This document shows positions 1 through 64,000 of a stretch of DNA of 64,000 nt, piece after piece. Both the position numbers and the translations under genes were made by a program. Source of the DNA: an uncultured Desulfatiglans sp. (lineage in GTDB: Bacteria > Desulfobacterota > DSM-4660 > Desulfatiglandales > HGW-15). Under the pieces are notes generated by a model. The model saw nothing but the letters and a program-made list of their open reading frames with translations, had not been told where the DNA came from and made no database searches. Each line of letters opens with the position of its first letter. Positions within the stretch are counted from its first letter, which is position 1. The stretch spans positions 32,543-96,542 of the forward strand of contig CAYWRH010000001.1 in assembly GCA_964460435.1 (NCBI GenBank), written 5' to 3'.

Positions 1-2
1 AA

Positions 3-2147
3 TTGACCACCTCTCTTTTCAGTGAATCATGGTACAGGGTATCAGCATTAAGGCCCCTTTTAAGAAGGCATGCCCAGGTGCATCACCATATATACAGGAA
101 AGAGGACTGGTATGTCCTGGAGGATCACTCCACCGGCAATTTCCACCGCTTTTCAAAGGAGGCATACTATATAATAGGTTTGATGGATGGGAAAAACAGC
201 CTCAGGGATATTTGGGAAACCGCTTGCAGAAATCTTGGAGATGACATGCCTACCCAGGATGAGGTGATAAGACTCTTATCCCAGCTCCATCAGGCTGATC
301 TGCTTCAGACAGATATCCCGCCTGATATTAGGGAGCTGTATGAACGCAGTAAGCTTTATAAGAAAAATGACATTGTCACCAAATTAAGATCACCACTTTC
401 GATAAAGATACCGCTTATCGATCCTGAGCAATTTCTTGAAAAAACCATCTTTTTAATCAGGCCCATATTCAGCATTACAGGCCTAATTATTTGCTCTATT
501 CTTCTTCTAATCTCATTATCCCTTGCAGTTATAAACTGGACAGAATTGACTATGAATCTTTCTGACAGGGTGCTGGCCCTTGAGAACATGTTTATTCTGT
601 GGCTGATTTATCCGGTGATCAAGGCCGTTCATGAGTTTTCACATGCCTATACAGTAAAATATTTTGGCGGCGAGGTGCATGACATGGGCATTATGCTGCT
701 AGTTTTTGTGCCTGTCCCCTATGTGGATGCATCGGCCTCCTCAGCCTTCAAAGAAAAGCACCAGAGGGTAATGGTTGGAGCAAGCGGCATTATGGCCGAG
801 CTAATGCTTGCGGCTATTGCCATGCTTGCATGGGTAAATGCAGAGCCGGGGCTCATAAGGGCGGTTGCATATAATGTAATGATAGTTTCAGGCATCTCCA
901 CAATCCTGTTTAATGGTAACCCACTGCTCCGATTTGATGCATATTATATCCTGTCAGATATTATCGAGATACCCAATCTGGCTGCACGTTCAGGCAGTTA
1001 TATCAGTTATCTCCTTAAAAGATATCTCCTGAAAATAAAGGATGCGATGAGCCCTGTAACAGCCAGGGGCGAGGCGGCCTGGTTCATCTTCTACGGCATC
1101 AGTTCATTCATCTACCGCATATTAATTACGATCAGGATCGCCCTTTTTATTGCAGGGAGGTTCTTTTTTGTGGGGGTTGGCCTTGCTATCTGGGGTATTT
1201 CAGGAATTCTTGTTATGCCGCTCATAAAAATAACAAAATTTCTCTTCATTGATTCTGAAATGCAGCGCAAGAAAATGAGGGCGGTTACCATAACAATACT
1301 CTTTCTCATATTAATTGTTTTGGCCCTGTTTATAATCCCTTTTCCATCCTCAACGGTCTCAATGGGTGTGCTGTGGCCGCCTGAAAATTCAAGGCTCTAT
1401 GTTGGTGCTGACGGATATATTGAAAATATTATTGTGGAGTCAGGCGTGAGAGTTCAAAAGGGGGAGCCCCTGGTAAAATGCATGAACAATGATCTTATAG
1501 CCAAAAAAAAGGAGCTTGATGCAATAAAAAAGGAATATGAAGTGAGATACAGCCTTGCAGAGACCAGAGATCGGACAGAGGCAAGGATACTGAAGGATGA
1601 GATATGGCGTATAACATCCGAGTTAAATAATCTGGATGAACAGATAGCAAACCTTATAATAAAAAGCCCGTCGGACGGCATATTCCTGCTTCCTGAAAAG
1701 GAGAGCATGATTGGTCTCTACCTCAGAAGGGGCACCCAGATCGGATATGTTGTGGATTTTAAGAGGGTGACAGCAAGGGTTGTTGCGGAGCAGAAGGCTA
1801 TTAACAGCATACGCACAAAAACAAAGGCGGTTGAGGTAATGATGATGCAAAGCCCTGGCAGATCATATCCAGGTCATATCCTGCGTGAAATCCCTGCGGC
1901 CTCAACCGAGCTTCCAAGCCTCGCCCTGAGCCTGGAAGGCGGAGGTGATCATGCCCTTAATCCCGCTGATGATAAAAAGATAAATGCATTTGAAAATCTT
2001 TTTCAACTGGAGGTTGCAATCGAAATGGCTCACATATCAACCATAGGTGAAAAGGTTCTTGTAAGGTTCAGGTATGATAATGAGCCGCTGTTTATTAGGA
2101 TATACCAGGGCATAAGACGGACATTCCTGAGCAGATTCAATATATGA
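3..2147 (+). CDS. Fusion protein: PqqD/RRE-like N-terminal domain + peptidase M50 (site-2 protease family) membrane core + HlyD-like C-terminal adaptor region (yydH/K16922-like putative peptide zinc metalloprotease)
   Basis: 714-aa ORF touching the window edge (TTG at 3; the true start may lie just upstream). The N-terminus WYVLEDHSTGNFHRFSKEAYYIIGLMDGKNSLRDIW looks like a PqqD-type winged helix. An HEFSH zinc motif and a second S2P motif NPLLRFDAYY sit in a multi-TM core. The C-terminal ~250 aa has the barrel-sandwich/coiled-coil pattern of HlyD adaptors. ATGA overlap with the next gene. Confidence 0.75.
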   Translation: MTTSLFSESWYRVSALRPLLRRHAQVHHHIYRKEDWYVLEDHSTGNFHRFSKEAYYIIGLMDGKNSLRDIWETACRNLGDDMPTQDEVIRLLSQLHQADLLQTDIPPDIRELYERSKLYKKNDIVTKLRSPLSIKIPLIDPEQFLEKTIFLIRPIFSITGLIICSILLLISLSLAVINWTELTMNLSDRVLALENMFILWLIYPVIKAVHEFSHAYTVKYFGGEVHDMGIMLLVFVPVPYVDASASSAFKEKHQRVMVGASGIMAELMLAAIAMLAWVNAEPGLIRAVAYNVMIVSGISTILFNGNPLLRFDAYYILSDIIEIPNLAARSGSYISYLLKRYLLKIKDAMSPVTARGEAAWFIFYGISSFIYRILITIRIALFIAGRFFFVGVGLAIWGISGILVMPLIKITKFLFIDSEMQRKKMRAVTITILFLILIVLALFIIPFPSSTVSMGVLWPPENSRLYVGADGYIENIIVESGVRVQKGEPLVKCMNNDLIAKKKELDAIKKEYEVRYSLAETRDRTEARILKDEIWRITSELNNLDEQIANLIIKSPSDGIFLLPEKESMIGLYLRRGTQIGYVVDFKRVTARVVAEQKAINSIRTKTKAVEVMMMQSPGRSYPGHILREIPAASTELPSLALSLEGGGDHALNPADDKKINAFENLFQLEVAIEMAHISTIGEKVLVRFRYDNEPLFIRIYQGIRRTFLSRFNI

Positions 2148-4147
2148 TCATGCCTTTCAAAAAAACAGTCTTCCCGCCAGCCTCCCATATTTTACGGCCC
2201 GAAAGGGCCGATATAAAGACCCATGGCCTGGATGCCTTTTTCAGAAATTCAATCAGATCCTTTTCATCATTTTTAAGGCTGCACACAAGAGGGATGAAAA
2301 GGTTTGTCAGATTGGTGGAACATTTTTCAGATGAGCTGAAAGGGTTTACTGAACAAGACTTAGGCTTAAAGGCGGATGAATTGAGGGAGAAAATAAAAAG
2401 GGAGGGGATGTCACAGGAAAATACAGCCCGTGCATTTGCCATAATAAGGGGGTTATCAGTTTATATTAAAGGACTGAGGCACTTTGATACCCAGATTATG
2501 GGCGGCAGAGCGCTGCTAAACGGCATGATAGCAGAGATGGAGACAGGAGAGGGCAAGACCCTTACCGCAACCCTTGCAGCAGGGACTGCTGCCCTCGCAG
2601 GCATAGCGGTTCACGTGATAACCGTAAATGATTACCTGACGCAGAGAGATGCTGAGTGGACCGGCCCTATATACAGGGCAATGGGGCTGACAGTAGGGTT
2701 TGTGATTCACGGTATGACGCCGGAAGAAAGACGGAGGGAATATGCAAAGGACATTGTATACTGCACCAACAAGGAGATAGTTTTTGACTACCTTAAGGAC
2801 TGGCTTGTCCTTGAAGGAAGGGTGAATAAACTGAAGCTTCATGCTGAATACCTCTATAACGGAAGCGAGAGGATAGAGAGGCTTCTTTTAAGGGGCCTTC
2901 ATTTTGCTATTGTAGATGAGGCAGACAGTGTTTTGATCGATGAGGCAAGGACACCGCTGATTATTTCCGGGCAGGGTGAAACAGCACAGGATGAACATGA
3001 ATTTTTTAAGCAGGCAATTGAACTTGCCGGACAGTTGATTGAGGGGAGGGATTTTCAGATCAGCATATCAGAGCATATGATCAGGCTTACTTACGCTGGA
3101 GAGGAGAGGGTTAATAATCTGGCAAAAGACCTTGGCCCGCTCTGGATGGGCAAGGTGAGGAGGATCGAAATGGTCAGGCTTGCCCTTTCAGCAATTCATT
3201 TTTTCAAGATTGATAAGCAGTACATATTGCGCGATGGCAAGGTGCAGATCATTGATGAATTCACAGGCAGGGTAATGTCTGACAGATCATATGAAAAGGG
3301 GCTGCACCAGCTTATAGAGGTAAAGGAGGGGTGTGAGCTTACAAAACAGAATGTAGTGCTGGCCCGCATCAGTTATCAGAAATTTTTCAGAAGGTATCTC
3401 AGGTTATCAGGGATGACCGGCACTGCCCGTGAGGTTAAGGGTGAACTAAGGAAGGTGTATGGTCTCAATATGGTAACAATACCCACATACAGGCCCAATA
3501 AAAGGAGGGTGTATCCTGACAGTGTGTTCCTTAGTGAGGCGCTAAAATGGGATGCTGTAACAAAAAGGGTGTTTGCCCTGCACCATGAGGGGAGGCCAGT
3601 GCTTATCGGCACACACTCTGTTGCCGCTTCTGAAAAGGCAGGAAGGCTTTTTGCTGAAAAGGGTCTCTGTTTCAGGATACTGAATGCAAAACAGGATAAA
3701 GAGGAGGCTGATATAATATCTCTGGCAGGAAAAGAGAAGAGCATCACCATTGCCACAAACATGGCCGGGCGCGGGGTTGATATAAAGCTTACCGAAGAGA
3801 GCAGGAGGCTTGGTGGGCTTCATGTTATACTTACAGAGCGGCATGATGCGGGCAGGATAGACCGCCAGCTTGCGGGTAGATGCGCACGCATGGGAGACCC
3901 CGGGAGCTTTGAGGCGATACTCTCTCTGGAAGATGAAATTCTTGAAGAGGGAAAAGGGGGGATATGGAGATGGATGACAATTGTATTTCCATTTAAAGAA
4001 ACATTGCCCTTTCGTTTTTTTTCAAAAAGGGCCATATTATCTGCACAGAAAAGGATGGAGCATATCCATTATGAAATGAGAAAAAATCTGCTCAAGGAAG
4101 ATGAGCGGCTTGGTAACATGCTCTCATTTTCAGGGCGATCCGAATAG
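2144..4147 (+). CDS. SecA-like ATPase (DEAD motor + reduced preprotein-binding region; lacks the C-terminal scaffold/wing/tail of canonical SecA)
   Basis: 667 aa. SecA hallmarks are present: MIAEMETGEGKTLTATL (Walker A), VITVNDYLTQRDAEW, AIVDEADSVLIDEARTPLIISG (DEAD box), TNMAGRGVDIKL, and RIDRQLAGRCARMGDPGS. The protein ends about 90 aa after NBD2, whereas housekeeping SecA is about 900 aa. Confidence 0.8.
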   Translation: MIMPFKKTVFPPASHILRPERADIKTHGLDAFFRNSIRSFSSFLRLHTRGMKRFVRLVEHFSDELKGFTEQDLGLKADELREKIKREGMSQENTARAFAIIRGLSVYIKGLRHFDTQIMGGRALLNGMIAEMETGEGKTLTATLAAGTAALAGIAVHVITVNDYLTQRDAEWTGPIYRAMGLTVGFVIHGMTPEERRREYAKDIVYCTNKEIVFDYLKDWLVLEGRVNKLKLHAEYLYNGSERIERLLLRGLHFAIVDEADSVLIDEARTPLIISGQGETAQDEHEFFKQAIELAGQLIEGRDFQISISEHMIRLTYAGEERVNNLAKDLGPLWMGKVRRIEMVRLALSAIHFFKIDKQYILRDGKVQIIDEFTGRVMSDRSYEKGLHQLIEVKEGCELTKQNVVLARISYQKFFRRYLRLSGMTGTAREVKGELRKVYGLNMVTIPTYRPNKRRVYPDSVFLSEALKWDAVTKRVFALHHEGRPVLIGTHSVAASEKAGRLFAEKGLCFRILNAKQDKEEADIISLAGKEKSITIATNMAGRGVDIKLTEESRRLGGLHVILTERHDAGRIDRQLAGRCARMGDPGSFEAILSLEDEILEEGKGGIWRWMTIVFPFKETLPFRFFSKRAILSAQKRMEHIHYEMRKNLLKEDERLGNMLSFSGRSE

Positions 4148-4160
4148 AAGGGGTTTAAAA

Positions 4161-4907
4161 ATGAGAACCGGGATATATAAAGGCACATATCAGATAGCTG
4201 TATTGGTTATGGCCCTGCTTTATGTGCAGATGGTAAGCGGAGAAGAATCATATTTTGACGGTATTATTGAGCCCAGTGAACTTGTGAAGGTGAGCAGCCC
4301 TGTTGAGGGCATCCTTGCACAGGTATTTTTTGACCGTGGCGACAAGGTAATTGTGGATGATGTAATTGCCTCTCTTAACTCTGACATTGAAAAGGCCTCT
4401 GCTGACCTGGCGCTGGCAAGGGTGGAATTCATGAGGCGAAAGGTGCAGAGGAACGAAGAGCTCTATAAAAAACAGCTTGTATCCATACATGACAAGGATG
4501 AGATGGAGACAGAGCTCACGATAGCAGAGCTCCAGCATAAAGAGGCTTTGGAAAAGGTTGAAATAAAAAAGATAAAGAGCCCGGTAAATGGCGTTGTTGT
4601 TGAGAGGTTTATCTCAAGGGGAGAGTATGTAAGTGACAAACCCATAATGTCTATTGCACAGATAGATCCCCTCTATGTAGAGGTTGTTATTCCTGCAGGG
4701 GAGTATGGAAGGATCAAAAAGGGCACATCAGCCAGAATAAAAATAGATAATCCTGTGTCACGGGAGCTGAAGGCAACAGTAAGCGTTGTGGATACAGTGA
4801 TAGACGCAGCAAGCAGCACATTCGGTGTACGCCTTGTGCTTCCTAACCCTGATTACTCCATACCCGCGGGGATAAAATGCAGAGTCCTTTTCCCTGCTAT
4901 GAAATGA
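4161..4907 (+). CDS. HlyD/RND-MFP-type periplasmic adaptor protein (short)
   Basis: I prefer ATG 4161, preceded by GAAGGGG, over the ORF-track start 4101, which overlaps the SecA-like gene. It has an N-terminal signal/anchor helix, a lipoyl-like motif VSSPVEGIL...GDKV, a coiled-coil, a second half-lipoyl IKSPVNGVV, and a beta-barrel tail. Confidence 0.7.
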   Translation: MRTGIYKGTYQIAVLVMALLYVQMVSGEESYFDGIIEPSELVKVSSPVEGILAQVFFDRGDKVIVDDVIASLNSDIEKASADLALARVEFMRRKVQRNEELYKKQLVSIHDKDEMETELTIAELQHKEALEKVEIKKIKSPVNGVVVERFISRGEYVSDKPIMSIAQIDPLYVEVVIPAGEYGRIKKGTSARIKIDNPVSRELKATVSVVDTVIDAASSTFGVRLVLPNPDYSIPAGIKCRVLFPAMK

Positions 4908-4950
4908 ACCTGTTTATTATCTGGTTCCTATGGTCTCCGAAGTGGTGAAG

Positions 4951-5092
4951 CTAATATTGTCCTCCCTTGGTGGGAGGTGTCAGGGGAGGGGGAGATGTAT
5001 TATTCGCCCTCATTCGTCATTCCCCGGCTGCGACCGGGGAATCCAGTTCTATTCCTTCAAGAAATTCCTCGCCCCGTGGTGGGAGAGGTCAG
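4951..5092. repeat. Cluster of REP-like intergenic hairpin repeats
   Basis: Two related copies of CCTC..GTGGGAG(A)GGT(G)TCAGG(T)GAGGGGGA lie at 4951-4983 and 5057-5092. They flank a hairpin GTCATTCCCCGG-ctgcga-CCGGGGAATCCAG (5006-5036). The same GTCATTCCCG...GGGAATCC motif recurs at 34094-34118. Confidence 0.55.
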
Positions 5093-5312
5093 GTGAGGGG
5101 GACAAGCTTATCACCTCAAAACATATTGACATACCATACGCCATTTTCCATAATGCCCAAGTCTTATCATTTTTTTTCATCAAGTATTAAGTAAGTTTAT
5201 ACTGGTATTTATACAGGTAGCAGTAGAATTTAACAGACCCCCACTAAAGGAACAATATTGGGGTGTAAGCAGATACTATTCAATAACTTGTTAAGTTAAT
5301 AGAGAAGCACTG

Positions 5313-6296
5313 ATGACCAAAGTCTCAGAAGTATATAAAAAGCTATTCCATTACACCACTTGGGATGGTCTTATCGGGATACTCGACAGCAAAAACATGT
5401 GGGCAACAAATTATAAATCACTAAATGACTATTCCGAAATTAATTTGTTTAGAGACAAACTGGTTTCATTAGTGCTCCCATATTCTAATGAAATAGTTAA
5501 AAAATTACTAAAGAAGTTCCCCAAAAGCATTAATGGAATCAATAAAAAAGGCGGTATTGAAAAAGTCATTCGCCATGAAGCAGAATTATTAGTTGATGCT
5601 CATTACAGTGCTTTAGGGGATGATATTTATATTCTTTCATTTTGTGGGGAGCATTCCAGTGATGCTATTAATGAGAATGGTTTGCTAAGCCAATGGCGCG
5701 GGTATGGAAGTGGAGGAGGCGCTGCAATAATATTCGACACGGAAAAATTGGAAAAAATATTGGATCAAGAATCAATCCGATACGAATACAGTGCAATGTA
5801 TATCGCCGATGTTGTGTATAGTGATGATGAAAAAAAATTTAATGAGGAAATATCAAAAGATCTTACCGTCATTGCAGATGTTGTTAAAAATATTCTTGAC
5901 TTTGATACATTTTTCAATAGGAACCATGTTGATGCCTCAAAAGCTTATCATCCTTTTGTTAGGTGCATTAGTAGATATAAACATTATGGTTTTAGTGAAG
6001 AAAACGAGGTGAGAGTGATAGCTTTGCCAACAATAATCAATGAGGAGATTGAAAGGCTCGCCAATAAAGACGGAGTGAAATTGCGACCAGAAAAAGAAGT
6101 AAAGATCCGTAAAAAATGTGGTCAAGAAGTTAAATATATTGAGCTATTTAATTCGGACGACATCGAACTTCCAATTGATAAAATAATTATTGGCCCTCAT
6201 GCAGAAAAGAAAGCTAGGTTAGAAATATTATCTAAAAGGCTTGAAAAGGAAAATATAAAAATAACTATTTCTGACATTCCTTTTATATGTCAATAG
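5313..6296 (+). CDS. DUF2971 family protein
   Basis: 327 aa. The pattern is typical of DUF2971: N-terminal LFHYTTWDGLIGILDSKNMWATNYKSLNDYSE, central ILSFC...LSQWRGYG..GGAAIIF, and late YKHYGFSEENEVRVI. It lies in an AT-rich region. Confidence 0.6.
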   Translation: MTKVSEVYKKLFHYTTWDGLIGILDSKNMWATNYKSLNDYSEINLFRDKLVSLVLPYSNEIVKKLLKKFPKSINGINKKGGIEKVIRHEAELLVDAHYSALGDDIYILSFCGEHSSDAINENGLLSQWRGYGSGGGAAIIFDTEKLEKILDQESIRYEYSAMYIADVVYSDDEKKFNEEISKDLTVIADVVKNILDFDTFFNRNHVDASKAYHPFVRCISRYKHYGFSEENEVRVIALPTIINEEIERLANKDGVKLRPEKEVKIRKKCGQEVKYIELFNSDDIELPIDKIIIGPHAEKKARLEILSKRLEKENIKITISDIPFICQ

Positions 6297-6403
6297 ATAC
6301 AATTTGAAACTTAACCTATCGCCTTACAAGGAATTTTATTACACCTTGTTACACACAATCCTGTAAGCTTTTCGTTCGGCGGTGGAGTATACGAGGAGGG
6401 TAT

Positions 6404-6829
6404 TTGGTGGAGTTAGAGATCAAAAGGAACTGCTCCGATGTAGGTTGGAAGACAGTATCGGAAACTTTGAAACTCCTTGGAATGGCATACTACGATCCCG
6501 ATATTCACAGAAGAGCATTTGAAGCGAGCCATACTACCGTGTTTGTCTATATTGATAGCCGGTTGATCGGTTTTGGACGGGCGATTTCTGATGGTGTCTA
6601 CCAGGCAGCCATCTATGACGTAGCTGTCATACCTGAATTCCAGAAGAAGGGCATCGGAACTAAAATAATGAAGAATATTTTGGATGCTCTTCCTCAATGC
6701 AATATAATTTTGTATGCATCACCTGGGAAAGAAGGATTTTACAGAACACTTGGATTGCGAAAAATGCGGACGGGAATGGCACGTTTTATAAGGGCGGAAG
6801 ATATGAATGCAAAAGGCTTCACTGAGTGA
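6404..6829 (+). CDS. GNAT family N-acetyltransferase
   Basis: 141 aa with the acetyl-CoA binding motif VIPEFQKKGIGTKIMKNILDAL. TTG start as given by the ORF track. Confidence 0.75.
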   Translation: MVELEIKRNCSDVGWKTVSETLKLLGMAYYDPDIHRRAFEASHTTVFVYIDSRLIGFGRAISDGVYQAAIYDVAVIPEFQKKGIGTKIMKNILDALPQCNIILYASPGKEGFYRTLGLRKMRTGMARFIRAEDMNAKGFTE

Positions 6830-6904
6830 ATGGGCCAGTGTGTACAAGTAGGACAGTCATGTTTTATGTTTGCTTAATACAAATAAAATAAAAGGGGCTT
6901 AAGA

Positions 6905-7192
6905 ATGGTAAAAATCATATTAATAACATTATTAACAATATCATTTGCCGTTATTAATTATGCCAATGGGATAGAAAGTAAAGGTATAGGTTATGGCCCG
7001 AAACAGGAAAATAATATTGAGTTTAAATATGGTGTCGCAATCCAAAATGGTAAAGCATTATATATTGATCCTCATGAATTGGAAGGAGTTGCTCTTATTG
7101 CTATGTCTGAAAAATCAATAAAAAATTCAAAAACTGAAATTCTAAAAGATTCTCCTAAGAAACTTGAAGCTGATCAATGGGTTCTATACTGA
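6905..7192 (+). pseudogene. 5' part of a small exported protein gene; its 3' end runs into the IS110-family element
   Basis: It has a signal-peptide-like N-terminus (MVKIILITLLTISFAVINYANG). From about 7150 the ORF overlaps the transposase 3' end on the opposite strand. A matching open frame continues after the IS (see 8897-9160). Confidence 0.4.
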
Positions 7193-8546
7193 TTTGAAAA
7201 CCCAATTGTTTGGCTTTTTTGATCATATTATTAATAACGTGTGTTTTGTATTTTTCGTCGTAATATAGATGGCCTGGATCAAGATAAGTTCCGCCATCCT
7301 TCCATAGGTGATAAAATATTCTTGCCAATTTATGAGCCGTTGCGGTGATTGCTTCCGGTGCTCCCAGTCTTGCACGCATGCGACGATAATATCCTCCAAG
7401 GGCACTTAAACTATGAGATAGACTCTGAGCCGCCATTCTAAAAGCTGCTGAAGCACGATTAACGACTTTTTTTGTTTTACTGCTCTTGATTCTGCCTCCT
7501 GTGATGCGGTTATTTGGACAAAGACCAAGCCATGAACAGAAATGTTTTTCCGATGGAAAGGCAGTAGGATCAATGCCTACCTCTGAAATGATAGTATGCA
7601 CAGAAACAACATCCAGCCCATCAATCTGTGTAAAATCAACACCACTGATCCTGTATAAATGTGTACGGAGATCAAAACGAGGTGCATTTCCTTTTGGTTT
7701 TTTATTACTCTTCGTAGATGCTGGCAGAGGATAGGATTGGAGGTCTATTTTAGAGTCTACTTGGCTCAAATATTGTTCTATCTCATGGTCACACATTTCG
7801 ATTTTTTGCTGATAAACATCATAGAGTTCAACGGCCTGCCTCAACGAAAAGAGATGTTCTTGTCGATAATCTCCTTCCAGTGCCTTGGCAATCTGTTCCA
7901 CGCTGCTTTTAATGCGAGGATCTCTCATTTGAGCCAGTTTTATAGGATCGCGTTCACCAGCCAGGATAGCCTTTATTATACACATTCCGGTCAGCCCAGT
8001 AATATTACTTATTACCTTGTGCAATTGTATGTTCATCTCAACAAGGGCCTTTTGCATATGCTGGACATGAGATGCTGCATAACGAATAAGATTGTCTCGA
8101 TGTCGCCAGAAGCTGCGAAGCACACAAATAGATTCTTCAGGCCGGAAAGACCCTGATAAAAGTCCATAGGTATGTAACCGTTGAAGCCATTGACAATCCG
8201 ATACATCGGTTTTCCGACCAGGGACATTTTTTACATGTCTGGCATTGACCAGTTTAACTTCAAACCCTTGTTTCTCCAGAATCTGGTACAAAGGAATCCA
8301 GTAAACACCTGTCGATTCCATTACCACAGTTTGGATATTACATTCCTTAAGCCAATCAGACATAGCATTTAAATCAGCCGTAAAACATTTAAAACTGCGA
8401 ACAGGCTGTTCATCCCTGTCTTCCGGTACAGCTATCCAGTGCTCTTCTGAGCCAACATCAATGCCTGCTGCGTTTGGATTTATAATTTTAAATGATTTAC
8501 GCTTCGATTGCTTAGGTGTTTTCTTTTTGTTCTCTCGTTTTGGCAT
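7155..8546 (-). CDS. IS110 family transposase (DEDD/RuvC-like N-domain + C-terminal Tnp domain)
   Basis: 463 aa. Motifs seen: AAGIDVGSEEHW, VVMESTGVYWIPLY, LVNARHVKNVPGRKTDVSDCQWL, and the C-terminal FCSWLGLCPNNRITGGRIKSSKT. Confidence 0.9.
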   Translation of the reverse strand: MPKRENKKKTPKQSKRKSFKIINPNAAGIDVGSEEHWIAVPEDRDEQPVRSFKCFTADLNAMSDWLKECNIQTVVMESTGVYWIPLYQILEKQGFEVKLVNARHVKNVPGRKTDVSDCQWLQRLHTYGLLSGSFRPEESICVLRSFWRHRDNLIRYAASHVQHMQKALVEMNIQLHKVISNITGLTGMCIIKAILAGERDPIKLAQMRDPRIKSSVEQIAKALEGDYRQEHLFSLRQAVELYDVYQQKIEMCDHEIEQYLSQVDSKIDLQSYPLPASTKSNKKPKGNAPRFDLRTHLYRISGVDFTQIDGLDVVSVHTIISEVGIDPTAFPSEKHFCSWLGLCPNNRITGGRIKSSKTKKVVNRASAAFRMAAQSLSHSLSALGGYYRRMRARLGAPEAITATAHKLARIFYHLWKDGGTYLDPGHLYYDEKYKTHVINNMIKKAKQLGFQISIEPIDQLQVS

Positions 8547-8850
8547 ATTTTTCAGTCCCTCACTTTGTTAGAAGATATATACGCTCTGGCCCGGGTCGGT
8601 AACTATGCACTCTCCTAAACGGGATCGTGCTCCGAAACTGCCAGATCACGTCGCCAATGCTACAACCGAATACGCCCGGAACCATGCTAAACTACGGGTC
8701 CTGTGACACCATTGTTCTTCCGGCCTTGACTGCCAGTGCGCAATTTATCTTCTATAATATGCCAAACCACCTCGCAAGTTTCTTTCATCTATAACACCAA
8801 AGCGAAGCGCCGGGGTCATTTGCTAAACTAATAATTTCTACTGAGGGCAA
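8547..8850 (-). ncRNA. Candidate IS110-type bridge (guide) RNA locus in the 5' non-coding end of the IS
   Basis: ORF-free and GC-richer than the flanks, located immediately upstream of the transposase start. It contains short inverted repeats, for example CCGGAA (8676-8681) / TTCCGG (8718-8723). The call rests on position and family knowledge only; no fold was computed. Confidence 0.3.
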
Positions 8851-8896
8851 TGTCATATATGTTTATGATTCAAAAAGAAAAGACCCATACTTCGAA

Positions 8897-9160
8897 ATGC
8901 TAGAAACAGAAAGAAAATATTTTTATAGAATCGAAGACAATAAAATGTATATTAGTAAAGATAATAAAATATGGAAAAAGGTAAAGGTGGGTATAGTGTC
9001 TATAAACGATGAGAAAATTCCCGAAGACAAAGAGGGGCCTGTATTCATGACTATCAGCCTTGAAAGTGAATATTTTAAAGGGGAATATGATTTAATTGGA
9101 ACTCCTGATTCAGAACCAATTAGTGGGACATATAGTGAAAAGAATGGAGTAAACCCTTGA
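8897..9160 (+). pseudogene. 3' part of the small gene interrupted by the IS
   Basis: The frame stays open upstream of ATG 8897 back into the IS edge (...STEGNVIYVYDSKRKDPYFEMLETE...). It has the same phase modulo 3 as ORF 6905 and a similar AT-rich, Lys/Glu/Ile-rich composition. Confidence 0.35.
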
Positions 9161-9317
9161 TTGTAAAAATGAAAAGCGGTAGGCGGCGGGACGACCTTTA
9201 AATTTAAAATATATCTTGTGATGCAGTAATATCAAGGCATTTAAAGGTTGCAATGCCCCTTTGATACAGTTATTTTCTTTATTTGAACATCTGTTTAGCA
9301 TTAAGAAACAATCGATT

Positions 9318-9539
9318 ATGCTGGATAAAAATGGGATGCGGTTTGCCCATAGCCTTGGTGCATTGATGAGCGGATTATGCTCGTTATTATTATTTTTTTA
9401 TTTTAGATTTGCATGGAGCTGTGTTTTCATTTTTGCAGTCATTAAAAGCATCAGCGCTTTTGGGGTCTGTCCCGGAGAAAAGTTATATAACTGTATCAAT
9501 GATGGGCATTGTTGCGCATTTATCAAACGAAAAGATTAA
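9318..9539 (+). CDS. Small membrane protein, DUF4395-like (tentative)
   Basis: MLDKNGMRFAHSLGALMSGLCSLLLFFYF...ISAFGVCPGEKLY resembles the DUF4395 core but is shorter than usual. I prefer the internal ATG 9318. Confidence 0.3.
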   Translation: MLDKNGMRFAHSLGALMSGLCSLLLFFYFRFAWSCVFIFAVIKSISAFGVCPGEKLYNCINDGHCCAFIKRKD

Positions 9540-9752
9540 CCGATAAAAAAATGACGAGTTTCCACTCTGCACTTTTAACAGAAAAGCATTTATTATTTTA
9601 GAATAGGGTATGGGTATAAATCAGTAGATAATTTCTGAATGACAGCAATAGTAAGGTGTCTTTTATTATTTATAGTTGTACAAATATTCTTGTAAATTTA
9701 ATGTATCTATTAGCCTTACTATAATCCCCAAAAATCACAGGTAGATTTCACA

Positions 9753-9781
9753 TTGACACAAAATGGTGTACCTTATATACT
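9753..9781 (+). promoter_or_regulatory. Sigma70-type promoter for the DUF4160/DUF2442 pair
   Basis: TTGACA (9753-9758), a 17-nt spacer, then TATACT (9776-9781). It lies 37 nt upstream of ATG 9818. Confidence 0.45.
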
Positions 9782-9817
9782 TTATGCTAAAAAAGTGAAA
9801 CTTTATTAACAAAAACA

Positions 9818-10087
9818 ATGCCTGAAATCAGTCGCTTCTTTGGTATTATCATCCGCATGTTTGTTGAGCCAAGCACTTAACATCACCGCCCTCATTTCCA
9901 TGCATATTACCAAAACCAGGAGGCTGTATTCAGCATTGATATGATTGAGATGATGGGTGGTAACCTCTCGCAAAAGGAAAAGAGATTAGTTGAAGCCTGG
10001 GCGGAGCTACATCAAGAGGAGTTGCAAGAAGATTGGCAAAGATTACAGGCAGGGCAAATACCATACAAGATAGCCCCACTTCGTTAA
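9818..10087 (+). pseudogene. DUF4160 protein gene with an in-frame TAA
   Basis: My translation is MPEISRFFGIIIRMFVEPST*HHRPHFHAYYQNQEAVFSIDMIEMMGG...YKIAPLR. This is the typical DUF4160 pattern (FGIIIxMY....HHxPHxHAxY). The TAA sits at 9878-9880. Confidence 0.7.
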
Positions 10088-10095
10088 CAAGGCGC

Positions 10096-10416
10096 ATGGA
10101 GGATAAAATGGAACATCCTATCTATCGAGTAATAGGGTTTGAGATTGTTGCCCCATACACCTTACGGGTAATGTTTACGGACGGCAAAGAACAGACAATC
10201 GATTTTCAACCTATTTTAGTAGGTGAATTGTATGGGCCACTTAAGGATGAACGTTTATTCAACCAAGTTGAAATTGACCCGGAAATCCACACATTGGTAT
10301 GGCCAAATGGTGCCGATTTTGACCCTGCTACACTTCATGACTGGCCAGAATATATAGTCAGCATGAAGGGACTTGCAGAACGTTGGATAACAAAAGAAAT
10401 CACAGTTACACAATAA
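10096..10416 (+). CDS. DUF2442 domain protein
   Basis: MEHPIYRVIGFEIVAPYTLRVMFTDGKEQTIDFQPIL...VWPNGADFDPATLHDW is the classic DUF2442 pattern. The start is ATG 10096 or 10108. It is the usual downstream partner of DUF4160. Confidence 0.7.
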   Translation: MEDKMEHPIYRVIGFEIVAPYTLRVMFTDGKEQTIDFQPILVGELYGPLKDERLFNQVEIDPEIHTLVWPNGADFDPATLHDWPEYIVSMKGLAERWITKEITVTQ

Positions 10417-10528
10417 CCCACGCTAAATATAGCAAATATGATCTTTGATGAACCAGGGCCAAAACCACCTGTATGGACGATAGTGGGGACATCCTTCAAT
10501 AATAAAATAAACTGACATATAAAAAAGA

Positions 10529-10782
10529 TATGAGTATTATTACCCCATACCAAGAACATCCAGATTAGATTCCCCCGGTATATTACATCATGTAATGATA
10601 AGGGGAATAGAACGCAGGAAGATATTCACGGATAATGAAGATCGTATTAATTTTTTTATCGGCTATCTGCTCTTATCCCAGAAACAAAAACCCGATGCTA
10701 TGAATGGGCATTTATGCCCAACCATACCCATTTGCAGATAATTCAAGGATTGTCCCCGATTACGCGACCAAGCGAGATATAA
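10529..10782 (+). pseudogene. Frameshifted, truncated remnant of an IS200-like / REP-associated Y1 transposase (COG1943-type)
   Basis: From ATG 10529 it reads MSIIYPIPRTSRLDSPGILHHVMIRGIERRKIFTDNEDRINFF... After a frameshift near 10696 it reads CYEWAFMPNHTHL, then diverges and stops at 10782. Only about 84 codons remain. Confidence 0.6.
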
Positions 10783-11048
10783 AGTTGAATAGTGTCAAGT
10801 TGGTAAACAGGTTAAAATAATAAATATATGGCCCAAGCCACAAGGTGCCACATCAGGCAACCCACAAAATTAACATAGTCCGGCTTTAATATTGACCAAT
10901 AGGTTTATCATCCCTTATACTCGAAATTAAAACAGGATATCTTATGAAAACTGATGTTGCCGGTTCCCTGACTTATTAACCTGGTGAATGATTATAAAAT
11001 AGGGCGCATTCATAAAAAGTTAATAAACTCAGTGAAGGAGGAAGAATC

Positions 11049-11561
11049 ATGAAATCCATTTTAATTATTATCTTCTCCATGTTTTCTGTTTCCATCTCAA
11101 TCCAGGCCGCAACACCGACCTTGCAAAGCTGCGCTGCTATTGAAAATCCGGACGAGCGTCTTATATGCTATGACACGCTTTCCGGTCGTTTGTCCGCTGA
11201 CACTGTGAAATCAAATGATGTTGCGCCCAAAGCGGATGATTCTGTGGCATCCAAAGTGGAGACCATTGTACCAATAGTTGAGCCTGCGCAAGATGCTGAA
11301 GCTATTTTCGGTTTAGAACATACACATAAAGAGAAACAGCCTGATGAGCTGCAATTTAAATGGAGCAAAAAAATGCAGGATGCCTATGGAAAGTGGATCC
11401 TCTTCATGGAAAACGGACAGGTGTGGCGTCAAACCGATAGCGCTGCTTTCAACTTTAATAACCCGGAGCAGCAGGTAGTTATTTCTCGCGGTATCCTGGG
11501 TTCATTCTTTCTTGTAGAGCCAGAGGGTAAAAAGCGGATACGTGTGATGAGGGTTAAATAA
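11049..11561 (+). CDS. Exported hypothetical protein
   Basis: 170 aa with a clear signal peptide (MKSILIIIFSMFSVSISIQA/A). GGAGGA lies 6-11 nt upstream. I do not recognise the family. Confidence 0.5.
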   Translation: MKSILIIIFSMFSVSISIQAATPTLQSCAAIENPDERLICYDTLSGRLSADTVKSNDVAPKADDSVASKVETIVPIVEPAQDAEAIFGLEHTHKEKQPDELQFKWSKKMQDAYGKWILFMENGQVWRQTDSAAFNFNNPEQQVVISRGILGSFFLVEPEGKKRIRVMRVK

Positions 11562-11580
11562 CGTTGGCATGGTGTCAATT

Positions 11581-11997
11581 TCAACTGTTAAATGGAAATA
11601 TAGTAAAAGATTTTGTTTTGTTATACCTGTATGCATTGAAATGTTTGACATCAAATGTAAGAATATTTGAAATCAGTAGATCATTTGCGGCTGAGACAAG
11701 TGTAGCATCAGCAAAATCCATTGGAAAATCCTGATATTTTTTCATTATCTTTTTAACATAATCCAGGCTTTCTATATTTGAGGGAACAAGAGTAACTGCC
11801 CCGCTCAGAACAAATTCAAGGGCGGCCTCCTGGCCAATAAAAGAAAAATTCAACAGATACAGCACCTCGGTCATAACTGCTTCTGTTGAAAAAATATCCT
11901 AACTGAAATTATTCAACCATTCTATGCATTTAAGATGTCTTGCTTCGCTCCGGTCAATTAACGCAACCCATGGTCCCATATCCAGCAGGATATTCAT
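11581..11997 (-). pseudogene. vapC: PIN-domain toxin VapC with an in-frame TAG
   Basis: From ATG 11997 it reads MNILLDMGPWVALIDRSEARHLKCIEWLNNFS*DIFSTEAVMTEVLYLL...DFADATLVSAA...ILTFDVKHF. The TAG is codon 33 (11901-11899). The acidic residues of the PIN fold are recognisable. ATGA overlap with vapB. Confidence 0.65.
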
Positions 11998-12185
11998 TTA
12001 TTGGCCCTTTTTATTTTTTCAATGAGATATTTTCTGTGGTTCTGCCCAAGGTCTTTTATCCCGCTTTCGGCTTTACCCAGAAGGTGTTTAACTTTACTGT
12101 AAGGCGTTGTCTGTTCTTTTGTAATATTTTCATCAATAAATTTTCTCAGGGCAAGACGTGCTATATCGGATTTTTTAAGGCCCAT
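11994..12185 (-). CDS. vapB: Ribbon-helix-helix (CopG/VapB-like) antitoxin
   Basis: 63 aa. MGLKKSDIARLALRKFIDE is an RHH strand-helix signature. It lies directly upstream of the PIN gene and overlaps it. Confidence 0.6.
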   Translation of the reverse strand: MGLKKSDIARLALRKFIDENITKEQTTPYSKVKHLLGKAESGIKDLGQNHRKYLIEKIKRANK

Positions 12186-12190
12186 ATTAT

Positions 12191-12226
12191 CTGATAAAAT
12201 ATCTATCTCCTTTTAATATTTATCAG
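12191..12226 (-). promoter_or_regulatory. Inverted repeat bracketing the vapB ribosome-binding site (possible autoregulatory operator)
   Basis: CTGATAAAATAT (12191-12202) pairs with ATATTTATCAG (12216-12226). The AAGGAG Shine-Dalgarno (minus strand) lies between the arms, 6-40 nt upstream of vapB ATG 12185. Confidence 0.3.
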
Positions 12227-12336
12227 GAATTCTTATGGTAAGCTGCATTTTTATCCCTCCTAAAAATGTATGCAGATTGTAGTCTGATAGATTACAAATG
12301 TCAAAATATCATTGAGTTATTAAAACCAATCGAAAA

Positions 12337-13176
12337 TTAATATATGTTATCCAGGCCTACCTGCTCAAAAGAGGGCATGGGTTCAAGGGTGAAAATATTA
12401 TCAGGAATCTCTTTATTGAACACAACCTTTTTTCTTTTAAGTCTCATACCCCTCTTTTCCTTTTTATCTTCAAGGAGGGTGTTAATAGCATAACTGATAT
12501 CCCCTGCCATAATAAAATCGCTGAAGACCATGTCTGGTGATCCGGGAGAAAAGAGCACTGCCTCCTTAATCTCTTTTTCAGACGATAGCGTTATAATGGC
12601 TATGGTTTTTTTGTCAGCGCCCTTTAATGTGAGCGCACCTCCTCTTTCTTCATAAATGTCGGATACCCCGGGGTATATGGGGTGACCCCTTAAAAATGAC
12701 CAGATCATATCAGTTGAGAAATCCATCTCCGGTAAGAATCTGGAGAGGTTTACTGATGTGAACTCACCGTTATACTGCCTCTTTTCCATGAAATCGATGA
12801 TCGATAGCCTCTCATCCCTGATTAATAGATAAAAAAGCGGCTTGCCCCATGAGTGGGTGATCTCCATCTTTAGCATGAGAGGCTCCTTTTTCCCTGCTAT
12901 CAGGATATCTGCTGATCTATCCATAATCCACCCATCAATGGATAATTGCCCTGTGAAATAGAATTCAGAGACTTTCTCTTCCTGCGCCCTTGCCTCTGCA
13001 ATAATATCTTGCATCTCTTCAACTGAAAGGATTTTATGCTGCCTGTAAGGCGCAAGGGATGCGCATCCGGAAAGAAAAGAGACAAGTGCAAGCAGCATAA
13101 TTTCCAGAATAAGGGGTTTTGGCGGAAACAGTTCAGCAGGGCTAAAATGTGTTGTGGCTATAGGTCTTTCCTGCAT
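12337..13176 (-). CDS. Putative outer-membrane lipoprotein (LolB/DUF4292-like)
   Basis: Lipobox LSGC after a hydrophobic stretch (MLLALVSFLSGCAS). The start is ambiguous: 13176 or internal ATG 13098. It lies downstream of the TPR lipoprotein gene, a common pairing. Confidence 0.45.
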   Translation of the reverse strand: MQERPIATTHFSPAELFPPKPLILEIMLLALVSFLSGCASLAPYRQHKILSVEEMQDIIAEARAQEEKVSEFYFTGQLSIDGWIMDRSADILIAGKKEPLMLKMEITHSWGKPLFYLLIRDERLSIIDFMEKRQYNGEFTSVNLSRFLPEMDFSTDMIWSFLRGHPIYPGVSDIYEERGGALTLKGADKKTIAIITLSSEKEIKEAVLFSPGSPDMVFSDFIMAGDISYAINTLLEDKKEKRGMRLKRKKVVFNKEIPDNIFTLEPMPSFEQVGLDNIY

Positions 13177-13181
13177 GAAAA

Positions 13182-14981
13182 TTATTCCAGCTTCCTTTTC
13201 ATTTCTTCTATCTTTCTGTTGATGGCATCAGGGTTCTGATGTTTGAGTGTAAGCGCCTTCTGATACATCTCAATGGACATCTTAAAGTTACCCATCTTCA
13301 TGTATACATCCCCGATGTGCTCTGCTATTGTGGGGTCTCCGCCTTCAACAAGGGAAAGCGCCCTGGTAAGGGTTTCAAGCGCAAGGTCATAATTCCCCTG
13401 GCGGTAATATACCCAGCCCAGGCTGTCTATGTAATACCCGTTATCAGGCTTGATATTGATGGCCTTTTGTATAAGCGTTAACGCCTCATCAAGATTTACA
13501 CCCTGTTCTGCATAGGTATAGCCGATGTAGTTCATGGCATCTGCATTTCCGGGATCAAGTTCAAGCACCCTTTTCATCTGGGCAATGGCTTCATCCTTGT
13601 TCTCTTTCCTGTCAAGGAGTGTGCCAAGGCGGTAGATCAGGTCAACATTATCCCCTTCAATAGCCAGCCCTTCATCCAGAGCCTCCCGCGCCTTTACATA
13701 ATCCTCCTTTGATTCATAGATGGATGAGAGCAGGGTGTAGAAATCAGATTCATCCCTTTTATACTCAATCCCCTTTCTCAATATCTCTATGGCCTCATCT
13801 GTTTTTCCCATTTTGTTTAAGAGGTATGCCAGGTGCAGCCTTGCGTTTATATAAAGTTCATTGCCCTCTTCTATCATCCTGAAATGATAGAGCGCCTCCT
13901 CAGGCTGGTTGTTCTGCTCATAGGCAAGTGCAAGATAGTATCTGGATTTCTGATCATCAGGCCATGCCGTTACAATCATATCAAGCTCGTTTATGGATTC
14001 CGCAAGCCTTCCATTCTGAAGATAAAACAGGCCAATTGCCTGGCGGCTCTGATCTCCGGGGGAGGAGTTCTTCTTTATCTCATCCATCATGGATGCAATC
14101 TCATCCTTTTTGCCCATCAGCTCATAAATCCCAAGCAGACGCTCCCTTGCGATCCTGTTTGTGGGGTCTATCTTTAAAAGACGCTGATAGGTATTGCCTG
14201 CCTCTTCAAGCTTCCCCTGAATGTAGTAGAGCCCTGCAAGGTCAAAAAGCGCCGGTTCCAGCGCCTCGTTAATATTAAGGGCTGCAAGATATTCCTTTTC
14301 TGCCATCTCATAATTATTCATTGCCTGATATATCTTTGCCTTGTAGTAATGGGCAAAAAACATTTCAGGGTCCTTTTCTGTAAGGGTATTGAGCTGTGCC
14401 ATTGCCTCATCCAGCATGCCTGCCCTTGCAAGCACAGTGGAGTATGCCATCCTCACCCTGTGGTTTTCAGGATCAATGGCAATAATCTCCCTGTATTGAG
14501 CTATGGCCTTTTCAGTATCGCCACCCATACCATAAAGATCGGCAATAAGGAGCCTTGTCTCAATATCATCCGGATTGAGCCGCAGGCTTTCTTCGGCATA
14601 TTTAAGCGCCAGTTCAGGATTCCTTGTCTCGCTTAAGAGGATGGCCATTCTTTTTTTGAGATATGCTGATTCAGGGTCATACCCCATTACCTTTTTAAGT
14701 TTTTCAATGGCTGTAATATAGTCACCATTTGAGATGTTAATGGTTGAAAGTATGAAATTTATATATGCAAGCTGTTTATCGTCAGGGGTTTTCAAGGGTG
14801 CCTTTGCATATTTAAGGTCAATCACCTCTGGATCAGTCTGAATAGACTCGGTCACAGGCGCAGCGCCATTTTCAGTCTCTGCATAAACAAAAGAGAAGCC
14901 GGCAATGGAACAGAGAAGAAGCAGCAGGGCAGCTAATGGTATTTTGAAAGAGGCTTCTCTAGTTTTGTGTAAGATGATCAT
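13182..14981 (-). CDS. Tetratricopeptide-repeat (TPR) protein, exported
   Basis: 599 aa with a signal peptide. There are many successive 34-aa repeats with an A..Y.kAl..dP pattern, for example YYKAKIYQAMNNYEMAEKEYLAALNINE. Confidence 0.85.
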   Translation of the reverse strand: MIILHKTREASFKIPLAALLLLLCSIAGFSFVYAETENGAAPVTESIQTDPEVIDLKYAKAPLKTPDDKQLAYINFILSTINISNGDYITAIEKLKKVMGYDPESAYLKKRMAILLSETRNPELALKYAEESLRLNPDDIETRLLIADLYGMGGDTEKAIAQYREIIAIDPENHRVRMAYSTVLARAGMLDEAMAQLNTLTEKDPEMFFAHYYKAKIYQAMNNYEMAEKEYLAALNINEALEPALFDLAGLYYIQGKLEEAGNTYQRLLKIDPTNRIARERLLGIYELMGKKDEIASMMDEIKKNSSPGDQSRQAIGLFYLQNGRLAESINELDMIVTAWPDDQKSRYYLALAYEQNNQPEEALYHFRMIEEGNELYINARLHLAYLLNKMGKTDEAIEILRKGIEYKRDESDFYTLLSSIYESKEDYVKAREALDEGLAIEGDNVDLIYRLGTLLDRKENKDEAIAQMKRVLELDPGNADAMNYIGYTYAEQGVNLDEALTLIQKAINIKPDNGYYIDSLGWVYYRQGNYDLALETLTRALSLVEGGDPTIAEHIGDVYMKMGNFKMSIEMYQKALTLKHQNPDAINRKIEEMKRKLE

Positions 14982-14989
14982 GGAAAATC

Positions 14990-15937
14990 CTATTTTATAA
15001 AATCAGAGTATTGTTCATCAAAGTCAGGGATCTCCTCCGAGAGCCACTGTTTAATGTTGGTTACTATCCTTGACTGTATCTGCCTGACCCTCTCTCTTGA
15101 TATATTGTATTTGTCTCCGAGTTCCTGAAGGGTAGCAGGGGTATCAGCCATTATGCGGTTTTCAAAGATATCAAGCTCCTTCCCCTTGAGGGTCTTTCTG
15201 TATTCCTCCAGTTTTGCAAGAAGCATGTTACGTCCCTGCATCTCGGAGAGCTGGTCATCAGTATCCAGCCTTTCATCAGGAAGAAAAGAGCTGTACTCCT
15301 CCTTTCCGCCATCACCCACAGGGGCATTGATGCTCACCTCTCCACCCCCCAGCCTCTGGGTCATTTCATCAATATCCTCCTCCTTGACGCTGAGGCGTTC
15401 AGCCAAAAGCCGGGTCTCTGGCATCATGCCCTGTGACAGCAGCTTTTCCCTTTCCTTTGCAAGGTTGTAGAAGAGTTTTCTCTGTGTCTGTGTGGTGCCT
15501 ATCTTTACCAGCTTCCAGTTCTTCATGATAAAGGAGAGCATGTATGCCTTTATCCAGTAGGAAGAGTAGTATGAAAACTTTATGCCCCTGTATGGATCAA
15601 ATTTTCTGACCGCCTGGATCAGGCCGAGGTTACCCTCCTGGATCAGGTCAAGAAGGCTCTTGGTCCAGTACCTGTGAAAATCCATTGCAATTTTTACAAC
15701 AAGCCTGAGATTACTGGTAATAAGCCTATAGGCAGCATCCTCATCATTATTCTCCTTAACCCTTATGGCAAGCTCTGTCTCCTCCTCCTTGGTAAGGAGC
15801 TTGTATTTTTTTATCTCATAAAGGTATAGCTGAAGCGGGTCATAAGGGACAAGCGCCTTCTCCTCGCTTGGTATTGCAAGGCTCAGATCCAGCCCTTCAT
15901 CCTCTTCCGGTACCTGTTCGCTTATATCTTTAGTCAT
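14990..15937 (-). CDS. rpoH: RNA polymerase sigma factor RpoH (sigma-32)
   Basis: Sigma70 regions 2-4 are present (LIQEGNLGLIQAVRKFDPYRGIKFSYYSSYWIKA). The RpoH box QRKLFYNL and the region 4 HTH LQELGDKYNISRERVRQI are both seen. Confidence 0.85.
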   Translation of the reverse strand: MTKDISEQVPEEDEGLDLSLAIPSEEKALVPYDPLQLYLYEIKKYKLLTKEEETELAIRVKENNDEDAAYRLITSNLRLVVKIAMDFHRYWTKSLLDLIQEGNLGLIQAVRKFDPYRGIKFSYYSSYWIKAYMLSFIMKNWKLVKIGTTQTQRKLFYNLAKEREKLLSQGMMPETRLLAERLSVKEEDIDEMTQRLGGGEVSINAPVGDGGKEEYSSFLPDERLDTDDQLSEMQGRNMLLAKLEEYRKTLKGKELDIFENRIMADTPATLQELGDKYNISRERVRQIQSRIVTNIKQWLSEEIPDFDEQYSDFIK

Positions 15938-15999
15938 ATTTTTATCCTTTTATAAATCCAATATCCCCATTTCGACTGAGAGCATGGCGCCATACAGGC

Positions 16000-17244
16000 T
16001 CAGGATATGGATACCTTCATGTAACGCTTTTTTCCTGCCCTTAAGAGCATGGCGCCATCCTTCTCATTCGTAAGGTTAATAATCTGGTCAAATGCCCCGA
16101 TCTTTTCATTATTGATGTACCCGCCGCCCTGCATGATGAGGCGCCGGGCATCGGATCTTGTATTGCACAGGCCTGCCTGCTCAAAAAGGATAAATGCAGG
16201 GATGCCCTTTTCAAGCTCAGCCCTTTGAATCGTGTACTCGGGCACAGAATCGCTTATGCCCTGCTCGCCATTTCCAAAAAGCTTTTTTGCCGCATTCCTT
16301 GCCTTAATAGCCTCTTCTTCACCGTGGCATATCTTTGTTGTCTCAAATGCAAGTATCTCCTTGGCCTGCCTTATATCGGCACCCTCAAGGCGCGAAAGCC
16401 TTATTACCTCATCGACCGGAAGGAATGTAAAAAGCAGGAGAAATCTTTTAATGTCAGAATCTTCCTGGTTGATCCAGTACTGGTAATATTCATAGGGGCT
16501 GGTCATCTCAGGATCAAGCCACACTGCGCCCTTTGCGGTTTTGCCCATTTTGGCGCCTGAGGCAGTAGTAATAAGCGGAAAGGTGATGCAGTGGGCCGTA
16601 TCCCTTTCAAGCCTTCTAATCAGGTCTGTGCCGGCAACAATATTGCCCCACTGGTCGCTTCCCCCCATCTGGAGCCTGCAATCATAGTGTTTGAAGAGGT
16701 GCCAGAAATCATATGCCTGAAGGAGCATGTAATTAAACTCAATAAAGCTTAGGCCTGTCTCAAGCCTCATCCGGTAGCTTTCTGCTGTAAGCATCCTGTT
16801 TACACTGAAATGCCTTCCTATATCCCTTAGAAAATCTATATAGTTCAGCTTTGTAAGCCAGTCCGCATTGTTCACCATGAGCGCCCTGTTGTTTTCAAAA
16901 TCCAAAAACCGCATGAGCTGTTTCTTTATGCTCCTGGCATTACTGTCTATCTCTTCCCTTGGCATGATTGGCCGCATCTCTGTCTTGCCGCTCGGGTCGC
17001 CGACAAGGGTTGTTCCGCCGCCAACAACCGCAATAGGCCTGTGACCCGCCTGCTGCATGTGCGTAAGCGCCATTACAGGAAGCAGGTGACCTATATGCAG
17101 GCTCTTGCCTGTTGGATCAAACCCGACATAGCATGTTACAGGTTTTTTGAATAATTCCCTCAGTTCGCTCTCATCAGTATGCTGTTCGATGAAGCCTCTT
17201 TCCTTTAATATGTCAAATATCTCTTCCACTTTTATTCTTCCCAT
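16000..17244 (-). CDS. tyrS: Tyrosine--tRNA ligase
   Basis: 414 aa with class I motifs HIGHLLP and KMGKT, and a C-terminal S4-like domain. Confidence 0.95.
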   Translation of the reverse strand: MGRIKVEEIFDILKERGFIEQHTDESELRELFKKPVTCYVGFDPTGKSLHIGHLLPVMALTHMQQAGHRPIAVVGGGTTLVGDPSGKTEMRPIMPREEIDSNARSIKKQLMRFLDFENNRALMVNNADWLTKLNYIDFLRDIGRHFSVNRMLTAESYRMRLETGLSFIEFNYMLLQAYDFWHLFKHYDCRLQMGGSDQWGNIVAGTDLIRRLERDTAHCITFPLITTASGAKMGKTAKGAVWLDPEMTSPYEYYQYWINQEDSDIKRFLLLFTFLPVDEVIRLSRLEGADIRQAKEILAFETTKICHGEEEAIKARNAAKKLFGNGEQGISDSVPEYTIQRAELEKGIPAFILFEQAGLCNTRSDARRLIMQGGGYINNEKIGAFDQIINLTNEKDGAMLLRAGKKRYMKVSIS

Positions 17245-18251
17245 TTTGTCTGAAAATCATCAGGGAACCGCAATTTTTTTACCTCTCCGGGTGCCCCGAG
17301 ATTATTGATTGTCTTGCCATTAAATGAAAATTCTATTCCACCTGCATTACCCACCGTAACATAAAAACCTTTTTCCGCTGTCCATGAATGTGTTGCCCCA
17401 GGCTGGAAAATATATTCCTTTGGGGGTGTATCATCCGCTATTATTTTAACCCATGTCCTCATGCTCACTGTTGCAGTAAGTGTCTGGCCTTTTGTTTCCT
17501 GAGCAGGAGGGGCATTTTGAGTCAGGGCAGCTGGCTGGGCCGGGAGGTTCTCCATGGGCGCTGACTCATCTGACAGCGGGCCCGCCGCTGGCGCACCATT
17601 CTCAGTTGCTATAGCCTCCTGCCCTATGCCTATAGCAGGCTTAACAGCCGGGGATGCTGTTTCAATGGCTGTTTCTGCCTTAATCACCGGCGCATCTCCT
17701 GTGATCTGATAGGGGCTTTCATCTGCTGGTTTTACAGGGGCCGGCGCAGGCGCCTCAAGGTTTGACTGAGGCAGATACACTGTGTCAGGCTCTGCAACCG
17801 GGGCAGTCTGCACGCCTTCAGGCTGAGGGGCTGTATCCATATCCTCTATCTTCTTTTCATTAAATCTGAAAATGTAGAGCCCTGCTGCAACAATTAATAA
17901 CAGGATTATTACAACAAAATATATGCCCTTTTCCTTCTTTGGTTTATGTGCAAGGGGCCTCACATTTTCATCCCCTCTGGAGGGCACACATTTTTCAAAA
18001 AGTTTTATTGCCCTTCTTGTATCACATCCGACAGCAATGGTGTATGAACGTATAAATCCCTTGATCAAAACCCTTGCAGGCAGTTTGTCCCATTCCTCAT
18101 TTTCAAGGGCAATTATGAGCTGCTCCCTTATTTTAATGGTCTCTGACAGGCTCTTTATGGAGATTCCCCTTCTTTCCCTTTCAGACTTAAGCAACTGGCC
18201 TATGCTGATCTCTTCCCTGCCGGTGTTTTCAAGATTGTTTTCTGTTTTCAT
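17232..18251 (-). CDS. rodZ: RodZ-like cytoskeleton protein (HTH + TM + DUF4115)
   Basis: N-terminal HTH IGQLLKSERERRGISIKSLSETIKI, a single TM helix, a Pro/Ala-rich linker, and a C-terminal DUF4115-like WVKIIADD...VTVGNAGGIEFSFNG. Confidence 0.75.
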   Translation of the reverse strand: MKTENNLENTGREEISIGQLLKSERERRGISIKSLSETIKIREQLIIALENEEWDKLPARVLIKGFIRSYTIAVGCDTRRAIKLFEKCVPSRGDENVRPLAHKPKKEKGIYFVVIILLLIVAAGLYIFRFNEKKIEDMDTAPQPEGVQTAPVAEPDTVYLPQSNLEAPAPAPVKPADESPYQITGDAPVIKAETAIETASPAVKPAIGIGQEAIATENGAPAAGPLSDESAPMENLPAQPAALTQNAPPAQETKGQTLTATVSMRTWVKIIADDTPPKEYIFQPGATHSWTAEKGFYVTVGNAGGIEFSFNGKTINNLGAPGEVKKLRFPDDFQTKWEE

Positions 18252-18305
18252 ACCTGTAAGTTCCGTAAAATTGCTATTGATTATGAAAAAACCCTCTTCA
18301 GTCTA

Positions 18306-19265
18306 TTACAGTATCTTTTTTATGTAATTCTCTTTTTTCAGCTTGTTTATGTACTCTTTATAGCGTTTCTCCATCTCCATATTGTATAGCTTTTCATGTA
18401 TTTCATCTCTTACCTCTTCGAGGGGGGTGTACCCTGTATTAACCTTCTTAATAAGCTTGATGATCTGTACCCTGTTGCCAATATTAACCGGGTTGCTTAC
18501 CTCTCCATCCTTAAGGGTATTGATCACATCGAGAATCTTCTTGTCAACATCGGTTAGGGGAATATTACCCAGGTCTCCGCCATCATTTGCGCCTGGCCCG
18601 TTTGAAAATTCCCTTGCAAGGTCCTCGAACTTCTCTCCCCTTGAGATCCTTTCTCTAATAGCCTCCCCCTTTTTTAAAAGCTCATCAACCCCTTGCCCTG
18701 CATCCTGAGATGCGGGCACAAGAAAAATGCTTGCAATATGCGCTGATCCGGGCCTTTCATAATTCTTTTTGTTTGCCTCATAATAGGCAGCGATCTGCTC
18801 TTCGGATACTATCAGCTTTTCCCTGATTTCCCTCCCGACAAGCTCGCGCCGTTCAAGGTCTTCCTTTATCTTTTCCCTGTATTTTTCAAGGGACAACCCT
18901 TCACGCTTGAGCTGCTCAACCAGCTCCTCCTGGGTAAGCTTGTTTTCCTCCTTTACATACTCCATATATTCGTCTATCTCTTCGGCTGTTGTCTCTATCT
19001 CAAGTTCCTTTATTTTTGCCTTCATTATCCTCTCTTCGATAATGATATCCAGGATCTGTTCCCTGATCTTGAAAAAATCCTGTTCATTTGAGGCCTTCAG
19101 CTCAACAGCTGTCTTGCCGGTCATCTCTTCTATCCTGCTGTTCAATTCGTAAAGGGTTATTACATCGTCATTAACGAATGCCACGGCCCTGTTATCCTCT
19201 GCTGCAGAGAGCCCCTGAGTCAGTAACAATAATGAAAAGAGTGCCGAAAAAATAGTTGTTCTCAT
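18306..19265 (-). CDS. SurA-like periplasmic chaperone / parvulin-type peptidyl-prolyl isomerase
   Basis: Signal peptide, a SurA N-terminal-like region (AFVNDDVITLYELNSRI), and a PpiC domain (FEDLAREFSNGPGANDGGDLG). Confidence 0.8.
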   Translation of the reverse strand: MRTTIFSALFSLLLLTQGLSAAEDNRAVAFVNDDVITLYELNSRIEEMTGKTAVELKASNEQDFFKIREQILDIIIEERIMKAKIKELEIETTAEEIDEYMEYVKEENKLTQEELVEQLKREGLSLEKYREKIKEDLERRELVGREIREKLIVSEEQIAAYYEANKKNYERPGSAHIASIFLVPASQDAGQGVDELLKKGEAIRERISRGEKFEDLAREFSNGPGANDGGDLGNIPLTDVDKKILDVINTLKDGEVSNPVNIGNRVQIIKLIKKVNTGYTPLEEVRDEIHEKLYNMEMEKRYKEYINKLKKENYIKKIL

Positions 19266-19271
19266 TCCCTT

Positions 19272-20222
19272 TTAATCCTCCATTTTCATGTCAGCAAGTA
19301 TCTCCATCTCCTTAATGCTTACAGGAAATTGCATTCTAAGGCCATCAAGCCATTTTGTATACATTAATTCTCTGTTTTCCACTGTAATTTTTGACTCTAT
19401 CTCCTTTATTGATTCAGGAAAGGGCCTTATCCCCTCTTCTCTTACAGAAACGACCTTGAAAACATGAAAACCATAAGGGGATTCAATTATTTTACTTATC
19501 TCTCCCTGCTTCAGTGAAAAGACCGATTTTTCTATGGTCTCTTCCAGCTCCCCTGATGCAAACCACCCCAGGAGACCTCCATTTTTTGAATCAGGGGCTA
19601 TAGAAAATCTTTTTGCCAGTTCAGCCATATCCTCCCCCTTGTTTAGAAGGGCAAGGACATTGTTCATCTCCTCCCTGCTCTTTGTGACAATCTGCCTTAT
19701 CTCAAGCCTGCGTGGCTCTCTGAACTCTTCCAGGTGGCTTTCATAATAGGCCTTTACCTCATCCAGCGTTACCCCCTTAATATCAGCAAGGGCTGTGTCA
19801 GTAATCTTTTTTATAAGCAGTTCATCATGCATATTTTTTTTCCATTCATTGATATCTATATATCTTGTGAGAAGCACCTCATTCAGCAAATCACCGGGGT
19901 AATCATGTCTGACCTCATTGACCGCTGCCTGAAGCTCCTCCTCTGATATTGTTATCCCGTTTCTCCTGCCATATTCAAGGATCAGGTTTTTTTCTACGAT
20001 CCTGTTTAATATAGATTTTATCCCCTCCTTAATCTCCCCAGCGGATAACCCCATATCATACTTGATTCGCTCTATCTCATGCAGAACCTCTCTCTTGCTG
20101 ATGGCCCTCTCGCCAATGGTGATTACCGCCTCTTCATCCTTTGGCCTGACCCCGCAAGAAAATATGAGGAGCAGAGAAGATATGATAAGGATATAATAGA
20201 TTTTCAAATACAGATTAAACAC
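19272..20222 (-). CDS. Parvulin-type peptidyl-prolyl isomerase (PrsA/PpiD-like), probably membrane- or lipid-anchored
   Basis: Hydrophobic N-terminus ending in ..FSCG. PpiC domain: MAELAKRFSIAPDSKNGGLLGWF...SPYGFHVFKV. Confidence 0.75.
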   Translation of the reverse strand: MFNLYLKIYYILIISSLLLIFSCGVRPKDEEAVITIGERAISKREVLHEIERIKYDMGLSAGEIKEGIKSILNRIVEKNLILEYGRRNGITISEEELQAAVNEVRHDYPGDLLNEVLLTRYIDINEWKKNMHDELLIKKITDTALADIKGVTLDEVKAYYESHLEEFREPRRLEIRQIVTKSREEMNNVLALLNKGEDMAELAKRFSIAPDSKNGGLLGWFASGELEETIEKSVFSLKQGEISKIIESPYGFHVFKVVSVREEGIRPFPESIKEIESKITVENRELMYTKWLDGLRMQFPVSIKEMEILADMKMED

Positions 20223-20702
20223 CTTCCCTTCAGGCCTCTTAATTCTACCTAACTGCTTAAAATATCCGCAAATTCCAGAGTTTTATAAACTAACAGTTCA
20301 GGGGAAAAATGCAAGCAATAAATTGCCTTAAGTTCATTTGGCAGGTTGTTAATTTTGCGAATAAAAATAGATAAATAAAATTGCCATTTCATGGTTTTTA
20401 TAATATTGGTATCTGAAATCACACAACTATTTTCAGACCTTAAAAATTTTTAAACAGGGTCTCATCTGTGGCTATATTTACCATTAATAGGCAGTTTTCG
20501 CTAATGTATGCTGGCGGATATCCGGCCATTAATATTTTATCGAATATAACTTGTTGATAATACAGGCTAAATATTCTGATTATTATTGCGGCACAATAAA
20601 TGCTTACTTAACCGGTATTTTAAAATAAATTATTTTTTTGAAACCTTTTACCGGGGTTTCAGGTATAGATATAAATAGACAAGATGATCAGGGAGCTAAT
20701 CA

Positions 20703-21635
20703 ATGGGTGAAAGAGACGGGGATATTTCTATAAGTATCCAAAAGGTCAGACATATTTATAAAGGAGGAAACGCTGCCATCAACGGGATAAGCATGGATAT
20801 CCATACCGGGCTTTTCGGTCTGCTGGGCCCCAACGGTGCAGGAAAAAGCACGCTCATGCGCATTATATGCAGTCTGCTTGTACCCACAGAGGGGCGTGTT
20901 ATTGTGGGGGGATTTGATGTGGTAAAGGAGCGCAGGCATTTAAGGAGGCTTCTGGGGTATCTTCCGCAGGATTTCAATGCATGGCGTCTCCACAGGGTGG
21001 AAGAGGTGCTTGGAACACTCGCTACCCTTTCAGGCCTTGAGAATAACACGGAAAGAAAAGAGAGGGTATTTGAAATCCTTGAACTTGTAGGATTAAAGGA
21101 TGTCTCCCACAGAAAGGTAAAAAGCCTATCCGGCGGTATGGTAAGAAGGCTCGGCGTGGCCCAGTCCCTTATACATAATCCTAAGATACTGATTGTTGAT
21201 GAACCCACAGTCGGGCTTGACCCTGAGGAGCGTATACATTTCAGGCAGCTCATGGCGAAACTCGGCAAAGAGAGGATCATTATCCTTTCCACCCACATTG
21301 TAGGTGACCTTGGGAGCGGGTGTCATGACCTCGCCCTTATTGACCGGGGCAGGCTGGAGTTCAGGGGGAGCCCTGAAAAACTGATAGAAAAGGCAAAGGG
21401 GTTTGTATTTGAGATGCATCTTGAAGGCACAAGGAGTGAAGTCGCTGAACAGTATGAGATCGTATCCCAGGAACAGAGACTGGGGCGAACCATCATCAGG
21501 GCAGTATCCAGGATGGGCGAGATCCCTGATGGCGCAGTCCAGGTTGATAACCCCACACTTGAGGAGGCATATCTCGCCTTTATGGCCTCAAACAGCGTGA
21601 AACAGGCGGTAAAGGGAGGGGAGGCGCAGTCATGA
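20703..21635 (+). CDS. ABC transporter ATP-binding protein (ABC-2 subfamily type)
   Basis: Walker A GPNGAGKST, Q-loop YLPQD, signature LSGGMVRR, Walker B ILIVDEPTVGLD, H-loop STHIV. ATGA overlap with the next gene. Confidence 0.9.
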   Translation: MGERDGDISISIQKVRHIYKGGNAAINGISMDIHTGLFGLLGPNGAGKSTLMRIICSLLVPTEGRVIVGGFDVVKERRHLRRLLGYLPQDFNAWRLHRVEEVLGTLATLSGLENNTERKERVFEILELVGLKDVSHRKVKSLSGGMVRRLGVAQSLIHNPKILIVDEPTVGLDPEERIHFRQLMAKLGKERIIILSTHIVGDLGSGCHDLALIDRGRLEFRGSPEKLIEKAKGFVFEMHLEGTRSEVAEQYEIVSQEQRLGRTIIRAVSRMGEIPDGAVQVDNPTLEEAYLAFMASNSVKQAVKGGEAQS

Positions 21636-24600
21636 TGAACATAAAATCAATTCTGTCCATAGTGCGGGCTGAAACACTTGTAATAAGACGTCTGGCCAGA
21701 TACTGGCTGTTTCTCTCATTTTCATACCTGTTTGTGTTAATTGCATTTATCTATTACTCTGCCCTGCACGGCCTTTATTCATCGCATTCCGCATCAGTGG
21801 GGTTAATAAGCCCCAGGTTTCTTGTGAGTTCAATAGCAGGCGTGTTCTACCTCGCTATCTACTCTATAGGCGTGATCTTTCTTGCATTTGATGTGAGGGC
21901 AAGGGATCTGAGGGAAAGGATGCATGAGGTGCTTGATTCGCGTCCTTACACCAACATGGAGCTTGTTATCGGCAGATTTTTGGGTGTCCTGATACCCGCA
22001 TGGGTGCCCATGCTTCTCCTGATAGTGCTGATACAGCTATTGGGATTTCTGCTAAAGACCAGCGGTGTGCCTATTGGTGAGCCTGCCCAGATGAGATCCC
22101 TCCTTTCATTTGTGTTTCTGATAGGGCTACCCTCTTTCGCATTTATAATCTCGATTGTCTTTCTTGTAACCCTTCTTGTAAGGAACAGGCTGGTTTCCTC
22201 TATCATACTTGTGCTGTTGATAGCTGCAAGCTATGCAGGGATGTATTTTTTACCTAACTACAAGGCGATGGTTTTTGATTTTCTTGGGTTAATGCAGTCA
22301 GGATATCCATCAGACATTACAGCATCATTAATGCCTCTTACGGGCCTCATACACCGCGCAGCAATACTCCTTGCCTCCCTTGGAATGCTTGGCATATGTG
22401 CGGCAGTGCACCCCCGCCTTGATGATGGATCACGCTGGAAAACAGGTTTTACAGGCGCAATAATCGTAGCAGTAGCAGCGGTTATAATAGGTGGCATATT
22501 TGCAGGCAACCTGAATGATATAAAAGAGCAGGAGAGATGGCTTAGGGCACAAATGGAATACCCAAATGGCCCTGCGCCTGATATTACAAAAATCACAGGC
22601 AGGGTGCTAATAACACCAGGAAAGGATCTTAACCTTGAAATAAAGATTACATTCAAGGCCCCTGAAGAGGGTGAGATAAAAAATGCCCTGTTTACCCTTA
22701 ATCCTGGACAGAGGATAGTGGAACTCCTTGACAGTTCTGGTAAACCATTAAGCTATAAGCATGAAGAGGGCATACTTGATATTACCCTGCCCAATGCCCT
22801 GTCGCCGGGTGAGGAGGCTGTAATAGGTCTCAAAACAAAGGGCATACCGAATAAACACTTTGCATATCTTAAAAGCTCTATAAACCCCCTTAAGCTTGAG
22901 AGAAAAAATTCAAATACTATCCTTCTTGGTAATGAAAACTATCTGTTTGACAGTAATTTTGTTGCCCTTATGCCTGCAATCCGGTGGCTGCCAATGTCAG
23001 GTGTGGAGAACAGCATGGAAAAACAGCAGAACAACCGCGTGGATTTTTTCAATGTTGATCTTACTGTTGGCGTGCCAAAGGGGTGGCTTGTCGCAGGGCC
23101 TGGAAGGCGCAACAGGGCAGGTGAGGATAATAGATTTGACCTTTACCGGTTTGCTCCCCCCTCTGTTGTGCCGGAGGTGGCCCTTCTCGCATCTGAGTAT
23201 GAGAGCCGTTCATATGAAACTGAAGGCATACTCATGGAGCTTCTTGTCCACAAAAAACATATGAAAAACCTTGATGTGCTGGCTGACACAAAAGAGAAGA
23301 TCAGGGAATATATTGACACAAGGATAAAGGATGCAAAGGAGGCAGGGCTAACCTACCCCTATGACGGCCTTACCCTTGTGGAGGCGCCGACTGTTTTACG
23401 GACATATGGCGGCGGGTGGCGTCTTGATACGGTTCAGTCAATGCCCGGCATTATGCTCCTAAAGGAGCTCTCTTTGCCCACGGCCAGGTTTGACTCCGCA
23501 TTCAGGAACCCTGACAGCTTTAAAAATAGGGAGGGTGGCATAGTCAAGGCCAAGTGGGACAGGCTTCAAACCTATTTCAAACAGGATTTTTCAGGGGGAA
23601 ATATATTTACAGGCACAGCAAGGAACTTCTTCCTGTTCCAGACATCTGCAGAGGGGCCAGAAGGCATGCCTGTCAATTTTGTAATGGATACCCTGTCATC
23701 TCTTGTGCTGGCAGACACAAAGGGGTATTTTTCAGCCCATATATTTGCAGAGGGGAATTCAGTAAATGAGATCATTCAGAATGTGCTTGTAAGCTATTTC
23801 CAGCTCAGAAACGCAGGGATACAGGACACCATCCTGAACTCTACAATACGCACAAGGACATCTCGCCCTGCAGTGTGGGAAAAGGCGCTTGAGGCATCAC
23901 TAAAGGACACAGACCCCTGGAAAGATCCATCTGATACGGTAGATTACCTTATATTAAAGGGTTATGCAGTTGCAGACTCCATATATAAGACCCTTGGAAG
24001 GGAAAAGACAGCCGCATTTCTTGCATCCGTAAGAAGGAATCATACAGGAGGCCAGTTTACGGTTTCAGACATGAAAAGCGCCTTAAAAGGGCAGGGTTAT
24101 GACATGGATGCATCCCTTGGCGACTGGCTGGGCAGCACAGGGCTTCCGGGTTTTGTTGTGCAGGATGCAAAGGGATACCGTGTAGCAGATGATGAAAACG
24201 GAAGCCCCAGGTATCAGCTCCTTTTTACAGTAAGAAATGATGAGCCTGTTCCGGGGGCCTTTAACTTTGCCTATTATTATACAGCGCAGGATCAGAACCC
24301 TGAGTTGATATCAGGTGAGACTATTAACCTCGCAGGGAGGCATGCTATCCAGTACGGCACAATAGTATCAAGGCTTCCTTCCATGTATTTTCTTGCCCCT
24401 GTGCTCTCCTATAACAGAGGCACCTTTGAATTTAAGATGGAAAATATTAATTCTGACAAGATAGTCGATGCGGAGATTATTGAAGGGGTCAGAGATATCC
24501 CCTGGGCGCTCCCGGCTCCCTCATCAATAGTGGTGGATGACCTGGACGAGGGGTTCACTATTGTTAATGAAAAAGAGGAAGGTAAAGGGCTCAGGGTTAA

Positions 24601-25072
24601 GGCGAAGGGAAAAAGCAGGGACACGAAACTGGATCAGGGCTTGCCCTATACCTCCAGTAATGTATTGCCCGGAGGATTCGGCCTGCCAGCAGAATGGACA
24701 CGCATAAGCAATGGCATGAGCTATGGAAAATATAGGCATACAGCCGCTTTTATCAAGAAGGGCGAGGGGGCAAAAAAGGCTCTTTTCAGCGCTGAGTTGC
24801 CACAGGCAGGCGCATGGGACATGGAGATTTTTATACCCATGAAGAATATCTTTCCTAACAGGAAATGGGGTACATGGCATGGTGTTGTGACAGATAAAAA
24901 TGGAGATAAACATCAGGTTGAGTTTGATTCAAAGGCAGGAGGCGAAGGGTGGAACCTGGCAGGTAAATATGATTTGCCACAGGGTAAATGCACCCTGGAA
25001 CTCTCTGATCTGACCGATGGGGATATGGTGGTGGCAGATGCCATACGATGGACACCTTCTGCCGGAAAATGA
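21632..25072 (+). CDS. Large membrane protein: ABC-2-type permease-like N-terminal TM domain (~300 aa) fused to an ~850-aa extracytoplasmic domain
   Basis: 1146 aa. The N-terminus has six or more hydrophobic helices and an ABC-2-like DVRARDLRERMHEVLDSRPY segment. The remainder is hydrophilic with no HExxH. The extreme C-terminus (...LSDLTDGDMVVADAIRW) is reminiscent of golvesin-type beta-sandwich domains, but this recall is weak. Confidence 0.6.
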   Translation: MMNIKSILSIVRAETLVIRRLARYWLFLSFSYLFVLIAFIYYSALHGLYSSHSASVGLISPRFLVSSIAGVFYLAIYSIGVIFLAFDVRARDLRERMHEVLDSRPYTNMELVIGRFLGVLIPAWVPMLLLIVLIQLLGFLLKTSGVPIGEPAQMRSLLSFVFLIGLPSFAFIISIVFLVTLLVRNRLVSSIILVLLIAASYAGMYFLPNYKAMVFDFLGLMQSGYPSDITASLMPLTGLIHRAAILLASLGMLGICAAVHPRLDDGSRWKTGFTGAIIVAVAAVIIGGIFAGNLNDIKEQERWLRAQMEYPNGPAPDITKITGRVLITPGKDLNLEIKITFKAPEEGEIKNALFTLNPGQRIVELLDSSGKPLSYKHEEGILDITLPNALSPGEEAVIGLKTKGIPNKHFAYLKSSINPLKLERKNSNTILLGNENYLFDSNFVALMPAIRWLPMSGVENSMEKQQNNRVDFFNVDLTVGVPKGWLVAGPGRRNRAGEDNRFDLYRFAPPSVVPEVALLASEYESRSYETEGILMELLVHKKHMKNLDVLADTKEKIREYIDTRIKDAKEAGLTYPYDGLTLVEAPTVLRTYGGGWRLDTVQSMPGIMLLKELSLPTARFDSAFRNPDSFKNREGGIVKAKWDRLQTYFKQDFSGGNIFTGTARNFFLFQTSAEGPEGMPVNFVMDTLSSLVLADTKGYFSAHIFAEGNSVNEIIQNVLVSYFQLRNAGIQDTILNSTIRTRTSRPAVWEKALEASLKDTDPWKDPSDTVDYLILKGYAVADSIYKTLGREKTAAFLASVRRNHTGGQFTVSDMKSALKGQGYDMDASLGDWLGSTGLPGFVVQDAKGYRVADDENGSPRYQLLFTVRNDEPVPGAFNFAYYYTAQDQNPELISGETINLAGRHAIQYGTIVSRLPSMYFLAPVLSYNRGTFEFKMENINSDKIVDAEIIEGVRDIPWALPAPSSIVVDDLDEGFTIVNEKEEGKGLRVKAKGKSRDTKLDQGLPYTSSNVLPGGFGLPAEWTRISNGMSYGKYRHTAAFIKKGEGAKKALFSAELPQAGAWDMEIFIPMKNIFPNRKWGTWHGVVTDKNGDKHQVEFDSKAGGEGWNLAGKYDLPQGKCTLELSDLTDGDMVVADAIRWTPSAGK

Positions 25073-25085
25073 AAAAGGAGCTTAA

Positions 25086-26186
25086 ATGAAAGAGAATTGT
25101 AGATTCAGGATACTGGTAATTGTTTGCATCGCCCTTTCAGGTTTTCTTTCAGGGTGTTCACGTGAGGAGAGCAGTGATGACAAGATAGAATTTCTTGTGC
25201 CTGTAACCGTTACAAAGGTGGGCAAAATGGATGTTGAAGAGAGGATAACAGCCACAGGCACCCTTAGAACCAGCAAGGTTGCAAGGCTTGAGGTGGAGAC
25301 TGGCGGTATCCTTGAATTCCTGACAAACAGGGATGGTAAACGGTATCGCGAAGGAGACAGCGTAAAGGCAGGCGATGTGATTGCCCGTATCACTGGTGAT
25401 GATGTGCGCCTTGCAGCCAGAAAGGATGCAACCCTCCAGAGGTATGAGACAGCAAAGGATGAATATGAATCAACAAAAAAACTCTATGATGACGGGTTTA
25501 AAAGCAAGTCCGAGCTGCTCAAGATGCAGTCAAGCCTGGAGGATGCAAGGGTAGATTATGAAAAGAGCCTGAATTCGGAAAAACGCAGCAAGCTCACCAC
25601 GCCAATAGATGGCATTATCCTGAGGCTTGCAAGGGACAGGGATAACCAGAACCAGCCACTTGCAGTCGGTCAGTATGTGAGCCCGGGCTTTGAGGTGGCC
25701 CGCATTGCCCCCACAGATACCCTTATTGCAGATGTAGACCTTGTTGCCCAGGACGTGGCAAGGGTATCTGAGGGTCTTGCTGCAAGGGTTAAGCATTATG
25801 CATGGAAGGATGAAGAGTTTGAAGGCAAGGTGACAAGGCTTGATCCTGTTATAGACCCTGTCACAAGGGCTCTCAAGGCAGAGGTAGAGGTTATTAATCA
25901 TGAGGGTAAACTCAGGCCAGGCATGTTTGTAGAGGTAACCATTATAAAGGAGCAGAGAAAGAATGTCCCGTGTATCCCCCGTGAGGCTGTAGTTAACAAA
26001 GGGGGAAAGTGGGTAGTATTTGTCTTAAACGGACAGAGGGTTAATAAAAAAGAGGTGGTATTAGGGCTGGGTGATGACAATATTGTGGAAATCCGGTCAG
26101 GGCTCTCAGAGGGGGAAAGGGTTGTCACTAGGGGGCTCGAAACACTTGATGATCAGGTACGCGTCCGCGTGACAGGAACCAATTAA
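25086..26186 (+). CDS. Efflux RND periplasmic adaptor (MFP) lipoprotein
   Basis: Lipobox LSGC. Lipoyl halves (KAGDVIARI / LTTPIDGII), a coiled-coil hairpin, and beta-barrel and membrane-proximal domains typical of the AcrA/HlyD_D23 family. Confidence 0.85.
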   Translation: MKENCRFRILVIVCIALSGFLSGCSREESSDDKIEFLVPVTVTKVGKMDVEERITATGTLRTSKVARLEVETGGILEFLTNRDGKRYREGDSVKAGDVIARITGDDVRLAARKDATLQRYETAKDEYESTKKLYDDGFKSKSELLKMQSSLEDARVDYEKSLNSEKRSKLTTPIDGIILRLARDRDNQNQPLAVGQYVSPGFEVARIAPTDTLIADVDLVAQDVARVSEGLAARVKHYAWKDEEFEGKVTRLDPVIDPVTRALKAEVEVINHEGKLRPGMFVEVTIIKEQRKNVPCIPREAVVNKGGKWVVFVLNGQRVNKKEVVLGLGDDNIVEIRSGLSEGERVVTRGLETLDDQVRVRVTGTN

Positions 26187-26190
26187 TATC

Positions 26191-29100
26191 ATGTTAGCGC
26201 TAGCACGACTTGCAACAAGACGTCCCGTGGCCGTGACAGTGGTGGCAGCAGCCATTATCATGCTCGGGTGGATCTCCCTTAAGGGGCTCCCCATTGACCT
26301 TTTGCCTGATATTAAGAGCCCTACCATACTTGTCTCGGTAAAATCCGGTGACAGGCCACCCACAGAGATGGAGAGGCTCTATGGCAAACAGGTGGAACAG
26401 AGGCTCTTTACAGTTAAAGGAATAAGGTCAATTAACCAGGTAGCCAGGGCCGGAAACCTTATAGCAAGGGTCACCTTTGAGTGGGATGCGGACATGGATA
26501 TGGCCCTTGTGGATATCCAGAAGGCGATTGCATCCATATCAGCGGATGAGGATGTGGATGAGGTGGTGGTAAGGAGGCAGGACCCGCGCGAGCTTCCGGT
26601 TATCTCTATAGGCCTTGTTGCAAAAGAGGCGCTCCCCGGCCTTACAGAACTCAAGAAGATTGCCGAAAGGATGATCGCCCCAGCATTTGAACAGCTTGAG
26701 GGTGTGGCAGAGGTGAGGGTAACAGGCGGTCGCGAGGATGAAATAAGAATTATTGCTGACCGCTACCTTATGGAGGCCCATTCCATAACAATGGCCGAGC
26801 TTGAAAACCGTATAAGGGCGGCCAACATCGACATAAGCGCAGGCACCCTTGAGGAGGGTGATAATGTATATCTGGTAAGGGGGATATCCAGATTTAATAA
26901 TAGTGAAGATATTGCCCGTGTTGTGGTGAAGTATGACCGTGATTCAAGTGAAAAATCCATACCTGTCAGGGTTGGCGATATTGCGAAGGTCATAGTCACT
27001 GACAAGAAGATCAGCGACCTTGTGCTTGTGAATGGCAAAGAGGGTGTAAGCCTCTCCATATACAAGGAGGCAGGGGCAAATACAGTAAAGGTATCCCGTG
27101 ATGTTAAGAAGGCACTGACAGAACTTAATAAAGAATTAAAGAATATGGAGTTCAGCGTGGTAAGTGATGAGGCCGCCCTGGTGGAAGATGCAATAAGTGA
27201 TGTGGAGACCTCTGCTGTAATTGGCATTATCCTGGCGGTTATTGTGCTCTGGTATTTCTTAAGGTCATTAAGCTCAACTGTTATAGTGGCATCTGCCATA
27301 CCGGTATCTCTTATGGCAACCCTTTTTGCCATGCATTATGCAGGGCAGAGCCTTAACCTTATGACCCTTGGCGGTATGGCCCTGGGCGCAGGCATGCTTG
27401 TGGATAATGCCATTGTAGTAATAGAGAGTATCTTCCGCAGAAAGGAGGCAGGGGATTCACCGGAAGAAGCTGCTGCAAATGGCACAGCGGTTGTTGCAGG
27501 GGCGATTATCTCCAGCACCCTTACCACAATCGTGGTGTTTCTGCCTGTGCTCTTTATCAGGGGGCTTGCAGCAAGGCTTGTGTCAGGCATCTCATTTACT
27601 GTCATAGTCTCACTTGTTGCCTCTCTAGGTGTGGCGGTGTTTCTGATACCGGCCCTGGCAAAATGGTTTCTGCCAAAGGATACCATTAAGGAGGTAAACC
27701 CTGGAAAGACAAAGATAGAGGCCATTGTTACAGGTCTCCTCAAACATCCATATCTGGTGGTTGCAGTATCCTTTATAATTGTGGCCGTATCCGTATTCTC
27801 TCTTATGGGGCTTAAGAGCGAGCTTATGGCCCCTAATGACCCGAGGCAGTTTTCCCTCCGCATCACCGGTGTTCCGGGGCAGAGGGTGGAGGCTACAAAG
27901 AATATGGTAGCCGTGATAGAGGATATAATAAGGCAGGCCGCAGGTGATGACCTCAAGGCGATCCTCTCTGAGGTAGGCAGACTCCCGGAAGATGACCATT
28001 TTATACGTGAAGAGCTTACAGGTGAAAACAGGGCCAGGATACTTGTAAACCTTTCAACAGATGGGAAAACAGCGGGTCAGGTAGTAAAGGCTGCCTCTCC
28101 AGTGATTTCCGGGCTTAAAAATATCGAGGTCTCATGGGAGCTTGGCACATCAGCCATAGCAAGGGCCATTGGCAGTACCGGCCCTCCCATACAGGTGGAG
28201 ATATCCGGGCACTCTGCCACAGACCTAAGAAAGGCCGCAGATGCTGTGTTATCAAAACTAACGACACTGCCTGAGCTGTGGAATGTCCGCTCTTCATTTG
28301 AAGGGGGTGCGCCCGAGCTTCATATCGTGCTGAACCGCACCCTGTGTGACGGCCTTGGCGTTGATATAGAGATGGTTTCAAGGGTGATTGAATCGGCCCT
28401 GGATGGCAAGGTTGTGACCGAGATGACAACAGGAGATGAAGAGAAAGATGTTGTTTTGAAGGTTGAACAGGGCGCTGATATAGGGCTTAAATCCATACCC
28501 TTTACCACCTCAAAAGGGGAGCGCCTTACCATAGGGGATATCGCAGATTTTGTTAATGTAGATGGGGCGCTTGAGATTTTTAGGCGTGACCAGAAAAGGG
28601 TGGCAATGGTGACTGCGAGGATCAGGGAGGGGGTGAAATACCCTTTGGCAAAGGCTGCTACAGAATCGGCGATTAACAGCATGGATCTCTCCCCCGGCCT
28701 TAGTATGAGGCTTACCGGTGAAGAGGAGGAGAGGGCCAAGACCTTTTCGGAACTCGAATGGGCAGGCATAATATCTGTTATTCTTGTCTTCATGGTTTTA
28801 GCCGGCACCTTTGAATCCTTTCTTCATCCATTCACTGTGCTCTCCTCTATACCCTTTGCCCTCATAGGCGTGGCGGCTGTCCTATCGCCGTCAGGAAGGC
28901 CTATAGGGATCATGGAGGCATTAGGCCTTATAGTGCTCACAGGCATTGCTGTAAATGATGCGATACTTATGGTGCAGACAGCAGGCCAGTTAATTAAGGA
29001 GGGTGCTGAAAGAAAAGCGGCGCTGGCAAGGGCAGCAGCCATCAGGCTCAGGCCTATCATAATGACATCTGCCACGACCATACTTGCCCTTTTTCCCCTT

Positions 29101-29253
29101 GCCCTGGGTATAGGTGAAGCGGCCCAGCTAAGGGCACCTATGGCCATAACAATAATAGGGGGCATCACTGCATCTACGCTTACCTCCCTGTTTGTAATAC
29201 CATGCCTCTATCTGATACTCGACAAACTGCGATTCAAACGGGCCAGGGTATGA
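26191..29253 (+). CDS. RND efflux permease (AcrB/AcrD/AcrF family), subunit 1
   Basis: 1020 aa with a 12-TM, two-large-loop architecture. N-terminus RRPVAVTVVAAAIIMLGWISLKGLPIDLLPD, TM4 GMLVDNAIVVIES, and a C-terminal RLRPIIMTSATTILALFPLAL motif. Confidence 0.9.
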   Translation: MLALARLATRRPVAVTVVAAAIIMLGWISLKGLPIDLLPDIKSPTILVSVKSGDRPPTEMERLYGKQVEQRLFTVKGIRSINQVARAGNLIARVTFEWDADMDMALVDIQKAIASISADEDVDEVVVRRQDPRELPVISIGLVAKEALPGLTELKKIAERMIAPAFEQLEGVAEVRVTGGREDEIRIIADRYLMEAHSITMAELENRIRAANIDISAGTLEEGDNVYLVRGISRFNNSEDIARVVVKYDRDSSEKSIPVRVGDIAKVIVTDKKISDLVLVNGKEGVSLSIYKEAGANTVKVSRDVKKALTELNKELKNMEFSVVSDEAALVEDAISDVETSAVIGIILAVIVLWYFLRSLSSTVIVASAIPVSLMATLFAMHYAGQSLNLMTLGGMALGAGMLVDNAIVVIESIFRRKEAGDSPEEAAANGTAVVAGAIISSTLTTIVVFLPVLFIRGLAARLVSGISFTVIVSLVASLGVAVFLIPALAKWFLPKDTIKEVNPGKTKIEAIVTGLLKHPYLVVAVSFIIVAVSVFSLMGLKSELMAPNDPRQFSLRITGVPGQRVEATKNMVAVIEDIIRQAAGDDLKAILSEVGRLPEDDHFIREELTGENRARILVNLSTDGKTAGQVVKAASPVISGLKNIEVSWELGTSAIARAIGSTGPPIQVEISGHSATDLRKAADAVLSKLTTLPELWNVRSSFEGGAPELHIVLNRTLCDGLGVDIEMVSRVIESALDGKVVTEMTTGDEEKDVVLKVEQGADIGLKSIPFTTSKGERLTIGDIADFVNVDGALEIFRRDQKRVAMVTARIREGVKYPLAKAATESAINSMDLSPGLSMRLTGEEEERAKTFSELEWAGIISVILVFMVLAGTFESFLHPFTVLSSIPFALIGVAAVLSPSGRPIGIMEALGLIVLTGIAVNDAILMVQTAGQLIKEGAERKAALARAAAIRLRPIIMTSATTILALFPLALGIGEAAQLRAPMAITIIGGITASTLTSLFVIPCLYLILDKLRFKRARV

Positions 29254-32200
29254 GCTGGTATAATTTTCCTGTAAAAAGGCCTGTGGCCACGGCCATGTTT
29301 TTCTGCGCCATCCTGCTTCTGGGTCTGGTCGGTTGGGAGAGGATACCTGTGGAGCTTATCCCTGATCTTGAGGGTGACTCCATCCATATTGATTTTGTAA
29401 GGCTTAACAGCGAACCAGAGGTGGTTGAGCGCGAAATACTGATCCCCTTAGAGGAGAAGGCCTCAGCGCTTGAGGGGATAAAGGAGACATTCGGAACTGT
29501 TAATGGCTCGAACGGCTCCCTTGATATTAATTTTGAACCGGGCACCGATATCAAGATCAGGCAGCTTGAGCTCCAGCGGATTGCTGCTGAGCTTAACAGG
29601 GAGCAGCCAAGGGGTTCATATATAAATGTCGGCGGCCAGGACTTTTCAATGATAAGCCGGATCGTGATGAGCATACAGGTCCTTGGCGGTGATGACACAG
29701 ACAGTTTAAGGAGTTTTGTCGAGGAGAATATTGAGTCACGCATTGCAGCAGTAAATGGTGTGGCCAATGTTTTCGTGATGGGCGGCGCACCAGAAGAGAT
29801 AACCATAAGGGTTGACCCTGATAAATGCTCTGCCCTTGGCATATCACCACAGGAGGTATCGACAACGCTTTCACGCTCTGTTCAGAGACTAAAATTCCTG
29901 GGCGGTCTTGAAGACAGCACAATACGTCAGCCGGTCATCCTGGATGGCAGGCCTAAAGGGGTATATGAGCTGGGAGAGTTAAGGATAAGCCCTGAAAGGT
30001 CTGTGCTTATACGTCATGTTGCTGAAGTGTCAAAGGGCACAGGCAGAAAAGAGAGCATATACAGGGTAAACAGCAAGCCATCAGTTGCCCTCCTGATATT
30101 CAAGGAGGAGGGGGCAAACCTTGTCAGACTGGGTGAGGAGGTCAGGAGGCGTCTTAATGAACTCAAAAAGGAGTTTAAACCATATGGCATTGATTTTTTA
30201 ACAGGGTTTGATGCAGCAAAAACAGTTGAGAAACAGATAGACAGGCTCAAGAAACTTGCAATAAGCGGATTTATCATCTCTATTGTTATACTCTTTCTTT
30301 TTATAAAAAGGCTAAGGGCAGTTACTGTTGTTGCCATTGCCGTGCCTGTGAGCCTTTTATCTTCAATGGCCTTTCTCTATACCGGCGGATACACGCTCAA
30401 TCTTGTTACGCTCATAGGGCTTGCTGTTGGAGTAGGCATGCTTGTAGATAACAGCATAGTTGTCTATGAGGCAGCACAGCGCAGGCTTGAAAGGGGTGTT
30501 GACCCGGACAGGGCAGCAGGGGATGGCGTAAGGATAACCTTTAAGGCGATCCTTGCATCTACGGTGACAAATGCCATTGTCTTTCTGCCTGTATTCTTTC
30601 TGGTAGAGGATAGTATGTTGAGGGGGGTGATGAAGCTCCTTGCCGCTGCTATACTTATTCCTTTAGGGTCATCACTTCTTGTTGCCGTAGGGCTAGTTCC
30701 TCTTTTAGCCAGAAGATTTGCAGCGCCTGCTGCCATGGATCGGTTAAGAGCCTTAAAAAGGCGCAGGGAACTATACATGGGTCTCCCTTTACCTGACAGG
30801 TGGCGTGATCTGTTTACAGGTCTTTTAAAAAATTCCATGCGGAACCCTGCAACCTGGATCATGGTTATAACAGCGGCCCTGTTTTTTACAATAATTGTAG
30901 GGCTGCCCTGGGTTATGATCGGATCAAGGAACCAGGAGTCTCAGGAGGCAGATGAGATACAGCTCGCAATTGATGTCCCTGCAGGGGATTCCCTTGAGTC
31001 AGTAAGCAGGGACTTCTATTCACTTGAACAGGAGGCTCTTAAAATAGAGGGTGTAGAAGCTGTTGAGAGCATGATACAGGAAAAGAACAGCACCCTTACC
31101 ATCCGATTTGCTGAAAAGGGGGTGCGTCCCCCTGAACTTACTGCCCCTCTTGTGAGAGAAAAGATCAAACAGGCTGCAAAAAAGTTAAGGGGATTTGATG
31201 TCACTTCACAAAACTCAGCCGGACAGGGCAGGGGCAGGCGGGGGTCTGGCGCAGCAACCCTTATGGGTCAGGGGAAATCTGAGATTATTATATCAGGTGC
31301 TGATTCAAGGAAATTGATGGACATAGCCCTTTCATTAAAGGAGCGGCTTGAATCCATCCCTGAAATCAGTGAGGTTCAGGAATCATCAAGGCCTGGTCAG
31401 GATGAGATACACATAATACCTGATCACAAGATACTGAACAGCCTGGGGCTCTTCTCGGATCAGGTGTTTATCATGCTGAGGCTGGCGCTCTCCAGGGAAG
31501 GCACACAGATGAGCGCCGGAACAATAGAGGCAGATGGTAAGGAGATCCCGATTGTTATCAGGAGCAATGAAACCGGATCAAATAACCTGACCCGGCGAAT
31601 GGAGGATCTCAGGATAAATACCTCTGCCGGTGTAATTACCCTTGGGTACATATCTGATGCCCGCAAGATGCCCCCGCCAAATGTGATAGAACACCATAAT
31701 GGAAGGCGTGAGATGAGGGTTTACTACTCATTTAAGAGAGATGCCCCATCCACAGGGCCGGCCCGTGAGGCCCTGGATAAAGAGATATTGAGCATGATAG
31801 AGTCTGTGCCCCTGCCTGAAGGTTATGTTATCAATCCTACAGAGGATGACGAGACAGCGAGCATGGCAAGGCGCATCCTTATCCCTATTGTTCTATTACT
31901 CTTTGCAGTACTGGCCATTACCTTTGAATCCCTCACCATGCCAATCCTTGTGCTGCTCGCAGCCCCCCTTACCATTATCGGGGCTGTATGGGCGCTCTGT
32001 TTTGCAGGCATGCCCCTGTTAAGCCCTATGGCCATAGCAGGCATGGTAGTTCTTATGGGGATCATGGTAAACCCCGCGATTCTGCTTGTGGACAGGATGC
32101 AGGAAAGGGTGCTTGGAAGCAGGTGGTCTGCAGGCGCTGCTGCCCTTGCAGCGGTGCGTGAACGGTCAAGGCCGGTACTGATGACAACCGCCACAACCAT

Positions 32201-34004
32201 TGCAGGTTTGTGGCCCCTTGCCATCTCTACAGGGGCAGAGAATGAGATGTGGCCCCCATTTGCTGTTGTGATAATGGGGGGGCTTGTTACATCGGGGCTC
32301 CTCATTCTTCTTGTTATCCCGATAGGGTTTGTCTTCTTAAGCAGGATAGACAGGATATTCGGAAGGCTTGGGCCATGGATAACCGTATCATGGATATGCG
32401 CCACCGCTATTGTCATGACGCCTCTCATATATTTTGAACAGATAACCACGCTTACATGGCAGGTAACAACCACTATTCTGGTTGCATCGGTATTCTTAGG
32501 TATATTTGTGCTCATCTTCCGCAAACCCGAACTGCCTCAACCCTCTGAGGGTGTTGAGGTGGAGGTAAAATATATCCACAAGATATATGGCAGGCCCGGC
32601 CCCATTGGCAAGGCCATCAGGGCAGGGGAACATTTTGCCATAAAGGTGCTTAACCGGGGCGGAAAACCCTTTTTGCCCTCTGATGTTATCCAGCCCATGA
32701 TAACAGTTATAGTGCTTCTTATGGGGGTGTCATATCTTGCATTTTCACTGAGCACCATCTTCTGGCGGATCGTCTTTTCATTTGCCGGGGCTGTCTTACT
32801 CATAAGGCTGCTCTCCCTTATACGAAAGATACGCGGCAAATGTGATGAAAAGGGGAATACCTTGCCGGGCGGGATTGAAAACATGCTCGCCACTATTATT
32901 CCATGGATTGTCCTCTGCCTTAACGGGATATTCTATTATCTGGCGCCTGTCTCTGTTGGCAAACACCCGCGTATGGCCCTGTTTCCCATGCTGCTTATTG
33001 CCCTGCTGATAATTTTTATTCAGGCAGGCAGGAAGAGCGCAAAGGATCTTGCAACAGGCAAAATAAAAGAAAAATATGATGCTGGTTTTATTTATCGTAC
33101 AAAACTCATCTGGCGAGAGATGTGTAGGTTGCTTTTTGGTCTTGATCTGCCAAGGGATGAGCATCAGGCCCTTAAGAATATTAACTTCAGGGCAGAAAGG
33201 GGCATGATAGGTATACTTGGCCCCAATGGCGCCGGTAAAACAACACTGTTAAGGGCCATAGCGGGAATACTTGATCCGACTGCCGGTGTAATTACAATGG
33301 GCGGGGTACCCCTTAAAAAGATCAGGAGATTTCTTGCCAACTGGGTAGGGTATCTGCCACAGGATTTTGGCCTGCCCAAAAACCTTACAGGCAGGGAATA
33401 CCTTGAATACTATGCCCTGTTATACAGGATAGATGAAAGGGACAAGATTATTGAGAGGGTCAACTTCCTCCTTACCGAGGTGGGGCTGGCTGAACAGGCG
33501 GACAAAAGGATCGGGGATTATTCAGGCGGCATGAGGCAGCGTGTGGCGGTTGCTCGCACCCTGTTAAGGCTTCCGCCTGTGATCATCGTGGATGAACCGA
33601 CAGTGGGGCTTGACCCAAAGGAGCGCATCAGGTTTAGAAACCTCCTCTCAAGGCTTGCTGAGACAAGGATAGTGCTCTTTTCCACCCATGTTGTTGAGGA
33701 TGTTGCTGTTGCATGTGAACGGGTGATAGTGCTTTCAAAGGGGAAGAAGGTCTTTGATGGTGAGCCAGGCCTGCTCGCATCTGTAGCTGATGGAAAGACA
33801 TGGGAGATGAGGATCAGGGAGGGTGAAGAGAATAATCTGCCGGAGAATGCCATTGTGGTGGATCAGGCGCCCGAGGCTGATGGAACATACCATGTCAGGA
33901 TACTCTGTCATGATGCCCCTGCGAAGGACGCAAAGGCTGTTGTCCCCAATCTTCAGGATGGCTACCTTGAGCTTGTGGGGACGAGAAGGAAGAGGGTAGT
34001 TTGA
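29250..34004 (+). CDS. Fusion protein: complete RND efflux permease + 6 additional TM helices + ABC ATPase domain
   Basis: I prefer ATG 29250 (ATGA overlap with the upstream stop), giving 1584 aa. Residues 1 to ~1030 are AcrB-like (KRPVATAMFFCAILLLGLVGWERIPVELIPD; MLVDNSIVVYE; RSRPVLMTTATTIAGLWPLAI). The C-terminal ~270 aa is an ABC NBD with GPNGAGKTT (~33.22 kb), YLPQDF, YSGGMRQR, IIVDEPTVGLD and STHVV. Confidence 0.85.
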   Translation: MSWYNFPVKRPVATAMFFCAILLLGLVGWERIPVELIPDLEGDSIHIDFVRLNSEPEVVEREILIPLEEKASALEGIKETFGTVNGSNGSLDINFEPGTDIKIRQLELQRIAAELNREQPRGSYINVGGQDFSMISRIVMSIQVLGGDDTDSLRSFVEENIESRIAAVNGVANVFVMGGAPEEITIRVDPDKCSALGISPQEVSTTLSRSVQRLKFLGGLEDSTIRQPVILDGRPKGVYELGELRISPERSVLIRHVAEVSKGTGRKESIYRVNSKPSVALLIFKEEGANLVRLGEEVRRRLNELKKEFKPYGIDFLTGFDAAKTVEKQIDRLKKLAISGFIISIVILFLFIKRLRAVTVVAIAVPVSLLSSMAFLYTGGYTLNLVTLIGLAVGVGMLVDNSIVVYEAAQRRLERGVDPDRAAGDGVRITFKAILASTVTNAIVFLPVFFLVEDSMLRGVMKLLAAAILIPLGSSLLVAVGLVPLLARRFAAPAAMDRLRALKRRRELYMGLPLPDRWRDLFTGLLKNSMRNPATWIMVITAALFFTIIVGLPWVMIGSRNQESQEADEIQLAIDVPAGDSLESVSRDFYSLEQEALKIEGVEAVESMIQEKNSTLTIRFAEKGVRPPELTAPLVREKIKQAAKKLRGFDVTSQNSAGQGRGRRGSGAATLMGQGKSEIIISGADSRKLMDIALSLKERLESIPEISEVQESSRPGQDEIHIIPDHKILNSLGLFSDQVFIMLRLALSREGTQMSAGTIEADGKEIPIVIRSNETGSNNLTRRMEDLRINTSAGVITLGYISDARKMPPPNVIEHHNGRREMRVYYSFKRDAPSTGPAREALDKEILSMIESVPLPEGYVINPTEDDETASMARRILIPIVLLLFAVLAITFESLTMPILVLLAAPLTIIGAVWALCFAGMPLLSPMAIAGMVVLMGIMVNPAILLVDRMQERVLGSRWSAGAAALAAVRERSRPVLMTTATTIAGLWPLAISTGAENEMWPPFAVVIMGGLVTSGLLILLVIPIGFVFLSRIDRIFGRLGPWITVSWICATAIVMTPLIYFEQITTLTWQVTTTILVASVFLGIFVLIFRKPELPQPSEGVEVEVKYIHKIYGRPGPIGKAIRAGEHFAIKVLNRGGKPFLPSDVIQPMITVIVLLMGVSYLAFSLSTIFWRIVFSFAGAVLLIRLLSLIRKIRGKCDEKGNTLPGGIENMLATIIPWIVLCLNGIFYYLAPVSVGKHPRMALFPMLLIALLIIFIQAGRKSAKDLATGKIKEKYDAGFIYRTKLIWREMCRLLFGLDLPRDEHQALKNINFRAERGMIGILGPNGAGKTTLLRAIAGILDPTAGVITMGGVPLKKIRRFLANWVGYLPQDFGLPKNLTGREYLEYYALLYRIDERDKIIERVNFLLTEVGLAEQADKRIGDYSGGMRQRVAVARTLLRLPPVIIVDEPTVGLDPKERIRFRNLLSRLAETRIVLFSTHVVEDVAVACERVIVLSKGKKVFDGEPGLLASVADGKTWEMRIREGEENNLPENAIVVDQAPEADGTYHVRILCHDAPAKDAKAVVPNLQDGYLELVGTRRKRVV

Positions 34005-34005
34005 A

Positions 34006-34162
34006 ATTCAAGATTCAAGATTGAAGATTCAAAATTCGAAATTTGGAGCTCGACTTTAAGAGCTCTAAGTTCAATGCTTATTTAAATAAAGCCGTCATTC
34101 CCGCGAAGGCGGGAATCCATTGTTATTAAAGACCAGCAGGCTCCCACCTTCACGGGAATGAC
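34006..34162. repeat. Intergenic repeat block (short tandem repeats + REP-like hairpins)
   Basis: Degenerate tandem GATTCAA(G/A) units lie at 34006-34043. Hairpin GTCATTCCCGC-gaa-GCGGGAATCC lies at 34094-34118. Its GTCATTCCCG (34094-34103) also pairs with the distal CGGGAATGAC (34153-34162). Confidence 0.55.
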
Positions 34163-34200
34163 AGGCTAAATATGTTGAATTACATATATGGATTAAAGGT

Positions 34201-34896
34201 ATGTTAGATAAACTTAAAACCTATTTGAGTATTATGATCTACTCAGGCCGCCTAATGGCAGGTAAAAGGTTCTGGATAATAATATTTCTGCCCCTTATCT
34301 GGCCTGTTTTACAGGCCCTGTTTATCTGGATCGGATGGAGTGATGCAAAATTTAACCCCGCTGATGCACATATGCTTATTTCCATTCCCCTCTCAATTGT
34401 TGCGATGGGGCTTGGGTTACGCATCATAGCAGGGGAGATAGACAGCAGGACACTTGAGATCGCCTACACAGTGCCAGGCGGGTGCCACCGGGTATGGCTC
34501 GCCAAGATAGCAACCTGTTTCTGTCTGCTCATTGCAAGCGAGGCGCTGCTTGCCCTCTTTACAATGGTATTTCTCATATCTGTTTCAATCGGGACATTCT
34601 ATGGAGCGCTCCAGGCCGCCATGTTCTGCCTTGTTATGGGTATGGGGCTTTCAGCATTTTTCAGGAGCGAGATAACAGGGGCAATGGCAACTATTCTCTT
34701 TTTTGCATTAGGGGTTATGGCAAGTTCATTCCGTATATCGCCATTTTTTAACCCCCTTGCATTGAGCCCTTCTGAAAAGGCACAGGCTGTTACCTATGCA
34801 ATACAGAACAGGATATTTTTTATAATTTTTATTGTGGCTATAACACTGCTCACCTTCCTGCGTGTGGAAAGAAGGGAAAAGATGCTGAGAGATTAA
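34201..34896 (+). CDS. ABC-2-type permease-like integral membrane protein
   Basis: 231 aa with about 6 TM helices. It contains the ABC-2-like segment GEIDSRTLEIAYTVPGGCHRVWLAKI. Confidence 0.5.
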   Translation: MLDKLKTYLSIMIYSGRLMAGKRFWIIIFLPLIWPVLQALFIWIGWSDAKFNPADAHMLISIPLSIVAMGLGLRIIAGEIDSRTLEIAYTVPGGCHRVWLAKIATCFCLLIASEALLALFTMVFLISVSIGTFYGALQAAMFCLVMGMGLSAFFRSEITGAMATILFFALGVMASSFRISPFFNPLALSPSEKAQAVTYAIQNRIFFIIFIVAITLLTFLRVERREKMLRD

Positions 34897-34935
34897 GATT
34901 TATTTAAAGTTTTTGATTTTCATTCGAAGTTCAGA

Positions 34936-35015
34936 GTTCGATGTTGGATGTTCGATGTTTGAAGATGAACGTTGAACATCGGACGTCCAACTTTGAACAT
35001 CCAATGTTTAATTTT
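34936..35015. repeat. Nested inverted repeats built from GATGTTC/GAACATC units
   Basis: GTTGGATGTTCGATGTT (34943-34959) pairs with AACATCGGACGTCCAAC (34975-34991). Outer copies GTTCGATGTTGGATG and GAACATCCAATGTT are also present. The block lies in the spacer before the OMF gene. Confidence 0.5.
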
Positions 35016-35064
35016 AAATCTGTTGATAACTTGAATCATTTTGTTCTCATGGAGGTATGTTCAA

Positions 35065-36714
35065 ATGGTGAAAAAATTGTTGTTTAAAAAATTGATAACC
35101 TTATATATTACATTTTTAATCAGCCTGTTCATGCTTGGTGGCTGCACATATGTGGATAAGGTTAAAGAGATAAATTCAACCCCTGCAATTATGGTCATCC
35201 CTGCTGAAAAGGTTCAGCAGATAGACATGATCGAGCTGAAAAAGGCCGATGATGAGGCGCCTGTGAAGCCTGAGACAGCTGAACCTGAAAAGGCAGAGTA
35301 TGCACTTTCTCTTGAGGAGTGCCGTGCCCTTATGCTTGAGAATAATCTTGATCTGAGGGTGCAGCTTATTAGCCCTGCTATTGAAAAAGAAAATGTAAAG
35401 CAGGCAGAGGCAAGCAAGTTTGAAGCCACCTTTACCGGTAACACAAGTTATTCTAAAGATAATACCCCGACAGATTCGCTTCTGGTAGGCTCCAGCAGTG
35501 AGAGGGTAAGTATCAACCTTGGTGTAGATATCCCCTTAAGCACTGGCGGAACAGTCTCCTTTGATCTGGCGGATAACCTGAATAAGACCAATTCAACATG
35601 GGCAACATTGAACCCCTCATATAATTCAGGTTTAAGCGCCTCCATCAGTCAGCCCCTTTTAAAAAATGCAGGCCGCAGGGCATTCACTCATTCTATCCGC
35701 ATTGCCCAGTATAACAGCAGCATTACCGATCTGAGGACAAAGCTTGGCGCCATGCGCATAATAGCTGATGCAGACAGGGCATACTGGAATCTTTATGCTG
35801 CAAGAAAGATGCTTGAGGTGAGAAAACAGCAGTATGACCTTGCAAAGGCCACCCTTGATGAGACAGAACGTTTTGTTGAGGTGGGCGTAAAACCCAGGAT
35901 AGAGATAATAAGGACCAAGAGAGATCTTGCTGACAAACTCACAGCAATAATAGATGCGGAAAATATGGTTAAAGAGAGGGAGAGGGATCTTAAACGAATG
36001 CTCAATAAAAAGGGGCTTGGTATGGAGACAAAGACTGTCCTGATCCCATCCTCTTTGCCTGACCCTGTGCGCTATGAATTTGACAGAGATAATATGGTGA
36101 AAAATGCCCTTGAAAACCGCATGGAACTCCTTGAACTTGAGCTTCAGCTTGAAATGGACAGCATGACTATAGAGTATAACCGCAACCAGACGCTTCCTGA
36201 CCTCTCATTTGAGTACAGGTATAATATAGATGGGCTTGGCGCTGACAGGAGCGATTCATATGATATGCTTACAGATAATGATTATCATGACCACCAGGTC
36301 GGCTTGCGTATGAATATACCTATTGGCAATAAAAGGGCCAAAAGCGAACTCAGGAAGTCCATTTATCAGCGTGCAAAGGACCTTTCCTCAAAAGAGAGTA
36401 AAGAGGCTGAGATCAAAAACGATGTCTTGAATAAGATAGATAAAGTGGAGGCAAAATGGCAGAGCATACTGGCGAGCAGGCAGAACACACTACTCTCTGA
36501 TGAACAGTACAGGGCGGAAAAACGTCAGTATGAACTGGGGCTTGTGAGCTCAAGGGATGTAATGGATGCGCAGACCAACCTTGCAGCAGCCCAGAGCGCA
36601 GAGATTACTGCCTTGACAGATTATCAGACAGCCCTTATTGATCTTGCCTATGCCACAGGCACGCTTCTTGGCGCAGCCAAGGTGGAGTGGGAGCCGGTTG
36701 TGCCTGCGGAATAG
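35065..36714 (+). CDS. TolC-family outer membrane efflux protein (lipoprotein-type OMF)
   Basis: I prefer ATG 35065 (MVKKLLFKKLITLYITFLISLFMLGGC, lipobox LGGC). The two OEP repeats show typical motifs: LSLEECRALMLENNLDLR and ADRAYWNLYAARKMLEV. Confidence 0.85.
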   Translation: MVKKLLFKKLITLYITFLISLFMLGGCTYVDKVKEINSTPAIMVIPAEKVQQIDMIELKKADDEAPVKPETAEPEKAEYALSLEECRALMLENNLDLRVQLISPAIEKENVKQAEASKFEATFTGNTSYSKDNTPTDSLLVGSSSERVSINLGVDIPLSTGGTVSFDLADNLNKTNSTWATLNPSYNSGLSASISQPLLKNAGRRAFTHSIRIAQYNSSITDLRTKLGAMRIIADADRAYWNLYAARKMLEVRKQQYDLAKATLDETERFVEVGVKPRIEIIRTKRDLADKLTAIIDAENMVKERERDLKRMLNKKGLGMETKTVLIPSSLPDPVRYEFDRDNMVKNALENRMELLELELQLEMDSMTIEYNRNQTLPDLSFEYRYNIDGLGADRSDSYDMLTDNDYHDHQVGLRMNIPIGNKRAKSELRKSIYQRAKDLSSKESKEAEIKNDVLNKIDKVEAKWQSILASRQNTLLSDEQYRAEKRQYELGLVSSRDVMDAQTNLAAAQSAEITALTDYQTALIDLAYATGTLLGAAKVEWEPVVPAE

Positions 36715-36760
36715 CAGAATTCAGGATAGCTGCTGTTTCTTATCTTGATGGATGCATGAA

Positions 36761-36835
36761 GGGGCACAGTGCACTGTGCCCCCGTGTAGGTATTTAGCAC
36801 ATTGCCAGCAGGGGCACGCTGCGGCGTTCCCCTAC
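36761..36835 (+). terminator. Two GC-rich hairpins downstream of the OMF gene (terminator and/or REP-like element)
   Basis: A perfect 22-nt palindrome GGGGCACAGTGCACTGTGCCCC lies at 36761-36782. A second hairpin GGGGCACGC-tgcg-GCGTTCCCC lies at about 36811-36832. Neither has a strong U-tract. Confidence 0.45.
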
Positions 36836-36952
36836 ATAAAGATTCCTGCCTGAAACATGATCAAAATAGATGGTTGTATTTTTTAAGATAATAGAATAAT
36901 CAGATACAAATATTCTCCATATACCTGATATGAAAGGAACGGGATAACACAA

Positions 36953-37744
36953 ATGGCTGATGAAACATTAAACCTTGAAAAATACCTTGAAAGGATAGAC
37001 TACAAAGGAAGCACAAAGACGACTGAAGAGACGCTTCGCGATCTGCACATCTGCCATACACTGAATGTCCCGTTTGAAAACCTGGATGTATTTTACGGAA
37101 GGCCGCCGCTCCTTGATGAGGCATCTCTATATAACAAGATTGTCAAAAACCGGCGGGGCGGTTACTGCTTTGAGATGAACGGGATATTCTCCATTGTCCT
37201 TAAAAAGATCGGGTTTAATGTTACAGACCTCCTTGCAAGGGTGACGATCGACGGCATTAACTATACTGCAAAGACACATCAGGTGCTCCTTGTTGAAACA
37301 GGCAAGGCCAGGTGGCTTGTTGATGTGGGGTTTGGGAACGATGGTATCATTGCCCCGCTGCTTCTGGATGAAGATCGGGAACAGAAACAGTTTGCCCACC
37401 AATACAGGGTATTAAAAGAGACGAGGTTTGGCGGGTACCTGCTTCAGAAAAGGGCAGGGGATATATTTAACAGCATGTATGCCTTTACCATTGAAAGGTG
37501 CTACCCGGATGATTTTGTCATGTCCAACCATTTTACAGCAACATTCCCAGGTTCATTCTTCAGGATGATGCGCATGTGCACTATGCCCACAAAGGAGGGG
37601 CGCATCACCCTCACAGATACCCATTACAAGGTGATAAAAAACGGAGATATATCTGAACTCCCCATAAAGGGTGATGAGGAGTTCAACAGGTATCTAAAAA
37701 GTTCCTTCAGACTTGACCTTAATAGTGTAATGGCACCAAGCTAA
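36953..37744 (+). CDS. Arylamine N-acetyltransferase (NAT family)
   Basis: 263 aa. YLERIDYKG...LRDLHICHTLNVPFENLDV, then catalytic Cys in RRGGYCFEMNG, His in KTHQVLLV and Asp in VDVGFG. Confidence 0.85.
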   Translation: MADETLNLEKYLERIDYKGSTKTTEETLRDLHICHTLNVPFENLDVFYGRPPLLDEASLYNKIVKNRRGGYCFEMNGIFSIVLKKIGFNVTDLLARVTIDGINYTAKTHQVLLVETGKARWLVDVGFGNDGIIAPLLLDEDREQKQFAHQYRVLKETRFGGYLLQKRAGDIFNSMYAFTIERCYPDDFVMSNHFTATFPGSFFRMMRMCTMPTKEGRITLTDTHYKVIKNGDISELPIKGDEEFNRYLKSSFRLDLNSVMAPS

Positions 37745-37765
37745 TCCGTTATTATTTACATGCGT

Positions 37766-38605
37766 CTACTTTTTAGGCGCTGGCAGATCACAACCATTCG
37801 GGCAGACAGTGAGCGTGTGCACATACCGCACCCGCCCGTTTTCAACCCTGAACATGTGTGTATCAGGCCAGCCATTCTTTTCACCAAAATCAACCATTCC
37901 TACAACCACGCCCATATCAACATCCACAATAAAGCGGCGGTTCGTAATCTCTATGCTGCCCTCAAGCGGCGGACCCCCGGTGCATGATGCATCAGGCTTG
38001 TTTTCAGGGTTTGTATATCTGCCACCTTCAAGTCTTTCACAGGGGATATTCCATGGTACCTCTTTTAAAGCAGAAGAGTCTTTGAATACATTAAAATAGG
38101 CATTTGCTATACGGATCAGGTTCTGCCGGTCGCTTCTCATTTCAGGAGCAAGGATATCCCATTTTTCTTTAGGGGAATATTTCAGATAAGTCTCTGCATT
38201 GAACAGCCAGTCATCCTTATTTGTTATTAGCGCCTCTATCTCGGTAACCTTGCCATCTGATATTTTAATCCTTGTGCCCATAACATACGGATCTGTTGCG
38301 GTTGCGCCTATTACCTCGGTAAAGGTCTCGCAGGCCTCGGTGTCGATCACGGTGCGGTAAAAATCAACAATCATTGGCCCCTTCCATATCCCTTCGGTAA
38401 AAGAATATGGCTTCCTGTTTTCTATATATTTTGCACCTGTTGCAAGGGGCATCAAAGATGAGTCCCCTTTCTTAATGGCGCTGATATAGACATCAGCCAC
38501 AGCAGCAAGATTCTCCCTTTTACAGGATTTATCCATCTCAGCCGCCTGGATATTCTGAAAAAAACATACGGTAAAGAGTAACGCAAATACTATTATACGA
38601 GACAT
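37766..38605 (-). CDS. Exported hypothetical protein
   Basis: I prefer the start at MSRIIVFALLFTVCFFQNIQA (signal peptide). The mature part is about 260 aa and contains several Cys. I do not recognise the family. Confidence 0.5.
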   Translation of the reverse strand: MSRIIVFALLFTVCFFQNIQAAEMDKSCKRENLAAVADVYISAIKKGDSSLMPLATGAKYIENRKPYSFTEGIWKGPMIVDFYRTVIDTEACETFTEVIGATATDPYVMGTRIKISDGKVTEIEALITNKDDWLFNAETYLKYSPKEKWDILAPEMRSDRQNLIRIANAYFNVFKDSSALKEVPWNIPCERLEGGRYTNPENKPDASCTGGPPLEGSIEITNRRFIVDVDMGVVVGMVDFGEKNGWPDTHMFRVENGRVRYVHTLTVCPNGCDLPAPKK

Positions 38606-38849
38606 ACGCCCTCCCTTTTTTAATGGATAGTTAAATTGATGAGAATGAGATTGAAGCATAGGTTTGGTTTATTTATGAGTCAAGAAAAATTTGGTCCATA
38701 TACCACGCTCACTAAACAGCATGGCTTGTAGAATAGACTGGAAAAGAACCCTGTTTTAGTATATCTCAGGGGTGTGTAAATGCCGAGGTTGTTGCCTTTT
38801 TCTAGCCGGCATGTGAATATAGATTGTAGAAGGTTGATAAATATTTGTT

Positions 38850-40337
38850 ATGCTTCTTATACATCCACCAATAGCAAAACCGTGTGAGCCCCCTGCTGGT
38901 ATTGCAAGGCTAGCTGCTGCCATCACTGATTACCCTGTGACTGTTATTGACGCCAACCTGGATATTATCCTGAGATCAATACATAAAGAGATGATCACGG
39001 ATGATACATGGACACGCAGGGCAAAAAAGAACCTTAATGCCCATCTTGATTATATAAAAAAAAATAGAAAGTGGAGCGCAGACAGGTACATAAGGGCTGT
39101 AATGGATATCAACCGTCTGCTTGAGAGGTCTGTGCAATCAGATGGCATCAGGGTTAATTTAGGGAACTACCAGGATGACAACCTTTCCCCTGTAAGAAGC
39201 AGCGATCTTTTGCAGGCGGCAGAAACATTTGAAAAGAGCCCCTTTTATCCCTTTTTCAGGGATGCAGTTACACCCCATGATGACGGGCTCATAGGCATAT
39301 CCCTGAATTTTCTGAGCCAGGCGATCCCTGCCTTTGCCATAACAGGGTATATTAAGAAAAAGTACCCCGATGTAAAAATCATAATGGGCGGCGGGCTTGT
39401 TACATCATGGATAAAAGGCCCAGGCTGGAAAAACCATTTTAATGGCCTGGTGGATAAGATGGTGGCAGGCCCGGGAGAGGGTTACCTCCGTGAGTTGTTA
39501 AATATGGGTGCATCTCCAAACCATGTCAGTCCGGGCTATGACCTTTTTCCTGTAAATGATTATATCTCTCCGGGATTTATTCTGCCCTACAGTGCCTCCA
39601 GCGGCTGCTGGTGGCAAAGGTGCCGGTTTTGCCCTGAAAGGGCAGAGGGTAACCCATATAAACCCATCCTCCCTGATCTTGTTTTGGATGATCTCTCATC
39701 TCTAATAGAGAAACACAGGCCATCCATGATACATATACTGGATAATGCCATAAGCCCTGCCCTGTTAAAACGCATGATAGAGCGCCCGCTCAATACACCC
39801 TGGTACGGGTTTGTGCGCATAACCGATCATTTTAAAGACTCTGATTTCTGCATGGGGTTAAAGAGGTCTGGGTGCGCCATGCTCAAGATAGGCATAGAGT
39901 CTGGGGATCAGGAGGTGCTTGATGCCTTAGATAAAGGGATGAATCTTGAAACAGCATCCATTGCCCTGAAAAATCTTAAGGATGCAGGCATATCTACCTA
40001 CCTCTATTTTCTGTTCGGCACACCATCGGAAGGAGAGAAAGAGGCGATGCATACAATGGAGTTTGTCAAAAGTCACCATGAGTATATAGGATTTTTAAAC
40101 CTTGCCATATTTAACATGCCTTTAAACAGCCCTGATGCTGTTAAATATGGGACAGGGGAATTCTATGAAGGAGACCTCTCACTATATTCCAGCTTTGAAC
40201 ACCCGAAGGGGTGGGACAGGGGAAAGGTACGGGCATTTCTGGATAATGAGTTCAAAAAAGATCCCGGTATAAGGGAGATTATCAAAAGGAATCCGCCCTT
40301 TTTCACATCCAATCATGCGGCATTCTTTAGCAGATAA
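38850..40337 (+). CDS. B12-binding-domain radical SAM protein
   Basis: 495 aa. The N-terminus LLIHPPIAKPCEPPAGIARLAAAI...VIDANLD is typical of B12-binding rSAM enzymes. Cys cluster GCWWQRCRFC. GIESGDQEVL is the radical SAM GGE-like region. Confidence 0.8.
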   Translation: MLLIHPPIAKPCEPPAGIARLAAAITDYPVTVIDANLDIILRSIHKEMITDDTWTRRAKKNLNAHLDYIKKNRKWSADRYIRAVMDINRLLERSVQSDGIRVNLGNYQDDNLSPVRSSDLLQAAETFEKSPFYPFFRDAVTPHDDGLIGISLNFLSQAIPAFAITGYIKKKYPDVKIIMGGGLVTSWIKGPGWKNHFNGLVDKMVAGPGEGYLRELLNMGASPNHVSPGYDLFPVNDYISPGFILPYSASSGCWWQRCRFCPERAEGNPYKPILPDLVLDDLSSLIEKHRPSMIHILDNAISPALLKRMIERPLNTPWYGFVRITDHFKDSDFCMGLKRSGCAMLKIGIESGDQEVLDALDKGMNLETASIALKNLKDAGISTYLYFLFGTPSEGEKEAMHTMEFVKSHHEYIGFLNLAIFNMPLNSPDAVKYGTGEFYEGDLSLYSSFEHPKGWDRGKVRAFLDNEFKKDPGIREIIKRNPPFFTSNHAAFFSR

Positions 40338-40348
40338 CCGCTGTTTAA

Positions 40349-41812
40349 TTATGAGTATCTTTTAATATACTCCGCCACCTTTACCTTTCTAGCTGTATTT
40401 GCCGAACTCATGTACCGCACCTTGCCGAATATCTCCCTTTCAGGCCCCCAGGCGCGGTCGTATCTCCCCAGAATCCAGAATATACCGCTGTATGAGTTTG
40501 GGTCCCGGCCATCAAGGGCATACTTGTTATTAAGGTGAATCATTGTTTCAAGCGCCCTTTCAGGTGTTGGTGACCATTCAAGTATCTTTTTACCCCAGAG
40601 CATCCGTAAATAGTTATGTATCTTGCCTTCCCTTATAAGCTGAACCTGGGCTGCATTCCAGAGGGGGTCATGGGTAAGGGCATTTTCAAACTGCTCTACT
40701 GAATAGATATATTCCCTGCTATCCATTTCATGAATTTTAAGAGTTTGCCTTGCCCATCCGGGTAGTGATTTAAACTTCTCATAATCCTTATTATATCTGC
40801 ACATGTTGAAGCCAAGCTCGCGCCAGGTGATAAGCTGATCAAGAAACGCCTCGGCAGATTTACCCATTCCCCACCACCCCTCTTTCTGCCCTCTTGTATA
40901 ATCTGACAGTTTTCCCGGATGCCACTCTTGAGCCTCCTGTATCCTGCAAAATATCTCATGGCTGGAGATATGGCCGAAATGGAGGTATGGCGATAGATTG
41001 CTGGTTGCATCCTCGTGCGGGTCGTTTCGTTTTTCATCATAAAAGGCAAGTTTATCCCTGATAAAAAGATCAAGAAGTTCACGCCCCCTGCTGTATCCGC
41101 CAGCACCTTTGATCATTTTAACCCTATGATCTATAGGCAGTTTCCTTAATTCTGCCGGGTAGTTTTCAATGAATGATATGGAGGCAGGGGGCCATCTTTT
41201 AACAATATCATCAGGTAATTTTTCAGGCGCAGGGAGTGTGATGTTATCAAGCGGGGCCTCATGAGGATGCTCTATTATATAATCCGGGAGTCCCTTCTGT
41301 AAAAACCTGCGGAACGAATATGCTGTGGTAAAATCCCTCTCTGCCTTGCTCATGGGCATTAGCCCGTTTGAATCAACCTTTTCAATGAGAACAGGGAGTT
41401 TAACAGATATCCTGTCCAACATGGCCGGTATAAAAAAGGCAGGGAAATCATCTGTTACAACAAGAGATGATTTTTCTGCAAGTCTCAGAACAAGGCCGCT
41501 GCCCTTGCCTTTATCTAATTCAACATAGGGGTAATAAAGGATATTTTTCCCCTCTGCCTCATGGCTGTTATCCCTCATCCCATTGATAATAAACCCGTGA
41601 AACCTTTCGCTGGCCCATTCATAGTTGCAGTTAACAGCCTCAAGCACCACAATGGGTTTATCAAGCCTGACAGCCCATTCAATTGCCCTGTCAAGGCTGT
41701 AGTTCCATTTAAGGCGGCGGTTTGCTGTCATCCAGTAGAGGATAAACCCGCCATCATGGCGAATCCCCTTGTTGTTTAATTTTACTATCCTTGATTCGGG
41801 AACATGGCACAT
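40349..41812 (-). CDS. phr: Deoxyribodipyrimidine photolyase, class II type
   Basis: 487 aa. N-terminal FILYWMTANRRLKWNYSLDRAIEWA. C-terminal FAD-binding region NYLRMLWGKKILEW...NKYALDGRDPNSYSGIFWILGRYDRAWGPEREIFGKVRYMS. Confidence 0.9.
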   Translation of the reverse strand: MCHVPESRIVKLNNKGIRHDGGFILYWMTANRRLKWNYSLDRAIEWAVRLDKPIVVLEAVNCNYEWASERFHGFIINGMRDNSHEAEGKNILYYPYVELDKGKGSGLVLRLAEKSSLVVTDDFPAFFIPAMLDRISVKLPVLIEKVDSNGLMPMSKAERDFTTAYSFRRFLQKGLPDYIIEHPHEAPLDNITLPAPEKLPDDIVKRWPPASISFIENYPAELRKLPIDHRVKMIKGAGGYSRGRELLDLFIRDKLAFYDEKRNDPHEDATSNLSPYLHFGHISSHEIFCRIQEAQEWHPGKLSDYTRGQKEGWWGMGKSAEAFLDQLITWRELGFNMCRYNKDYEKFKSLPGWARQTLKIHEMDSREYIYSVEQFENALTHDPLWNAAQVQLIREGKIHNYLRMLWGKKILEWSPTPERALETMIHLNNKYALDGRDPNSYSGIFWILGRYDRAWGPEREIFGKVRYMSSANTARKVKVAEYIKRYS

Positions 41813-41928
41813 TTGTTGCCCTCCTGAATAAAAAAAAATTGATTTCAGTTTTCTTAAGTGGCAGCATAATTTTCATTATGTTATTGTACCAAGGCATCGG
41901 TATAAGATTACATGACGAGGGTATTTTA

Positions 41929-43779
41929 ATGAAAAATTTCCGCCTGCTCAATAACAGGATTATCATAATGGCCCTGCTAATGGTATTTTTAATTTCCACT
42001 ACAATCTCCGCCTTCAATAATAGTTCATCGGGTATACACTGGGGCATGCTTCTGATTGGTCTCTTGGGCGGCCTCGCCCTTTTCCTTTACGGTATGGCAA
42101 AGATGAGTGAGGGTATGAAAAAGACCTCTGGAAACCGGATGAGGGATATAATCCATGCCATCACAAAAAACAGGTTTATGGCCCTCTTAATAGGCGCATT
42201 TGTCACTATGGTGGTGCAGTCCAGCAGCGCAACAACAGTTATGCTGGTGAGTTTTGTCCAGGCCGGGCTTATGACCTTCAGCCAGTCGCTGGGTGTTATA
42301 CTAGGCGCAGATATAGGCACAACAGTAACAACCCAGCTTATAGCCTTTAATTTTGACGAATATGCCCTGCTTATTATAGCCATCGGGTTCGGGATGCACC
42401 TGATTGCAGGAAAGGAAAAGATAAAAAATATAGGTGAGATAATCCTTGGTTTTGGCATACTCTTTTACGGCATGAAGCTCATGAGCGATACAATGTCACC
42501 GCTTCGTGATTACCCCCTTTTTATAGAGACTATGGGCCGTCTCAAGTCCCCCCTGATGGGTCTTTTAATGGGAACGGTTTTTACCGGCCTCATACAGAGC
42601 AGCGCTGCTACCGCCGGCATTGTTATTGTGCTTGCCCAGCAGGGGCTTATAACCCTTGAAACAGGCATACCCATCATACTGGGGGCCAATATCGGGACAT
42701 GCGTTACCGCAGGGATTGCATCAATCAGCGCCTCCAGTGAAGCAAAACGGGTTGCCCTCGCACATGTTTGCTTCAAAGTCATCGGGGTGTTGATATTTAT
42801 CTTCTGGGTTCCTGGTTTTGCTGATCTTGTGAGATACATATCTGAAAGGTTTGAGAGCGATGTTGCGCGTCAGATAGCAAATGCCCATACCATTTTTAAT
42901 GTGAGCCTCGGCTTTTTCTTTTTGCCGATGATCAACCTCTTTTCAAGGCTCATGATAAAGATCCTGCCTGAAGGCGAAAAGAAGACAGATATTGAACTTA
43001 AGGCCAAATATCTTGATGACAAGAATATAGCTTCACCTGCGCTTGCCATAGAGCTGGCCAGAAGGGAGCTCTCATATATGGCCCAGATATTGAGCCGGAT
43101 GCTTAACACGGTTTTTATACCCTTTATATCAGGCAGTAAAGAGGCTGATAATCATGTCAACCTTTCAGATGATGAAAGGGAGTCGCTGCTGGATGAGATC
43201 CCCCGCACAGATGGGAAATATCCGAATCTTACACTATTTGAGGCCCTTGATGTGCGTGAAGAGCATATAGATTACCTGAATGACAGGGTGCAGGAGTTCC
43301 TTATCAATATCAGCAGACGGGAATCAACCGCCGCACAGGCAAATGAGCTGTACGGGCTTATCTCTATCTCAAGCGACATGGAAAGCATAGCTGACCTCAT
43401 TCACAGGAATCTCCTTAAACTGATACATAAGAAGAATGCCCTTGAGAGGGATTTTTCAAAAGAGGGAAGAGAGGAGCTGATGATATATCACGGCAAGGTG
43501 TTAAGGCAGATAGACCGGCTTGCAGAGGCGCTTGCTGAAAGAAACATTGAAAAGGCGATTGCCATTATGGGCAGGGAGAGAAAATACCTTGACCTTGAGG
43601 CCCAATACAGGATAAAGCATCTGGAAAGGGTGCGTCATGAAAAGCTTGACTCGGTTTTGACCCATGAAGTCCACATGGAACTCATGGATATCCTGAAGCA
43701 GATTGTTGTGTATACAAGCAATATTGCCAAGACATTCCTGACAAAATGCTACCCTGATCAGACAAGGGAAAAGGCGTAA
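41929..43779 (+). CDS. Na/Pi cotransporter family protein with C-terminal PhoU-like domains
   Basis: I prefer ATG 41929, because the ORF-track start 41791 overlaps the photolyase gene. Motifs: LFLYGMAKMSEGMKKTSGNRMR, QSSSATTVMLVSF, and the repeat QSSAATAGIVIVLA. Confidence 0.85.
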   Translation: MKNFRLLNNRIIIMALLMVFLISTTISAFNNSSSGIHWGMLLIGLLGGLALFLYGMAKMSEGMKKTSGNRMRDIIHAITKNRFMALLIGAFVTMVVQSSSATTVMLVSFVQAGLMTFSQSLGVILGADIGTTVTTQLIAFNFDEYALLIIAIGFGMHLIAGKEKIKNIGEIILGFGILFYGMKLMSDTMSPLRDYPLFIETMGRLKSPLMGLLMGTVFTGLIQSSAATAGIVIVLAQQGLITLETGIPIILGANIGTCVTAGIASISASSEAKRVALAHVCFKVIGVLIFIFWVPGFADLVRYISERFESDVARQIANAHTIFNVSLGFFFLPMINLFSRLMIKILPEGEKKTDIELKAKYLDDKNIASPALAIELARRELSYMAQILSRMLNTVFIPFISGSKEADNHVNLSDDERESLLDEIPRTDGKYPNLTLFEALDVREEHIDYLNDRVQEFLINISRRESTAAQANELYGLISISSDMESIADLIHRNLLKLIHKKNALERDFSKEGREELMIYHGKVLRQIDRLAEALAERNIEKAIAIMGRERKYLDLEAQYRIKHLERVRHEKLDSVLTHEVHMELMDILKQIVVYTSNIAKTFLTKCYPDQTREKA

Positions 43780-43781
43780 TT

Positions 43782-44090
43782 ATGGATAAGCTGAAAGGGT
43801 TTCAGAAAAAATATCTCAGGGGTCTGGCTCACAGCCTTAAACCTGTTGTGCTTATAGGTCAGAAGGGCTTTACAGATGAACTTATAAAGTCAACAGACCA
43901 GGCGCTTAACAGGCATGAGCTTATCAAGATTAAATTTAATGAGTTCAAGGAAAGGGAGCAGAAGGCGCTGATAACAGAGATGCTCTGCAAGGCAACAAAG
44001 GCCGAGGTTGCCGGCGCCATCGGCCATATGGTTATCTTGTACCGTGAACAAAAGGATCCAGACAAAAAGAGGATAGTGCTTCCTGAGTAG
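43782..44090 (+). CDS. yhbY: YhbY-like CRM-domain RNA-binding protein
   Basis: 102 aa. KLKGFQKKYLRGLAHSLKPVVLIGQKGFTDELIKSTDQALNRHELIKIKF matches the YhbY pattern. Confidence 0.85.
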   Translation: MDKLKGFQKKYLRGLAHSLKPVVLIGQKGFTDELIKSTDQALNRHELIKIKFNEFKEREQKALITEMLCKATKAEVAGAIGHMVILYREQKDPDKKRIVLPE

Positions 44091-44165
44091 AAGATTTATA
44101 GTCCTTTACAGAATTTGATTTTCTTTTCACCCGAACAGTAACAAATCTTAAAAGAGGTTATATGA

Positions 44166-46454
44166 ATGGGTATGAAAGAGAGTAAAGAACAAGCGAGCGG
44201 ACTTAATCTTATTAATAAAAAGTGCATCCTCATAAGTTCCATATGGACAATCCTGATAGCAACCTTCTGTGTTTTTGCTGTCCATAATCAGAAAAGGCTT
44301 ACTATAAAATTTGCTGCGATAGAGGCGCTGGCTGACTATAATAAGGATATTGCATATCGCAGATGGTCATCCATGCATGGCGGCACCTATGCGCCGGTTA
44401 CTGATAGAACAAGGCCAAATCCATATCTTAATGATATTAAAGAGCGGGATATCTTTACCCCATCAGGTAAAACGCTTACCCTTATCAACCCAGCATATAT
44501 GACAAGGCAGGTTCACGAGCTTGCAGAAGAATATTTTGGCATAAAGGGCCATATCACAAGCCTGAACCCTATCAGGCCAGAGAATGCGCCTCTGCCCTGG
44601 GAGGTAAAGGCTCTTGAGGCCTTTGAAAAAGGAGAGACTGAATATATAAATGTTGATGAGACAGGGCAGGAAAAATATTTCAGGTTTATGCGGCCCATGA
44701 TCACAGAAAGATCATGCCTTAAATGCCATGCGGCCCAGGGGTATAAAGAGGGTGATATAAGGGGAGGCATAAGCGTATCAATCCCGCTTTCACGTTATAA
44801 GCCCATTGAGAACACCACAATAAAAGCCATTATTATTGTCTATACAACAGTATGTTTGCTAGGGCTTGCAGCGCTGGGAATAATCTTTTTTACACGCGGT
44901 AAAAATCAATACATACAAAAAACAGCTGATGAGAAGCTCAGGTTCCAGGCAAAGCTTCTTGATGCAGCGGAACAATCCATCGTGGCAACCGATACAAACG
45001 GGAAGATAGTCTACTGTAACCCCTATTCGGAAAAGATCTACGGATGGAAAAGGTCTGAGGTGATTGGCCATGAGATGCTTAAGCTTATGATCCCAGACGA
45101 CTACATGGATGAGGCATTTAAAGATCATCTCAGGATACTTGAGGGTACGAGCTGGTCAAAGGAGGTTTTTGTAAAGAACCAGTCAGGGAAAATATTTCCT
45201 GCCCTTGTAAGCGCTTCGCCAGTCTACAGTGAAAAGGGAGAAATAACCGGGGGCATAGCCATCTCGATAGATCTTACTGAAAAGAAAAAGCTTGAGGCCC
45301 AGCTAGAGCAGACCCAGAAGATGGAGGGGATAGGAATCCTTGCAGGGGGAATTGCACATGACTTTAATAATATCCTTGCCCCGATTATTTTGCATTCACA
45401 GATAGCAATGGATGATATTGGCCCGGATAACCCGCTTCAGGCAAGCATGAAGGAGATCTATAGGGCGGCAATAAGGGCACGTGAACTTGTAAGACAGATA
45501 CTCACATTTTCGAGAAAGGGGCAGGATAGCAGGATTGTGTTAAGGGCATCACTTGCGGTCAAGGAGGCAATAAAATTTTTAAGATCAACTATCCCTGCCA
45601 CAATAGAGATAAGGTTCGAAATGAATGCCAATATTGACACCATACTGGCAAACCCCACCCATATAAATCAGATTGTGATGAATCTCTGCGCCAATGCTGC
45701 CCATGCCATGAAAGAAAAGGGCGGCATAATCACGATCACCCTGGATAACGGCGATGAAAAAGATTTAAACAGGCCAGGATGCAATCTTCCTGAAGGGCAA
45801 TATCTCAGGTTGTCTGTAATGGATACAGGCCCTGGCATCCCTCCTGATATTCTTGAAAGGATATTTGAACCCTATTTTACCACAAAAGGGCCCGAGGAGG
45901 GCACAGGCCTTGGTCTTGCAATAATTCACGGCATTGTAAAAAGCTATGAGGGCGGAATCGCGGTGGAAAGCTCTCCTGATACAAAAACAACATTTTTTAT
46001 ATATCTTCCCATCGCCGATGGAGAGGCAGTTATGGAGGAAGATAAAAAAACAGAGGCTGAAAAGGGCAATGAAAGGGTGCTTTTTGTGGATGATGAGGAG
46101 GCTGCTATCCTGGCAATGAAAAAGATACTGGCAAGACTTGGTTATACAGCGACCACATCAAACAGAAGCCGGGAAGCGCTCAAGATCTTTAAAGAGAACC
46201 CTGCCGGGTTTGATCTGCTTATCACAGACATGACCATGCCAAAAATGACAGGCTTACAGCTCATAAAGGAGATCAGGGCAATAAGGCCTGATATGCCTGT
46301 AATCCTCTGTACAGGATACAGTGACCAGATAGATGATCAAAAAATCGAAATGGCAGGCCTGAATGAGTTTCTGATTAAGCCTTTAAGCATGTATGATATT
46401 GCAGGCGCTATCCGGAGGGCGCTTAAGAATAATAAGGTACAGGCTGATAATTGA
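44166..46454 (+). CDS. Hybrid sensor histidine kinase / response regulator with DUF3365-like CXXCH sensor domain and a PAS domain
   Basis: 762 aa. TM helix, periplasmic-type domain with CLKCHA, second TM helix, PAS domain, HisKA (GGIAHDFNNIL), HATPase_c (DTGPGIP...GTGLGLAI), and REC (LFVDDEE...DLLITDMTMPKMTG). Confidence 0.85.
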   Translation: MGMKESKEQASGLNLINKKCILISSIWTILIATFCVFAVHNQKRLTIKFAAIEALADYNKDIAYRRWSSMHGGTYAPVTDRTRPNPYLNDIKERDIFTPSGKTLTLINPAYMTRQVHELAEEYFGIKGHITSLNPIRPENAPLPWEVKALEAFEKGETEYINVDETGQEKYFRFMRPMITERSCLKCHAAQGYKEGDIRGGISVSIPLSRYKPIENTTIKAIIIVYTTVCLLGLAALGIIFFTRGKNQYIQKTADEKLRFQAKLLDAAEQSIVATDTNGKIVYCNPYSEKIYGWKRSEVIGHEMLKLMIPDDYMDEAFKDHLRILEGTSWSKEVFVKNQSGKIFPALVSASPVYSEKGEITGGIAISIDLTEKKKLEAQLEQTQKMEGIGILAGGIAHDFNNILAPIILHSQIAMDDIGPDNPLQASMKEIYRAAIRARELVRQILTFSRKGQDSRIVLRASLAVKEAIKFLRSTIPATIEIRFEMNANIDTILANPTHINQIVMNLCANAAHAMKEKGGIITITLDNGDEKDLNRPGCNLPEGQYLRLSVMDTGPGIPPDILERIFEPYFTTKGPEEGTGLGLAIIHGIVKSYEGGIAVESSPDTKTTFFIYLPIADGEAVMEEDKKTEAEKGNERVLFVDDEEAAILAMKKILARLGYTATTSNRSREALKIFKENPAGFDLLITDMTMPKMTGLQLIKEIRAIRPDMPVILCTGYSDQIDDQKIEMAGLNEFLIKPLSMYDIAGAIRRALKNNKVQADN

Positions 46455-46654
46455 AGATGGCAAAGGACAAAGCGGGCCAAAAGAGAACTATTATAAACCC
46501 TATATAATACTACACACTGTGACACGAGGCTGTGGCATCAAAATCGGCTGCTTGTGATAAACCAGCGGCATTACTGAGATTAAACAAATTAAATGTACTC
46601 TGCAAAAGATAGTTCGAGCCCAAAATCTGACATCAAAACAATTATCCAATGCCT

Positions 46655-47926
46655 TTAAATAAGCGAATCTTCGAACAGAAGCTCCCAATATGGGAGGCAC
46701 TGCACCGTGGTTTTCTCCAATACTGTCTTTTGATTAAGTGTTTTATTAATAACGTATGCGTATTCAGGATGATATCTTTCAATGAATCCGCGTAATGATC
46801 GCTGTATCTCTATTTTTTTCATATCGCGATACTTAACCTCAACAGGTGTCGTCCTATCACCGATCCGAATAATAAAGTCCACCTCTGCCCTATCTTTTGT
46901 GCGCCAGTAGTGGATCAAGGCATCAGCCAGGGGAAAACGTTCCTTAAGCATGGAATGAATCATTGCCTGGAATGCAAAACCTGCTTCTCTTTCCACTATG
47001 TTCCCGAAGCTCCCTGATGCAAAATTTCGCAGACCGATATCATTAAAATAATAGACCGGGGCCTTGGTTATCTCTTTTCTAATGTTGGTGAACCATGGCG
47101 TTACTTTTTGAATGATATAGGTCTTTTCCAGATACCAGAGGTAGTTCTTTACAGTAGCCAGAGAGACGCCCAGGGTAGAAGACAGTTCAGAATGGTTGAC
47201 CATGTTCCCTGACTGGCTGGCAAGTATCCTTACAAGGTTGCTGAATACATCAGTTTTTTCTACACGCAGGAGATAGACAATATCCTTTTCCAGATAACTG
47301 CGGTAGATTTCGTTTATCACTGCGAGCTTTTCCGTATGGGTATCAGCTAGTATAACCCTAGGGTAACCGCCATATGTGATGTATTCCCTGAAAAGTTGTT
47401 CTCTCTTTGCCGGTTCAATGCGATAAAATTCCTTTAGATTATCTGTATAATGATATTCTGTCTTAAAATCGGTGAATTCACTGAAGCTGACAGTTGAAAG
47501 CTCAAACATCCTCTTTCTTCCAGCTAAAGACTCACTGATTTTTTCCTTTAGTTCTATGCTTCCTGAACCTGAAACAACAAATTTACATGGAGGCCCCTGA
47601 TCATATATACCTTTAAGAAACAGGCCTGCATTTTCTTTGCGCTGAATTTCATCAATAAAAACAATGCCGCCGCTTTTGCCAAACTCCAGACCTACCTTTT
47701 GAAGAAGTGCCGCCTGTGAAGAGAGATGTTTAAAGTCCTCTTCAAAATCCAGATTGAGCCACAGGGTTTTTTGTCCCCTTGCGCGGAGTTCCGCTTCAAT
47801 CTTTTTAAGCAGGGTAGTCTTGCCGGATTGGCGAGGCCCTACCAACAGGGTAATCTCCGGATGATCAAGGTGCGCTGACAATTGGGTTAATATTTTTCGC
47901 CTTATATATGCATTATTTTCAACCAT
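46655..47926 (-). CDS. AAA-family ATPase with DUF4143 domain (COG1373-type)
   Basis: 423 aa. Walker A GPRQSGKTTLL, Walker B IVFIDEIQ, and a C-terminal winged-helix/DUF4143-like region (EVDFII...PVEVKY). Confidence 0.8.
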   Translation of the reverse strand: MVENNAYIRRKILTQLSAHLDHPEITLLVGPRQSGKTTLLKKIEAELRARGQKTLWLNLDFEEDFKHLSSQAALLQKVGLEFGKSGGIVFIDEIQRKENAGLFLKGIYDQGPPCKFVVSGSGSIELKEKISESLAGRKRMFELSTVSFSEFTDFKTEYHYTDNLKEFYRIEPAKREQLFREYITYGGYPRVILADTHTEKLAVINEIYRSYLEKDIVYLLRVEKTDVFSNLVRILASQSGNMVNHSELSSTLGVSLATVKNYLWYLEKTYIIQKVTPWFTNIRKEITKAPVYYFNDIGLRNFASGSFGNIVEREAGFAFQAMIHSMLKERFPLADALIHYWRTKDRAEVDFIIRIGDRTTPVEVKYRDMKKIEIQRSLRGFIERYHPEYAYVINKTLNQKTVLEKTTVQCLPYWELLFEDSLI

Positions 47927-47970
47927 ACATTAATTTTAGTACGAGAAAATATAAAGTCAAATAAAAATAA

Positions 47971-50286
47971 TTAATCACTTTTTGTGACCTGCTCTGGCCT
48001 GATACCCTTCGTATTGCCGGCGAGCAATCTATTCACGGTTACAATATAGTCAGTGTTCTGGCAGGGTTTGGATAGATGGTCTATATATGGATCATTCTCT
48101 TTCAGGTTCTTGATGGATTCCAGAAATTCAAGATTCCCTGACAAGAAGAGAATTGGGATGGCGCTATTCTTTCTGCGGATATGGAGATAGATGTCCATGC
48201 CATTCAGATCGCCGGGTAAAATATAGTCGAGACTTATCAGGTCGTAGCTGTTTTCTTCAAAGAGAGATATTGCATGTCTGCCATTTACTGCAATGGTTAC
48301 CTCATGCATACAGGGTGGCTGGGAAAGTATATGGTGTTGAACCCTGGAGATGGATATCTCGTCTTCCACAATCAAAATACGCTTTCCGCAAGAGAAAAGA
48401 TTATCCCGTATCTTTTCTATTTCAGGCGCAGTCAGCTCCTGTTTAATCAGGGGCAGGGTCAAGACCACGCGTGTATATTCGCCGAATCTGGAGTCAACGG
48501 AAATGCTGCCCTTATGCTGTTGTATATACTTTTTGATGTTTGACATCCCATAACCGGTTCCCTTGATGCCGGGTTTGTAGGAACCGGTAATGTCTTTGTT
48601 CCCCTTCAGGGTAAATGAGGGGGTGAAGATATCTTCAAGATGATTTTCAGGGATGCCGCACCCGTTGTCATAGACTTCAATGGAAAATTCATCTTCCGAG
48701 AAGCTGGTTTTAATGGATATTTGCGGATCGGTTTTGAGGCCTAATGCATGGATGCTATTTTGAATCAAATTTACAAGGGAATGTTCAATCATCCCCGGGT
48801 CAGCAAGCAGCAGGGGCGCATTATCCTGAAGGTCAGTATTTACGCAAATGCCGGCTAGGTCCTTTTTCATTAAATTCAGGACCAGTTCAATAACACTGTT
48901 TACATTAAAATATTCATGCCTGGGTTCCTGATCCTTGGCGAATGCCACAAGATTTTTAGTTAAATTCTTCCCCCGAATGGTCTGGTCAAAGATGATTTGC
49001 AGAATATTTTTTATTTCGGCATCTTTGCACTGGTCAAGGGCCAGTTCCGAATTCCCCATGATAACGCCAAGGATATTGTTAAAATCATGGGCCATCTTCC
49101 CGGCCACTTCCCCTACCAGCGCCTGTTTGGCCTGATCTGCGGCGATTTTTTGCGCCTGTTGCTTCTCGCGCTGGGCCACTACCTTATCGGTAATATTGTG
49201 GCTGATTCCACGATAACCGGTGAGACATCCAGCCTCGTCAAGGCATGGCAGCGCTGTGGTTTCAAAAATGACCGTGTTCCTCCCTTTGTCATACGCTTTA
49301 TGGACAAAGGCATCCACAGGCCTTAATGTTCGTGCTATATCGGCAAACACCTGTTCCATTGAGGCTAAGTCATCTTCATGAGCGAACCTGAAAGGCTTCT
49401 CTCCCAGTATTTCTGAATATGTGTAACCCAATACCTCCAGGACGTTTTTGCTGATAAAGGTGAAGCGATAACTGGTATCCAGTTCCCAGACGATGAGGCT
49501 TGTGTTCTCTACTACAAGACGGTATTTTTCTTCTGTCAGCCGGATGGTGTCCATCATGCCGGCAATAGTGTTGCTTAAATATTCAAAAAGATCCACACCC
49601 TTGTAATCAGGCTTCTTCTGTCGCTCAATACTGGAGATGATTGCCCTGCTTGGACCGTGAATGGATCGGGTTACAAAAAAGATCAAAAGCAGCGCAATCA
49701 TTACAAGTGAGCCGATAGTCAACAGTTGCAGCAGTTTTATCTTGTTAATCAGTTTTGCATAGAGCTGCGCATCTCTGATGATAACAAACTGCCATTTCCA
49801 GGGTGAAAAATCATTGGCAAAGACAAAATACTCCTTGTTATTAATGGTTTTTGAAATCGGAATCACAGCAGGTTCTGCCTCTATGCTCAGTGAATGCGGG
49901 TCACCCGGCACCTCAGTCTGAAAAATGATCTCATTGCTGCTGCGGTCCAGCACAAAGCCCTTATGGCCTTCACGGGAAAAGTAGTCTTCGATCTGTTCCA
50001 GTGTCCTTGCCTTGTTTATGATAACAGCGCCAGGGTCGTCAGCCATACGTGACAGGAGCAGATTATCGAAATTGGTGTTGCATATATTATAGATCCTTCT
50101 GGATTCTGAAATCATATCAGTCTGTATCTGATTTTGGGCAAAGTCAGAGAGGGTGGTGGAGACAAAGAAGTAGATAATGCCGCCAAGGATAAGAATAGGC
50201 AACAAGATAGCAAGGGTGATCCTTAATGTCAGGTTTCTGGTAAATGAAAAAATCATTATAGTCTCACCTGCTGAAAACCGGTTCAA
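47971..50286 (-). CDS. Hybrid sensor histidine kinase / response regulator (two TM helices flanking a periplasmic domain, PAS, HisKA, HATPase_c, REC)
   Basis: 771 aa. Motifs: AGKMAHDFNNILGVI, NLIQNSIHAL, DNGCGIP, GTGYGMS, and a C-terminal REC (ILIVEDE...). An alternative start at 50256 would remove the overlap with the upstream binding-protein gene. Confidence 0.85.
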   Translation of the reverse strand: MNRFSAGETIMIFSFTRNLTLRITLAILLPILILGGIIYFFVSTTLSDFAQNQIQTDMISESRRIYNICNTNFDNLLLSRMADDPGAVIINKARTLEQIEDYFSREGHKGFVLDRSSNEIIFQTEVPGDPHSLSIEAEPAVIPISKTINNKEYFVFANDFSPWKWQFVIIRDAQLYAKLINKIKLLQLLTIGSLVMIALLLIFFVTRSIHGPSRAIISSIERQKKPDYKGVDLFEYLSNTIAGMMDTIRLTEEKYRLVVENTSLIVWELDTSYRFTFISKNVLEVLGYTYSEILGEKPFRFAHEDDLASMEQVFADIARTLRPVDAFVHKAYDKGRNTVIFETTALPCLDEAGCLTGYRGISHNITDKVVAQREKQQAQKIAADQAKQALVGEVAGKMAHDFNNILGVIMGNSELALDQCKDAEIKNILQIIFDQTIRGKNLTKNLVAFAKDQEPRHEYFNVNSVIELVLNLMKKDLAGICVNTDLQDNAPLLLADPGMIEHSLVNLIQNSIHALGLKTDPQISIKTSFSEDEFSIEVYDNGCGIPENHLEDIFTPSFTLKGNKDITGSYKPGIKGTGYGMSNIKKYIQQHKGSISVDSRFGEYTRVVLTLPLIKQELTAPEIEKIRDNLFSCGKRILIVEDEISISRVQHHILSQPPCMHEVTIAVNGRHAISLFEENSYDLISLDYILPGDLNGMDIYLHIRRKNSAIPILFLSGNLEFLESIKNLKENDPYIDHLSKPCQNTDYIVTVNRLLAGNTKGIRPEQVTKSD

Positions 50287-51430
50287 CTGTTTGAATCTCT
50301 ATTGGCCAGACCACCTGTTTTTTATTCTTTTGCCACTGGATAATCATTGGAAACTGCCGGATCTGTTTGCCGGACTTGTCTACGCCATAGTATCCTATTA
50401 AGGTGAGGGTGTTCATTGTTTGAAAAACCTGTCTCAAATCTTCACGGTCAAGACTCCTGGTTCTTTCCACAGCCTGCTCAATAATCATGCATGCCGCATA
50501 GGCATTGGCCGCATGGTAAGAGGGTTCCTGTTTGTACCTTTCAGTGAACAGTTGAGTGAATTCCTTGCTGAACACATATTTATCTGAGATGCCGGCCTCC
50601 CAGTAAGAAGATGTAAATGTCAGCTCTGCATCCTTCCCAAGGATGTCATGAAACTCGCTTAGGGCAGGGCCCACAGAAGCATAGTAGGCTTTGGGATACC
50701 AGTTCATCTGTTTGAGGGCCTTTCGCATATTGACTGATTCATCAAGATGTCCGCATACGATAACAGCATCAGGATCAGATTTTTGTACATCCGTTGAAAA
50801 TCGCAGAAGGTCTTTTGTCCCCTTTTTAAATTGATTCAAATAGACAGTCTCCAGGGCAAGCCGTTTGGCCCATTTTTGAGTGTTTCTGGCCAGTGTGACG
50901 GAAAAGGAGTCGTCAGCGCTAAGAATGGCTATGCGCCTAAATTTATAATGGACAAGCAATTCAAGAAAGCCAACGGTATATTTGCTTGCAGGCGGGGTAA
51001 GGCCAAAGGCATATTTAAAGCCATGTTCCCAGATCTGATCTGCTGATCCAGCGGGCAGCAGTGTCGGATATTTATGCCTTTCGACAACAGGCATGATTGC
51101 TTCGCAAATGATGCTGGAATAGGGGCCGATTACCAGGTCAACACGATCCTTCTCAATGAGTCTGGTATAATTGCCCTTTGCCTTCTCCTCTAAGCTTTGG
51201 TCATCCAGGATAATCAGGTTGACCTTCCTGCCCAGCAGGCCGCCTTTGGCATTTACTGTATCCTGCCAGAGATCATAACTCTTTTTTTGCATATTGCCGA
51301 AAGGCGCATATTTACCCGTAAGAGAAAGGGAGATGCCGATATTAACCTGCTGCTGGTCTGCAAATATGTATGAAGTTAAAAAGGGAAGATACAATAAGAT
51401 TATAAGAAGAATGCGCATGGGCATGCTCAT
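50264..51430 (-). CDS. Periplasmic substrate-binding protein, type 1 PBP (LivK / branched-chain amino acid-binding-like)
   Basis: 388 aa with a signal peptide. IGISLSLTGKYAPFGNMQKKSYDLWQDTVNAKGGLLGRKVNLIILDDQS is typical of Leu/Ile/Val-binding-family SBPs. Confidence 0.8.
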   Translation of the reverse strand: MSMPMRILLIILLYLPFLTSYIFADQQQVNIGISLSLTGKYAPFGNMQKKSYDLWQDTVNAKGGLLGRKVNLIILDDQSLEEKAKGNYTRLIEKDRVDLVIGPYSSIICEAIMPVVERHKYPTLLPAGSADQIWEHGFKYAFGLTPPASKYTVGFLELLVHYKFRRIAILSADDSFSVTLARNTQKWAKRLALETVYLNQFKKGTKDLLRFSTDVQKSDPDAVIVCGHLDESVNMRKALKQMNWYPKAYYASVGPALSEFHDILGKDAELTFTSSYWEAGISDKYVFSKEFTQLFTERYKQEPSYHAANAYAACMIIEQAVERTRSLDREDLRQVFQTMNTLTLIGYYGVDKSGKQIRQFPMIIQWQKNKKQVVWPIEIQTVEPVFSR

Positions 51431-51514
51431 TAGCCAAGTTAGAGGTCGTTATTTTTTTTAAAAAAACCTTTTTCAGAGAGGAAGTATATGGAGTCAGGCG
51501 ATCTATGTCAAATT

Positions 51515-51546
51515 GAAAATCACCGCATTATAGTGCAGTGATTTTC
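51515..51546 (-). terminator. Hairpin downstream of the RdgC-like gene pair
   Basis: GAAAATCAC (51515-51523) pairs with GTGATTTTC (51538-51546), a 9-bp stem with a 14-nt loop, about 20 nt past the stop at 51568. The U-run is part of the stem only. Confidence 0.3.
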
Positions 51547-51567
51547 AGCAGACAAAAAGACAAATAT

Positions 51568-52092
51568 CTATTCCTTCACCTGTGAAATCCAGTTTAAAAG
51601 TGCAGGCTTAACAGACTCATTCCATGCAGGCGAAAGCCTGAGGTCTATGAACTCAGCATATATGGCATCAAGGGCAGATATGGCCTGCTCAATGAGGAAC
51701 ATCTTTTCATAGAAGATCCCCTCAGGGTCTTCCTTTATATCCTGTTTTACCTTGGGTGTCTTAAGGGTCTTAAGGTTCATCCACTCTGAATCAAGTGTAA
51801 ATGAGTATTCATTCTCCTCTACCTTGAGCCTTAGCTGGCTCTCTGTAACCTGCTTTTTTTCCATCAGGGCAAAGCGGGCCTCCTTGAGGTTGAGGTTGTC
51901 GCCGGTAAAGACTATCTTTTCTGTTCCCTCATCGTCATCGTGCCTGAGCACAATCTTTTTATCCACCCAGAGTTCTACATCCCCCTCCTCAAGCTTGTAT
52001 GTCCCGCCATTTACCTCACTGTTATACCAGAGCCATAACAGAAACTCCCTTGCCAGGAACTCGGTCTCTTTTACTTTTTCTATGAGCAGCAT
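51568..52092 (-). CDS. Hypothetical protein, probable partner or C-terminal-module equivalent of the RdgC-like protein
   Basis: I prefer ATG 52092, one nt after the upstream stop (GGATAGCATG), giving 174 aa starting MLLIEKVKETEFLAREFLLWLWYNSEV. The upstream part of the ORF-track ORF overlaps the previous gene out of frame. Confidence 0.45.
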   Translation of the reverse strand: MLLIEKVKETEFLAREFLLWLWYNSEVNGGTYKLEEGDVELWVDKKIVLRHDDDEGTEKIVFTGDNLNLKEARFALMEKKQVTESQLRLKVEENEYSFTLDSEWMNLKTLKTPKVKQDIKEDPEGIFYEKMFLIEQAISALDAIYAEFIDLRLSPAWNESVKPALLNWISQVKE

Positions 52093-52093
52093 G

Positions 52094-52717
52094 CTATCCT
52101 TTGACTCCTGTAATGGAATAGGCAAGCCCTTCAAGCAGGTCAGGCTGTTTTCCCCTGTTATCAAGCCCCCTTGCGGCAATGAGCCAGGGGTAGAGGCTGC
52201 CGATCTTGATATTAAAGCACTTATGGAAAAATGATGCGAACTCATCGCAGACCTTATGGCTGGCAGCGCCAAAGAGCACATAACCCTTTTCGAGGTTCCA
52301 GATCACATCATAGGTCTTTGCGACAGGTATGGCCCGTTTTATAAGGGCGACCCTTGTCATCTCCCTTATGTCATTTCTCTTTTCCTTTGGAAGATATTCC
52401 AGCCCCTCCATGTCAAGGACCTTTTTTTCAGCCTCAAGGGAGAATTGTTTCAGGGCCTTGGCAGGGACATTTCTTGTGTCAATTCGCCATGTCAGGGCCA
52501 GGTAGGGCTCCTTAAGATACTGCATCCTGTTGAAATTATGGTCAAACATGTCAAGGATATTGACCCAGCCGATCGCCTTTTCCGCATCAGATGATTCATC
52601 AAACCCTTTAAAGGCATATCTTTGAATCAGCGCCGGAAAGGTCTCAAGGTAGTTTGCCGGCAGAGGATCTTCAAGTATGTATCGTGTAAGGCTGGATGAC
52701 CCGTTTATTAAACCCAT
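52094..52717 (-). CDS. RdgC-like recombination-associated protein (short form)
   Basis: 207 aa. MGLINGSSSLTRYIL..., ...AIGWVNILD..., and the later pattern resemble deltaproteobacterial RdgC-family proteins. The assignment is from memory of the family pattern only. Confidence 0.5.
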   Translation of the reverse strand: MGLINGSSSLTRYILEDPLPANYLETFPALIQRYAFKGFDESSDAEKAIGWVNILDMFDHNFNRMQYLKEPYLALTWRIDTRNVPAKALKQFSLEAEKKVLDMEGLEYLPKEKRNDIREMTRVALIKRAIPVAKTYDVIWNLEKGYVLFGAASHKVCDEFASFFHKCFNIKIGSLYPWLIAARGLDNRGKQPDLLEGLAYSITGVKG

Positions 52718-52953
52718 TTTTTACCCCTGATAACAATAAATAAAACCATGAAAAAATAATCGTCCGTAAGAATCCTGATAGCTTGTTCTCACGGACGAAA
52801 GCAAGGGACACCATTAGCAAAGAAAAAGAGCTTATGTCAACAATTATAGATAAAGATATGAGGTTTACAGTAGACGACCTGTGCAGCACAGGGTTTAAAA
52901 AATTTCCTCCAGAGAGAACAGAAAACCCTTTTAATAGCTATTTCATAATGCAG

Positions 52954-54474
52954 TTAGTTTGCATCATCTAAAGATACCGGTTCATTTCCGGGCGCATCAA
53001 TGCCCCTTCTTAAGAGGAGAGTGCCTTCCTCCTGGTAAAGACTGATCGTGGCCTTAAGATAAGTTATCAGCGCCTCTATTTCCGTAATCTGGCTTGCCAC
53101 AAAATCCCGCTGGGCCCTTGCCACCAGAAGGGCGGTGGATTTGCCAACCCTGAATTTTTCTGTCTCTGCCCTTACTGATTCCTCCTGGAGCCGCGTGGTG
53201 GCGGCAGTGGCAGAAACCTGCTCCCTTGCACGATTGATTTCTATCAGAGCTGAACGCACATCCACTTCAATAAGCTGTTCCAGGTTTTTAAGGGCCTCTT
53301 CCGACTGTCTTTTAGAAATAATTGACCTGTTGTATCTTGCCTTGTCAGCCCTGTTCCTGATAGGGAAACTAAAGGAAATCCCTGCAGATATGTCATAGTT
53401 GCCATCATCTATTTTTCTGAAAGCATCCCCAAAGGAATCCGAGTAGCCGGTTTTGCCAGCTGTAATAAAAAAATCAAGCACCGGTAAAAGGCCGTTTTTT
53501 GTCTGAATCACCTCGATTTCACCCTGTTTCAGATCAAGCTTCGCCTGGTTGATTTCAGGCCTCATTATGAGCGCCTTTTGAATGCATTCAGTCAGTGCAT
53601 TTATCTCTGTATCCACAGCTACCGGGATGTCAGATATGTTTATTGAGGTCTCCAGTGGATTGCCATCAGGGCTGTTTAAAAGGCGCTGAAGCCTGAGCCC
53701 TGTTAATGCAAGGTCGCTCCTGGCATTTATAAGCGCCTCCTTTCGCAGGGCCACTTCTGCCTCCGCCGCATAAAGCTCTACCTTTGCGAGAGTGCCGATC
53801 TTTATTCTTTTAGCAGTTTCCTCAAGCTGCTCTTCAGCAAGTTTAAGGGATTTCTGAAAGATTGAAATCCTTTTACGGGCCAGGACATAGTCCCAGCAGG
53901 TTTTCTCCACATCAGCAACAAGCGCCTCTGCAAACCCCCTCAGTTCATATTCAGATGCAAGCAGCGCCAGTTGGGCCTTTCTAAGGTTTGCAAGATTTGC
54001 GCCTCTTCCAAAACCCTCTAAAAGAGGCTGGTTAATGGAAATTACCCCTGCCGCACTGGCCTGGACACCCGACCTTTCCGAATCAATACGCTGCGTTTTT
54101 ATTCCAAGAGATACCTCTGTCCCTGTTGAGAATTTCTTGGATACATCAATACTGTTATTTTTTCTTTCAATATTGGTAAGGTCAACGATCCCGCTGGCAA
54201 GTGTGCTTTTTGACTGATTGCTTTCAAGGTTGATAACCGGATCAAAAACAGCCTTTTGTTCCATTTCATATGTTTTCTGTATTTCCGGGTTAATACGCTC
54301 GATCAGGAATGCACGGTTATTTTCAAGCGCACGCAGTGTGGCCTCCTTTATTGATATCTCCTGGTTTTCAGTTGACTCTTCACCTGAAGAGGATAATGAA
54401 GCAAGGGGTAGAATAAATGCGCATGCAGTGAGATACATAAGCATGCCCTGTTTTAACCTGTTTTGCGAGGCCAT
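52954..54474 (-). CDS. TolC-family outer membrane efflux protein
   Basis: 506 aa with a signal peptide and two OEP repeats (ISIKEATLRALENNRAF; VEKTCWDYVLARKRISIF). Confidence 0.85.
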   Translation of the reverse strand: MASQNRLKQGMLMYLTACAFILPLASLSSSGEESTENQEISIKEATLRALENNRAFLIERINPEIQKTYEMEQKAVFDPVINLESNQSKSTLASGIVDLTNIERKNNSIDVSKKFSTGTEVSLGIKTQRIDSERSGVQASAAGVISINQPLLEGFGRGANLANLRKAQLALLASEYELRGFAEALVADVEKTCWDYVLARKRISIFQKSLKLAEEQLEETAKRIKIGTLAKVELYAAEAEVALRKEALINARSDLALTGLRLQRLLNSPDGNPLETSINISDIPVAVDTEINALTECIQKALIMRPEINQAKLDLKQGEIEVIQTKNGLLPVLDFFITAGKTGYSDSFGDAFRKIDDGNYDISAGISFSFPIRNRADKARYNRSIISKRQSEEALKNLEQLIEVDVRSALIEINRAREQVSATAATTRLQEESVRAETEKFRVGKSTALLVARAQRDFVASQITEIEALITYLKATISLYQEEGTLLLRRGIDAPGNEPVSLDDAN

Positions 54475-54476
54475 AG

Positions 54477-57400
54477 CTAATTACCTTTCCGATGAAATAG
54501 TGTATATATAACCGGGATCAATACCAGCGTTATCAATGTAGATGCTGTAAGCCCGCCTACAACCGCCCTGGCAAGCGGCGCCTGTGCGTCTGCCCCTTCA
54601 CCGATACCGAAGGCAAGAGGAAGGAGACCGAAAATTGTGGTAAGGGTTGTCATCAGAATAGGCCTGAGCCTCCTTCGGCCTGCCTCCAGAACCGCCTCCT
54701 GAACCGGCATGCCCTCTCTTTCGAGCAGCCCGGCCTGGTCTACAAGGAGAATTGCATTGTTAACAGCGATTCCTCCCAGCATAATACATCCTATGTAGGA
54801 TTGAATGTTCAGTGTAGTATTCGTAATGAAGAGGGTTACAAGCACCCCTACTGCACCCACTGGCACTGAAAACATAACCACAAAAGGATTTTTAAGAGAT
54901 TCATACTGGCACGCAAGCACCATGTATACAAGCACAAGGGCAAGCATCAGGGAGATAATAAGCTCATGAAAGGCCTCTTTCTGCTCTTCAAAATTACCAG
55001 CTACCCTTAAATCGTAACCAACAGGTTTGGCGATCTCATAAAGACGTTCCTGTACATCCGCTGCAACAGAGCCTGCATCCCTGCCCGCAATATTGGCAGT
55101 TACATAGGCTATGCGCTGCTGATCCTTTCTTTCTATAAAAACCGGCCCCCTGCCGGACTCATCCCTTACCAGATTCCTGAGTGAAACAAGCTCTCCGGAA
55201 CCGGTTGAGAGTGTCAGGTTAAGGATTTCATCAATGGACATCTTTTCGGCATCCTTGAGCTGGACAAGGATCCTGTAGGAATTGCCCCCTGTGCGGTATT
55301 CGCCGGCCCTTGTGCCTGCAACGGCTGTTTCAAGCACCCTGGTAACATCCCTGACGCTTAAGCCCAGGTCAGCGGCCTTGTTTCTGTCAACATGTATTTC
55401 ACGCTGGGGGACACCGGCCTTTCTGCTCACATCGGTATCTGTAATACCGGGGACATCCCTGATAGCACTAAGTACCCTCTCTGTTAAGAGGTCAAGGATC
55501 TGAAGGTCATAACCGCGTATTTCTATTGTAATGCCTTCCTGTCCGCTTCCAATAAGCCTGCTCAGAATAAACTGGCCCTGGGGCGCCTGAACCCTGATAT
55601 CCATACCGGGTATTTTATTCTCGAGCCGGGACCTCAGATCGTTTGCTATCTCGACATTTGACCTGCTGCGATCCTTAAGCGGTGTCAGGGAGAGATTAAT
55701 TTCTCCCCTTGAACCTCCTCCCCCGCGCCATGAGGAGCCAACACTTACGACCGATGATATGAGCTCTGGAACAGCGGGGTAAACAATCTCCTCCATCTTT
55801 TTTGTCCGCTCATCTGCTAGTTCAAGTCTGAGGCCGACCTCCATTTCTCCGTTTATACGCACTTCACCCTCATCGCTCGGCGGGAGCAGCTCGGTTCCGA
55901 TAAGTGGATAAAGGAGAAAACTGAGGGCAAGCAGAAGGGATGAAATAAATATGGTTCTTCCCTTATGCGCCAGGGCGAGTCCGAGAAGATCCTGATAGGA
56001 ATTGTTTAAGGAATCTAAAAACTCTGAAGAGATATTTATAAGCCGATTAATCCATCCGCTTTTTATTCTGGATTTATGTTCGTTGGCTTCAAGAAGCCTG
56101 GAGGCGAGCATAGGAACCAGACTCAATGACACAAAAAGGGAGCAGATCAGGGAAAATATAATAACATAGGCCAGTTCTTTAAAAAGGATGCCTGAAATAC
56201 CCCTTACAAAAATGAGGGGTAAAAATATTACCAGTGTTGTGATTGTGCTTGCTATAATTGCGCCGCCAACCTCCTTTGTGCCCTTGATCGCAGCATGATA
56301 AGGGGTTTCATTATTTTCATCCCTGTGGCGGAAGGTGTTTTCAAGAACAACAATGGAGCCATCCACCATCATGCCTACACCCAGCGCAAGCCCTCCCAGT
56401 GTCATGAGGTTTAGGGTAAAGTTGCCGAAGTAAAGGAGTGTGAAGGTGGCTATTATGGAAATGGGGATGGCAAGTGATATGACAACGGTGCTCCTTATAT
56501 TTCTCAAAAAAAACAGAAGCACAATAATTGCAAGCCCACCGCCATAGAGGACCGAATTTGCCACGTTCTGTATTGATCTTTCAATAAAGTTGCCCTGATT
56601 TATCACAGGGATAATATGCGCCTGCGGAAAATCCATGTTTACCTTTTCTATCTCTGCCAGAACACGCTTTGATACCTCTACAGTGTTTTCATCAGCCTCC
56701 TTGCGGATTCCAAGCCTCATTCCGAGTTCTCTGTTAACCCTTACAATCCTTTCAACCTTTTGATATGTATCTTTTATTTCTGCGATCTGACCGAGGGTAA
56801 CTGCTGCCCCATCATGAGTAATGAGCACTGTATTTTTCAACTGATCCAGGTTTGCAAATTCGGCTGGCGCCCTCAGTGCAATATCATACTTTCCCTCCTC
56901 TATCTTTCCTGCGGGTCTGTCAAGGTTGGCGTCACGTATTGCCTGCAGAATCCGGTCGAGCGGGATATTAAGGGCCTTCAGGCTCTGGGGGTTCAGCTCA
57001 ACCCTTATCTCTCTGTTATAACCGCCCCAGATATCAACCTGGGCAACACCCGGAATACGGGCGAACCTGTACCTGATCTGGTCTTCAACAAGCTCTGTCA
57101 GTTCAATAGGGTCGAGTTTACTGGATATCCCCAGTATCACTACAGGGATACTTGATATGTCAAACTTATCGACCCTTGGTTTTACAACATCCTCAGGCAG
57201 ATCATTCATTCCATCTTCGATTTTGCTCTGAAGATCAATTGCAGCAGTATTAATGTCAGTGCCCCATACAAAGGTTACCCTTATATTGCTGTTACCCTCT
57301 GAGGAATCCGAGGTCATTTCTTCAACACCGGGCACAGTGGCAATTATCTCCTCCAGCGGCTGTGTCACGAGTCTTTCCATTACCTCGGGGCTTGCCCCAG

Positions 57401-57554
57401 CATATGAAGTGCGTACGCTCAGGGTAGGCAGTTCAACACTCGGAAGCATATCGAGCCGGAGCCGGCTTAATGACACTGCCCCAAGTATGACTACTATAAG
57501 CGTAACCATAGTTATTACTATGGGGCGTTTTACGCTGAATTCCGCAAGAGTCAT
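54477..57554 (-). CDS. RND efflux permease (AcrB family)
   Basis: 1025 aa. [41 protein letters not shown]4 [13 protein letters not shown], and C-terminal [21 protein letters not shown]. Confidence 0.9.
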
Positions 57555-58771
57555 TTTTGTCTCTCCATTTTGTCTGTTATGCCTGTTTTATTGCTTTCTC
57601 CCGAGATATGAATTTCTGACCCGTCATCCACAAGCTGCTGCCCCAGGGTGACTACAAGACCTTTTGTCAACCCTTCACAATCGATTTGCACCTTTGCGCC
57701 TTCACGGATTCCTGCCTTTACAGGGCACCACCTGACGGTTTTATTATCGTCATTGAAGATAAATATTCCATCCCTATTATCCCTTTTTGTCAGGGCCTGC
57801 TCAGGGACAATCGTTGCATTACTCACCTTATCAAACACAATGGTTGCCCGTATGAACATGCCGGGTTTCAATCTTAATTTGCGGTTTTCAATGGTGAGTT
57901 CAACCCTTGCCTGCCTTGTCGCCTGGCGGAAGATGGGGGCGATACGGCTTATCTCTCCTTTAAATATCTCTTCAGGGTGAGCGTCTGTCGTTAAAAATGC
58001 AGATTGACCGGGTTTGAGATAAACATAGTCCTTTTCGGATACATAAATAATACCCAGGATTGGATCAAGTTCAACAATGGATAGAAGAGGAGCATTTGCA
58101 GATACCATATCGCCTTCATTGACAAATTTTTCTCCTACTGTCCTGGTGTCATCCCCGCCTGTCCATGCTGCCACTATCTTTGTGTACCCCTGTTTTATTC
58201 TTGCTGTCTCAAGGGATGCCTCTGCCCTCTTTACCTGTGCCTCGGAGACAGCCAGTTTTGCCTGTTTTGCAAGCTGATCAGCCTTTGCAGAATCATATTC
58301 CGAATCTGAAGCCAATCCGCCCTTGAGTAATTCGCTTATTCTTTTTAACTCCCTTTGAGCTATTTCATAACTGCTTTTTGCCTCTGCCAGGGTCGCCTCT
58401 GCAACAGCAAGATCTGCCTTTGCAAGAAGAACTGCCTGTTCATATTCTGCGTCATCCAGTTCGGCAACCACCTGGTTGCGTTTTATTGTATCCCCTATAT
58501 CAACCTTAAGAAGCTCAATGCGGCCATTTATTTTGGGGGCAATAACAAATTGGGAAGGGGACTCAAGGGTTCCGCTAAACGTTTTTTTCAGCTCGATCAA
58601 GCCTGTTTTTATTTCCGCCACCTCAACAGGCACAGCCCTTGGCCCGCCCTGACGGCGCTCGCTACGGCCACCAGTCTGTTCCCTGACACGGGTGATGATT
58701 TGCCATACAAATGCAATAATAAGTATGGTTGCCAGAATAGTTACTATTTTGTTTTTTCCTGTAAGTTTCAT
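57551..58771 (-). CDS. Efflux RND periplasmic adaptor (MFP)
   Basis: 406 aa. N-terminal anchor helix, lipoyl halves, coiled-coil hairpin ([28 protein letters not shown]) and beta-barrel. Overlaps the RND gene by 4 nt. Confidence 0.85.
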
Positions 58772-58799
58772 ATTCGACTTATTCCTTGTCCGGGAGATT

Positions 58800-58813
58800 T
58801 ATCTATAGATAAC
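58800..58813. promoter_or_regulatory. Perfect 14-bp palindrome upstream of the MFP-RND-OMF operon (candidate operator)
   Basis: TTATCTATAGATAA at 58800-58813, 29 nt upstream of the MFP start codon (58771, minus strand). Confidence 0.3.
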
Positions 58814-58934
58814 TGAACTATTTTTGCTCAACAAAAGGATCAACCAATTAATATTTTCCATCTGCCTTTAAACGGCCCAAACATATGCTGTCATCAGGCA
58901 AAGTAACTATCAACCTCGAAAAATAATCGGTTTC

Positions 58935-59327
58935 CTAATGGCCATGCCTCATCGATCTCTCATAAAATTCTTTGTTATTTCCCTCAAATTCATGCCTTTC
59001 CTCCGGGATAAGAGAAACAAAGATAAAAAACAGGAGCGAAATGGCAACGGGGATTACCCAGTCCATTCTAATGGCAAACCGCCTTTCCCTGCCTTTAAAA
59101 TAGGTGCACAAGACCCTGAAGTTAAGAATAAGGTGCCATACCCCGAAGATTACAAAGAAGATGCAACTGACCTCATGCATAGCCTTCCAGTTGATCATAA
59201 CCCCGCTATTTTCAGAAGGGCCGTGGGAAAATAGCAGAACCAGCCCCGAGATGCCGGTAATCACAAATGTGCACAAGGTCATTACTGATACAAATCGCCT
59301 TGAACTGAACCTCTTTTCTGTTTCCAT
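58935..59327 (-). CDS. DUF4405-like small integral membrane protein
   Basis: 130 aa with 3-4 TM helices and conserved His residues (WKAMHEVSCIFFVIFGVWHLILNF). Confidence 0.5.
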   Translation of the reverse strand: METEKRFSSRRFVSVMTLCTFVITGISGLVLLFSHGPSENSGVMINWKAMHEVSCIFFVIFGVWHLILNFRVLCTYFKGRERRFAIRMDWVIPVAISLLFFIFVSLIPEERHEFEGNNKEFYERSMRHGH

Positions 59328-59351
59328 AAAATAACCTCCGATACAACTATA

Positions 59352-61139
59352 TTAAAATGAATATCTTATGCCGGCATAGTAAGACCTTGTCTTTGCAGGC
59401 ACAAGAAAGGGCAGTATATAGTCCTTATCAAACATGTTCTCGATCTGGAAAAACAGTTTGTATTTGTTCAAGTCATATTCAACCCTGGCATCCACTTCAT
59501 AATGGCTTTTTACACTCATGAAATTCTCACTGTCAGCATACTCCCTGGATGAATATTTTACTGTTGTGCTTATGGAAAGGTTTTCGATTGGCGAGCTGAT
59601 AATCTTACCCTGGAACCTGTTTTTTGCCCTCATGGGAAGCCACAGGTCTGTGGCATCATCCTTTGCATCCGTGTATGTATATGAGAGTGAAAGGTTGAAC
59701 ATGGGATCAGGCTTCCAGAACATGGAGCTGTCAACCCCCTTTTCAGTGGCGCTCCCCACATTAACAAAGGTGCGCCTAAGCCCTGCCTCTGTCATGATGG
59801 AATCCATGGTGACAAGCTCTTCAACCTCAGTATAATAAGGCGTAACATTAAAGGACAATGAAGTGACAGGTGTATAGAACAGTGTCAGTTTGTAGTTTGT
59901 AAACTCCTCCTTTTTCAGGTCAGGGTTAGCTATAACAAAGGCGTCTGATCTGTACCTGTCCTTGTAACTGGGTAGCCTGTCTGCAAGGTTAAAGCCAAAG
60001 ACCAGGCCATATCTGGCCTTTTTATACCCGAGGGTCAGTTCAGGGTTCAGGCTGTTTGCAAAATTATTATAGTATGTGCCCCTGAGTCCAAAATATATCG
60101 AATACGGGCTCTCATTTGATTCAAGTTTGTAGGTTGTAAATGCCCACCCCTTTTTTTCTTTATGTTCAGCATATGGCAGTTGTACATTATTTATATTTGT
60201 CTCCACACCAACCTCTGCATGTTCATACCCTATGCCGGCGCTTAGAAGGGCTCTTTCGGAAAAAGAAAAATCGGTTGTAAACTCCTGGCTGAGTATCTCA
60301 GGGGTTATCTTGATGTTGTGAGGTATGGGCGCTGGCTCAGCATCTATGCTCTGATCCATTGAGTCTGTATAGATAAACTTGCTGTTCAACCTTTTTATTT
60401 TTATAGGAAGGGTGGCCGAAAAACTTTCAAAGATGGCATCATTATATGGGGTAGGGGCAAAATATGGCCCGCCAAGCCCCTTTTCATCCTTGAAATAGTT
60501 AAATGAGGGTGAAAATATTATATCTGACTGCGGTGCATATGAGATGTTCATGCCTGCCTTTGTTTCTGTATCATGTTCGTTAGTGCGCCACCCGTCATCA
60601 GATTCATAACCTCCCATTACCCCAATCTTGATCCCCTTTACCTGTGTCTGGATATCTGCGCTGTACTCCCTGTAATTCATATTTCCGAAGGCTGCTTCCA
60701 GATTGCCGCTGTAGGTGTCTGCAAGTTTGGATGTAATAAGGATAACCCCGCCGCTGGAGTTTTCGCCATATCCGGAGCCGCCTCCCTTGATGACCTCAAT
60801 CCTGCCTATATTGTTTAATGAGACCTGATCCCACTTTATATCCCCTGAAATCGGGTCTTTAATATTTCGACCATCCATAAGGACAAGGATCTCTGATGAC
60901 CCGTTTATGGCGACGCCCTTACCGGCTGTAGTAACGCCCGGTATATGTTCAAGAACTTCGGTTACGCTCGAAACATTCATCTTTATGATATCTTCTGCAG
61001 TAAAGACATTTGACTCCCTTGCCTTTTGAATAGAGGCATCCCCCTGTGCAAAAGAGAGTGTGCATGCAAAAAAAACAAGAAAACAGATGATTGTAATGTG
61101 AAAGCCTCTTTTGCCTTTTCCCGTAATTATTCCATTCAT
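59352..61139 (-). CDS. TonB-dependent outer membrane receptor
   Basis: 595 aa. Signal peptide, plug domain (VTEVLEHIPGV...ILVLMDGR...IGRIEVIKGGGSGYGENSSGGVILITSK), a beta-barrel, and a C-terminal YYAGIRYSF. Confidence 0.85.
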   Translation of the reverse strand: MNGIITGKGKRGFHITIICFLVFFACTLSFAQGDASIQKARESNVFTAEDIIKMNVSSVTEVLEHIPGVTTAGKGVAINGSSEILVLMDGRNIKDPISGDIKWDQVSLNNIGRIEVIKGGGSGYGENSSGGVILITSKLADTYSGNLEAAFGNMNYREYSADIQTQVKGIKIGVMGGYESDDGWRTNEHDTETKAGMNISYAPQSDIIFSPSFNYFKDEKGLGGPYFAPTPYNDAIFESFSATLPIKIKRLNSKFIYTDSMDQSIDAEPAPIPHNIKITPEILSQEFTTDFSFSERALLSAGIGYEHAEVGVETNINNVQLPYAEHKEKKGWAFTTYKLESNESPYSIYFGLRGTYYNNFANSLNPELTLGYKKARYGLVFGFNLADRLPSYKDRYRSDAFVIANPDLKKEEFTNYKLTLFYTPVTSLSFNVTPYYTEVEELVTMDSIMTEAGLRRTFVNVGSATEKGVDSSMFWKPDPMFNLSLSYTYTDAKDDATDLWLPMRAKNRFQGKIISSPIENLSISTTVKYSSREYADSENFMSVKSHYEVDARVEYDLNKYKLFFQIENMFDKDYILPFLVPAKTRSYYAGIRYSF

Positions 61140-61165
61140 TGTTAATTAATCTCCTTTAGTTGTAA

Positions 61166-62812
61166 TTAATCCTTAGCATTCACTGTGGCGTAGTGCGTGA
61201 TATCCATATCCCTATTGTACACAGAGGTCTCCACATCCATGAGACCCAGCAATGTATGGAACAGGTTGTCATGTGAATAGCGCTCCCTTGCGGCCTCCCT
61301 CATCCTTTTCCTGTCAATATTGAAACCTTCTCCAAACCACATGATGGCAGGGATATGCTTCTGATTTTCCGGCGCCATAAAATAGGGTAGCCCGTGCAGA
61401 TATATGCTGTTTTCGCCCAGTGATTCGCCATGATCGCTTATGTAGAACATGGCTGTTTCAAACTGACTGTTCTCCTTTAAAAGGGCTATAACCTTTGAAA
61501 GAAAATAATCAGTATATAGCACTGCATTATCATATGCATTGCTGATCTCGTGAGCAGAGCACTCTTCAAGCTGTGATGTCTTACATACAGGCGTGTATTT
61601 TTCAAATTCTTCCGGGTACCTCTTGTAATAGGCAGGGCCGTGGTTACCCATCTGGTGGAGGACTATCAATATGTTCCCTGACCTTTTACTGTCAATATAT
61701 TCCTGCAGGCCGACCAGCATCCCCTCATCCCTGCATTCAGGATTACAGATCGTGTTCTTTTCAGGGTTTTTAAAATCTTCATAATTTACCCTGTCAGCCA
61801 CACCCTTTGAGCTTGAATTATTTTCACGCCAGAGGATATTTACCCCGGCAGCGCTCAATACATCCAGGATATTATAGGTTGATCGAACCTTTTTGTCGGA
61901 ATAGCCTGCCCGTGTGAGGCTGGAAAACATGCAGGGGATGGAGACAGATGTTGTGGTGCCGCACGAATACATCTCCGGGAAATTGATTATCTCCTCTTTT
62001 TCAATAAGGGGGGTTGTTTCTCTCTCATAACCATTCATATGTAATCTATCTGCCCTTACTGCCTCTCCAACTACCAAGATAATCAGCTTTTTTCTATCTC
62101 TATCTTTTGCAGAAATTTTTGCATCCTCTCCTATCGGCGTTATTGCCCTTTCACTGCCTCTTAAGTTTTGCGCTATATATCTTCCGGTGGAAAAGAGAAA
62201 ATAGGCTGGATTAGTGTAGTACCTTAAAGGCTTATGCTCCCTTAAAAATGAGGTGTAATAGTCACTTACAGGAAAGGCAGCTATGATTATGATGACAAGC
62301 AAGGAGAAAATAATTATGAGCCTTGAAAGGAGCTCTCTTTTGAATGATCTGTATTTGATCTTTATTTTATAGACAATTATGGATGGAATAATCCCTGCAA
62401 AGATCAGATAGATAAACAGTTTTATATTCAGGAGGTCAAAGACCTCGCTTGTATTTGTCTGGATTGTGTTCTGGATCATTGTCTCATCAATGACAATGTT
62501 GTAATTATTCATGAAATAGCTTGCAAGTGAGGAGAGCAGCAGGATGGTTATCAGTACAGGTTTTGTTGTGTACCTAAAGCAGAAGATGGAAAATAATAAT
62601 ACTGTGACTGATATTAATACAACAGATATTGAGCATAGGAAACCAATGTTGCCGGTTGAAACAGGATAGACCTCTGTGACATTCTTATAAAAGGCAAAGT
62701 TGTCGAATGCTATAAGGAATAGCGCAGTGATAAAAATCAGCCTTAGATTGGAAATTTCCAAAAACTTATTTTGGCTTTTATGCCCTTCCTGATTAAAAGA
62801 ACTGTTTTGCAT
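61166..62812 (-). CDS. eptA: Phosphoethanolamine transferase (EptA/MCR family)
   Basis: 548 aa with a 5-TM N-domain plus a sulfatase-fold domain. Family motifs: VVGEAVRADR, YSCGTTTSVSIPCMF (Thr nucleophile region), HQMGNHGPAYYKRYPEEFEKYTPVC, and YISDHGESLGE..YLHGLPY. Confidence 0.9.
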   Translation of the reverse strand: MQNSSFNQEGHKSQNKFLEISNLRLIFITALFLIAFDNFAFYKNVTEVYPVSTGNIGFLCSISVVLISVTVLLFSIFCFRYTTKPVLITILLLSSLASYFMNNYNIVIDETMIQNTIQTNTSEVFDLLNIKLFIYLIFAGIIPSIIVYKIKIKYRSFKRELLSRLIIIFSLLVIIIIAAFPVSDYYTSFLREHKPLRYYTNPAYFLFSTGRYIAQNLRGSERAITPIGEDAKISAKDRDRKKLIILVVGEAVRADRLHMNGYERETTPLIEKEEIINFPEMYSCGTTTSVSIPCMFSSLTRAGYSDKKVRSTYNILDVLSAAGVNILWRENNSSSKGVADRVNYEDFKNPEKNTICNPECRDEGMLVGLQEYIDSKRSGNILIVLHQMGNHGPAYYKRYPEEFEKYTPVCKTSQLEECSAHEISNAYDNAVLYTDYFLSKVIALLKENSQFETAMFYISDHGESLGENSIYLHGLPYFMAPENQKHIPAIMWFGEGFNIDRKRMREAARERYSHDNLFHTLLGLMDVETSVYNRDMDITHYATVNAKD

Positions 62813-62813
62813 T

Positions 62814-64000
62814 TTAATTTCCCTGACCGTGAATATTTACATTTTCTGCTATGTCTTTAGTTCCTTCTGAAACAGTTTCAGAAGCAGATTCTATTATATC
62901 CATATTCTTATCATAGATGGTTGTTTTTACCTCCATCAATCCAAGAAGTGTATGAAAAAGATTATCCTGTGAATATTCCTTCGCTGCTTTTTCTTTAAGG
63001 ATTTTTTTGTCTATCTTAAATCCATCACCAAACCACATAATGGCGGGTATATGTGTCTGTGCTACAGGCGCCATAAAGTAAGGCAAACCGTGCAGGTAGA
63101 GATTGTTTTCACCAAGTGATTCTCCATGATCACTGAGATAGAACATGGCTGTCTCGAATCCCCTGTTTTGCTTTAATAAATCTATCACCTTTGACAGAAA
63201 ATAATCGGTGTATAAAATGGCATTATCATATGCATTATTGATCTCTTCACTTGTACATTTTTCAAGCTGATTGGTTTTGCAGACGGGTGTAAATCTCTCG
63301 AATGTTTCAGGATACCTCTTGTAATAGGCCGGGCCATGGTTGCCCATCTGATGAAGAACAATCAATATGTCTCCAGTTTTTTTGCTGTCAATATACTCCT
63401 GCAGGCCAACCAGCATCCCTTCATCCCTGCATTCTATATCACATACAGTATTCCTTTCAGGGGTTTGATAGTCTTCATAGGTCACCCTGTTCGCTACCCC
63501 CTTTGAGCTGGAATTATTATCCCGCCACAGGATATTGACCCCTGCCATATCCAGGACGTCAAGTATGTTATATGTTGATTCTGCCTTTTTCTCTGTGTAT
63601 TCTTCCCTGCCAAAAATCGAAAACATACATGGCACAGAAACCGCTGTTAATGTCCCGCAGGAATGGACATCAGGAAAATTGATGATATCTTCCCTTTTAA
63701 GCAGGGGATTGGTTTCTTTATTGTATCCATTAATGGAAAATCGATCTGCACGGGCGGCCTCCCCAACCACAAGGATTATCAATTCCCTGTCAGTATCCGC
63801 ATCAGGGATCCTGGCGTCTGCGCCAATAGGCTTCACTTTCGCTTCGCCGCTCTTAATATGATGGGCAATATATTTGCTGATCGAATATATATAGGATGGA
63901 GGGTTTGCATAGTATCTTAATTGTTTATGCTCTCTGAAAAAGGAAAAATAAAAATCACTCAAGGGTAAAAACATTGCAAGAATAATTAAAAAAGCCACTG
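62814..64000 (-). CDS. eptA: Second phosphoethanolamine transferase (EptA/MCR family), 5'-truncated by the window edge
   Basis: The frame is open to nt 64000. It aligns with the downstream paralogue from about residue 175 onward, with the same catalytic motifs (VVGEAARADR, HSCGTLTAVSVPCMF, HQMGNHGPAYYKRYPETFERFTPVC, LSDHGESLGE). It carries an extra ~25-aa C-terminal tail. Confidence 0.9.
   Translation of the reverse strand, partial: VAFLIILAMFLPLSDFYFSFFREHKQLRYYANPPSYIYSISKYIAHHIKSGEAKVKPIGADARIPDADTDRELIILVVGEAARADRFSINGYNKETNPLLKREDIINFPDVHSCGTLTAVSVPCMFSIFGREEYTEKKAESTYNILDVLDMAGVNILWRDNNSSSKGVANRVTYEDYQTPERNTVCDIECRDEGMLVGLQEYIDSKKTGDILIVLHQMGNHGPAYYKRYPETFERFTPVCKTNQLEKCTSEEINNAYDNAILYTDYFLSKVIDLLKQNRGFETAMFYLSDHGESLGENNLYLHGLPYFMAPVAQTHIPAIMWFGDGFKIDKKILKEKAAKEYSQDNLFHTLLGLMEVKTTIYDKNMDIIESASETVSEGTKDIAENVNIHGQGN

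Follow-up and report, generated by a model that had tools for sequence, protein, structure and literature searches.

The question raised by this locus is what a Sec-type motor, an intramembrane protease and the adaptors of type I secretion do together, and for which substrate. The genes lie at positions 3-4907 of the window, the 64,000-nucleotide stretch of DNA analysed, and comprise a PqqD-like/M50/HlyD fusion, a SecA paralogue and a small HlyD adaptor, all co-directional on the + strand (Table 1). ORF calls confirmed the positions, common strand and tight spacing given in the initial annotation, and Pfam and NCBIfam profile searches agree with its description of a SecA motor, an M50 protease (HEFSH, NPLLRFD) and two HlyD modules. 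Neighbouring genes of the module overlap or abut; the stop codon of the fusion and the start codon of the SecA gene share an ATGA, an overlap of 4 bp. No ABC or RND transporter was found within the module in a survey of ORFs and Pfam domains, nor was an ABC transporter present in the ORF list and Pfam domains of window positions 1-9000.

Table 1. Genes, domains and motifs of the module, with positions in the window and residues of the respective protein
Feature	Position	Strand	Residues or length	Evidence
PqqD-like/M50/HlyD fusion	3..2147	+	714 aa	TTG start
PqqD/RRE-like predicted peptide-binding domain	60..302	+	20-100	Sub-threshold Pfam match, annotation of relatives, AF2 topology
Polytopic M50 site-2-protease-like membrane domain			~140-420	
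HEFSH zinc-binding motif, M50 domain	630..644	+	210-214	H210, E211 and H214 invariant in 45 homologues
NGNPLLRFD, second S2P motif NxxPxxxxD with third zinc ligand	912..938	+	304-312	N304, P307 and D312 invariant in 45 homologues
Extra TM helix of the fusion			424-444	
Periplasmic HlyD/MFP part of the fusion with alpha-hairpin	1338..2144	+	446-714	Pfam, AF2, Foldseek
Short SecA paralogue	2144..4147	+	667 aa	SecA_DEAD, SecA_PP_bind and P-loop_SecA Pfam matches
Walker A, TGEGKT	2543..2560	+	134-139	Invariant in 41 homologues; aligned to B. subtilis SecA
DEAD box/Walker B	2915..2926	+	258-261	D258, E259, A260 and D261 invariant; aligned to B. subtilis SecA
PPXD (preprotein cross-linking domain), SecA polypeptide clamp	2993..3319	+	284-392	PF01043, E=1e-24
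Small HlyD/MFP adaptor	4161..4907 likely (ORF 4101-4907)	+		TIGR01730 match and Shine-Dalgarno sequence

Domain make-up of the three proteins

The fusion belongs to a family that, clustered at 50% identity, has 4,308 representatives (E<=1e-30), nearly all of them 712-720 aa in length, and its TTG start is backed by homologues (714 aa, aligned from residue 1). The HlyD_D23 match in Pfam is clear (6e-8). Two others fall below the gathering score, namely Peptidase_M50 (7e-5; score 22.6 against 27.2) and PqqD (PF05402, 4e-3; score 18.0 against 23.4, E=0.0038, over residues 20-100). Residues 20-395 match the NCBIfam model of the daptide intramembrane metalloprotease at 1.4e-44, which on sequence grounds makes the N-terminal half of the fusion a homologue of a RiPP leader protease. 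The assignment to M50 rests on the invariant HExxH and NxxPxxxxD motifs and on a predicted TM core with a beta-hairpin, the Pfam M50 score being sub-threshold. The spacing of the NxxPxxxxD motif, which E. coli and Azospirillum relatives share, is the same as in RseP and SpoIVFB.

The AF2 model of the fusion (pLDDT 77) contains a beta3-alpha3 N-domain, an S2P-type beta-hairpin at 227-242 and an alpha-hairpin at 496-549. The three strands (24-31, 34-41 and 47-50) and three helices (52-59, 67-81 and 85-97) modelled for the N-domain fit the topology of a PqqD/RRE winged helix. Several homologues carry a precomputed PF05402 match, and PGAP names relatives ‘PqqD family protein’. The top Foldseek matches of the model are MacA, MexA and AcrA. 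A loop at 631-664 is conserved, with an invariant GGG, and is modelled at low confidence.

The SecA paralogue gives strong matches to SecA_DEAD (1e-99), SecA_PP_bind (1e-24) and P-loop_SecA (7e-46), with SecA_SW matched over 27 residues only. It aligns to residues 31-603 only of B. subtilis SecA and consists of NBD1, PPXD, NBD2 and a scaffold helix reduced to a stub of 36 residues, residues 621-656 forming the final helix of the AF2 model. The helical wing domain, two-helix finger and C-terminal tail of canonical SecA are absent by Pfam, alignment and AF2; relative to B. subtilis SecA, the C-terminal ~200-250 residues are missing. The family comprises more than 120 clusters at 52-84% identity, nearly all 660-685 aa, and has conserved termini of its own, ‘PPATHxLRPER’ at the N-terminus and ‘LSFSGRxE’ at the C-terminus. 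Plasmid-borne copies occur in 13 PLSDB records. RefSeq names for this protein include ‘prepilin peptidase’ and ‘DEAD/DEAH box helicase’.

The view that this copy is a paralogue and not the housekeeping gene is borne out by its scores, which lie below every NCBIfam SecA and SecA2 cut-off. The full canonical architecture is absent and the canonical models TIGR00963 (594.7 against 800) and NF009538 (591.4 against 814) are not reached; the same applies to the SecA2 models TIGR03714 (460.9 against 930), TIGR04221 (420.1 against 725), TIGR04397 (536 against 1085) and NF012136 (394.4 against 1100). A separate canonical SecA may be expected in the source genome, represented here by a single contig, in view of the plasmid-borne copies and of the published complete genomes (PMC4452313).

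The third protein is an adaptor of the RND/HlyD type (TIGR01730, 5e-35). Its N-terminus forms a signal or anchor (IAVLVMALLYVQMV), and an alpha-hairpin is also present. An ATG at 4101 would give 268 aa. Position 4161, 13 nt past the SecA stop and served by an AAGGGG Shine-Dalgarno sequence, is the more likely true start; the resulting protein of 248 aa agrees in length with its homologues (244-249 aa).

The conserved locus and its giant neighbour

On the source contig the gene order is a giant RTX gene (9,406 aa), DUF3467, GAF-TM-HlyD, RRE-M50-HlyD, short SecA and small HlyD. Judged by gene order, the three genes of the window are the distal half of a conserved six-gene operon. The suspicion that the window edge had cut the locus was therefore sound; the precursor or tailoring genes anticipated upstream were not there, their place being taken by GAF-HlyD, DUF3467 and the RTX gene. 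An identical SecA gene lies on five contigs; wherever the contig extends sufficiently far, the 9,406-aa gene, DUF3467 and a 622-aa HlyD protein are seen upstream. The GAF domain was detected in orthologues of this HlyD protein at loci L006-L008.

The gene order is kept in 84 loci, which span at least nine phyla and include complete genomes of Desulfobacterota, as well as Methylomirabilis. Of the at least 587 genomes that encode a homologue, 80 species-representative loci made up the synteny sample. GAF-HlyD lies upstream in 72/72 loci and the small HlyD downstream of SecA in 65/70. The neighbourhood check suggested at the outset places SecA beside the M50 fusion in 71 of 74, so that the trio is strongly syntenic across taxa. 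DUF3467, a protein of ~105 aa with 50-65% identity across phyla, is present in 47/70. Among the four core proteins, pairwise sequence identities are correlated (r = 0.76-0.89), a value that none of 500 permutations reached; such a correlation is also expected from shared phylogeny.

Transport genes other than those of the core are sporadic. ABC exporters occur near four of the 84 loci and never inside the operon, in keeping with the ABC-less composition first described. The operon itself contains a TolC gene in 6/84 loci, and also in Methylosinus and Thalassospira (2 plasmid loci). None adjoins the present module; the nearest OEP gene of the window (52954-54474) is part of an RND operon. Versions of the locus without SecA were found in Thalassospira, at locus L011 and on E. 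coli (IncF) and Azospirillum plasmids. Their existence implies that the MFP/M50/TolC core can do without SecA, or that these genomes encode the ATPase at another site. SapC family genes were seen in two relatives.

Besides DUF3467 and GAF-HlyD, the only recurrent neighbour family is the giant protein (52/84 loci). A giant upstream ORF was present in 38 of 48 loci; all 38 contain at least five RTX-like motifs, and 37 extend past the fetched locus. Lengths elsewhere range from 4,033 to 18,499 aa. In the source protein, which carries the class A tag described below, the last 1,598 aa hold six RTX stretches. The locus is also linked genetically to terminal tags on these proteins. A C-terminal, two-tryptophan tag, ‘AGxxGW’ ... 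‘R[FW]xRW’ (class A), gives HMM matches nowhere but at the very C-terminal end of the ORF that precedes the module. It is present in 33 non-redundant loci, of which 13 lie outside the model-building set. The tails vary by clade, being of class A, of class B (‘LVFDxExGxF’) or of neither, and this variability is a point against an export reading. At the N-terminus, LEPR-XLL (by NF012209 or PGAP name) was found in 9/9 readable cargo N-termini of relatives, that of the source contig not being among them; the NF012209 (LEPR-8K) match scored 30.2 bits against a cut-off of 17. These leaders have a basic stretch and lack the hydrophobic h-region typical of Sec signals.

Proposed export function and its alternatives

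On balance, the locus most likely exports the giant, Ca-binding surface protein encoded upstream rather than a small peptide, with the SecA copy in place of an ABC transporter. The T1SS-like route powered by a SecA-like ATPase, as put forward in the initial annotation, is judged a plausible reading, with a changed cargo. Some features recall a classical T1SS, namely the RTX repeats of the substrate, a conserved C-terminal tag in the source clade that is at most a candidate secretion signal, and the MFP fold with hairpins (AF2, Foldseek); TolC lies in the operon only at some relatives' loci. The inner-membrane ABC transporter is absent.

The module would act as a dedicated ABC-less, type-I-like secretion machine for a giant protein, moving it outwards. 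The three different MFPs may make up a periplasmic conduit to a TolC-type outer-membrane channel on which export would depend; the gene for this channel lies inside the operon in some genomes and presumably elsewhere in the source genome. The polytopic M50 domains would form or guard the inner-membrane entry; M50 domains are not known to serve as protein-conducting channels, which counts against this step. The cytoplasmic RRE (PqqD-like) domain may recognise a terminal cargo signal, for which the basic and LEPR-XLL leader, universal in relatives, is the best candidate. By analogy with homologous RiPP leader peptidases and C39-containing ABC exporters, the M50 site, whose catalytic motifs are intact, could cleave that signal. 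The SecA paralogue, which has kept the ATPase and clamp and lost the SecY-docking parts, would supply energy and feed the unfolded chain through, while extracellular Ca2+-driven RTX folding may assist by pulling on the emerging chain. GAF-HlyD probably serves as a regulatory gate, and DUF3467 probably as an adaptor or chaperone of cargo or motor. Points against this reading are the SecA-less versions of the locus, the clade-dependent C-terminal tails, the low expression in M. extorquens AM1 and the absence of a TolC gene beside the present module.

Alternatively, export may take two steps: the paralogue would deliver cargo via SecYEG in the manner of SecA2, and M50/MFP/TolC would complete the outer-membrane step, with M50 cutting a membrane-held leader. 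This is unlikely, even if several observations speak for it. The SecA-less relatives retain the M50/MFP/TolC core together with LEPR-type cargo, which suggests that inner-membrane crossing can be supplied from outside the locus; the PPXD and both nucleotide-binding domains of the paralogue are intact; and the SecA2 structures 6sxh and 4uaq match it. Accessory SecA2 proteins likewise have reduced C-terminal regions. The paralogue, however, lacks the SecY-engaging two-helix finger, helical wing and scaffold parts, the LEPR-XLL leaders have no Sec-type h-region, and neighbourhood clustering of the 84 loci found no conserved SecY2 or accessory Sec genes nearby.

The RTX repeats at the C-terminus of the cargo, which resemble classical T1SS substrates, are also consistent with export by a separate ABC-type T1SS. 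The locus would then govern maturation, retention/release or quality control, as LapD/LapG do for LapA, with GAF sensing a signal, M50 cleaving and SecA serving as an unfoldase or extractor. Both this role for the locus and this division of labour are quite improbable. The GAF domain does suggest signal control, the M50 motifs are intact, and SapC, a partner of classical T1SS in Campylobacter fetus, is encoded in two relatives; against this, three MFPs with TolC-docking alpha-hairpins and in-operon TolC genes argue for a conduit and not a regulator, and the 84 loci show no linkage to an ABC exporter.

The initial annotation had proposed a cleaved peptide as the substrate, with a precursor gene possibly upstream; this was taken here as a small, leader-cleaved peptide of the RiPP or bacteriocin type. 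The RRE-like and M50 half does share homology with the RiPP proteases of the daptide and YydH/LiaK types, and Radical-SAM and O-methyltransferase genes occur in 5/84 and 11/84 neighbourhoods, respectively. This cargo is nonetheless very unlikely and was abandoned for the giant RTX/LEPR-XLL protein. Clustering of the 84 neighbourhoods gave no conserved precursor or tailoring genes and no conserved small ORF family other than DUF3467, whose conservation across phyla is unlike that of a hypervariable precursor. What lies upstream on all contigs is GAF-HlyD, DUF3467 and the giant gene, and scores against NCBIfam RiPP protease models are far below the cut-offs.

That the gene is a divergent or truncated housekeeping secA beside efflux adaptors by chance, as the name ‘preprotein translocase subunit SecA’ given in most sources would have it, can be dismissed as extremely improbable in view of the sub-cut-off scores (for example, 594.7 against 800), a ~664-aa length kept in more than 100 clusters, the plasmid-borne copies, the fixed synteny and the coexistence of canonical SecA in complete genomes analysed by Kamneva 2015 (PMC4452313).

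Relation to known systems and significance

The composition had been called uncharacterised. This holds for experimental work only, as the locus of GAF-HlyD, M50-HlyD, secondary SecA_DEAD and HlyD was reported from computational analysis by Kamneva, Poudel and Ward 2015 (PLoS One 10:e0129066, PMC4452313), with Methylobacterium extorquens AM1 META1p2402-2399 as an example. They proposed, without experiments, that SecA is an ATPase replacing the ABC transporter and that the M50 TM domain is the pore. The core hypothesis of the present analysis is the same, reached independently by them. In exponential phase, the module genes of M. extorquens AM1 are barely expressed, GAF-HlyD excepted (PMC4452313).

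The present module shows no essential difference from that locus and adds a member from a Desulfatiglans-like Desulfobacterota MAG. The four core genes and their order are the same (M50-HlyD and small HlyD/biotin-lipoyl in the window, the GAF-HlyD homologue directly upstream on the contig), as are the weak M50 match, a SecA_DEAD and PPXD protein without wing or scaffold domain, the absence of an ABC transporter and an OEP gene only sometimes near. The earlier paper (PMC4452313) sampled far fewer taxa and named no cargo; RTX, hemolysin and cadherin are unmentioned, as are DUF3467, the PqqD-like domain and terminal signals. No link of the locus to giant cargo, DUF3467 or terminal tags was found in the searchable literature.

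Classical T1SS (HlyB-HlyD-TolC, and LapBCE for giant RTX adhesins) resemble the module in their giant RTX cargo without a Sec-type signal peptide, alpha-hairpin MFPs, TolC-family partner (putative for the present module) and cargo gene beside the transport genes. The module differs in having a SecA-type motor and no ABC transporter, three MFP-containing proteins, one with M50 and an RRE-like domain and one with GAF, and cargo that in relatives has an N-terminal LEPR-XLL leader besides, or in place of, a C-terminal signal. The accessory SecA2 of Gram-positives and mycobacteria is likewise a second, non-essential SecA with a reduced C-terminus for special, often very large surface proteins. In SecA2 proteins, however, the scaffold and two-helix finger are preserved, as is the greater part of the wing, all of them missing here. 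They work with SecY/SecY2, whereas the partners in the module are MFP/M50 proteins of diderm bacteria. The RRE and M50 leader peptidases of RiPP systems (daptide NF041824; YydH/LiaK NF058609) and PCATs share the homologous protease half and the concept of recognising, cleaving and exporting; they differ from the module in its sub-equivalog scores, MFP fusion, cargo of ~4,000-18,500 aa and SecA-like motor in place of ABC.

SecA_DEAD/PPXD domains inside giant proteins of Omnitrophota and Actinobacteria have been proposed to serve the export of those proteins (West-Roberts et al. 2023, preprint). There too, a SecA motor without wing and scaffold is tied genetically to a giant protein, but as an embedded and highly divergent domain, whereas the SecA of the module is a separate, well conserved 664-aa protein in an MFP/M50 operon. 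A horizontally acquired second secA of Chlorochromatium, co-expressed with giant symbiosis proteins, is a candidate relative only. A more tentative proposal, somewhat less likely than not to be right, is that the locus represents a distinct, unnamed diderm secretion pathway for giant (4,000-18,500 aa) LEPR-XLL/RTX proteins. A truncated SecA paralogue would take over from the ABC transporter and dock on a hetero-oligomeric MFP/M50 platform, RRE would read the leader and M50 remove it during export, DUF3467 and the two-tryptophan tag would be dedicated parts, and the Omnitrophota SecA fusions would be a variation on the theme.

Carriers are widespread, a homologue being encoded in at least 587 species-representative genomes. 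Cultured Vibrio, Methylorubrum, Rhizobium/Mesorhizobium plasmids and sulfate reducers are among them. The locus bears on the question of how bacteria export proteins of at least 10,000 aa. An ABC-less SecA/M50/MFP module next to a giant LEPR-XLL/RTX protein with defined tags provides a concrete candidate pair of cargo and machine, testable in tractable hosts, and a related locus without SecA, carried by E. coli IncF plasmids, offers another option. If the proposed function is true, tripartite secretion would gain a new energising principle, the role of the NCBIfam LEPR-XLL motif would be accounted for, and DUF3467 would be placed in a functional context for the first time.

The fusion protease and the short SecA paralogue

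The three ORFs of the initial annotation are present as described, and the SecA, M50, PqqD and HlyD domains it had named are all found by Pfam. In the M50-HlyD fusion the HlyD barrel-sandwich domain is detected at 6e-8, with Peptidase_M50 (7e-5) and PqqD (4e-3) both below their gathering scores. Residues 20-395 resemble the daptide intramembrane metalloprotease of NCBIfam (1.4e-44), at a score far under the model cut-off. The protease motifs, HEFSH at aa 210-214 and NGNPLLRFD at aa 304-312, are intact and do not vary among 45 homologues. The TTG start is supported by homologues of the same 714-aa length that align from residue 1, and the nearest named relative, from a Desulfatiglans MAG, is 84% identical. 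At E<=1e-30 the family has 4,308 members in a library of 50%-identity cluster representatives, and almost all of the best 150 are 712-720 aa long.

The AF2 model of the fusion (pLDDT 77) contains an N-terminal beta3-alpha3 domain of PqqD/RRE topology, a helical membrane core with an S2P-type beta-hairpin plus one additional TM helix, and a part with the membrane-fusion adaptor (MFP) fold, bearing an alpha-hairpin of 27+26 residues. The top PDB matches of the whole model in Foldseek are MacA, MexA and AcrA, complexed with TolC or OprM; these stem mainly from the MFP part and are no independent test of the RRE or M50 domains. A highly conserved loop at aa 631-664 (window 1893-1994), with the consensus PAASxxLPSLALSLEGGGxxALDP and an invariant GGG, is modelled at very low confidence. 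It is a candidate periplasmic contact site for a partner or the cargo.

In the short SecA paralogue, SecA_DEAD is detected at 1e-99, the second P-loop domain at 7e-46 and the preprotein cross-linking domain at 1e-24, and the wing/scaffold model covers only 27 of its residues. Of the 841 residues of B. subtilis SecA, its alignment spans 31-603. Its ATPase motifs are intact, with the Walker A, DEAD box and arginine-finger region invariant in 41 homologues. In the AF2 model (pLDDT 79, pTM 0.73) the protein ends in one helix of 36 residues and, beyond it, a tail (LSFSGRxE) that is disordered yet invariant. The best 120 clusters of the family are 52-84% identical and nearly all 660-685 aa long. RefSeq/PGAP names members of this family 'prepilin peptidase' or 'DEAD/DEAH box helicase', a systematic mis-annotation of which P0093 is a further case.

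The M50-HlyD stop and the SecA start overlap in a shared ATGA. The later start of the small HlyD gene is likelier because an AAGGGG Shine-Dalgarno sequence precedes it, 13 nt separate it from the SecA stop, and the resulting length matches that of the homologues. A promoter and terminator scan of window 1-5400 gave counts close to those of shuffled sequence and no notable internal terminator, the sole strong promoter-like site lying beyond the module. Two copies of a GC-rich element (cctcccttggtgggaggtgtcagg... and cctcgccccgtggtgggagaggtcagg...) lie in the spacer 3' of the small HlyD gene, on either side of a ccccgg/ccgggg hairpin; they may be an operon-end mark or REP-like repeats. Directly 3' of the module, GC content falls from ~0.46 to ~0.36; the transposase and this drop fit a mobile or recently rearranged edge.

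Coordinates of features in the window and at loci (L-numbers) outside it
Feature	Sequence	Coordinates	Strand	Remarks
M50-HlyD fusion	Window	3-2147	+	TTG start, 714 aa
Short SecA paralogue	Window	2144-4147	+	667 aa
Small HlyD adaptor	Window	4101-4907 (likelier start 4161)	+	RND/HlyD type, 5e-35
Spacer with two copies of a GC-rich element	Window	4950-5110		
Promoter-like site	Window	5126-5154		11 of 12 matches
DUF2971 protein, GNAT acetyltransferase, IS110-family transposase	Window	5313-8546		directly 3' of module
IS110-family transposase	Window	7155-8546	-	just downstream of module
Golvesin_C ORF	Window	21632-25072		before RND-ABC fusion
Unannotated ORF	Window	25086-26186		366 aa
RND gene	Window	26191-29253		
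RND-ABC fusion	Window	29202-34004	+	1,600 aa
Tripartite RND operon	Window	52954-58771	-	complete; MFP, AcrB, OEP/TolC-like gene
OEP/TolC-like gene	Window	52954-54474	-	
DUF3467	L001	5435-5758		
Short SecA	L090, Methylosinus	22222-24138		'prepilin peptidase'
Short SecA	L093, Pseudosulfitobacter	23074-25098		'prepilin peptidase'
Short SecA	L094, Pontibrevibacter	22139-24124		'DEAD/DEAH box helicase'
Short SecA	L100, Mesorhizobium	14174-16135		'DEAD/DEAH box helicase'
SapC-family gene	L093, Pseudosulfitobacter	22260-23081		within module
SapC-family gene	L092, Alisedimentitalea	25558-26355		beside module
SecA-less locus	L096, E. coli, NZ_CP081687.1	44829-64580		
SecA-less locus	L097, Azospirillum lipoferum 4B plasmid AZO_p6			

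Conservation of the locus and the giant upstream protein

The window cuts the module's locus, and the upstream genes lie outside it. Ten contigs carry a SecA gene identical to the window's, and the surroundings were examined at five places. Precursor, modification or outer-membrane genes had been suggested as possible upstream; the contigs extending in that direction carry, in the same orientation, a 9,406-aa gene call, a DUF3467 gene and the gene of a 622-aa HlyD protein. The DUF3467 protein has 107 aa (1.4e-21), the 622-aa protein is cytoplasmic in its N-terminal half and has a single TM segment and an HlyD domain, and six RTX calcium-binding stretches (2e-25) fall within the giant protein's C-terminal 1,598 aa. 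Three distant members, two complete Desulfobacterota genomes and one Methylomirabilis, share this gene order (giant gene, DUF3467, GAF-HlyD, M50-HlyD, SecA, HlyD), with giant genes that encode 18,499, 15,183 and 6,369 aa. The DUF3467 protein of this locus family is unusually conserved (45-67% identity across phyla in alignment A3), with the core motif RWDDSxMxSxYANVCNVSSTREEVTLLFGTNQ. No relative of it was found in the PDB by sequence or by profile, and hhalign gave no similarity to an E. coli SecB sequence (probability 0.3%).

A profile scan for M50-HlyD over one genome per species matched at least 587 genomes; the 80 loci taken come from Desulfobacterota, Alpha-, Beta- and Gammaproteobacteria, Nitrospirota, Nitrospinota, Latescibacterota and Acidobacteriota. 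Full-length homologues also occur in 13 plasmid or chromid records of PLSDB. Synteny was counted at 84 non-redundant loci with custom HMMs on stop-to-stop ORFs, each denominator being the loci with enough sequence. The trio proved to be conserved across taxa, SecA lying directly downstream of M50-HlyD at 71/74 loci and the small HlyD being present at 65/70. GAF-HlyD stands upstream of M50-HlyD at every one of 72 loci, and DUF3467 is present at 47 of 70. Across 62 loci the four core proteins co-vary in pairwise identity (r = 0.76-0.89; 0/500 permutations reach the observed value), a correlation partly due to shared phylogeny. SapC-family genes lie within or beside the module in two genomes; according to a 2026 preprint, members of this family also stand on the flanks of the Chlorobium chlorochromatii giant genes.

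At 38 of 48 loci an ORF of 1,000 aa or more, on the same strand, ends just upstream of the module. All 38 contain at least five RTX-like motifs, and 37 continue past the end of the fetched sequence. In the PLSDB records, giant genes encode 8,847 aa in Methylosinus (TolC 3' of the small HlyD), 8,148 aa in Alisedimentitalea, 10,518 aa in Mesorhizobium, 12,918 aa in Pseudosulfitobacter (annotated 'LEPR-XLL domain-containing protein'), 10,603 aa in Pontibrevibacter (annotated 'LEPR-XLL') and 4,033 aa in Thalassospira (likewise 'LEPR-XLL'; TolC present, SecA absent). On the N-terminus of the Methylosinus protein, NCBIfam NF012209 (LEPR-8K) scores 30.2 bits, its cut-off being 17. The LEPR-XLL motif was found in the Thalassospira and Mesorhizobium proteins too; the Alisedimentitalea start is mis-annotated, with the motif in frame immediately 5' of it. 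It is kept where the giant gene is downstream of the module (locus L060) or divergent from it (L026).

A C-terminal tag of ~50 residues is common to the upstream giant ORFs, and two of its tryptophans are nearly invariant ('AGxxGW', ~33 residues, 'R[FW]xRW'). Its HMM matches 33 non-redundant loci, 13 of them outside the model-building set. Every match is to the ORF upstream of the module, at a distance of 0-41 residues from its C-terminus; the 7,411 ORFs gave no other. In the cargo of the window's module the tag lies 17 residues from the terminus. A second tail type, 'LVFDxExGxF', occurs in other clades and is mutually exclusive with the first, and some cargos carry neither. Searched against 5.8 billion proteins, the tag profile retrieved just four short fragments, the giant proteins not being recoverable in this way. 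A role of the tag as membrane anchor was rejected; the last 1,787 aa contain no 19-residue segment whose mean Kyte-Doolittle hydropathy reaches 1.3. The module is tightly and anciently linked to giant tagged proteins, and their association as cargo and machine is highly probable.

Relatives without SecA and other transport genes

A related locus on E. coli IncFIA/FIB plasmids and on an Azospirillum plasmid encodes a giant protein, TolC, a small MFP, an HlyD protein and a PqqD-like/M50/HlyD fusion with intact motifs; the SecA, GAF and DUF3467 genes are absent from it. The E. coli cargo starts with MTTIKNRRLRPRAHRFALESRQLFDGAAL, a LEPR-type leader. The giant proteins of both loci have Ig-like or beta-strand repeats and a LEPR-type N-terminus. 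Such SecA-less cousins, found in plasmid records of E. coli (17) and Citrobacter (8), are a possible model system. A giant cargo with a leader, the RRE-M50-MFP fusion, additional MFPs and TolC are therefore what stays constant; within this wider family, the window's clade is marked by its SecA paralogue, GAF and DUF3467. Two further loci, L095 (Thalassospira marina pCSC3H3) and L011, carry the giant gene, (DUF3467), GAF-HlyD, M50-HlyD and HlyD (+TolC) without a SecA gene, so that SecA can be missing or encoded elsewhere.

The window also contains a complete tripartite RND operon. Its OEP/TolC-like gene indicates that the genome encodes TolC-family channels, one of which the module could borrow. 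Another ORF joins a full AcrB/RND domain (ACR_tran, aa 20-1046, 4e-149) to a C-terminal ABC ATPase domain (ABC_tran, aa 1324-1467, 6e-29), a fusion that looks unusual.

Proposed mechanism and earlier descriptions

The machine would be type-I-like and TolC-dependent, with a periplasmic duct built from three MFP species. The cargo leader may be recognised and cleaved by the RRE-M50 fusion, by homology to RiPP leader proteases and analogy to C39-containing ABC exporters. The SecA paralogue, presumably unable to dock on SecY canonically, would drive the unfolded chain; GAF may serve in regulation and DUF3467 as adaptor or chaperone. This mechanism as a whole is favoured slightly over even chances.

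A two-step route via SecYEG is unlikely; the LEPR-XLL leaders have a basic stretch but no hydrophobic core and are therefore unlike Sec or Tat signals. Somewhat less probable still is a processing or retention unit whose cargo leaves by a separate ABC-type T1SS: ABC exporters are mostly absent, occurring at 4 of 84 loci and within the operon at none, and TolC-like genes (6/84) lie inside the operon wherever present. The initial annotation had offered, as one plausible reading of the trio, a T1SS-like exporter of a cleaved peptide; the idea of such a machine survives, but the proposed cargo is now the giant tagged protein. Among the remaining neighbour ORFs, clustered, that protein is the only recurrent family (52 loci of 84), the next being an O-methyltransferase (11) and a radical-SAM protein (5), and RiPP peptide export was rejected as very improbable. 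A divergent housekeeping secA, scarcely credible, was also rejected, every score against the NCBIfam SecA and SecA2 models being below cut-off.

The initial statement that no such system had been characterised holds insofar as no functional study was found in the literature on DUF3467, LEPR-XLL and SecA/HlyD/M50/GAF/giant combinations, but the kind was already known in silico. [quoted passage not shown] West-Roberts et al. (2023 preprint) reported SecA_DEAD/PPXD without wing or scaffold within giant Omnitrophota and Actinobacteria proteins. The 2026 Chlorochromatium preprint reports a second secA (Cag_1676), gained by horizontal transfer, that is co-expressed with the giant symbiosis proteins; the gene is a candidate for the short SecA family. 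The module is still of interest because it is widespread, has been described in silico only and now has an explicit candidate cargo with candidate signals.

Follow-up and report, generated by a model that had tools for sequence, protein, structure and literature searches.

Organisation of the locus

The window, a 64-kb stretch of DNA, contains a run of seven same-strand open reading frames (20703-36714, plus strand; Table 1). In order, they encode a free ABC ATPase, a giant ABC-2-type permease, an MFP lipoprotein adaptor, a first RND permease (RND-1), a second RND permease fused to an ABC NBD (RND-2::NBD), a small ABC-2-type permease and a TolC-family OMF lipoprotein. The first five genes are tightly coupled: ATGA overlaps join the ATPase to the giant permease at 21632 and RND-1 to the fusion at 29250, while the MFP gene lies 13 nt after the giant permease and 4 nt before RND-1. 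Larger gaps follow the fusion (196 nt) and the small permease (~145-168 nt). The window's reading frame for the fusion could open at 29202; orthologues and public gene calls use 29250. This gene order and domain content, together with the coupling of the first five genes, had been proposed in a first-pass annotation of the sequence, and both are borne out by the ORF listing and profile searches. Its remark that no regulator gene is adjacent also agrees with the neighbouring genes.

Table 1. Coordinates of the gene cluster and its parts, numbered from the first base of the window
Feature	Position	Strand	Description
Upstream intergenic region	20223..20702	+	480 nt, AT-rich; presumed promoter and 5' leader
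Free ABC ATPase	20703..21635	+	310 aa; NBD and ~70-aa C-terminal domain
Giant permease	21632-25072	+	1146 aa
Giant permease, membrane part	21632..22558	+	N-terminal amphipathic helix and 7 TM (ABC-2 type core plus one extra TM)
Giant permease, periplasmic M1-aminopeptidase-like module	22580..24121	+	aa 317-830; without catalytic motifs
Giant permease, C-terminal beta-sandwich domains	24152..25057	+	ends in Golvesin_C, aa 1004-1142, CBM6/35/36-like fold
MFP lipoprotein adaptor	25086..26186	+	366 aa
RND-1 permease	26191..29253	+	1020 aa
RND-2::NBD fusion	29250-34004	+	RND-2, extra TM helices and split ABC NBD
Fusion, RND-2 portion	29250..32369	+	aa 1-1040
Fusion, TM hairpin TM13-14	32370..32540	+	aa 1041-1097, after RND TM12; from hydropathy and AF2 helices
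Fusion, displaced NBD strand beta-1 with A-loop Tyr	32541..32591	+	aa 1098-1114, ..VEVEVKYIHKIYG; conserved cytoplasmic loop
Fusion, insertion inside NBD	32592..33119	+	~176 aa; one cytoplasmic helix and 4 TM (TM15-18); from hydropathy and AF2
Fusion, NBD remainder and C-terminal domain	33120..34004	+	aa 1291-1584; ABC_tran E 5.6e-29
Gap with inverted repeat	34005..34200	+	196 nt; repeat arms 34094-34114 / 34142-34162
Small 6-TM ABC-2-type permease	34201..34896	+	231 aa
TolC-family OMF lipoprotein	35041/35065..36714	+	549 aa from ATG at 35065; ORF opens at TTG 35041

The presumed leader contains no ORF of 100 aa or more and only weak sigma-70-like matches, and Rfam searches found no known RNA or riboswitch in it or in the gaps between the genes. 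Upstream lie genes for SurA-like PPIases on the opposite strand. The 196-nt gap behind the fusion is specific to this lineage: the closest relatives have 3-92 nt at this place, and the two genes overlap in loci of Acidobacteria and Gammaproteobacteria. Elsewhere in the window, a classical MFP-RND-OMF operon is found at 52954-58771.

Two paralogous ATPases

The free ATPase matches ABC_tran (Pfam, E 6.5e-31), and both NBDs of the cluster score above the cut-off of that family. The nearest NCBIfam models of the free ATPase, DrrA and GldA, both fall below cut-off. Walker A, Q-loop, SGGM signature, Walker B with the catalytic Glu, and H-loop are kept in 69 orthologues of the free ATPase, and all catalytic motifs are likewise kept in 46 orthologues of the fused NBD. 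Judged by their motifs, both NBDs are thus catalytically competent; a degenerate ATP site, considered as a signature of heterodimers, occurs in neither set of sequences (69 and 46).

The two NBDs are clear paralogues, as the first-pass annotation had recognised from their common motifs. The motifs named there are shared by both. The two NBDs align with an hhalign E of 1e-77, C-terminal domains included, are 33-41% identical within one genome, and have in common the unusual motifs GYLPQ[DE]FG, SGGM and VDEPTVGLDP.ER. The IYxG motif listed with these is indeed present in both, but in the fusion ~190 aa, with four TM helices, separate it from the NBD remainder downstream.

A split NBD fused to an RND permease

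In the fusion, six extra TM helices lie between RND-2 and the NBD, and the NBD is itself split, an arrangement that is a hallmark of the whole family. The hairpin TM13-14, whose region carries conserved GPW...WQ motifs, is followed by the displaced beta-1, with an AF2 strand at 1104-1113 and an invariant Y1113. AF2 helices at 1143-1166, 1170-1194, 1208-1235 and 1244-1269 correspond to TM15-18. Two and then four extra TM helices place both beta-1 and the rest of the NBD in the cytoplasm, so that the topology is self-consistent. When the beta-1 segment was joined to the NBD, the alignment to the GldA model began at position 3 instead of 14 and gained 8 bits; a shuffled control brought no gain. 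In a contiguous NBD, ~30 aa separate beta-1 and the A-loop from Walker A, and the free ATPase has 32 aa; in the fusion, the median distance from A-loop motif to Walker A is 220 aa in clade 1 and 207 aa in clade 2. The best structural matches of the fused NBD (Foldseek) are TM_1403 (4yer) and NosF (7osf_B).

The extra helices were considered as a cryptic ABC-2 membrane domain, and this was rejected: hhalign against the small permease and the membrane part of the giant permease gave a probability below 1%, Pfam returned nothing, and Foldseek matched the NBD part only. A phmmer search with the linker against 1.84 billion representative proteins returned 38 clusters, all of this fusion family. Candidate stand-alone proteins of linker and NBD were likewise discarded: those of short length seem to be fragments, and P0247 (539 aa), the one that was checked, results from a frameshift that splits a fusion. 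A metagenome scan with the C-terminus of the fusion, whose patterns comprised Walker A and the Q-loop, yielded mostly generic ABC ATPases, with two informative loci (L092, L093).

The two permeases

The AF2 model of the giant permease (pLDDT 86) has helices at 22-49, 61-94, 108-143, 154-182, 186-206, 236-259 and 268-309, and seven TM helices put the domain that follows on the outside. Its membrane part has no ABC2_membrane match in Pfam in the window, and its orthologues carry recorded ABC2_membrane_2/3/5 hits; JGI names assign it to the COG1277/NosY kind. In hhalign, the giant and small permeases align at the ABC-2 motif after TM2.

The first-pass annotation had described this protein as an ABC-2 permease fused to an external domain of ~850 aa. 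The fusion stands, and the external part can now be described as an 840-aa periplasmic module that combines an M1-peptidase-like pseudoenzyme with a CBM-like domain. The model shows the three-domain fold of M1 enzymes. Its best Foldseek match in the PDB is IRAP (5mj6, E 3e-18), followed by ERAP1/2, APN, EryP and F3, with E-values of 1e-16 to 3e-18 over ~650 aligned columns at 10-13% identity. The zinc site (HExxH-x18-E) and GxMEN are not retained: neither HExxH nor GxMEN occurs in any of 42 homologues. Membership of M1 at the level of sequence was rejected, since Peptidase_M1 gave no Pfam match even at E 10 and a PDB profile search found none. The C-terminal Golvesin_C domain scores above its Pfam cut-off (E 1.9e-10) and is all-beta in the AF2 model. 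Golvesin_C has been linked to a CBM6-CBM35-CBM36_like_2 domain (PMC9166713).

The small permease always comes directly after the fusion in the loci examined. Each NBD had been said to have an ABC-2 partner nearby, and both permeases are indeed there, with orthologues that carry ABC2_membrane hits. The window's own small permease, however, remains sub-threshold in Pfam (ABC2_membrane_4, E 8e-5; ABC2_membrane_2, E 2e-3); two of its orthologues have recorded ABC2_membrane_2 hits, one of these hits unmarked and one weak.

Adaptor, RND subunits and outer-membrane duct

The cluster has the parts of a tripartite RND system, with ACR_tran matches from end to end and a dedicated MFP and OMF encoded alongside. 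The MFP scores 184 bits against the TIGR01730 RND_mfp model (cut-off 94.9) and also matches HlyD_D23. The OMF matches OEP (E 1.2e-47) and, weakly, TolC-family NCBIfam models. Lipoboxes can be read from the sequences of both (LSGC in the MFP, LGGC in the OMF). The OMF gene closes the cluster in Desulfobacterota-type loci and lies between giant permease and MFP in clade 2; no OMF was found downstream of the cluster in the three Acidobacteria-type loci whose downstream DNA was read.

RND-1 covers profile positions 2-1020 of the 1021 of ACR_tran (E 6e-203) and RND-2 covers positions 2-1020 (E 4e-149). The two are 28% identical over their full length, and MdtB is the best PDB match of both (E 3e-88 for RND-1). 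Tandem paralogous RND genes after one MFP are the arrangement of MdtBC and MuxBC, yet the two are not orthologues of MdtB and MdtC: they score far under the equivalog cut-offs, with 362 and 260 bits against the MdtC model (cut-off 1774) and 333 and 228 against the MdtB model (cut-off 1584).

Both RND proteins keep the TM4 Asp and TM11 Arg of the AcrB-type relay (Asp407/Asp408, Lys940, Arg971). The positions of AcrB D408 and K940 are both Asn in the two proteins, so that a TM10 Asn stands in place of Lys940. The adjoining TM10 residue differs, being Asp in RND-1 and Pro in RND-2. In RND-1, TM4 'VDN' and TM10 'VND' are invariant among 58 orthologues, as are TM4 'DN' and TM10 'NP' among 51 orthologues of RND-2. 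The idea that RND-2 has no proton relay and is hence ATP-driven was dropped, as the stand-alone RND of the window has TM10 'NN' and clade 2 differs again. Because that stand-alone RND also has no TM10 charge, these residues are uninformative on activity.

Conservation across bacterial lineages

The fusion is found in more than 230 full-length homologues or protein clusters (~1550-1620 aa, 47-100% identity) that form two deep clades. Of the 120 clusters listed for each clade, 119 in clade 1 and 112 in clade 2 carry it at full length. Named sources are Desulfobacterota, Acidobacteriota, Aminicenantes, Gammaproteobacteria, Zixibacteria, Gemmatimonadota, Calditrichaeota and one Planctomycetia MAG. 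The carriers thus represent at least eight named bacterial lineages, and nearly all are uncultured environmental bacteria.

The order ATPase, giant permease, MFP, RND-1, fusion, small permease is kept amid unrelated flanks in 42 of 48 evaluable genome loci, a count made from the giant-permease side over loci with enough sequence. Three of the six exceptions are truncation effects. Shorter contigs with cluster genes all agree as far as they reach, four of them holding an orphan giant permease only (L023, L058, L068, L071). Viewed from the fusion, the whole cluster is present in nine of ten loci examined, again with unrelated flanks. Complete loci always encode one MFP and two RND paralogues. 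All seven components recur in clade 2, where they are only 26-43% identical, and all components diverge in concert (rank correlation, rho 0.71-0.91). No consistent hint of the substrate emerges from the flanking genes.

Some variants bear on how the parts are grouped. One locus contains only the free ATPase and giant permease (L040), another only the fusion and small permease (L090), and two have giant permeases in tandem (L049, L063). The orphan giant permeases and the locus with only fusion and small permease show that parts can be encoded separately. In many genomes, the fusion and small permease genes overlap. Gene overlaps and the two partial loci suggest that the free ATPase pairs with the giant permease and the fused NBD with the small one.

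Synteny in relatives had been set beforehand as the check on the first-pass proposal of a single unit, and it held, in the 42 of 48 loci, in the >230 clusters of the fusion and in clade 2 with all seven components. Two independent pumps that are adjacent by chance are thereby excluded as far as comparative genomics can do so.

A proposed composite ATP- and PMF-driven export system

The anatomy of the cluster, the fusion, the split NBD, the common NBD motifs and the co-inheritance of all parts lead us to favour, if by no wide measure, a single composite export system that spans the envelope, unites two classes of transporter and is driven by both ATP and PMF. Physical association is certain for the RND-NBD pair, which is covalently linked. 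In the proposed machine, RND-1 and RND-2 would assemble into a heteromeric RND pump like that of MdtB and MdtC, and this pump would dock to the one MFP lipoprotein, which would connect it to the TolC-type OMF. The membrane-anchored fused NBD would pair with the adjacent small 6-TM permease, and its sister paralogue, the free ATPase, with the giant permease, whose seventh TM would put the inactive M1-peptidase-like cavity and CBM-like domain in the periplasm. At the inner membrane, the ATP-driven ABC-2 modules may capture a substrate or flip it, or else they may set the periplasmic binding domain in motion, and they would pass the substrate to the PMF-driven RND porter for release via MFP and OMF. 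Inner-membrane pumps and tripartite RND pumps are known to cooperate in two steps, and the cluster would be a hard-wired version of this cooperation. We infer, besides the assembly beyond the fusion, its stoichiometry and the direction of hand-over, that a single substrate path is energised by both ATP and PMF and that the one MFP serves both module types. Judged from the folds, the substrate is possibly peptide- or glycan-containing.

There is perhaps one chance in three that the cluster encodes not two ABC half-systems but a single heterodimeric ABC transporter, in which the free ATPase and fused NBD dimerise, the giant and small permeases form the membrane-domain pair, and the whole is tethered to one RND-2 protomer. 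This is a matter of stoichiometry (e.g. RND-1:RND-2 2:1) and would fit substrate translocation as well as mechanical coupling. The NBDs are close paralogues with unusual motifs in common, and no complete locus lacks either NBD or either permease. MdtB2C is a mixed RND trimer with one MdtC, and by analogy one NBD per RND-2 would fit a trimer with a single RND-2. The intact ATP sites, however, give no signature of asymmetry. The tandem and orphan giant permeases and the two partial loci point instead to separable ATPase-giant permease and fusion-small permease units, the same pairs that gene overlaps couple.

It is also conceivable, at rather lower probability, that the ABC-2 modules move no substrate over the inner membrane and that ATP instead moves the giant periplasmic domain, and perhaps RND-2. 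As in NosDFY, MacB, LolCDE or FtsEX, the M1-like/CBM-like domain would then catch a ligand in the periplasm or outer leaflet and load the RND/MFP/OMF conduit or gate the pump. The NosY-like naming of the giant permease, the match of the fused NBD to NosF, and an 840-aa module with a ligand-enclosing M1 fold free of catalytic residues and a CBM-like domain would all fit, and AcrB-type RND pumps normally take their substrates from the periplasm or outer leaflet. Against this speaks the small permease, which lacks any periplasmic part that could be moved and is nevertheless served by a dedicated NBD, the fused one; the data fit true translocation equally well.

Within the composite system, ATP might act on the RND cycle itself. 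The split NBD would then relay ATP-dependent movements via the extra TMs into the RND TM bundle, making RND-2 the first RND protomer directly driven or gated by ATP and the whole a dual-energised pump, with ATP on RND-2 and PMF on RND-1. We consider this improbable; if true, the cluster would embody a new principle of coupling and not a cooperation of two transporters. Least credible by far, and already contradicted by the comparative data, are two or three uncoupled transporters side by side with the long ORF an incidental or artefactual fusion: every module type does exist alone elsewhere, as in the classical MFP-RND-OMF operon of the window, but >230 clusters drawn from many assemblies and sources have the fusion at full length, the seeming stand-alone linker-NBD proteins look to be fragments or, in the one checked, a frameshift split, and gene content is kept over two deep clades and many phyla amid unrelated flanks.

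If the parts do share one substrate path, nature would here have hard-wired a two-step pump that leads from the cytoplasm or inner membrane out of the cell. One could then test directly in what way transporters of the inner membrane supply tripartite pumps, and whether ATP helps or gates an RND protomer. An NBD interrupted by four TMs between beta-1, with its A-loop, and the remainder is a new ABC architecture. An ABC-2 permease with a catalytically stripped M1 cavity and a CBM-like domain points to an unknown class of substrate, possibly peptide- or glycan-containing.

Comparison with known systems

PMF-driven RND pumps and ATP-driven ABC pumps are textbook alternatives whose cooperation is normally loose and indirect. 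In this cluster, the two have been welded together by evolution and have persisted in at least eight named lineages. Neither RND-ABC fusions nor fusions of ABC permeases with M1 domains were found in a literature search that covered few subscription-journal papers, so that its silence is not proof of absence. That nearly all carriers are uncultured environmental bacteria may explain the lack of an earlier description.

M1 zinc aminopeptidases, including IRAP, ERAP1/2, APN, tricorn factor F3 and the lanthipeptide peptidase EryP, have a fold like that of the giant permease at ~317-830. In the giant permease, by contrast, an ABC-2 membrane domain anchors this fold, a CBM-like domain comes after it, and the catalytic motifs are missing. 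In the ABC-2-type NosDFY(L) system of nitrous oxide reductase maturation (PDB 7osf), NosF is among the nearest structures to the fused NBD and an ABC-2 module is likewise coupled to a large periplasmic domain. The periplasmic partner in the cluster is, however, the M1-like/CBM-like domain fused to the permease and not NosD, and RND, MFP and OMF are present; no NosD partner or nos genes occur in any locus read.

MacAB-TolC, YbhGFSR and RbbA-YhhJ-YhiI of E. coli resemble the cluster as ATP-driven ABC transporters encoded with a periplasmic adaptor and working with a TolC-type duct, and the YbhGFSR and RbbA-YhhJ-YhiI operons also combine ABC-2 permeases with an MFP gene. To our knowledge, none has an RND subunit, and we know of no member with an NBD fused to or interrupted by foreign TMs. 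MacB is a 4-TM FtsX-type permease fused to an NBD; this type VII architecture is not seen here, where Pfam gave no FtsX or MacB_PCD match and the topologies are 7 TM and 6 TM. ArsAB, and SecYEG-SecA with the RND-superfamily SecDF, place a secondary-type or PMF-driven component and an ATPase on one substrate path. They are analogies only, with no homology of organisation; we know of neither a fusion of ATPase and PMF component nor ABC-2 permeases, MFP or OMF in them.

A parallel in gene arrangement is offered by MdtABC-TolC of E. coli and MuxABC-OpmB of P. aeruginosa, in which two adjacent paralogous 12-TM RND genes likewise follow one MFP and an OMF is the partner. The cluster differs from both in that RND-2 carries six extra TMs and an ABC NBD, and that its unit also includes two ABC-2 permeases and a second ATPase.

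Anatomy of the cluster

The cluster consists of seven plus-strand open reading frames (ORFs), all in the order and at the coordinates assigned by the first-pass annotation; the sequence itself shows the ATGA overlap at 21632, the one at 29250, and the two gaps of 13 nt and 4 nt. The domain assignments are backed by Pfam and NCBIfam. In the 1600-aa ORF that fuses RND-2 to an ABC nucleotide-binding domain (NBD), ACR_tran matches end to end at aa 20-1046 and ABC_tran at aa 1324-1467. The proposed paralogy between the free ATPase and the fused NBD is borne out by hhalign (E 1e-77, C-terminal domains included), with 33-41% identity inside one genome. As had been stated, no regulator gene is adjacent: the upstream genes, on the opposite strand, encode SurA-like PPIases, and the downstream neighbours are genes of the arylamine N-acetyltransferase family and of radical SAM type.

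Genes of the cluster and their supporting evidence (MFP, periplasmic adaptor lipoprotein; OMF, TolC-family outer-membrane factor)
Feature	Position	Strand	Evidence
Free ABC ATPase	20703-21635	+	ORF at the annotated position
Giant permease	21632-25072	+	ORF
MFP	25086-26186	+	ORF; Pfam/NCBIfam; lipobox present
RND-1	26191-29253	+	ORF; Pfam/NCBIfam
RND-2::NBD fusion	29250-34004	+	ORF; ACR_tran + ABC_tran
Small permease	34201-34896	+	ORF
OMF	35041/35065-36714	+	ORF; lipobox present

A 480-nt AT-rich leader (20223-20702) lies 5′ of the first gene and contains neither an ORF nor a known RNA family. Two imperfect inverted repeats occupy the unusually long gaps (34005-34200 and 34897-35064) flanking the small-permease gene, one at 34094-34162 (21-nt arms, 90% complementary, 27 nt apart) and the other at 34921-35006 (39-nt arms, 77% complementary). 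The core 20-mer of the first (34097-34116) occurs once in the window, and neither repeat has a credible Rfam match. Because these gaps are much shorter in the closest relatives, the repeats have the look of insertions specific to this lineage; they may be REP-like or other small mobile elements, or else signals for mRNA processing.

Distribution of the fusion

The RND-2::NBD fusion is real and not an artefact of one assembly. Its 1584-aa product has 119 full-length homologues (1543-1607 aa, 51-100% identity) among 120 listed, drawn from independent NCBI, JGI, ENA and Logan assemblies, and every one of the 119 contains both ACR_tran and ABC_tran. Beyond these window-type fusions (clade 1), a second, deeply diverged clade (clade 2) comprises 112 further full-length fusions among 120 listed clusters, with identities to the window protein of 26% (RND part) to 43% (NBD). 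Judged by the source names of the sequences, the family is found in Desulfobacterota (Desulfatiglans, whose uncultured MAGs encode proteins ~85% identical to that of the window, and Desulfobacteraceae), Acidobacteriota (Thermoanaerobaculia, Holophagae, Vicinamibacterales, Polarisedimenticolaceae), Aminicenantes, Gammaproteobacteria (Pseudomonadales, Ca. Multivorans, Azotimanducaceae), Zixibacteria, Gemmatimonadota, Calditrichaeota and one Planctomycetia MAG. Clade-1 copies are also carried by MAGs labelled Bacteroides sp. SM23_62 and SM23_62_1, with giant permeases 58-60% identical to that of the window. In some MAGs the cluster, or part of it, occurs twice (loci L016/L018 in ‘Bacteroides sp. 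SM23_62’, L040/L078 and L020/L023).

Conservation of gene order

The first-pass annotation proposed a single envelope machine using both ATP and PMF, and regarded loss of synteny in relatives as its refutation. Gene order is conserved, which supports the single-machine interpretation. A scan for the giant permease, with one genome per species, yielded 80 loci that were annotated by BLASTP against the window proteins; of 82 non-redundant loci, the evaluable ones are the 48 in which 9.7 kb or more of sequence follows the giant permease. The complete order of ATPase, giant permease, MFP, RND-1, fusion and small permease is present in 42 of the 48, the exceptions being three truncation effects (L027, L042, L080) and three real departures (L038, L040, L083). 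Shorter contigs with cluster genes all keep the order as far as the contig end, and four short contigs (L023, L058, L068, L071) carry an orphan giant permease only. Surveyed from the side of the fusion, the full cluster is found amid unrelated neighbours in 9 of 10 places examined.

The OMF follows the small permease in Desulfobacterota-type loci, does not follow the cluster in the three Acidobacteria-type loci that were read beyond its end, and is located internally in each of the four clade-2 loci (L092, L172, L173, L174), after the giant permease and before the MFP. The full set of seven components thus recurs together even where identity is as low as 26-43%. The extent to which the components have diverged from their window orthologues is rank-correlated across 30 loci (rho 0.71-0.91), which is consistent with one-block inheritance, although shared phylogeny by itself would produce much of this signal.

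Several loci depart from this arrangement. Three MAGs from Thermoanaerobaculales, Holophagae and Thermoanaerobaculia (L027, L033, L034) have ~1.5-2 kb of extra DNA between MFP and RND-1, a gap of a few bases elsewhere. An 8-kb Logan contig (SRR26713616_47491, L090) encodes the fusion and small permease alone; ahead of them there is neither RND-1 nor an MFP nor a giant permease, and an unrelated opposite-strand gene lies 460 nt upstream. The orphan giant permeases are full-length extra copies amid unrelated housekeeping genes, lack a neighbouring ATPase, and in three of four cases (L023, L068, L071) coexist with a complete cluster in the same MAG. L049 and L063 contain a tandem pair of giant permeases inside the cluster. 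These orphan and tandem copies suggest exchangeable or heteromeric periplasmic modules.

A ~1100-aa protein with PD40, Tricorn_N and amidohydrolase domains is encoded beside the cluster in a Zixibacteria genome (L172:15564-18887, minus strand) and beside two orphan giant permeases in proteobacterial MAGs (L068:5698-8943 and L071:1080-4388, both minus strand), with ~40% identity between loci. Genes for S9, M28 or trypsin-like peptidases are found nearby at other loci. These sparse occurrences may reflect a functional link to peptide processing.

A probable pseudo-peptidase on the giant permease

The AF2 model of the giant permease (42-sequence alignment, pLDDT 86, pTM 0.84) begins with an N-terminal amphipathic helix and seven TM helices, predicted to comprise an ABC-2 core and an additional helix that would place the C-terminus outside. 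A module of ~510 residues follows, then beta-sandwich domains, the last of which is Golvesin_C, a CBM6/35/36-like_2 carbohydrate-binding-like domain (PMC9166713). In Foldseek searches against the PDB, the central module matches M1 aminopeptidases, including IRAP, ERAP1/2, APN, tricorn factor F3 and the lanthipeptide peptidase EryP, with E-values down to 3e-18 over ~650 aligned columns at 10-13% identity. No sequence-level relationship to M1 enzymes was found, and neither HExxH nor GxMEN occurs in any of the 42 homologues. Because the catalytic motifs are absent, the module is read as a pseudo-peptidase or, more cautiously, as something other than a zinc enzyme of the M1 type. The modelled ligand-enclosing fold, of a peptide-binding kind, beside a CBM-like domain invites speculation about a peptide- or glycan-containing ligand or cell-wall anchoring. 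The joining of an M1-like pseudoenzyme to an ABC-2 permease is a structural novelty.

A split nucleotide-binding domain

In the fusion, RND TM12 is separated from the recognisable NBD by a linker of ~250 residues, in which six TM helices are predicted. The linker resembles neither the ABC-2 permeases (hhalign probability <1%) nor any Pfam family, and among 1.84 billion representative proteins it is confined to this fusion family, with 38 clusters. Full-length matches place it at residues ~1040-1320; shorter matches look like fragments, and the one that was checked is a frameshift split.

After the first two linker helices comes a conserved cytoplasmic loop, ‘lEVr.LhKvYGrPGP’, whose free-ATPase counterpart is ‘ISIQKVRHIYKG’. 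The loop resembles strand beta-1 of an NBD, including the aromatic residue of the A-loop, a reading supported by splice, model and motif-distance tests. The native fused NBD aligns to NCBIfam models only from model position 14; with the loop spliced on, the GldA alignment reaches position 3 and rises from 172.7 to 180.9 bits, and the PQQ-ABC and NodI models each score ~4 bits higher, a gain absent from the shuffled-segment control. In the AF2 model of residues 1001-1584 (pLDDT 81.7), residues 1104-1113 form a beta-strand and the TM helices fall within 1143-1269. The beta-1-like motif lies a median of 220 aa before Walker A in clade 1 (116/119 fusions) and 207 aa in clade 2 (102/112), against 32 aa in the free ATPase. 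The predicted topology is coherent, since two TM helices before beta-1 and four more after it would leave both the strand and the remainder of the NBD in the cytoplasm, where the displaced strand would presumably pair with the NBD sheet. This split, membrane-inserted NBD is a second structural novelty.

A probable composite export system

The best-supported reading is that the cluster probably encodes one composite export system with a two-step relay; that it is one functional unit is the firmer part, the relay itself the less secure. A heteromeric RND pump would share one MFP and OMF, the fused NBD and small permease would form an ABC-2 unit covalently tied to the pump, and the free ATPase and giant permease would form a second ABC-2 unit presenting the large periplasmic binding module. 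Most likely, ATP would drive a first step at the inner membrane, and the PMF would then power expulsion by way of MFP and OMF. The main rival, by analogy with NosDFY or MacB, would make the ABC parts a mechanotransducer or loader, and NosF is among the closest structures to the NBD.

The ABC components could form one heterodimeric transporter or two homodimeric ones. Both NBD families retain Walker A (GPNGAGK[ST]T), the Q-loop, the SGGM signature, Walker B with the catalytic Glu, and the H-loop; neither has a degenerate ATP site, and this absence of asymmetry is neutral on the choice. Two separable units are mildly favoured by the gene overlaps of the ATPase-giant permease and fusion-small permease pairs, by L040 and L090, which hold only the former and only the latter pair, by the orphan giant permeases in unrelated contexts, and by the tandem ones.

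That the RND-2 protomer is itself ATP-driven or ATP-gated would be categorically new and is improbable.

Both RNDs retain the TM4 Asp and TM11 Arg; TM10 reads ‘NP’ in 51/51 RND-2 sequences and ‘ND’ in 58/58 RND-1 sequences. This difference resembles a lost proton relay in RND-2 but is not diagnostic, since TM10 is ‘NN’ in the window's classical RND and clade-2 proteins differ again. That RND (54477-57554, minus strand), an in-genome comparator 34% identical to RND-1 with TM4 ‘VDG’ and TM10 ‘VNN’, belongs to a second, classical three-gene efflux operon (52954-58771, minus strand) of a 406-aa ORF, the 1025-aa RND and a 506-aa ORF, the outer two being putative MFP and OMF by position and size.

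Comparison with known systems

Public annotations describe these proteins only as ‘efflux RND transporter permease subunit’, ‘ATP-binding cassette domain-containing protein’ or ‘hypothetical protein’. In the literature searched, whose coverage is incomplete, neither RND-ABC fusions nor ABC-permease/M1 fusions were found described; the hybrid architecture is widespread and apparently undescribed.

Like MdtABC/MuxABC, which are among its closest relatives, the cluster combines two RND subunits with one MFP, but its RNDs fail the MdtB and MdtC equivalog cut-offs. MacAB-TolC and the ABC-2-plus-MFP operons YbhGFSR and RbbA-YhhJ-YhiI are also among its closest relatives; unlike MacAB-TolC, it lacks FtsX-type permeases. 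NosDFY, another of these relatives, similarly couples an ABC-2 module to a periplasmic domain, yet nos genes are absent here, and the likeness to M1 aminopeptidases is in fold only, without their catalytic motifs. For these reasons the cluster is not a member of any of the families compared, and probably works like a combination of them. It belongs among the tripartite envelope pumps, to which it adds two further structural novelties.

Follow-up and report, generated by a model that had tools for sequence, protein, structure and literature searches.

The window analysed here, a 64,000-nucleotide stretch of DNA from an uncultured Desulfatiglans sp., carries a gene (29250..34004) for a single polypeptide of 1,584 amino acids, in which an RND permease is joined through a tether of six transmembrane (TM) helices to a split ABC NBD and a C-terminal beta domain. 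All coordinates are positions in the window, and all features described lie on its + strand. The RND::ABC fusion is a genuine, evolutionarily conserved protein that occurs in several bacterial phyla, and its gene is the fifth of a co-inherited six-gene export cassette. No description of this architecture was found in the full-text literature searched. The fusion is real, uncharacterised, and a new form of tripartite efflux.

The stop-free open reading frame spans 29202..34004. Homologues begin with MSWYNFPV, and the true start was therefore taken to be the ATG at 29250, which overlaps the TGA of the preceding RND gene as ATGA. Pfam places both ACR_tran and ABC_tran within this one polypeptide. 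The protein is sequence-identical on 10 independently assembled contigs from several samples, and the identical reading frame is present in JGI, Logan, and NCBI assemblies from different samples. Recurrence in other genomes, a check proposed in the preliminary description of the gene, is confirmed by at least 119 homologue clusters (90% identity) from Desulfobacterota and Acidobacteriota, which are full-length (~1,580 aa), carry both domains, and are 51–92% identical to the fusion. Amino-acid divergence among these homologues runs parallel across the RND/ABC junction, and the same architecture is found on one complete 6.48-Mb contig.

The RND module (residues 1–1030; 29250..32339) is matched over the full ACR_tran profile (PF00873; residues 4–1030, profile positions 2–1020 of 1021, E 4e-149), and so has the end-to-end architecture of 12 TM helices and two periplasmic loops. 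Hydropathy marks 10 of the 12 expected TM segments, with large loops at residues 30–330 and 556–875. The module is of the HAE1/MdtB-like kind, its best full-length match in the PDB being MdtB (9lyq). The module belongs to no named NCBIfam RND subfamily or equivalog, as all scores fall below the cutoffs; the best is RND_permease_2 (423 bits against 1,250), and MdtC scores 260 against 1,774. Residue-level alignment to solved RND pumps identifies the relay positions as D400/N401 in TM4, N941/P942 in TM10, and R972/R974/T979 in TM11. The TM4 aspartate (D400) and the three TM11 residues are kept, but the canonical AcrB relay (D407/D408 in TM4, K940 in TM10, R971/T978 in TM11) is not met: N941-P942 sits where solved pumps carry K-N. 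Both N401 and N941/P942 are near-invariant across the fusion family. A non-canonical proton relay is possible. Two canonical relay residues are replaced in both RND paralogues of the cassette (D408 to N and K940 to N), and it is therefore not established that the RND part is coupled to the proton motive force (PMF).

Beyond RND TM12, hydropathy reveals six further hydrophobic segments, at residues 1044–62, 1072–90, 1153–71, 1173–91, 1213–31, and 1242–60. Helices 13 and 14 (residues 1044–1062 and 1072–1090; 32379..32519) are supported by hydropathy, AF2 helices, and conserved motifs, with FGRLGPW and TWQ conserved in this region. Helices 15–18 form a four-TM insertion (residues 1153–1260; 32706..33029) inside the loop between strands beta1 and beta2 of the NBD, as supported by hydropathy, AF2 helices, and loop charges. 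This insertion matches no Pfam family and has no profile similarity to the ABC-2 TM domains of the cassette. Conservation is high over the whole 270-residue linker, in which W, G, and P positions are invariant in 83 sequences. Among 1.84 billion representatives searched, it occurs only within the RND::ABC fusion, always at ~1030–1300 in full-length proteins, that is, after an RND, and the C-terminal module was not encountered in unfused form. Predicted cytoplasmic loops contain 28 K+R residues, compared with 2 in the periplasmic loops, and the fused NBD is therefore predicted to be cytoplasmic.

In a contiguous NBD, the beta1/A-loop would lie directly before beta2, an arrangement that the fused NBD does not have. 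Its beta1-like segment VEVEVKYIHKIYG (residues 1102–1114; 32553..32591) is instead located between helices 14 and 15, so that ~190 residues and four TM helices separate the beta1/A-loop stretch VEVEVKYIHKIY1113G from beta2 (residue 1307) further downstream. The assignment is supported by AF2, a splice test, alignment with a paralogue, and conservation. The AF2 model, which covers only residues 1005–1584 of the fusion (pLDDT 82.6), predicts a 10-residue strand at 1104–1113 (pLDDT ~90), the sole long strand outside the NBD. Pairing of this strand with the NBD sheet remains a prediction of the model, as its only basis is the DSSP assignment together with the lack of other strands. The native sequence upstream of beta2 does not align to beta1, whereas splicing the displaced segment onto beta2 extends profile alignments to position 2–3 with gains of +2 to +7 bits in most of the NBD models that cover beta1. 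The segment also aligns with beta1 of the free ABC ATPase paralogue encoded by the cassette. None of the 83 sequences deviates at the A-loop tyrosine (Y1113), G1117, or P1118, and the displaced beta1/A-loop is kept in the most divergent family members.

From beta2 onward, the NBD core (33162..33794) is matched by ABC_tran (PF00005; residues 1308–1451, E 5.5e-29). All ABC ATPase motifs, including the D-loop, are present and are invariant in 83 sequences: Walker A (GPNGAGK1330TT), Q-loop (LPQ1371), signature (YSGGMRQR, 1424–1431, with S1425GG), Walker B (IIVD1448E1449PTVGLD), and H-loop (STH1480). Its top NCBIfam families are GldA, DrrA, and NodI, with GldA at 167.7 bits and DrrA at 153.7 bits (below the cutoffs of 402 and 312), and its nearest solved relatives in the PDB are ABCA4/1/3/7, TM_0544, and NosF. 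The domain is thus inferred from its sequence to be catalytically intact in its motifs and of the ABC-2/type-V class. AF2 strands define a C-terminal beta-rich domain past the NBD (residues ~1516–1584; 33795..34001), and the NBD together with this domain matches TM_1403 (4yer, TMt 0.77) and NosF.

The preliminary description, made from the sequence alone, had claimed a complete RND and an ABC ATPase in one reading frame, two plus four extra helices, a displaced beta1 between helices 14 and 15, a complete NBD with all motifs followed by a C-terminal domain, a cytoplasmic NBD on the basis of the even helix count, ATGA coupling to the preceding RND gene, and no assembly or frameshift artefact. 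All of these claims held, as did the claim that no characterised transporter joins an RND to an ABC domain, within the full-text literature searched. The conserved cassette context was not reported there.

The cassette runs in the order ABC ATPase, ABC-2 permease, MFP, RND1, RND::ABC fusion, and 231-aa permease, sometimes followed by an outer-membrane factor (OMF). The free ABC ATPase (310 aa; 20703..21635) shares 36% identity with the fused NBD, of which it is a paralogue, and has drrA and GldA as its best NCBIfam matches (E 1e-55). Its beta1/A-loop (ISIQKVRHIYKG) is intact, as are Walker A, signature, Walker B, and H-loop, and these are conserved in 6 loci. The second gene (21632..25072) encodes a 1,146-aa membrane protein, identified from Pfam, AF2, and Foldseek as an ABC-2 permease. 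Its N-terminal TM domain of ABC-2 type (~300 aa) precedes a periplasmic domain resembling M1 aminopeptidases and a C-terminal Golvesin_C domain (Pfam, E 1.9e-10). Orthologues match ABC2_membrane_2/3, and the AF2 model (pLDDT 86.7) has IRAP, ERAP1, APN, and EryP as its top Foldseek matches (E ~1e-17). No zinc motif (HEXXH or GXMEN) is present in the 6 orthologues checked. The same genome also carries the large ABC-2 protein away from any RND context.

The periplasmic adaptor (membrane fusion protein, MFP; 366 aa; 25086..26186) is assigned by NCBIfam (RND_mfp, TIGR01730, 184 bits against a cutoff of 94.9) and Pfam (HlyD_D23). RND1, an unfused RND permease paralogue of 1,020 aa (26191..29253) whose stop overlaps the start codon of the fusion, matches ACR_tran over its full length (E 5.9e-203) and is ~27% identical to the fused RND part, with VDN in TM4 and VND in TM10. 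Downstream of the fusion lies a 231-aa ABC-2-like permease (34201..34896) with six hydrophobic segments. It scores below threshold against Pfam ABC2_membrane_4 (E 8e-5), and one orthologue weakly matches ABC2_membrane_2. From gene order, and without pairing data, this protein is presumed to supply the TMD for the fused NBD. A TolC-like OMF follows (35041..36714; Pfam OEP, E 1.2e-47; NCBIfam TolC family), for which the public gene call starts at 35065. The RND module is thereby associated genomically with both a periplasmic adaptor and an outer-membrane factor.

Comparison of 7 distinct loci shows that the 231-aa permease follows the fusion in every one, while the free ABC ATPase and large ABC-2 permease are upstream in 6, as is the MFP gene, two genes before the fusion. 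One locus (L022) retains the fusion and the 231-aa permease; the other four cassette genes are absent, leaving no adjacent RND1, MFP, or free ATPase. The OMF follows the cassette only in Desulfobacterota-type loci, not in Acidobacteriota. Cassette components diverge in parallel between loci. Flanking genes vary from locus to locus, and no substrate is indicated.

The closest parallel on the RND side is MdtABC/MuxABC (MdtB2C in E. coli), which likewise has two adjoining, translationally coupled RND paralogue genes after one MFP gene and an OMF in the operon (in the cassette, this applies to Desulfobacterota-type loci). MdtB is also the best full-length solved match, and MdtB and MdtC are among the NCBIfam matches, although the fused RND scores (228–260 bits) are far below their equivalog cutoffs (1,584–1,774 bits). 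In contrast to that system, one cassette RND bears 554 extra residues (six TM helices, NBD, and C-terminal domain), the relay is D-N / N-(P or D) rather than DD / K, and two ABC-2 permeases and a free ATPase are added. On the ABC side, the best-scoring families and nearest solved relatives of the fused NBD are found among ABC-2/type-V exporters (DrrAB, NodIJ, GldAFG, NosDFY, and the ABCA lipid exporters), and there is likewise a C-terminal domain after the NBD and an ABC-2-like six-TM permease gene directly downstream. However, the fused NBD is not a free cytoplasmic subunit, being preceded in the same chain by an RND and six TM helices; the four-TM insertion splits off its beta1/A-loop, and it falls below every equivalog cutoff. 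An insertion in the same beta1–beta2 loop is known from CFTR NBD1, where the regulatory insertion is a soluble segment of ~30 residues; that of the fusion is ~190 residues with four TM helices.

MacAB-TolC (type-VII) resembles the cassette in having an ATP-hydrolysing inner-membrane component encoded with an MFP and a TolC-like OMF. Passage of ATP energy to a periplasmic porter-type domain would be a further likeness only if the RND were ATP-driven, a reading considered below. MacB-type proteins have an N-terminal NBD and four TM helices, with a Porter/Sabre domain between TM1 and TM2, and MacB acts as a dimer without RND homology. The fusion has the full periplasmic machinery of a 12-TM RND and a C-terminal NBD of the ABC-2 class. 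Its domain order (RND, six TM helices, NBD) is not that of MacB, and no MacB_PCD/FtsX match was found in Pfam.

The reading favoured here, inferred rather than shown and supported by evidence that leaves it finely balanced, is that export proceeds in two stages, by a type-V ABC exporter module linked covalently to an RND/MFP/OMF pump. The NBD is taken to be that of an ABC-2 exporter because of its GldA/DrrA/NodI families, its ABCA, TM_0544, and NosF relatives, and the permease that follows in every locus. The tripartite RND context rests on the MFP and the ATGA-coupled second RND upstream and the OMF downstream. In this view, the fused NBD would pair with the adjoining 231-aa permease, and the six-TM tether would keep the resulting module docked on the membrane part of the RND assembly. 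This assembly would probably be a heterotrimer of RND1 and the fused RND (RND2) resembling MdtB2C, in which two fused subunits would provide the two NBDs required for an ABC dimer. The substrate would be amphiphilic (a lipid, a lipopeptide, or a peptide), and the ATP-driven module would first carry it out of the cytoplasm or inner leaflet and deliver it to the outer leaflet or the periplasm. The RND porter domains would take it up there and pass it out via the MFP and OMF, with co-assembly, stoichiometry, and hand-off all enforced by the covalent link.

A precedent exists in Mycobacterium tuberculosis, where PDIM export requires both DrrABC, an ABC-2 system with a DrrA-class ATPase, and the RND exporter MmpL7, which together move one amphiphilic product. 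By analogy, the logic would be the same as that proposed for the fusion. The components of that system are separate, with no covalent link or split NBD, and MmpL7 is an HAE2/MmpL-type RND without MFP or OMF. Several points weigh against the two-stage reading. NBD–permease pairing, the 2:1 heterotrimer, and substrate hand-off are all inferred from gene order alone. The three-fold geometry of an RND does not match the two-fold geometry of an ABC dimer, and the 231-aa permease scores below the Pfam threshold (23.1 compared with 27 bits). Lastly, L022, without adjacent RND1, MFP, or free ATPase, is a poor fit to an obligate heterotrimer.

Among the alternatives, an ATP-driven or ATP-assisted RND is unlikely but possible. 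NBD dimerisation and hydrolysis would be transmitted through helices 13–18 into the RND TM domain, so that the porter cycle would be powered wholly or partly by ATP through MacB-like mechanotransmission, replacing or supplementing the proton relay. In its favour, a conserved six-helix module that is found nowhere else among the representatives searched anchors the NBD to RND TM12, and the beta1–beta2 insertion stitches the NBD doubly into the membrane, which would give tight mechanical coupling. The fused RND also lacks AcrB D408 and K940, and every ATPase motif is invariant. Against it, the TM4 aspartate and TM11 Arg/Thr are retained, and because unfused RND1 shares the D-N and K-to-N changes, these are clade-wide and not a consequence of fusion. 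Moreover, a domain acting purely as a motor would have no need of the dedicated ABC-2-like permease that is encoded after the fusion in every locus, and an ATP-driven RND is not known to have any precedent.

It is slightly less likely that the protein is a passive ‘Rosetta-stone’ fusion, in which a functionally related or co-regulated RND pump and ABC-2 exporter are linked only to ensure co-expression, membrane co-localisation, or stoichiometry, with neither direct transfer of substrate nor coupling of energy between them. Neighbouring genes of an operon often become fused, each half retains all features of an autonomous transporter, and in this genome the large ABC-2 protein can also be found without an RND context. 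However, the linker is highly conserved, with its invariant residues, and is confined to this fusion, no free C-terminal module was found among the representatives searched, and a neutral fusion is not expected to split an NBD with four TM helices. Less likely still is a regulatory NBD that transports nothing itself but responds to ATP in the cytoplasm or to a ligand, thereby gating or assembling the RND pump, with a C-terminal domain in the role that regulatory domains play in MalK, MetN, or ABCA. That domain does resemble the extra domains of TM_1403, NosF, MetN, and MalK-type NBDs, and the best sequence matches are ABCA-type R-domain relatives, but the fully conserved catalytic Glu, H-loop, and signature favour a hydrolytic cycle over mere binding, and the obligate downstream permease favours a transport module. 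A missed stop, frameshift, or chimeric assembly joining an RND gene to a neighbouring ABC gene is all but excluded. Its only support is the prior that odd metagenomic reading frames sometimes prove to be artefacts, and it is refuted by the recurrence of the fusion in independent assemblies, in at least 119 divergent clusters, in the complete contig, and in Acidobacteriota.

The preliminary description had viewed the ABC domain as an alternative power source for the RND, which holds only in part. With an ABC-2-type permease downstream, and a free ATPase and large ABC-2 permease upstream in six of the seven loci, the NBD is more likely to be part of an exporter module tethered to the RND than its direct driver, although the evidence is undecided. 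Should ATP prove to drive or gate the RND, by itself or jointly with PMF, the fusion would be a dual-energy, envelope-spanning pump in which the canonical D408/K940 relay is missing, and would represent a third way to energise tripartite efflux, beside RND (PMF) and MacB/HlyB (ATP).

A single open reading frame on the forward strand (29202-34004) encodes both the RND permease and the ABC ATPase. Homologues begin with MSWYNFPV, and the start of the fusion is therefore placed at the ATG at 29250, where an ATGA marks its overlap with the stop codon (TGA) of the RND gene upstream (26191-29253). Within the 1,584-residue product, the Pfam family ACR_tran matches residues 4-1030 over its full length (profile positions 2-1020 of 1021, E 4e-149), and ABC_tran matches residues 1308-1451 (E 5.5e-29). 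NCBIfam agrees with Pfam: its RND permease models span residues 1-1036, while the best models for the fused nucleotide-binding domain (NBD) are GldA, DrrA, and NodI, which are ATPases of ABC-2/type-V exporters. Six hydrophobic segments follow RND TM12 in the Kyte-Doolittle profile (residues 1044-62, 1072-90, 1153-71, 1173-91, 1213-31, and 1242-60). Since the predicted cytoplasmic loops contain 28 Lys and Arg residues, versus two in the periplasmic loops, the NBD is inferred to be cytoplasmic, like the RND C-terminus.

The RND-ABC polypeptide is real, conserved, and topologically coherent. Ten contigs, taken from JGI, Logan, and NCBI assemblies of separate samples, encode an identical protein, and a search of 5.8 billion protein clusters returned homologues of the same architecture. 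Of the 120 best matches, 119 have lengths of 1,543-1,607 residues, align over 94-100% of the query, and carry both Pfam domains, with identities from 92% down to 51%. Thermodesulfobacteriota, Desulfobacteraceae, Acidobacteria, and Thermoanaerobaculales are among their source labels. One family member lies on a 6.48-Mb contig, and the nearest genomes are uncultured Desulfatiglans MAGs. The sequence across the RND-linker junction is also conserved, for example, FGRLGPW after TM12 and TWQ between helices 13 and 14. The preliminary description had argued against an assembly or frameshift artefact, and that argument held. The exhaustive linker search described below did recover one apparent artefact in this gene, unlike the open reading frame studied here. 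This metagenomic relative (P0125, 648 aa) has a duplicated linker stretch, its C-terminal half after the Q-loop region reads as low-complexity Arg/Gly/Ala-rich sequence, and it looks frameshifted or mis-assembled.

It had also been proposed, from sequence alone, that VEVKYIHKIYG is strand beta1 of the NBD and that four helices separate it from the remainder of the domain. This claim is supported by four lines of evidence. An AF2 model of residues 1005-1584, built from an 83-sequence alignment (mean pLDDT 82.6, pTM 0.70), contains a 10-residue beta-strand at residues 1104-1113 (pLDDT ~90). Because all other strands of at least three residues lie within the NBD and its C-terminal domain, this strand is expected to pair with that region, a pairing inferred from strand assignment alone. 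When residues 1099-1117 were spliced directly to residue 1305 onward, alignments to the GldA, PQQ-ABC, NodI, PhnC, FtsE, and LptB profiles reached profile positions 2-5, and most models covering beta1 gained 2-7 bits (GldA rose from 172.6 to 179.5). The displaced segment also aligns to the beta1/A-loop of the free ATPase paralogue in the same operon (ISIQKVRHIYKG). Finally, the A-loop tyrosine Y1113 does not vary across 83 sequences, nor do G1117 and P1118, and the beta1/A-loop motif is retained in the most divergent members (37-43% overall identity). The sequence LLFGLDLPRDEH, which natively precedes beta2, was rejected as the real beta1: no profile tested aligned it, whereas profiles did align the distant VEVEVKYIHKIYG segment.

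Elsewhere the NBD carries canonical, invariant motifs (K1330, Q1371, S1425GG, D1448/E1449, and H1480), and the ATPase of the fusion is intact. Foldseek matches the NBD and C-terminal beta domain to TM_1403, NosF, and MetN-type ATPases, and the closest sequence relatives of the NBD among solved structures are ABCA4, ABCA1, ABCA3, and ABCA7. To our knowledge, transmembrane helices have not previously been seen to interrupt an ABC NBD.

No Pfam family was found for the 270-residue linker. When 1.84 billion representative proteins were scanned exhaustively with HMMER, only 40 clusters matched the linker, and every full-length match (1,528-1,601 aa) carries the linker at residues ~1030-1300, after an RND. 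Four short matches were inspected; all start inside RND TM8-TM13 and are consequently fragments rather than free proteins, while the other short matches remain uninspected. Among the matches inspected from these 1.84 billion representatives, no unfused module of linker plus NBD was found. Within the representatives scanned, and with only four short matches inspected, the linker is thus unique to the fusion. A word-indexed search with the 270-aa linker returned one fragment, despite more than 100 full-length relatives (51-92% identity) in the database. This probably reflects the sensitivity limit of such searches, and the near-empty result should therefore not be read as absence. The possibility that helices 13-18 form an ABC-2 transmembrane domain is unsupported, yet not excluded. 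With hhalign, these helices showed no similarity to the small permease encoded downstream or to the transmembrane domain of the large 1,146-aa cassette protein, but the positive control, which compared those two with each other, was itself marginal (E 0.022). Foldseek matches to ABCA structures over 565 columns did not exceed NBD-only matches in TM-score.

The RND half departs from solved RND pumps at its proton relay. In alignments, D400-N401 of TM4 (window 30438-30455) occupy the positions of D407-D408, and N941-P942 of TM10 (window 32064-32084) those of K940-N941, while TM11 retains R972, R974, and T979. This pattern is near-invariant across the family. RND1, the unfused paralogue encoded upstream, shares the D-N and K-to-N substitutions, and an Asp usually occupies the next position in its TM10; in TM4, both paralogues read V-D-N instead of D-D. 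The non-canonical relay is therefore a trait of the clade rather than of the fusion, and it is conserved in both paralogues from Desulfobacterota to Acidobacteriota. Given this relay, coupling of either paralogue to the proton motive force is unproven.

The fusion (29250-34004) is the fifth gene of a conserved cassette. It is preceded by genes for a free DrrA/GldA-class ABC ATPase (20703-21635; 36% identity to the fused NBD), the 1,146-aa protein with an ABC-2-type N-terminal transmembrane domain (21632-25072), an RND-type membrane fusion protein (MFP; 25086-26186), and RND1 (26191-29253; ~27% identity to the fused RND). It is followed by the small permease, a 231-aa six-TM ABC-2-like protein (34201-34896), and, in Desulfobacterota-type loci only, by a TolC-like outer membrane factor (OMF; 35041-36714). 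Acidobacteriota loci keep the six core genes in the same order, including the most divergent (L021, linker identity 26%), and core-gene identities drop in parallel between loci. Among anaerobic sediment lineages, the cassette is widespread, occurring in Desulfatiglans, Desulfobacteraceae, and Acidobacteriota. In a divergent lineage of 43% identity (L022), the fusion and the small permease (1421-6870) stand alone: the 8-kb contig lacks neighbouring genes for an MFP, a second RND, a free ATPase, or a large permease, and the gene upstream is divergently oriented. The fusion and the small permease therefore represent the minimal conserved unit. An ABC-2-like permease accompanies the fusion obligately; an MFP, the RND1 paralogue, the free ATPase, and the large ABC-2 permease usually do so as well. 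Neighbours vary between loci, so the flanking genes across the loci examined gave no hint of the substrate.

Several further features of the locus were observed. The 196-nt gap between the fusion and small permease genes (34005-34200) contains short, imperfect repeats in an AT-rich run (AAATTCAAGATTCAAGATTGAAGATTCAAAATTCGAAATTTGG) and a GC-rich hairpin at 34097-34116 (ATTCCCGCGAAGGCGGGAAT) with no clear T-tract. This gap is absent from Acidobacteriota loci, where the genes overlap by 4 nt. Two tandem genes for SurA-like peptidyl-prolyl isomerases lie divergently upstream of the cassette (18306-20222, - strand). The same arrangement occurs at the cassette locus of the 6.48-Mb contig (L004), so synteny within Desulfobacterota reaches beyond the cassette.

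The 1,146-aa protein (AF2 pLDDT 86.7) joins its ABC-2-type transmembrane domain to a periplasmic region of ~850 residues with an M1-aminopeptidase fold (Foldseek matches to IRAP, ERAP1, APN, and EryP, E ~1e-17), and ends in a carbohydrate-binding-like Golvesin_C domain. The HEXXH and GXMEN zinc motifs are both absent from six orthologues, which rules out an active M1 peptidase. Since the fold is present without the zinc motif, the region may be a pseudo-peptidase substrate-binding domain, although this is only a possibility. A 42%-identity paralogue sits outside any RND cassette in another region of the 6.48-Mb contig (L023, 10001-13402), and the protein family is thus not restricted to the cassette.

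The favoured, inferred mechanism for this architecture is a tethered ABC module. The fused NBD and the small permease would form a type-V ABC exporter module, which the six-helix tether would hold against the RND assembly. Export would then be sequential, with the ABC module moving substrate from the cytoplasm or inner leaflet, and the RND, MFP, and OMF carrying it to the outside. A heterotrimer of two fused subunits and one unfused subunit would provide two NBDs. There is a precedent for unfused ABC-2 and RND co-operation in mycobacterial PDIM export, where DrrABC acts with MmpL7. This model is inferred, with odds slightly below even; stoichiometry, NBD partner, substrate, and energy source are all untested.

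The strongest rival, itself unlikely, is that ATP hydrolysis acts through helices 13-18 to drive or assist the RND cycle directly. In its favour are the degenerate relay and the NBD's tight double anchoring; against it, the TM4 Asp and TM11 Arg are kept, the unfused paralogue has the same relay, and a dedicated permease is present. A passive fusion serving co-assembly only is likewise unlikely, as the linker is unique and highly conserved and the NBD is split. That the NBD is merely regulatory is less likely still, and an artefactual origin is all but excluded by recurrence. The fusion can also be set against known systems. The nearest are MdtABC-type heteromeric pumps for the RND half and the operon logic, DrrAB/NodIJ/GldAFG/ABCA-type exporters for the ABC half, and MacAB-TolC for ATP-driven tripartite efflux, although the architecture is not that of MacB. 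It departs from each in defining features: it has no canonical relay, its NBD is non-contiguous, and it scores below every equivalog cutoff. No description of the fusion was found in the full text of about 8 million papers and preprints, a scope that excluded subscription journals, TCDB, and InterPro architecture tables. Public databases offer only automatic labels, such as 'AcrB/ABC-type multidrug transport system ATPase subunit' or 'efflux RND transporter permease subunit'.

Teaching presents proton-driven RND and ATP-driven ABC transporters as alternative engines of tripartite efflux, and research treats them as separate machines. The fusion represents tripartite efflux built from known modules, and its conservation shows a physical RND-ABC partnership fixed by evolution. 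It poses the structural problem of matching a three-fold RND to a two-fold ABC dimer. Two-stage transport, in which inner-membrane transporters pass substrates on to RND pumps, has long been discussed, and the fusion offers a ready-made system in which to test it. Should ATP prove to drive the RND cycle, which is unlikely but not excluded, the fusion would represent a new energy-coupling principle for efflux.
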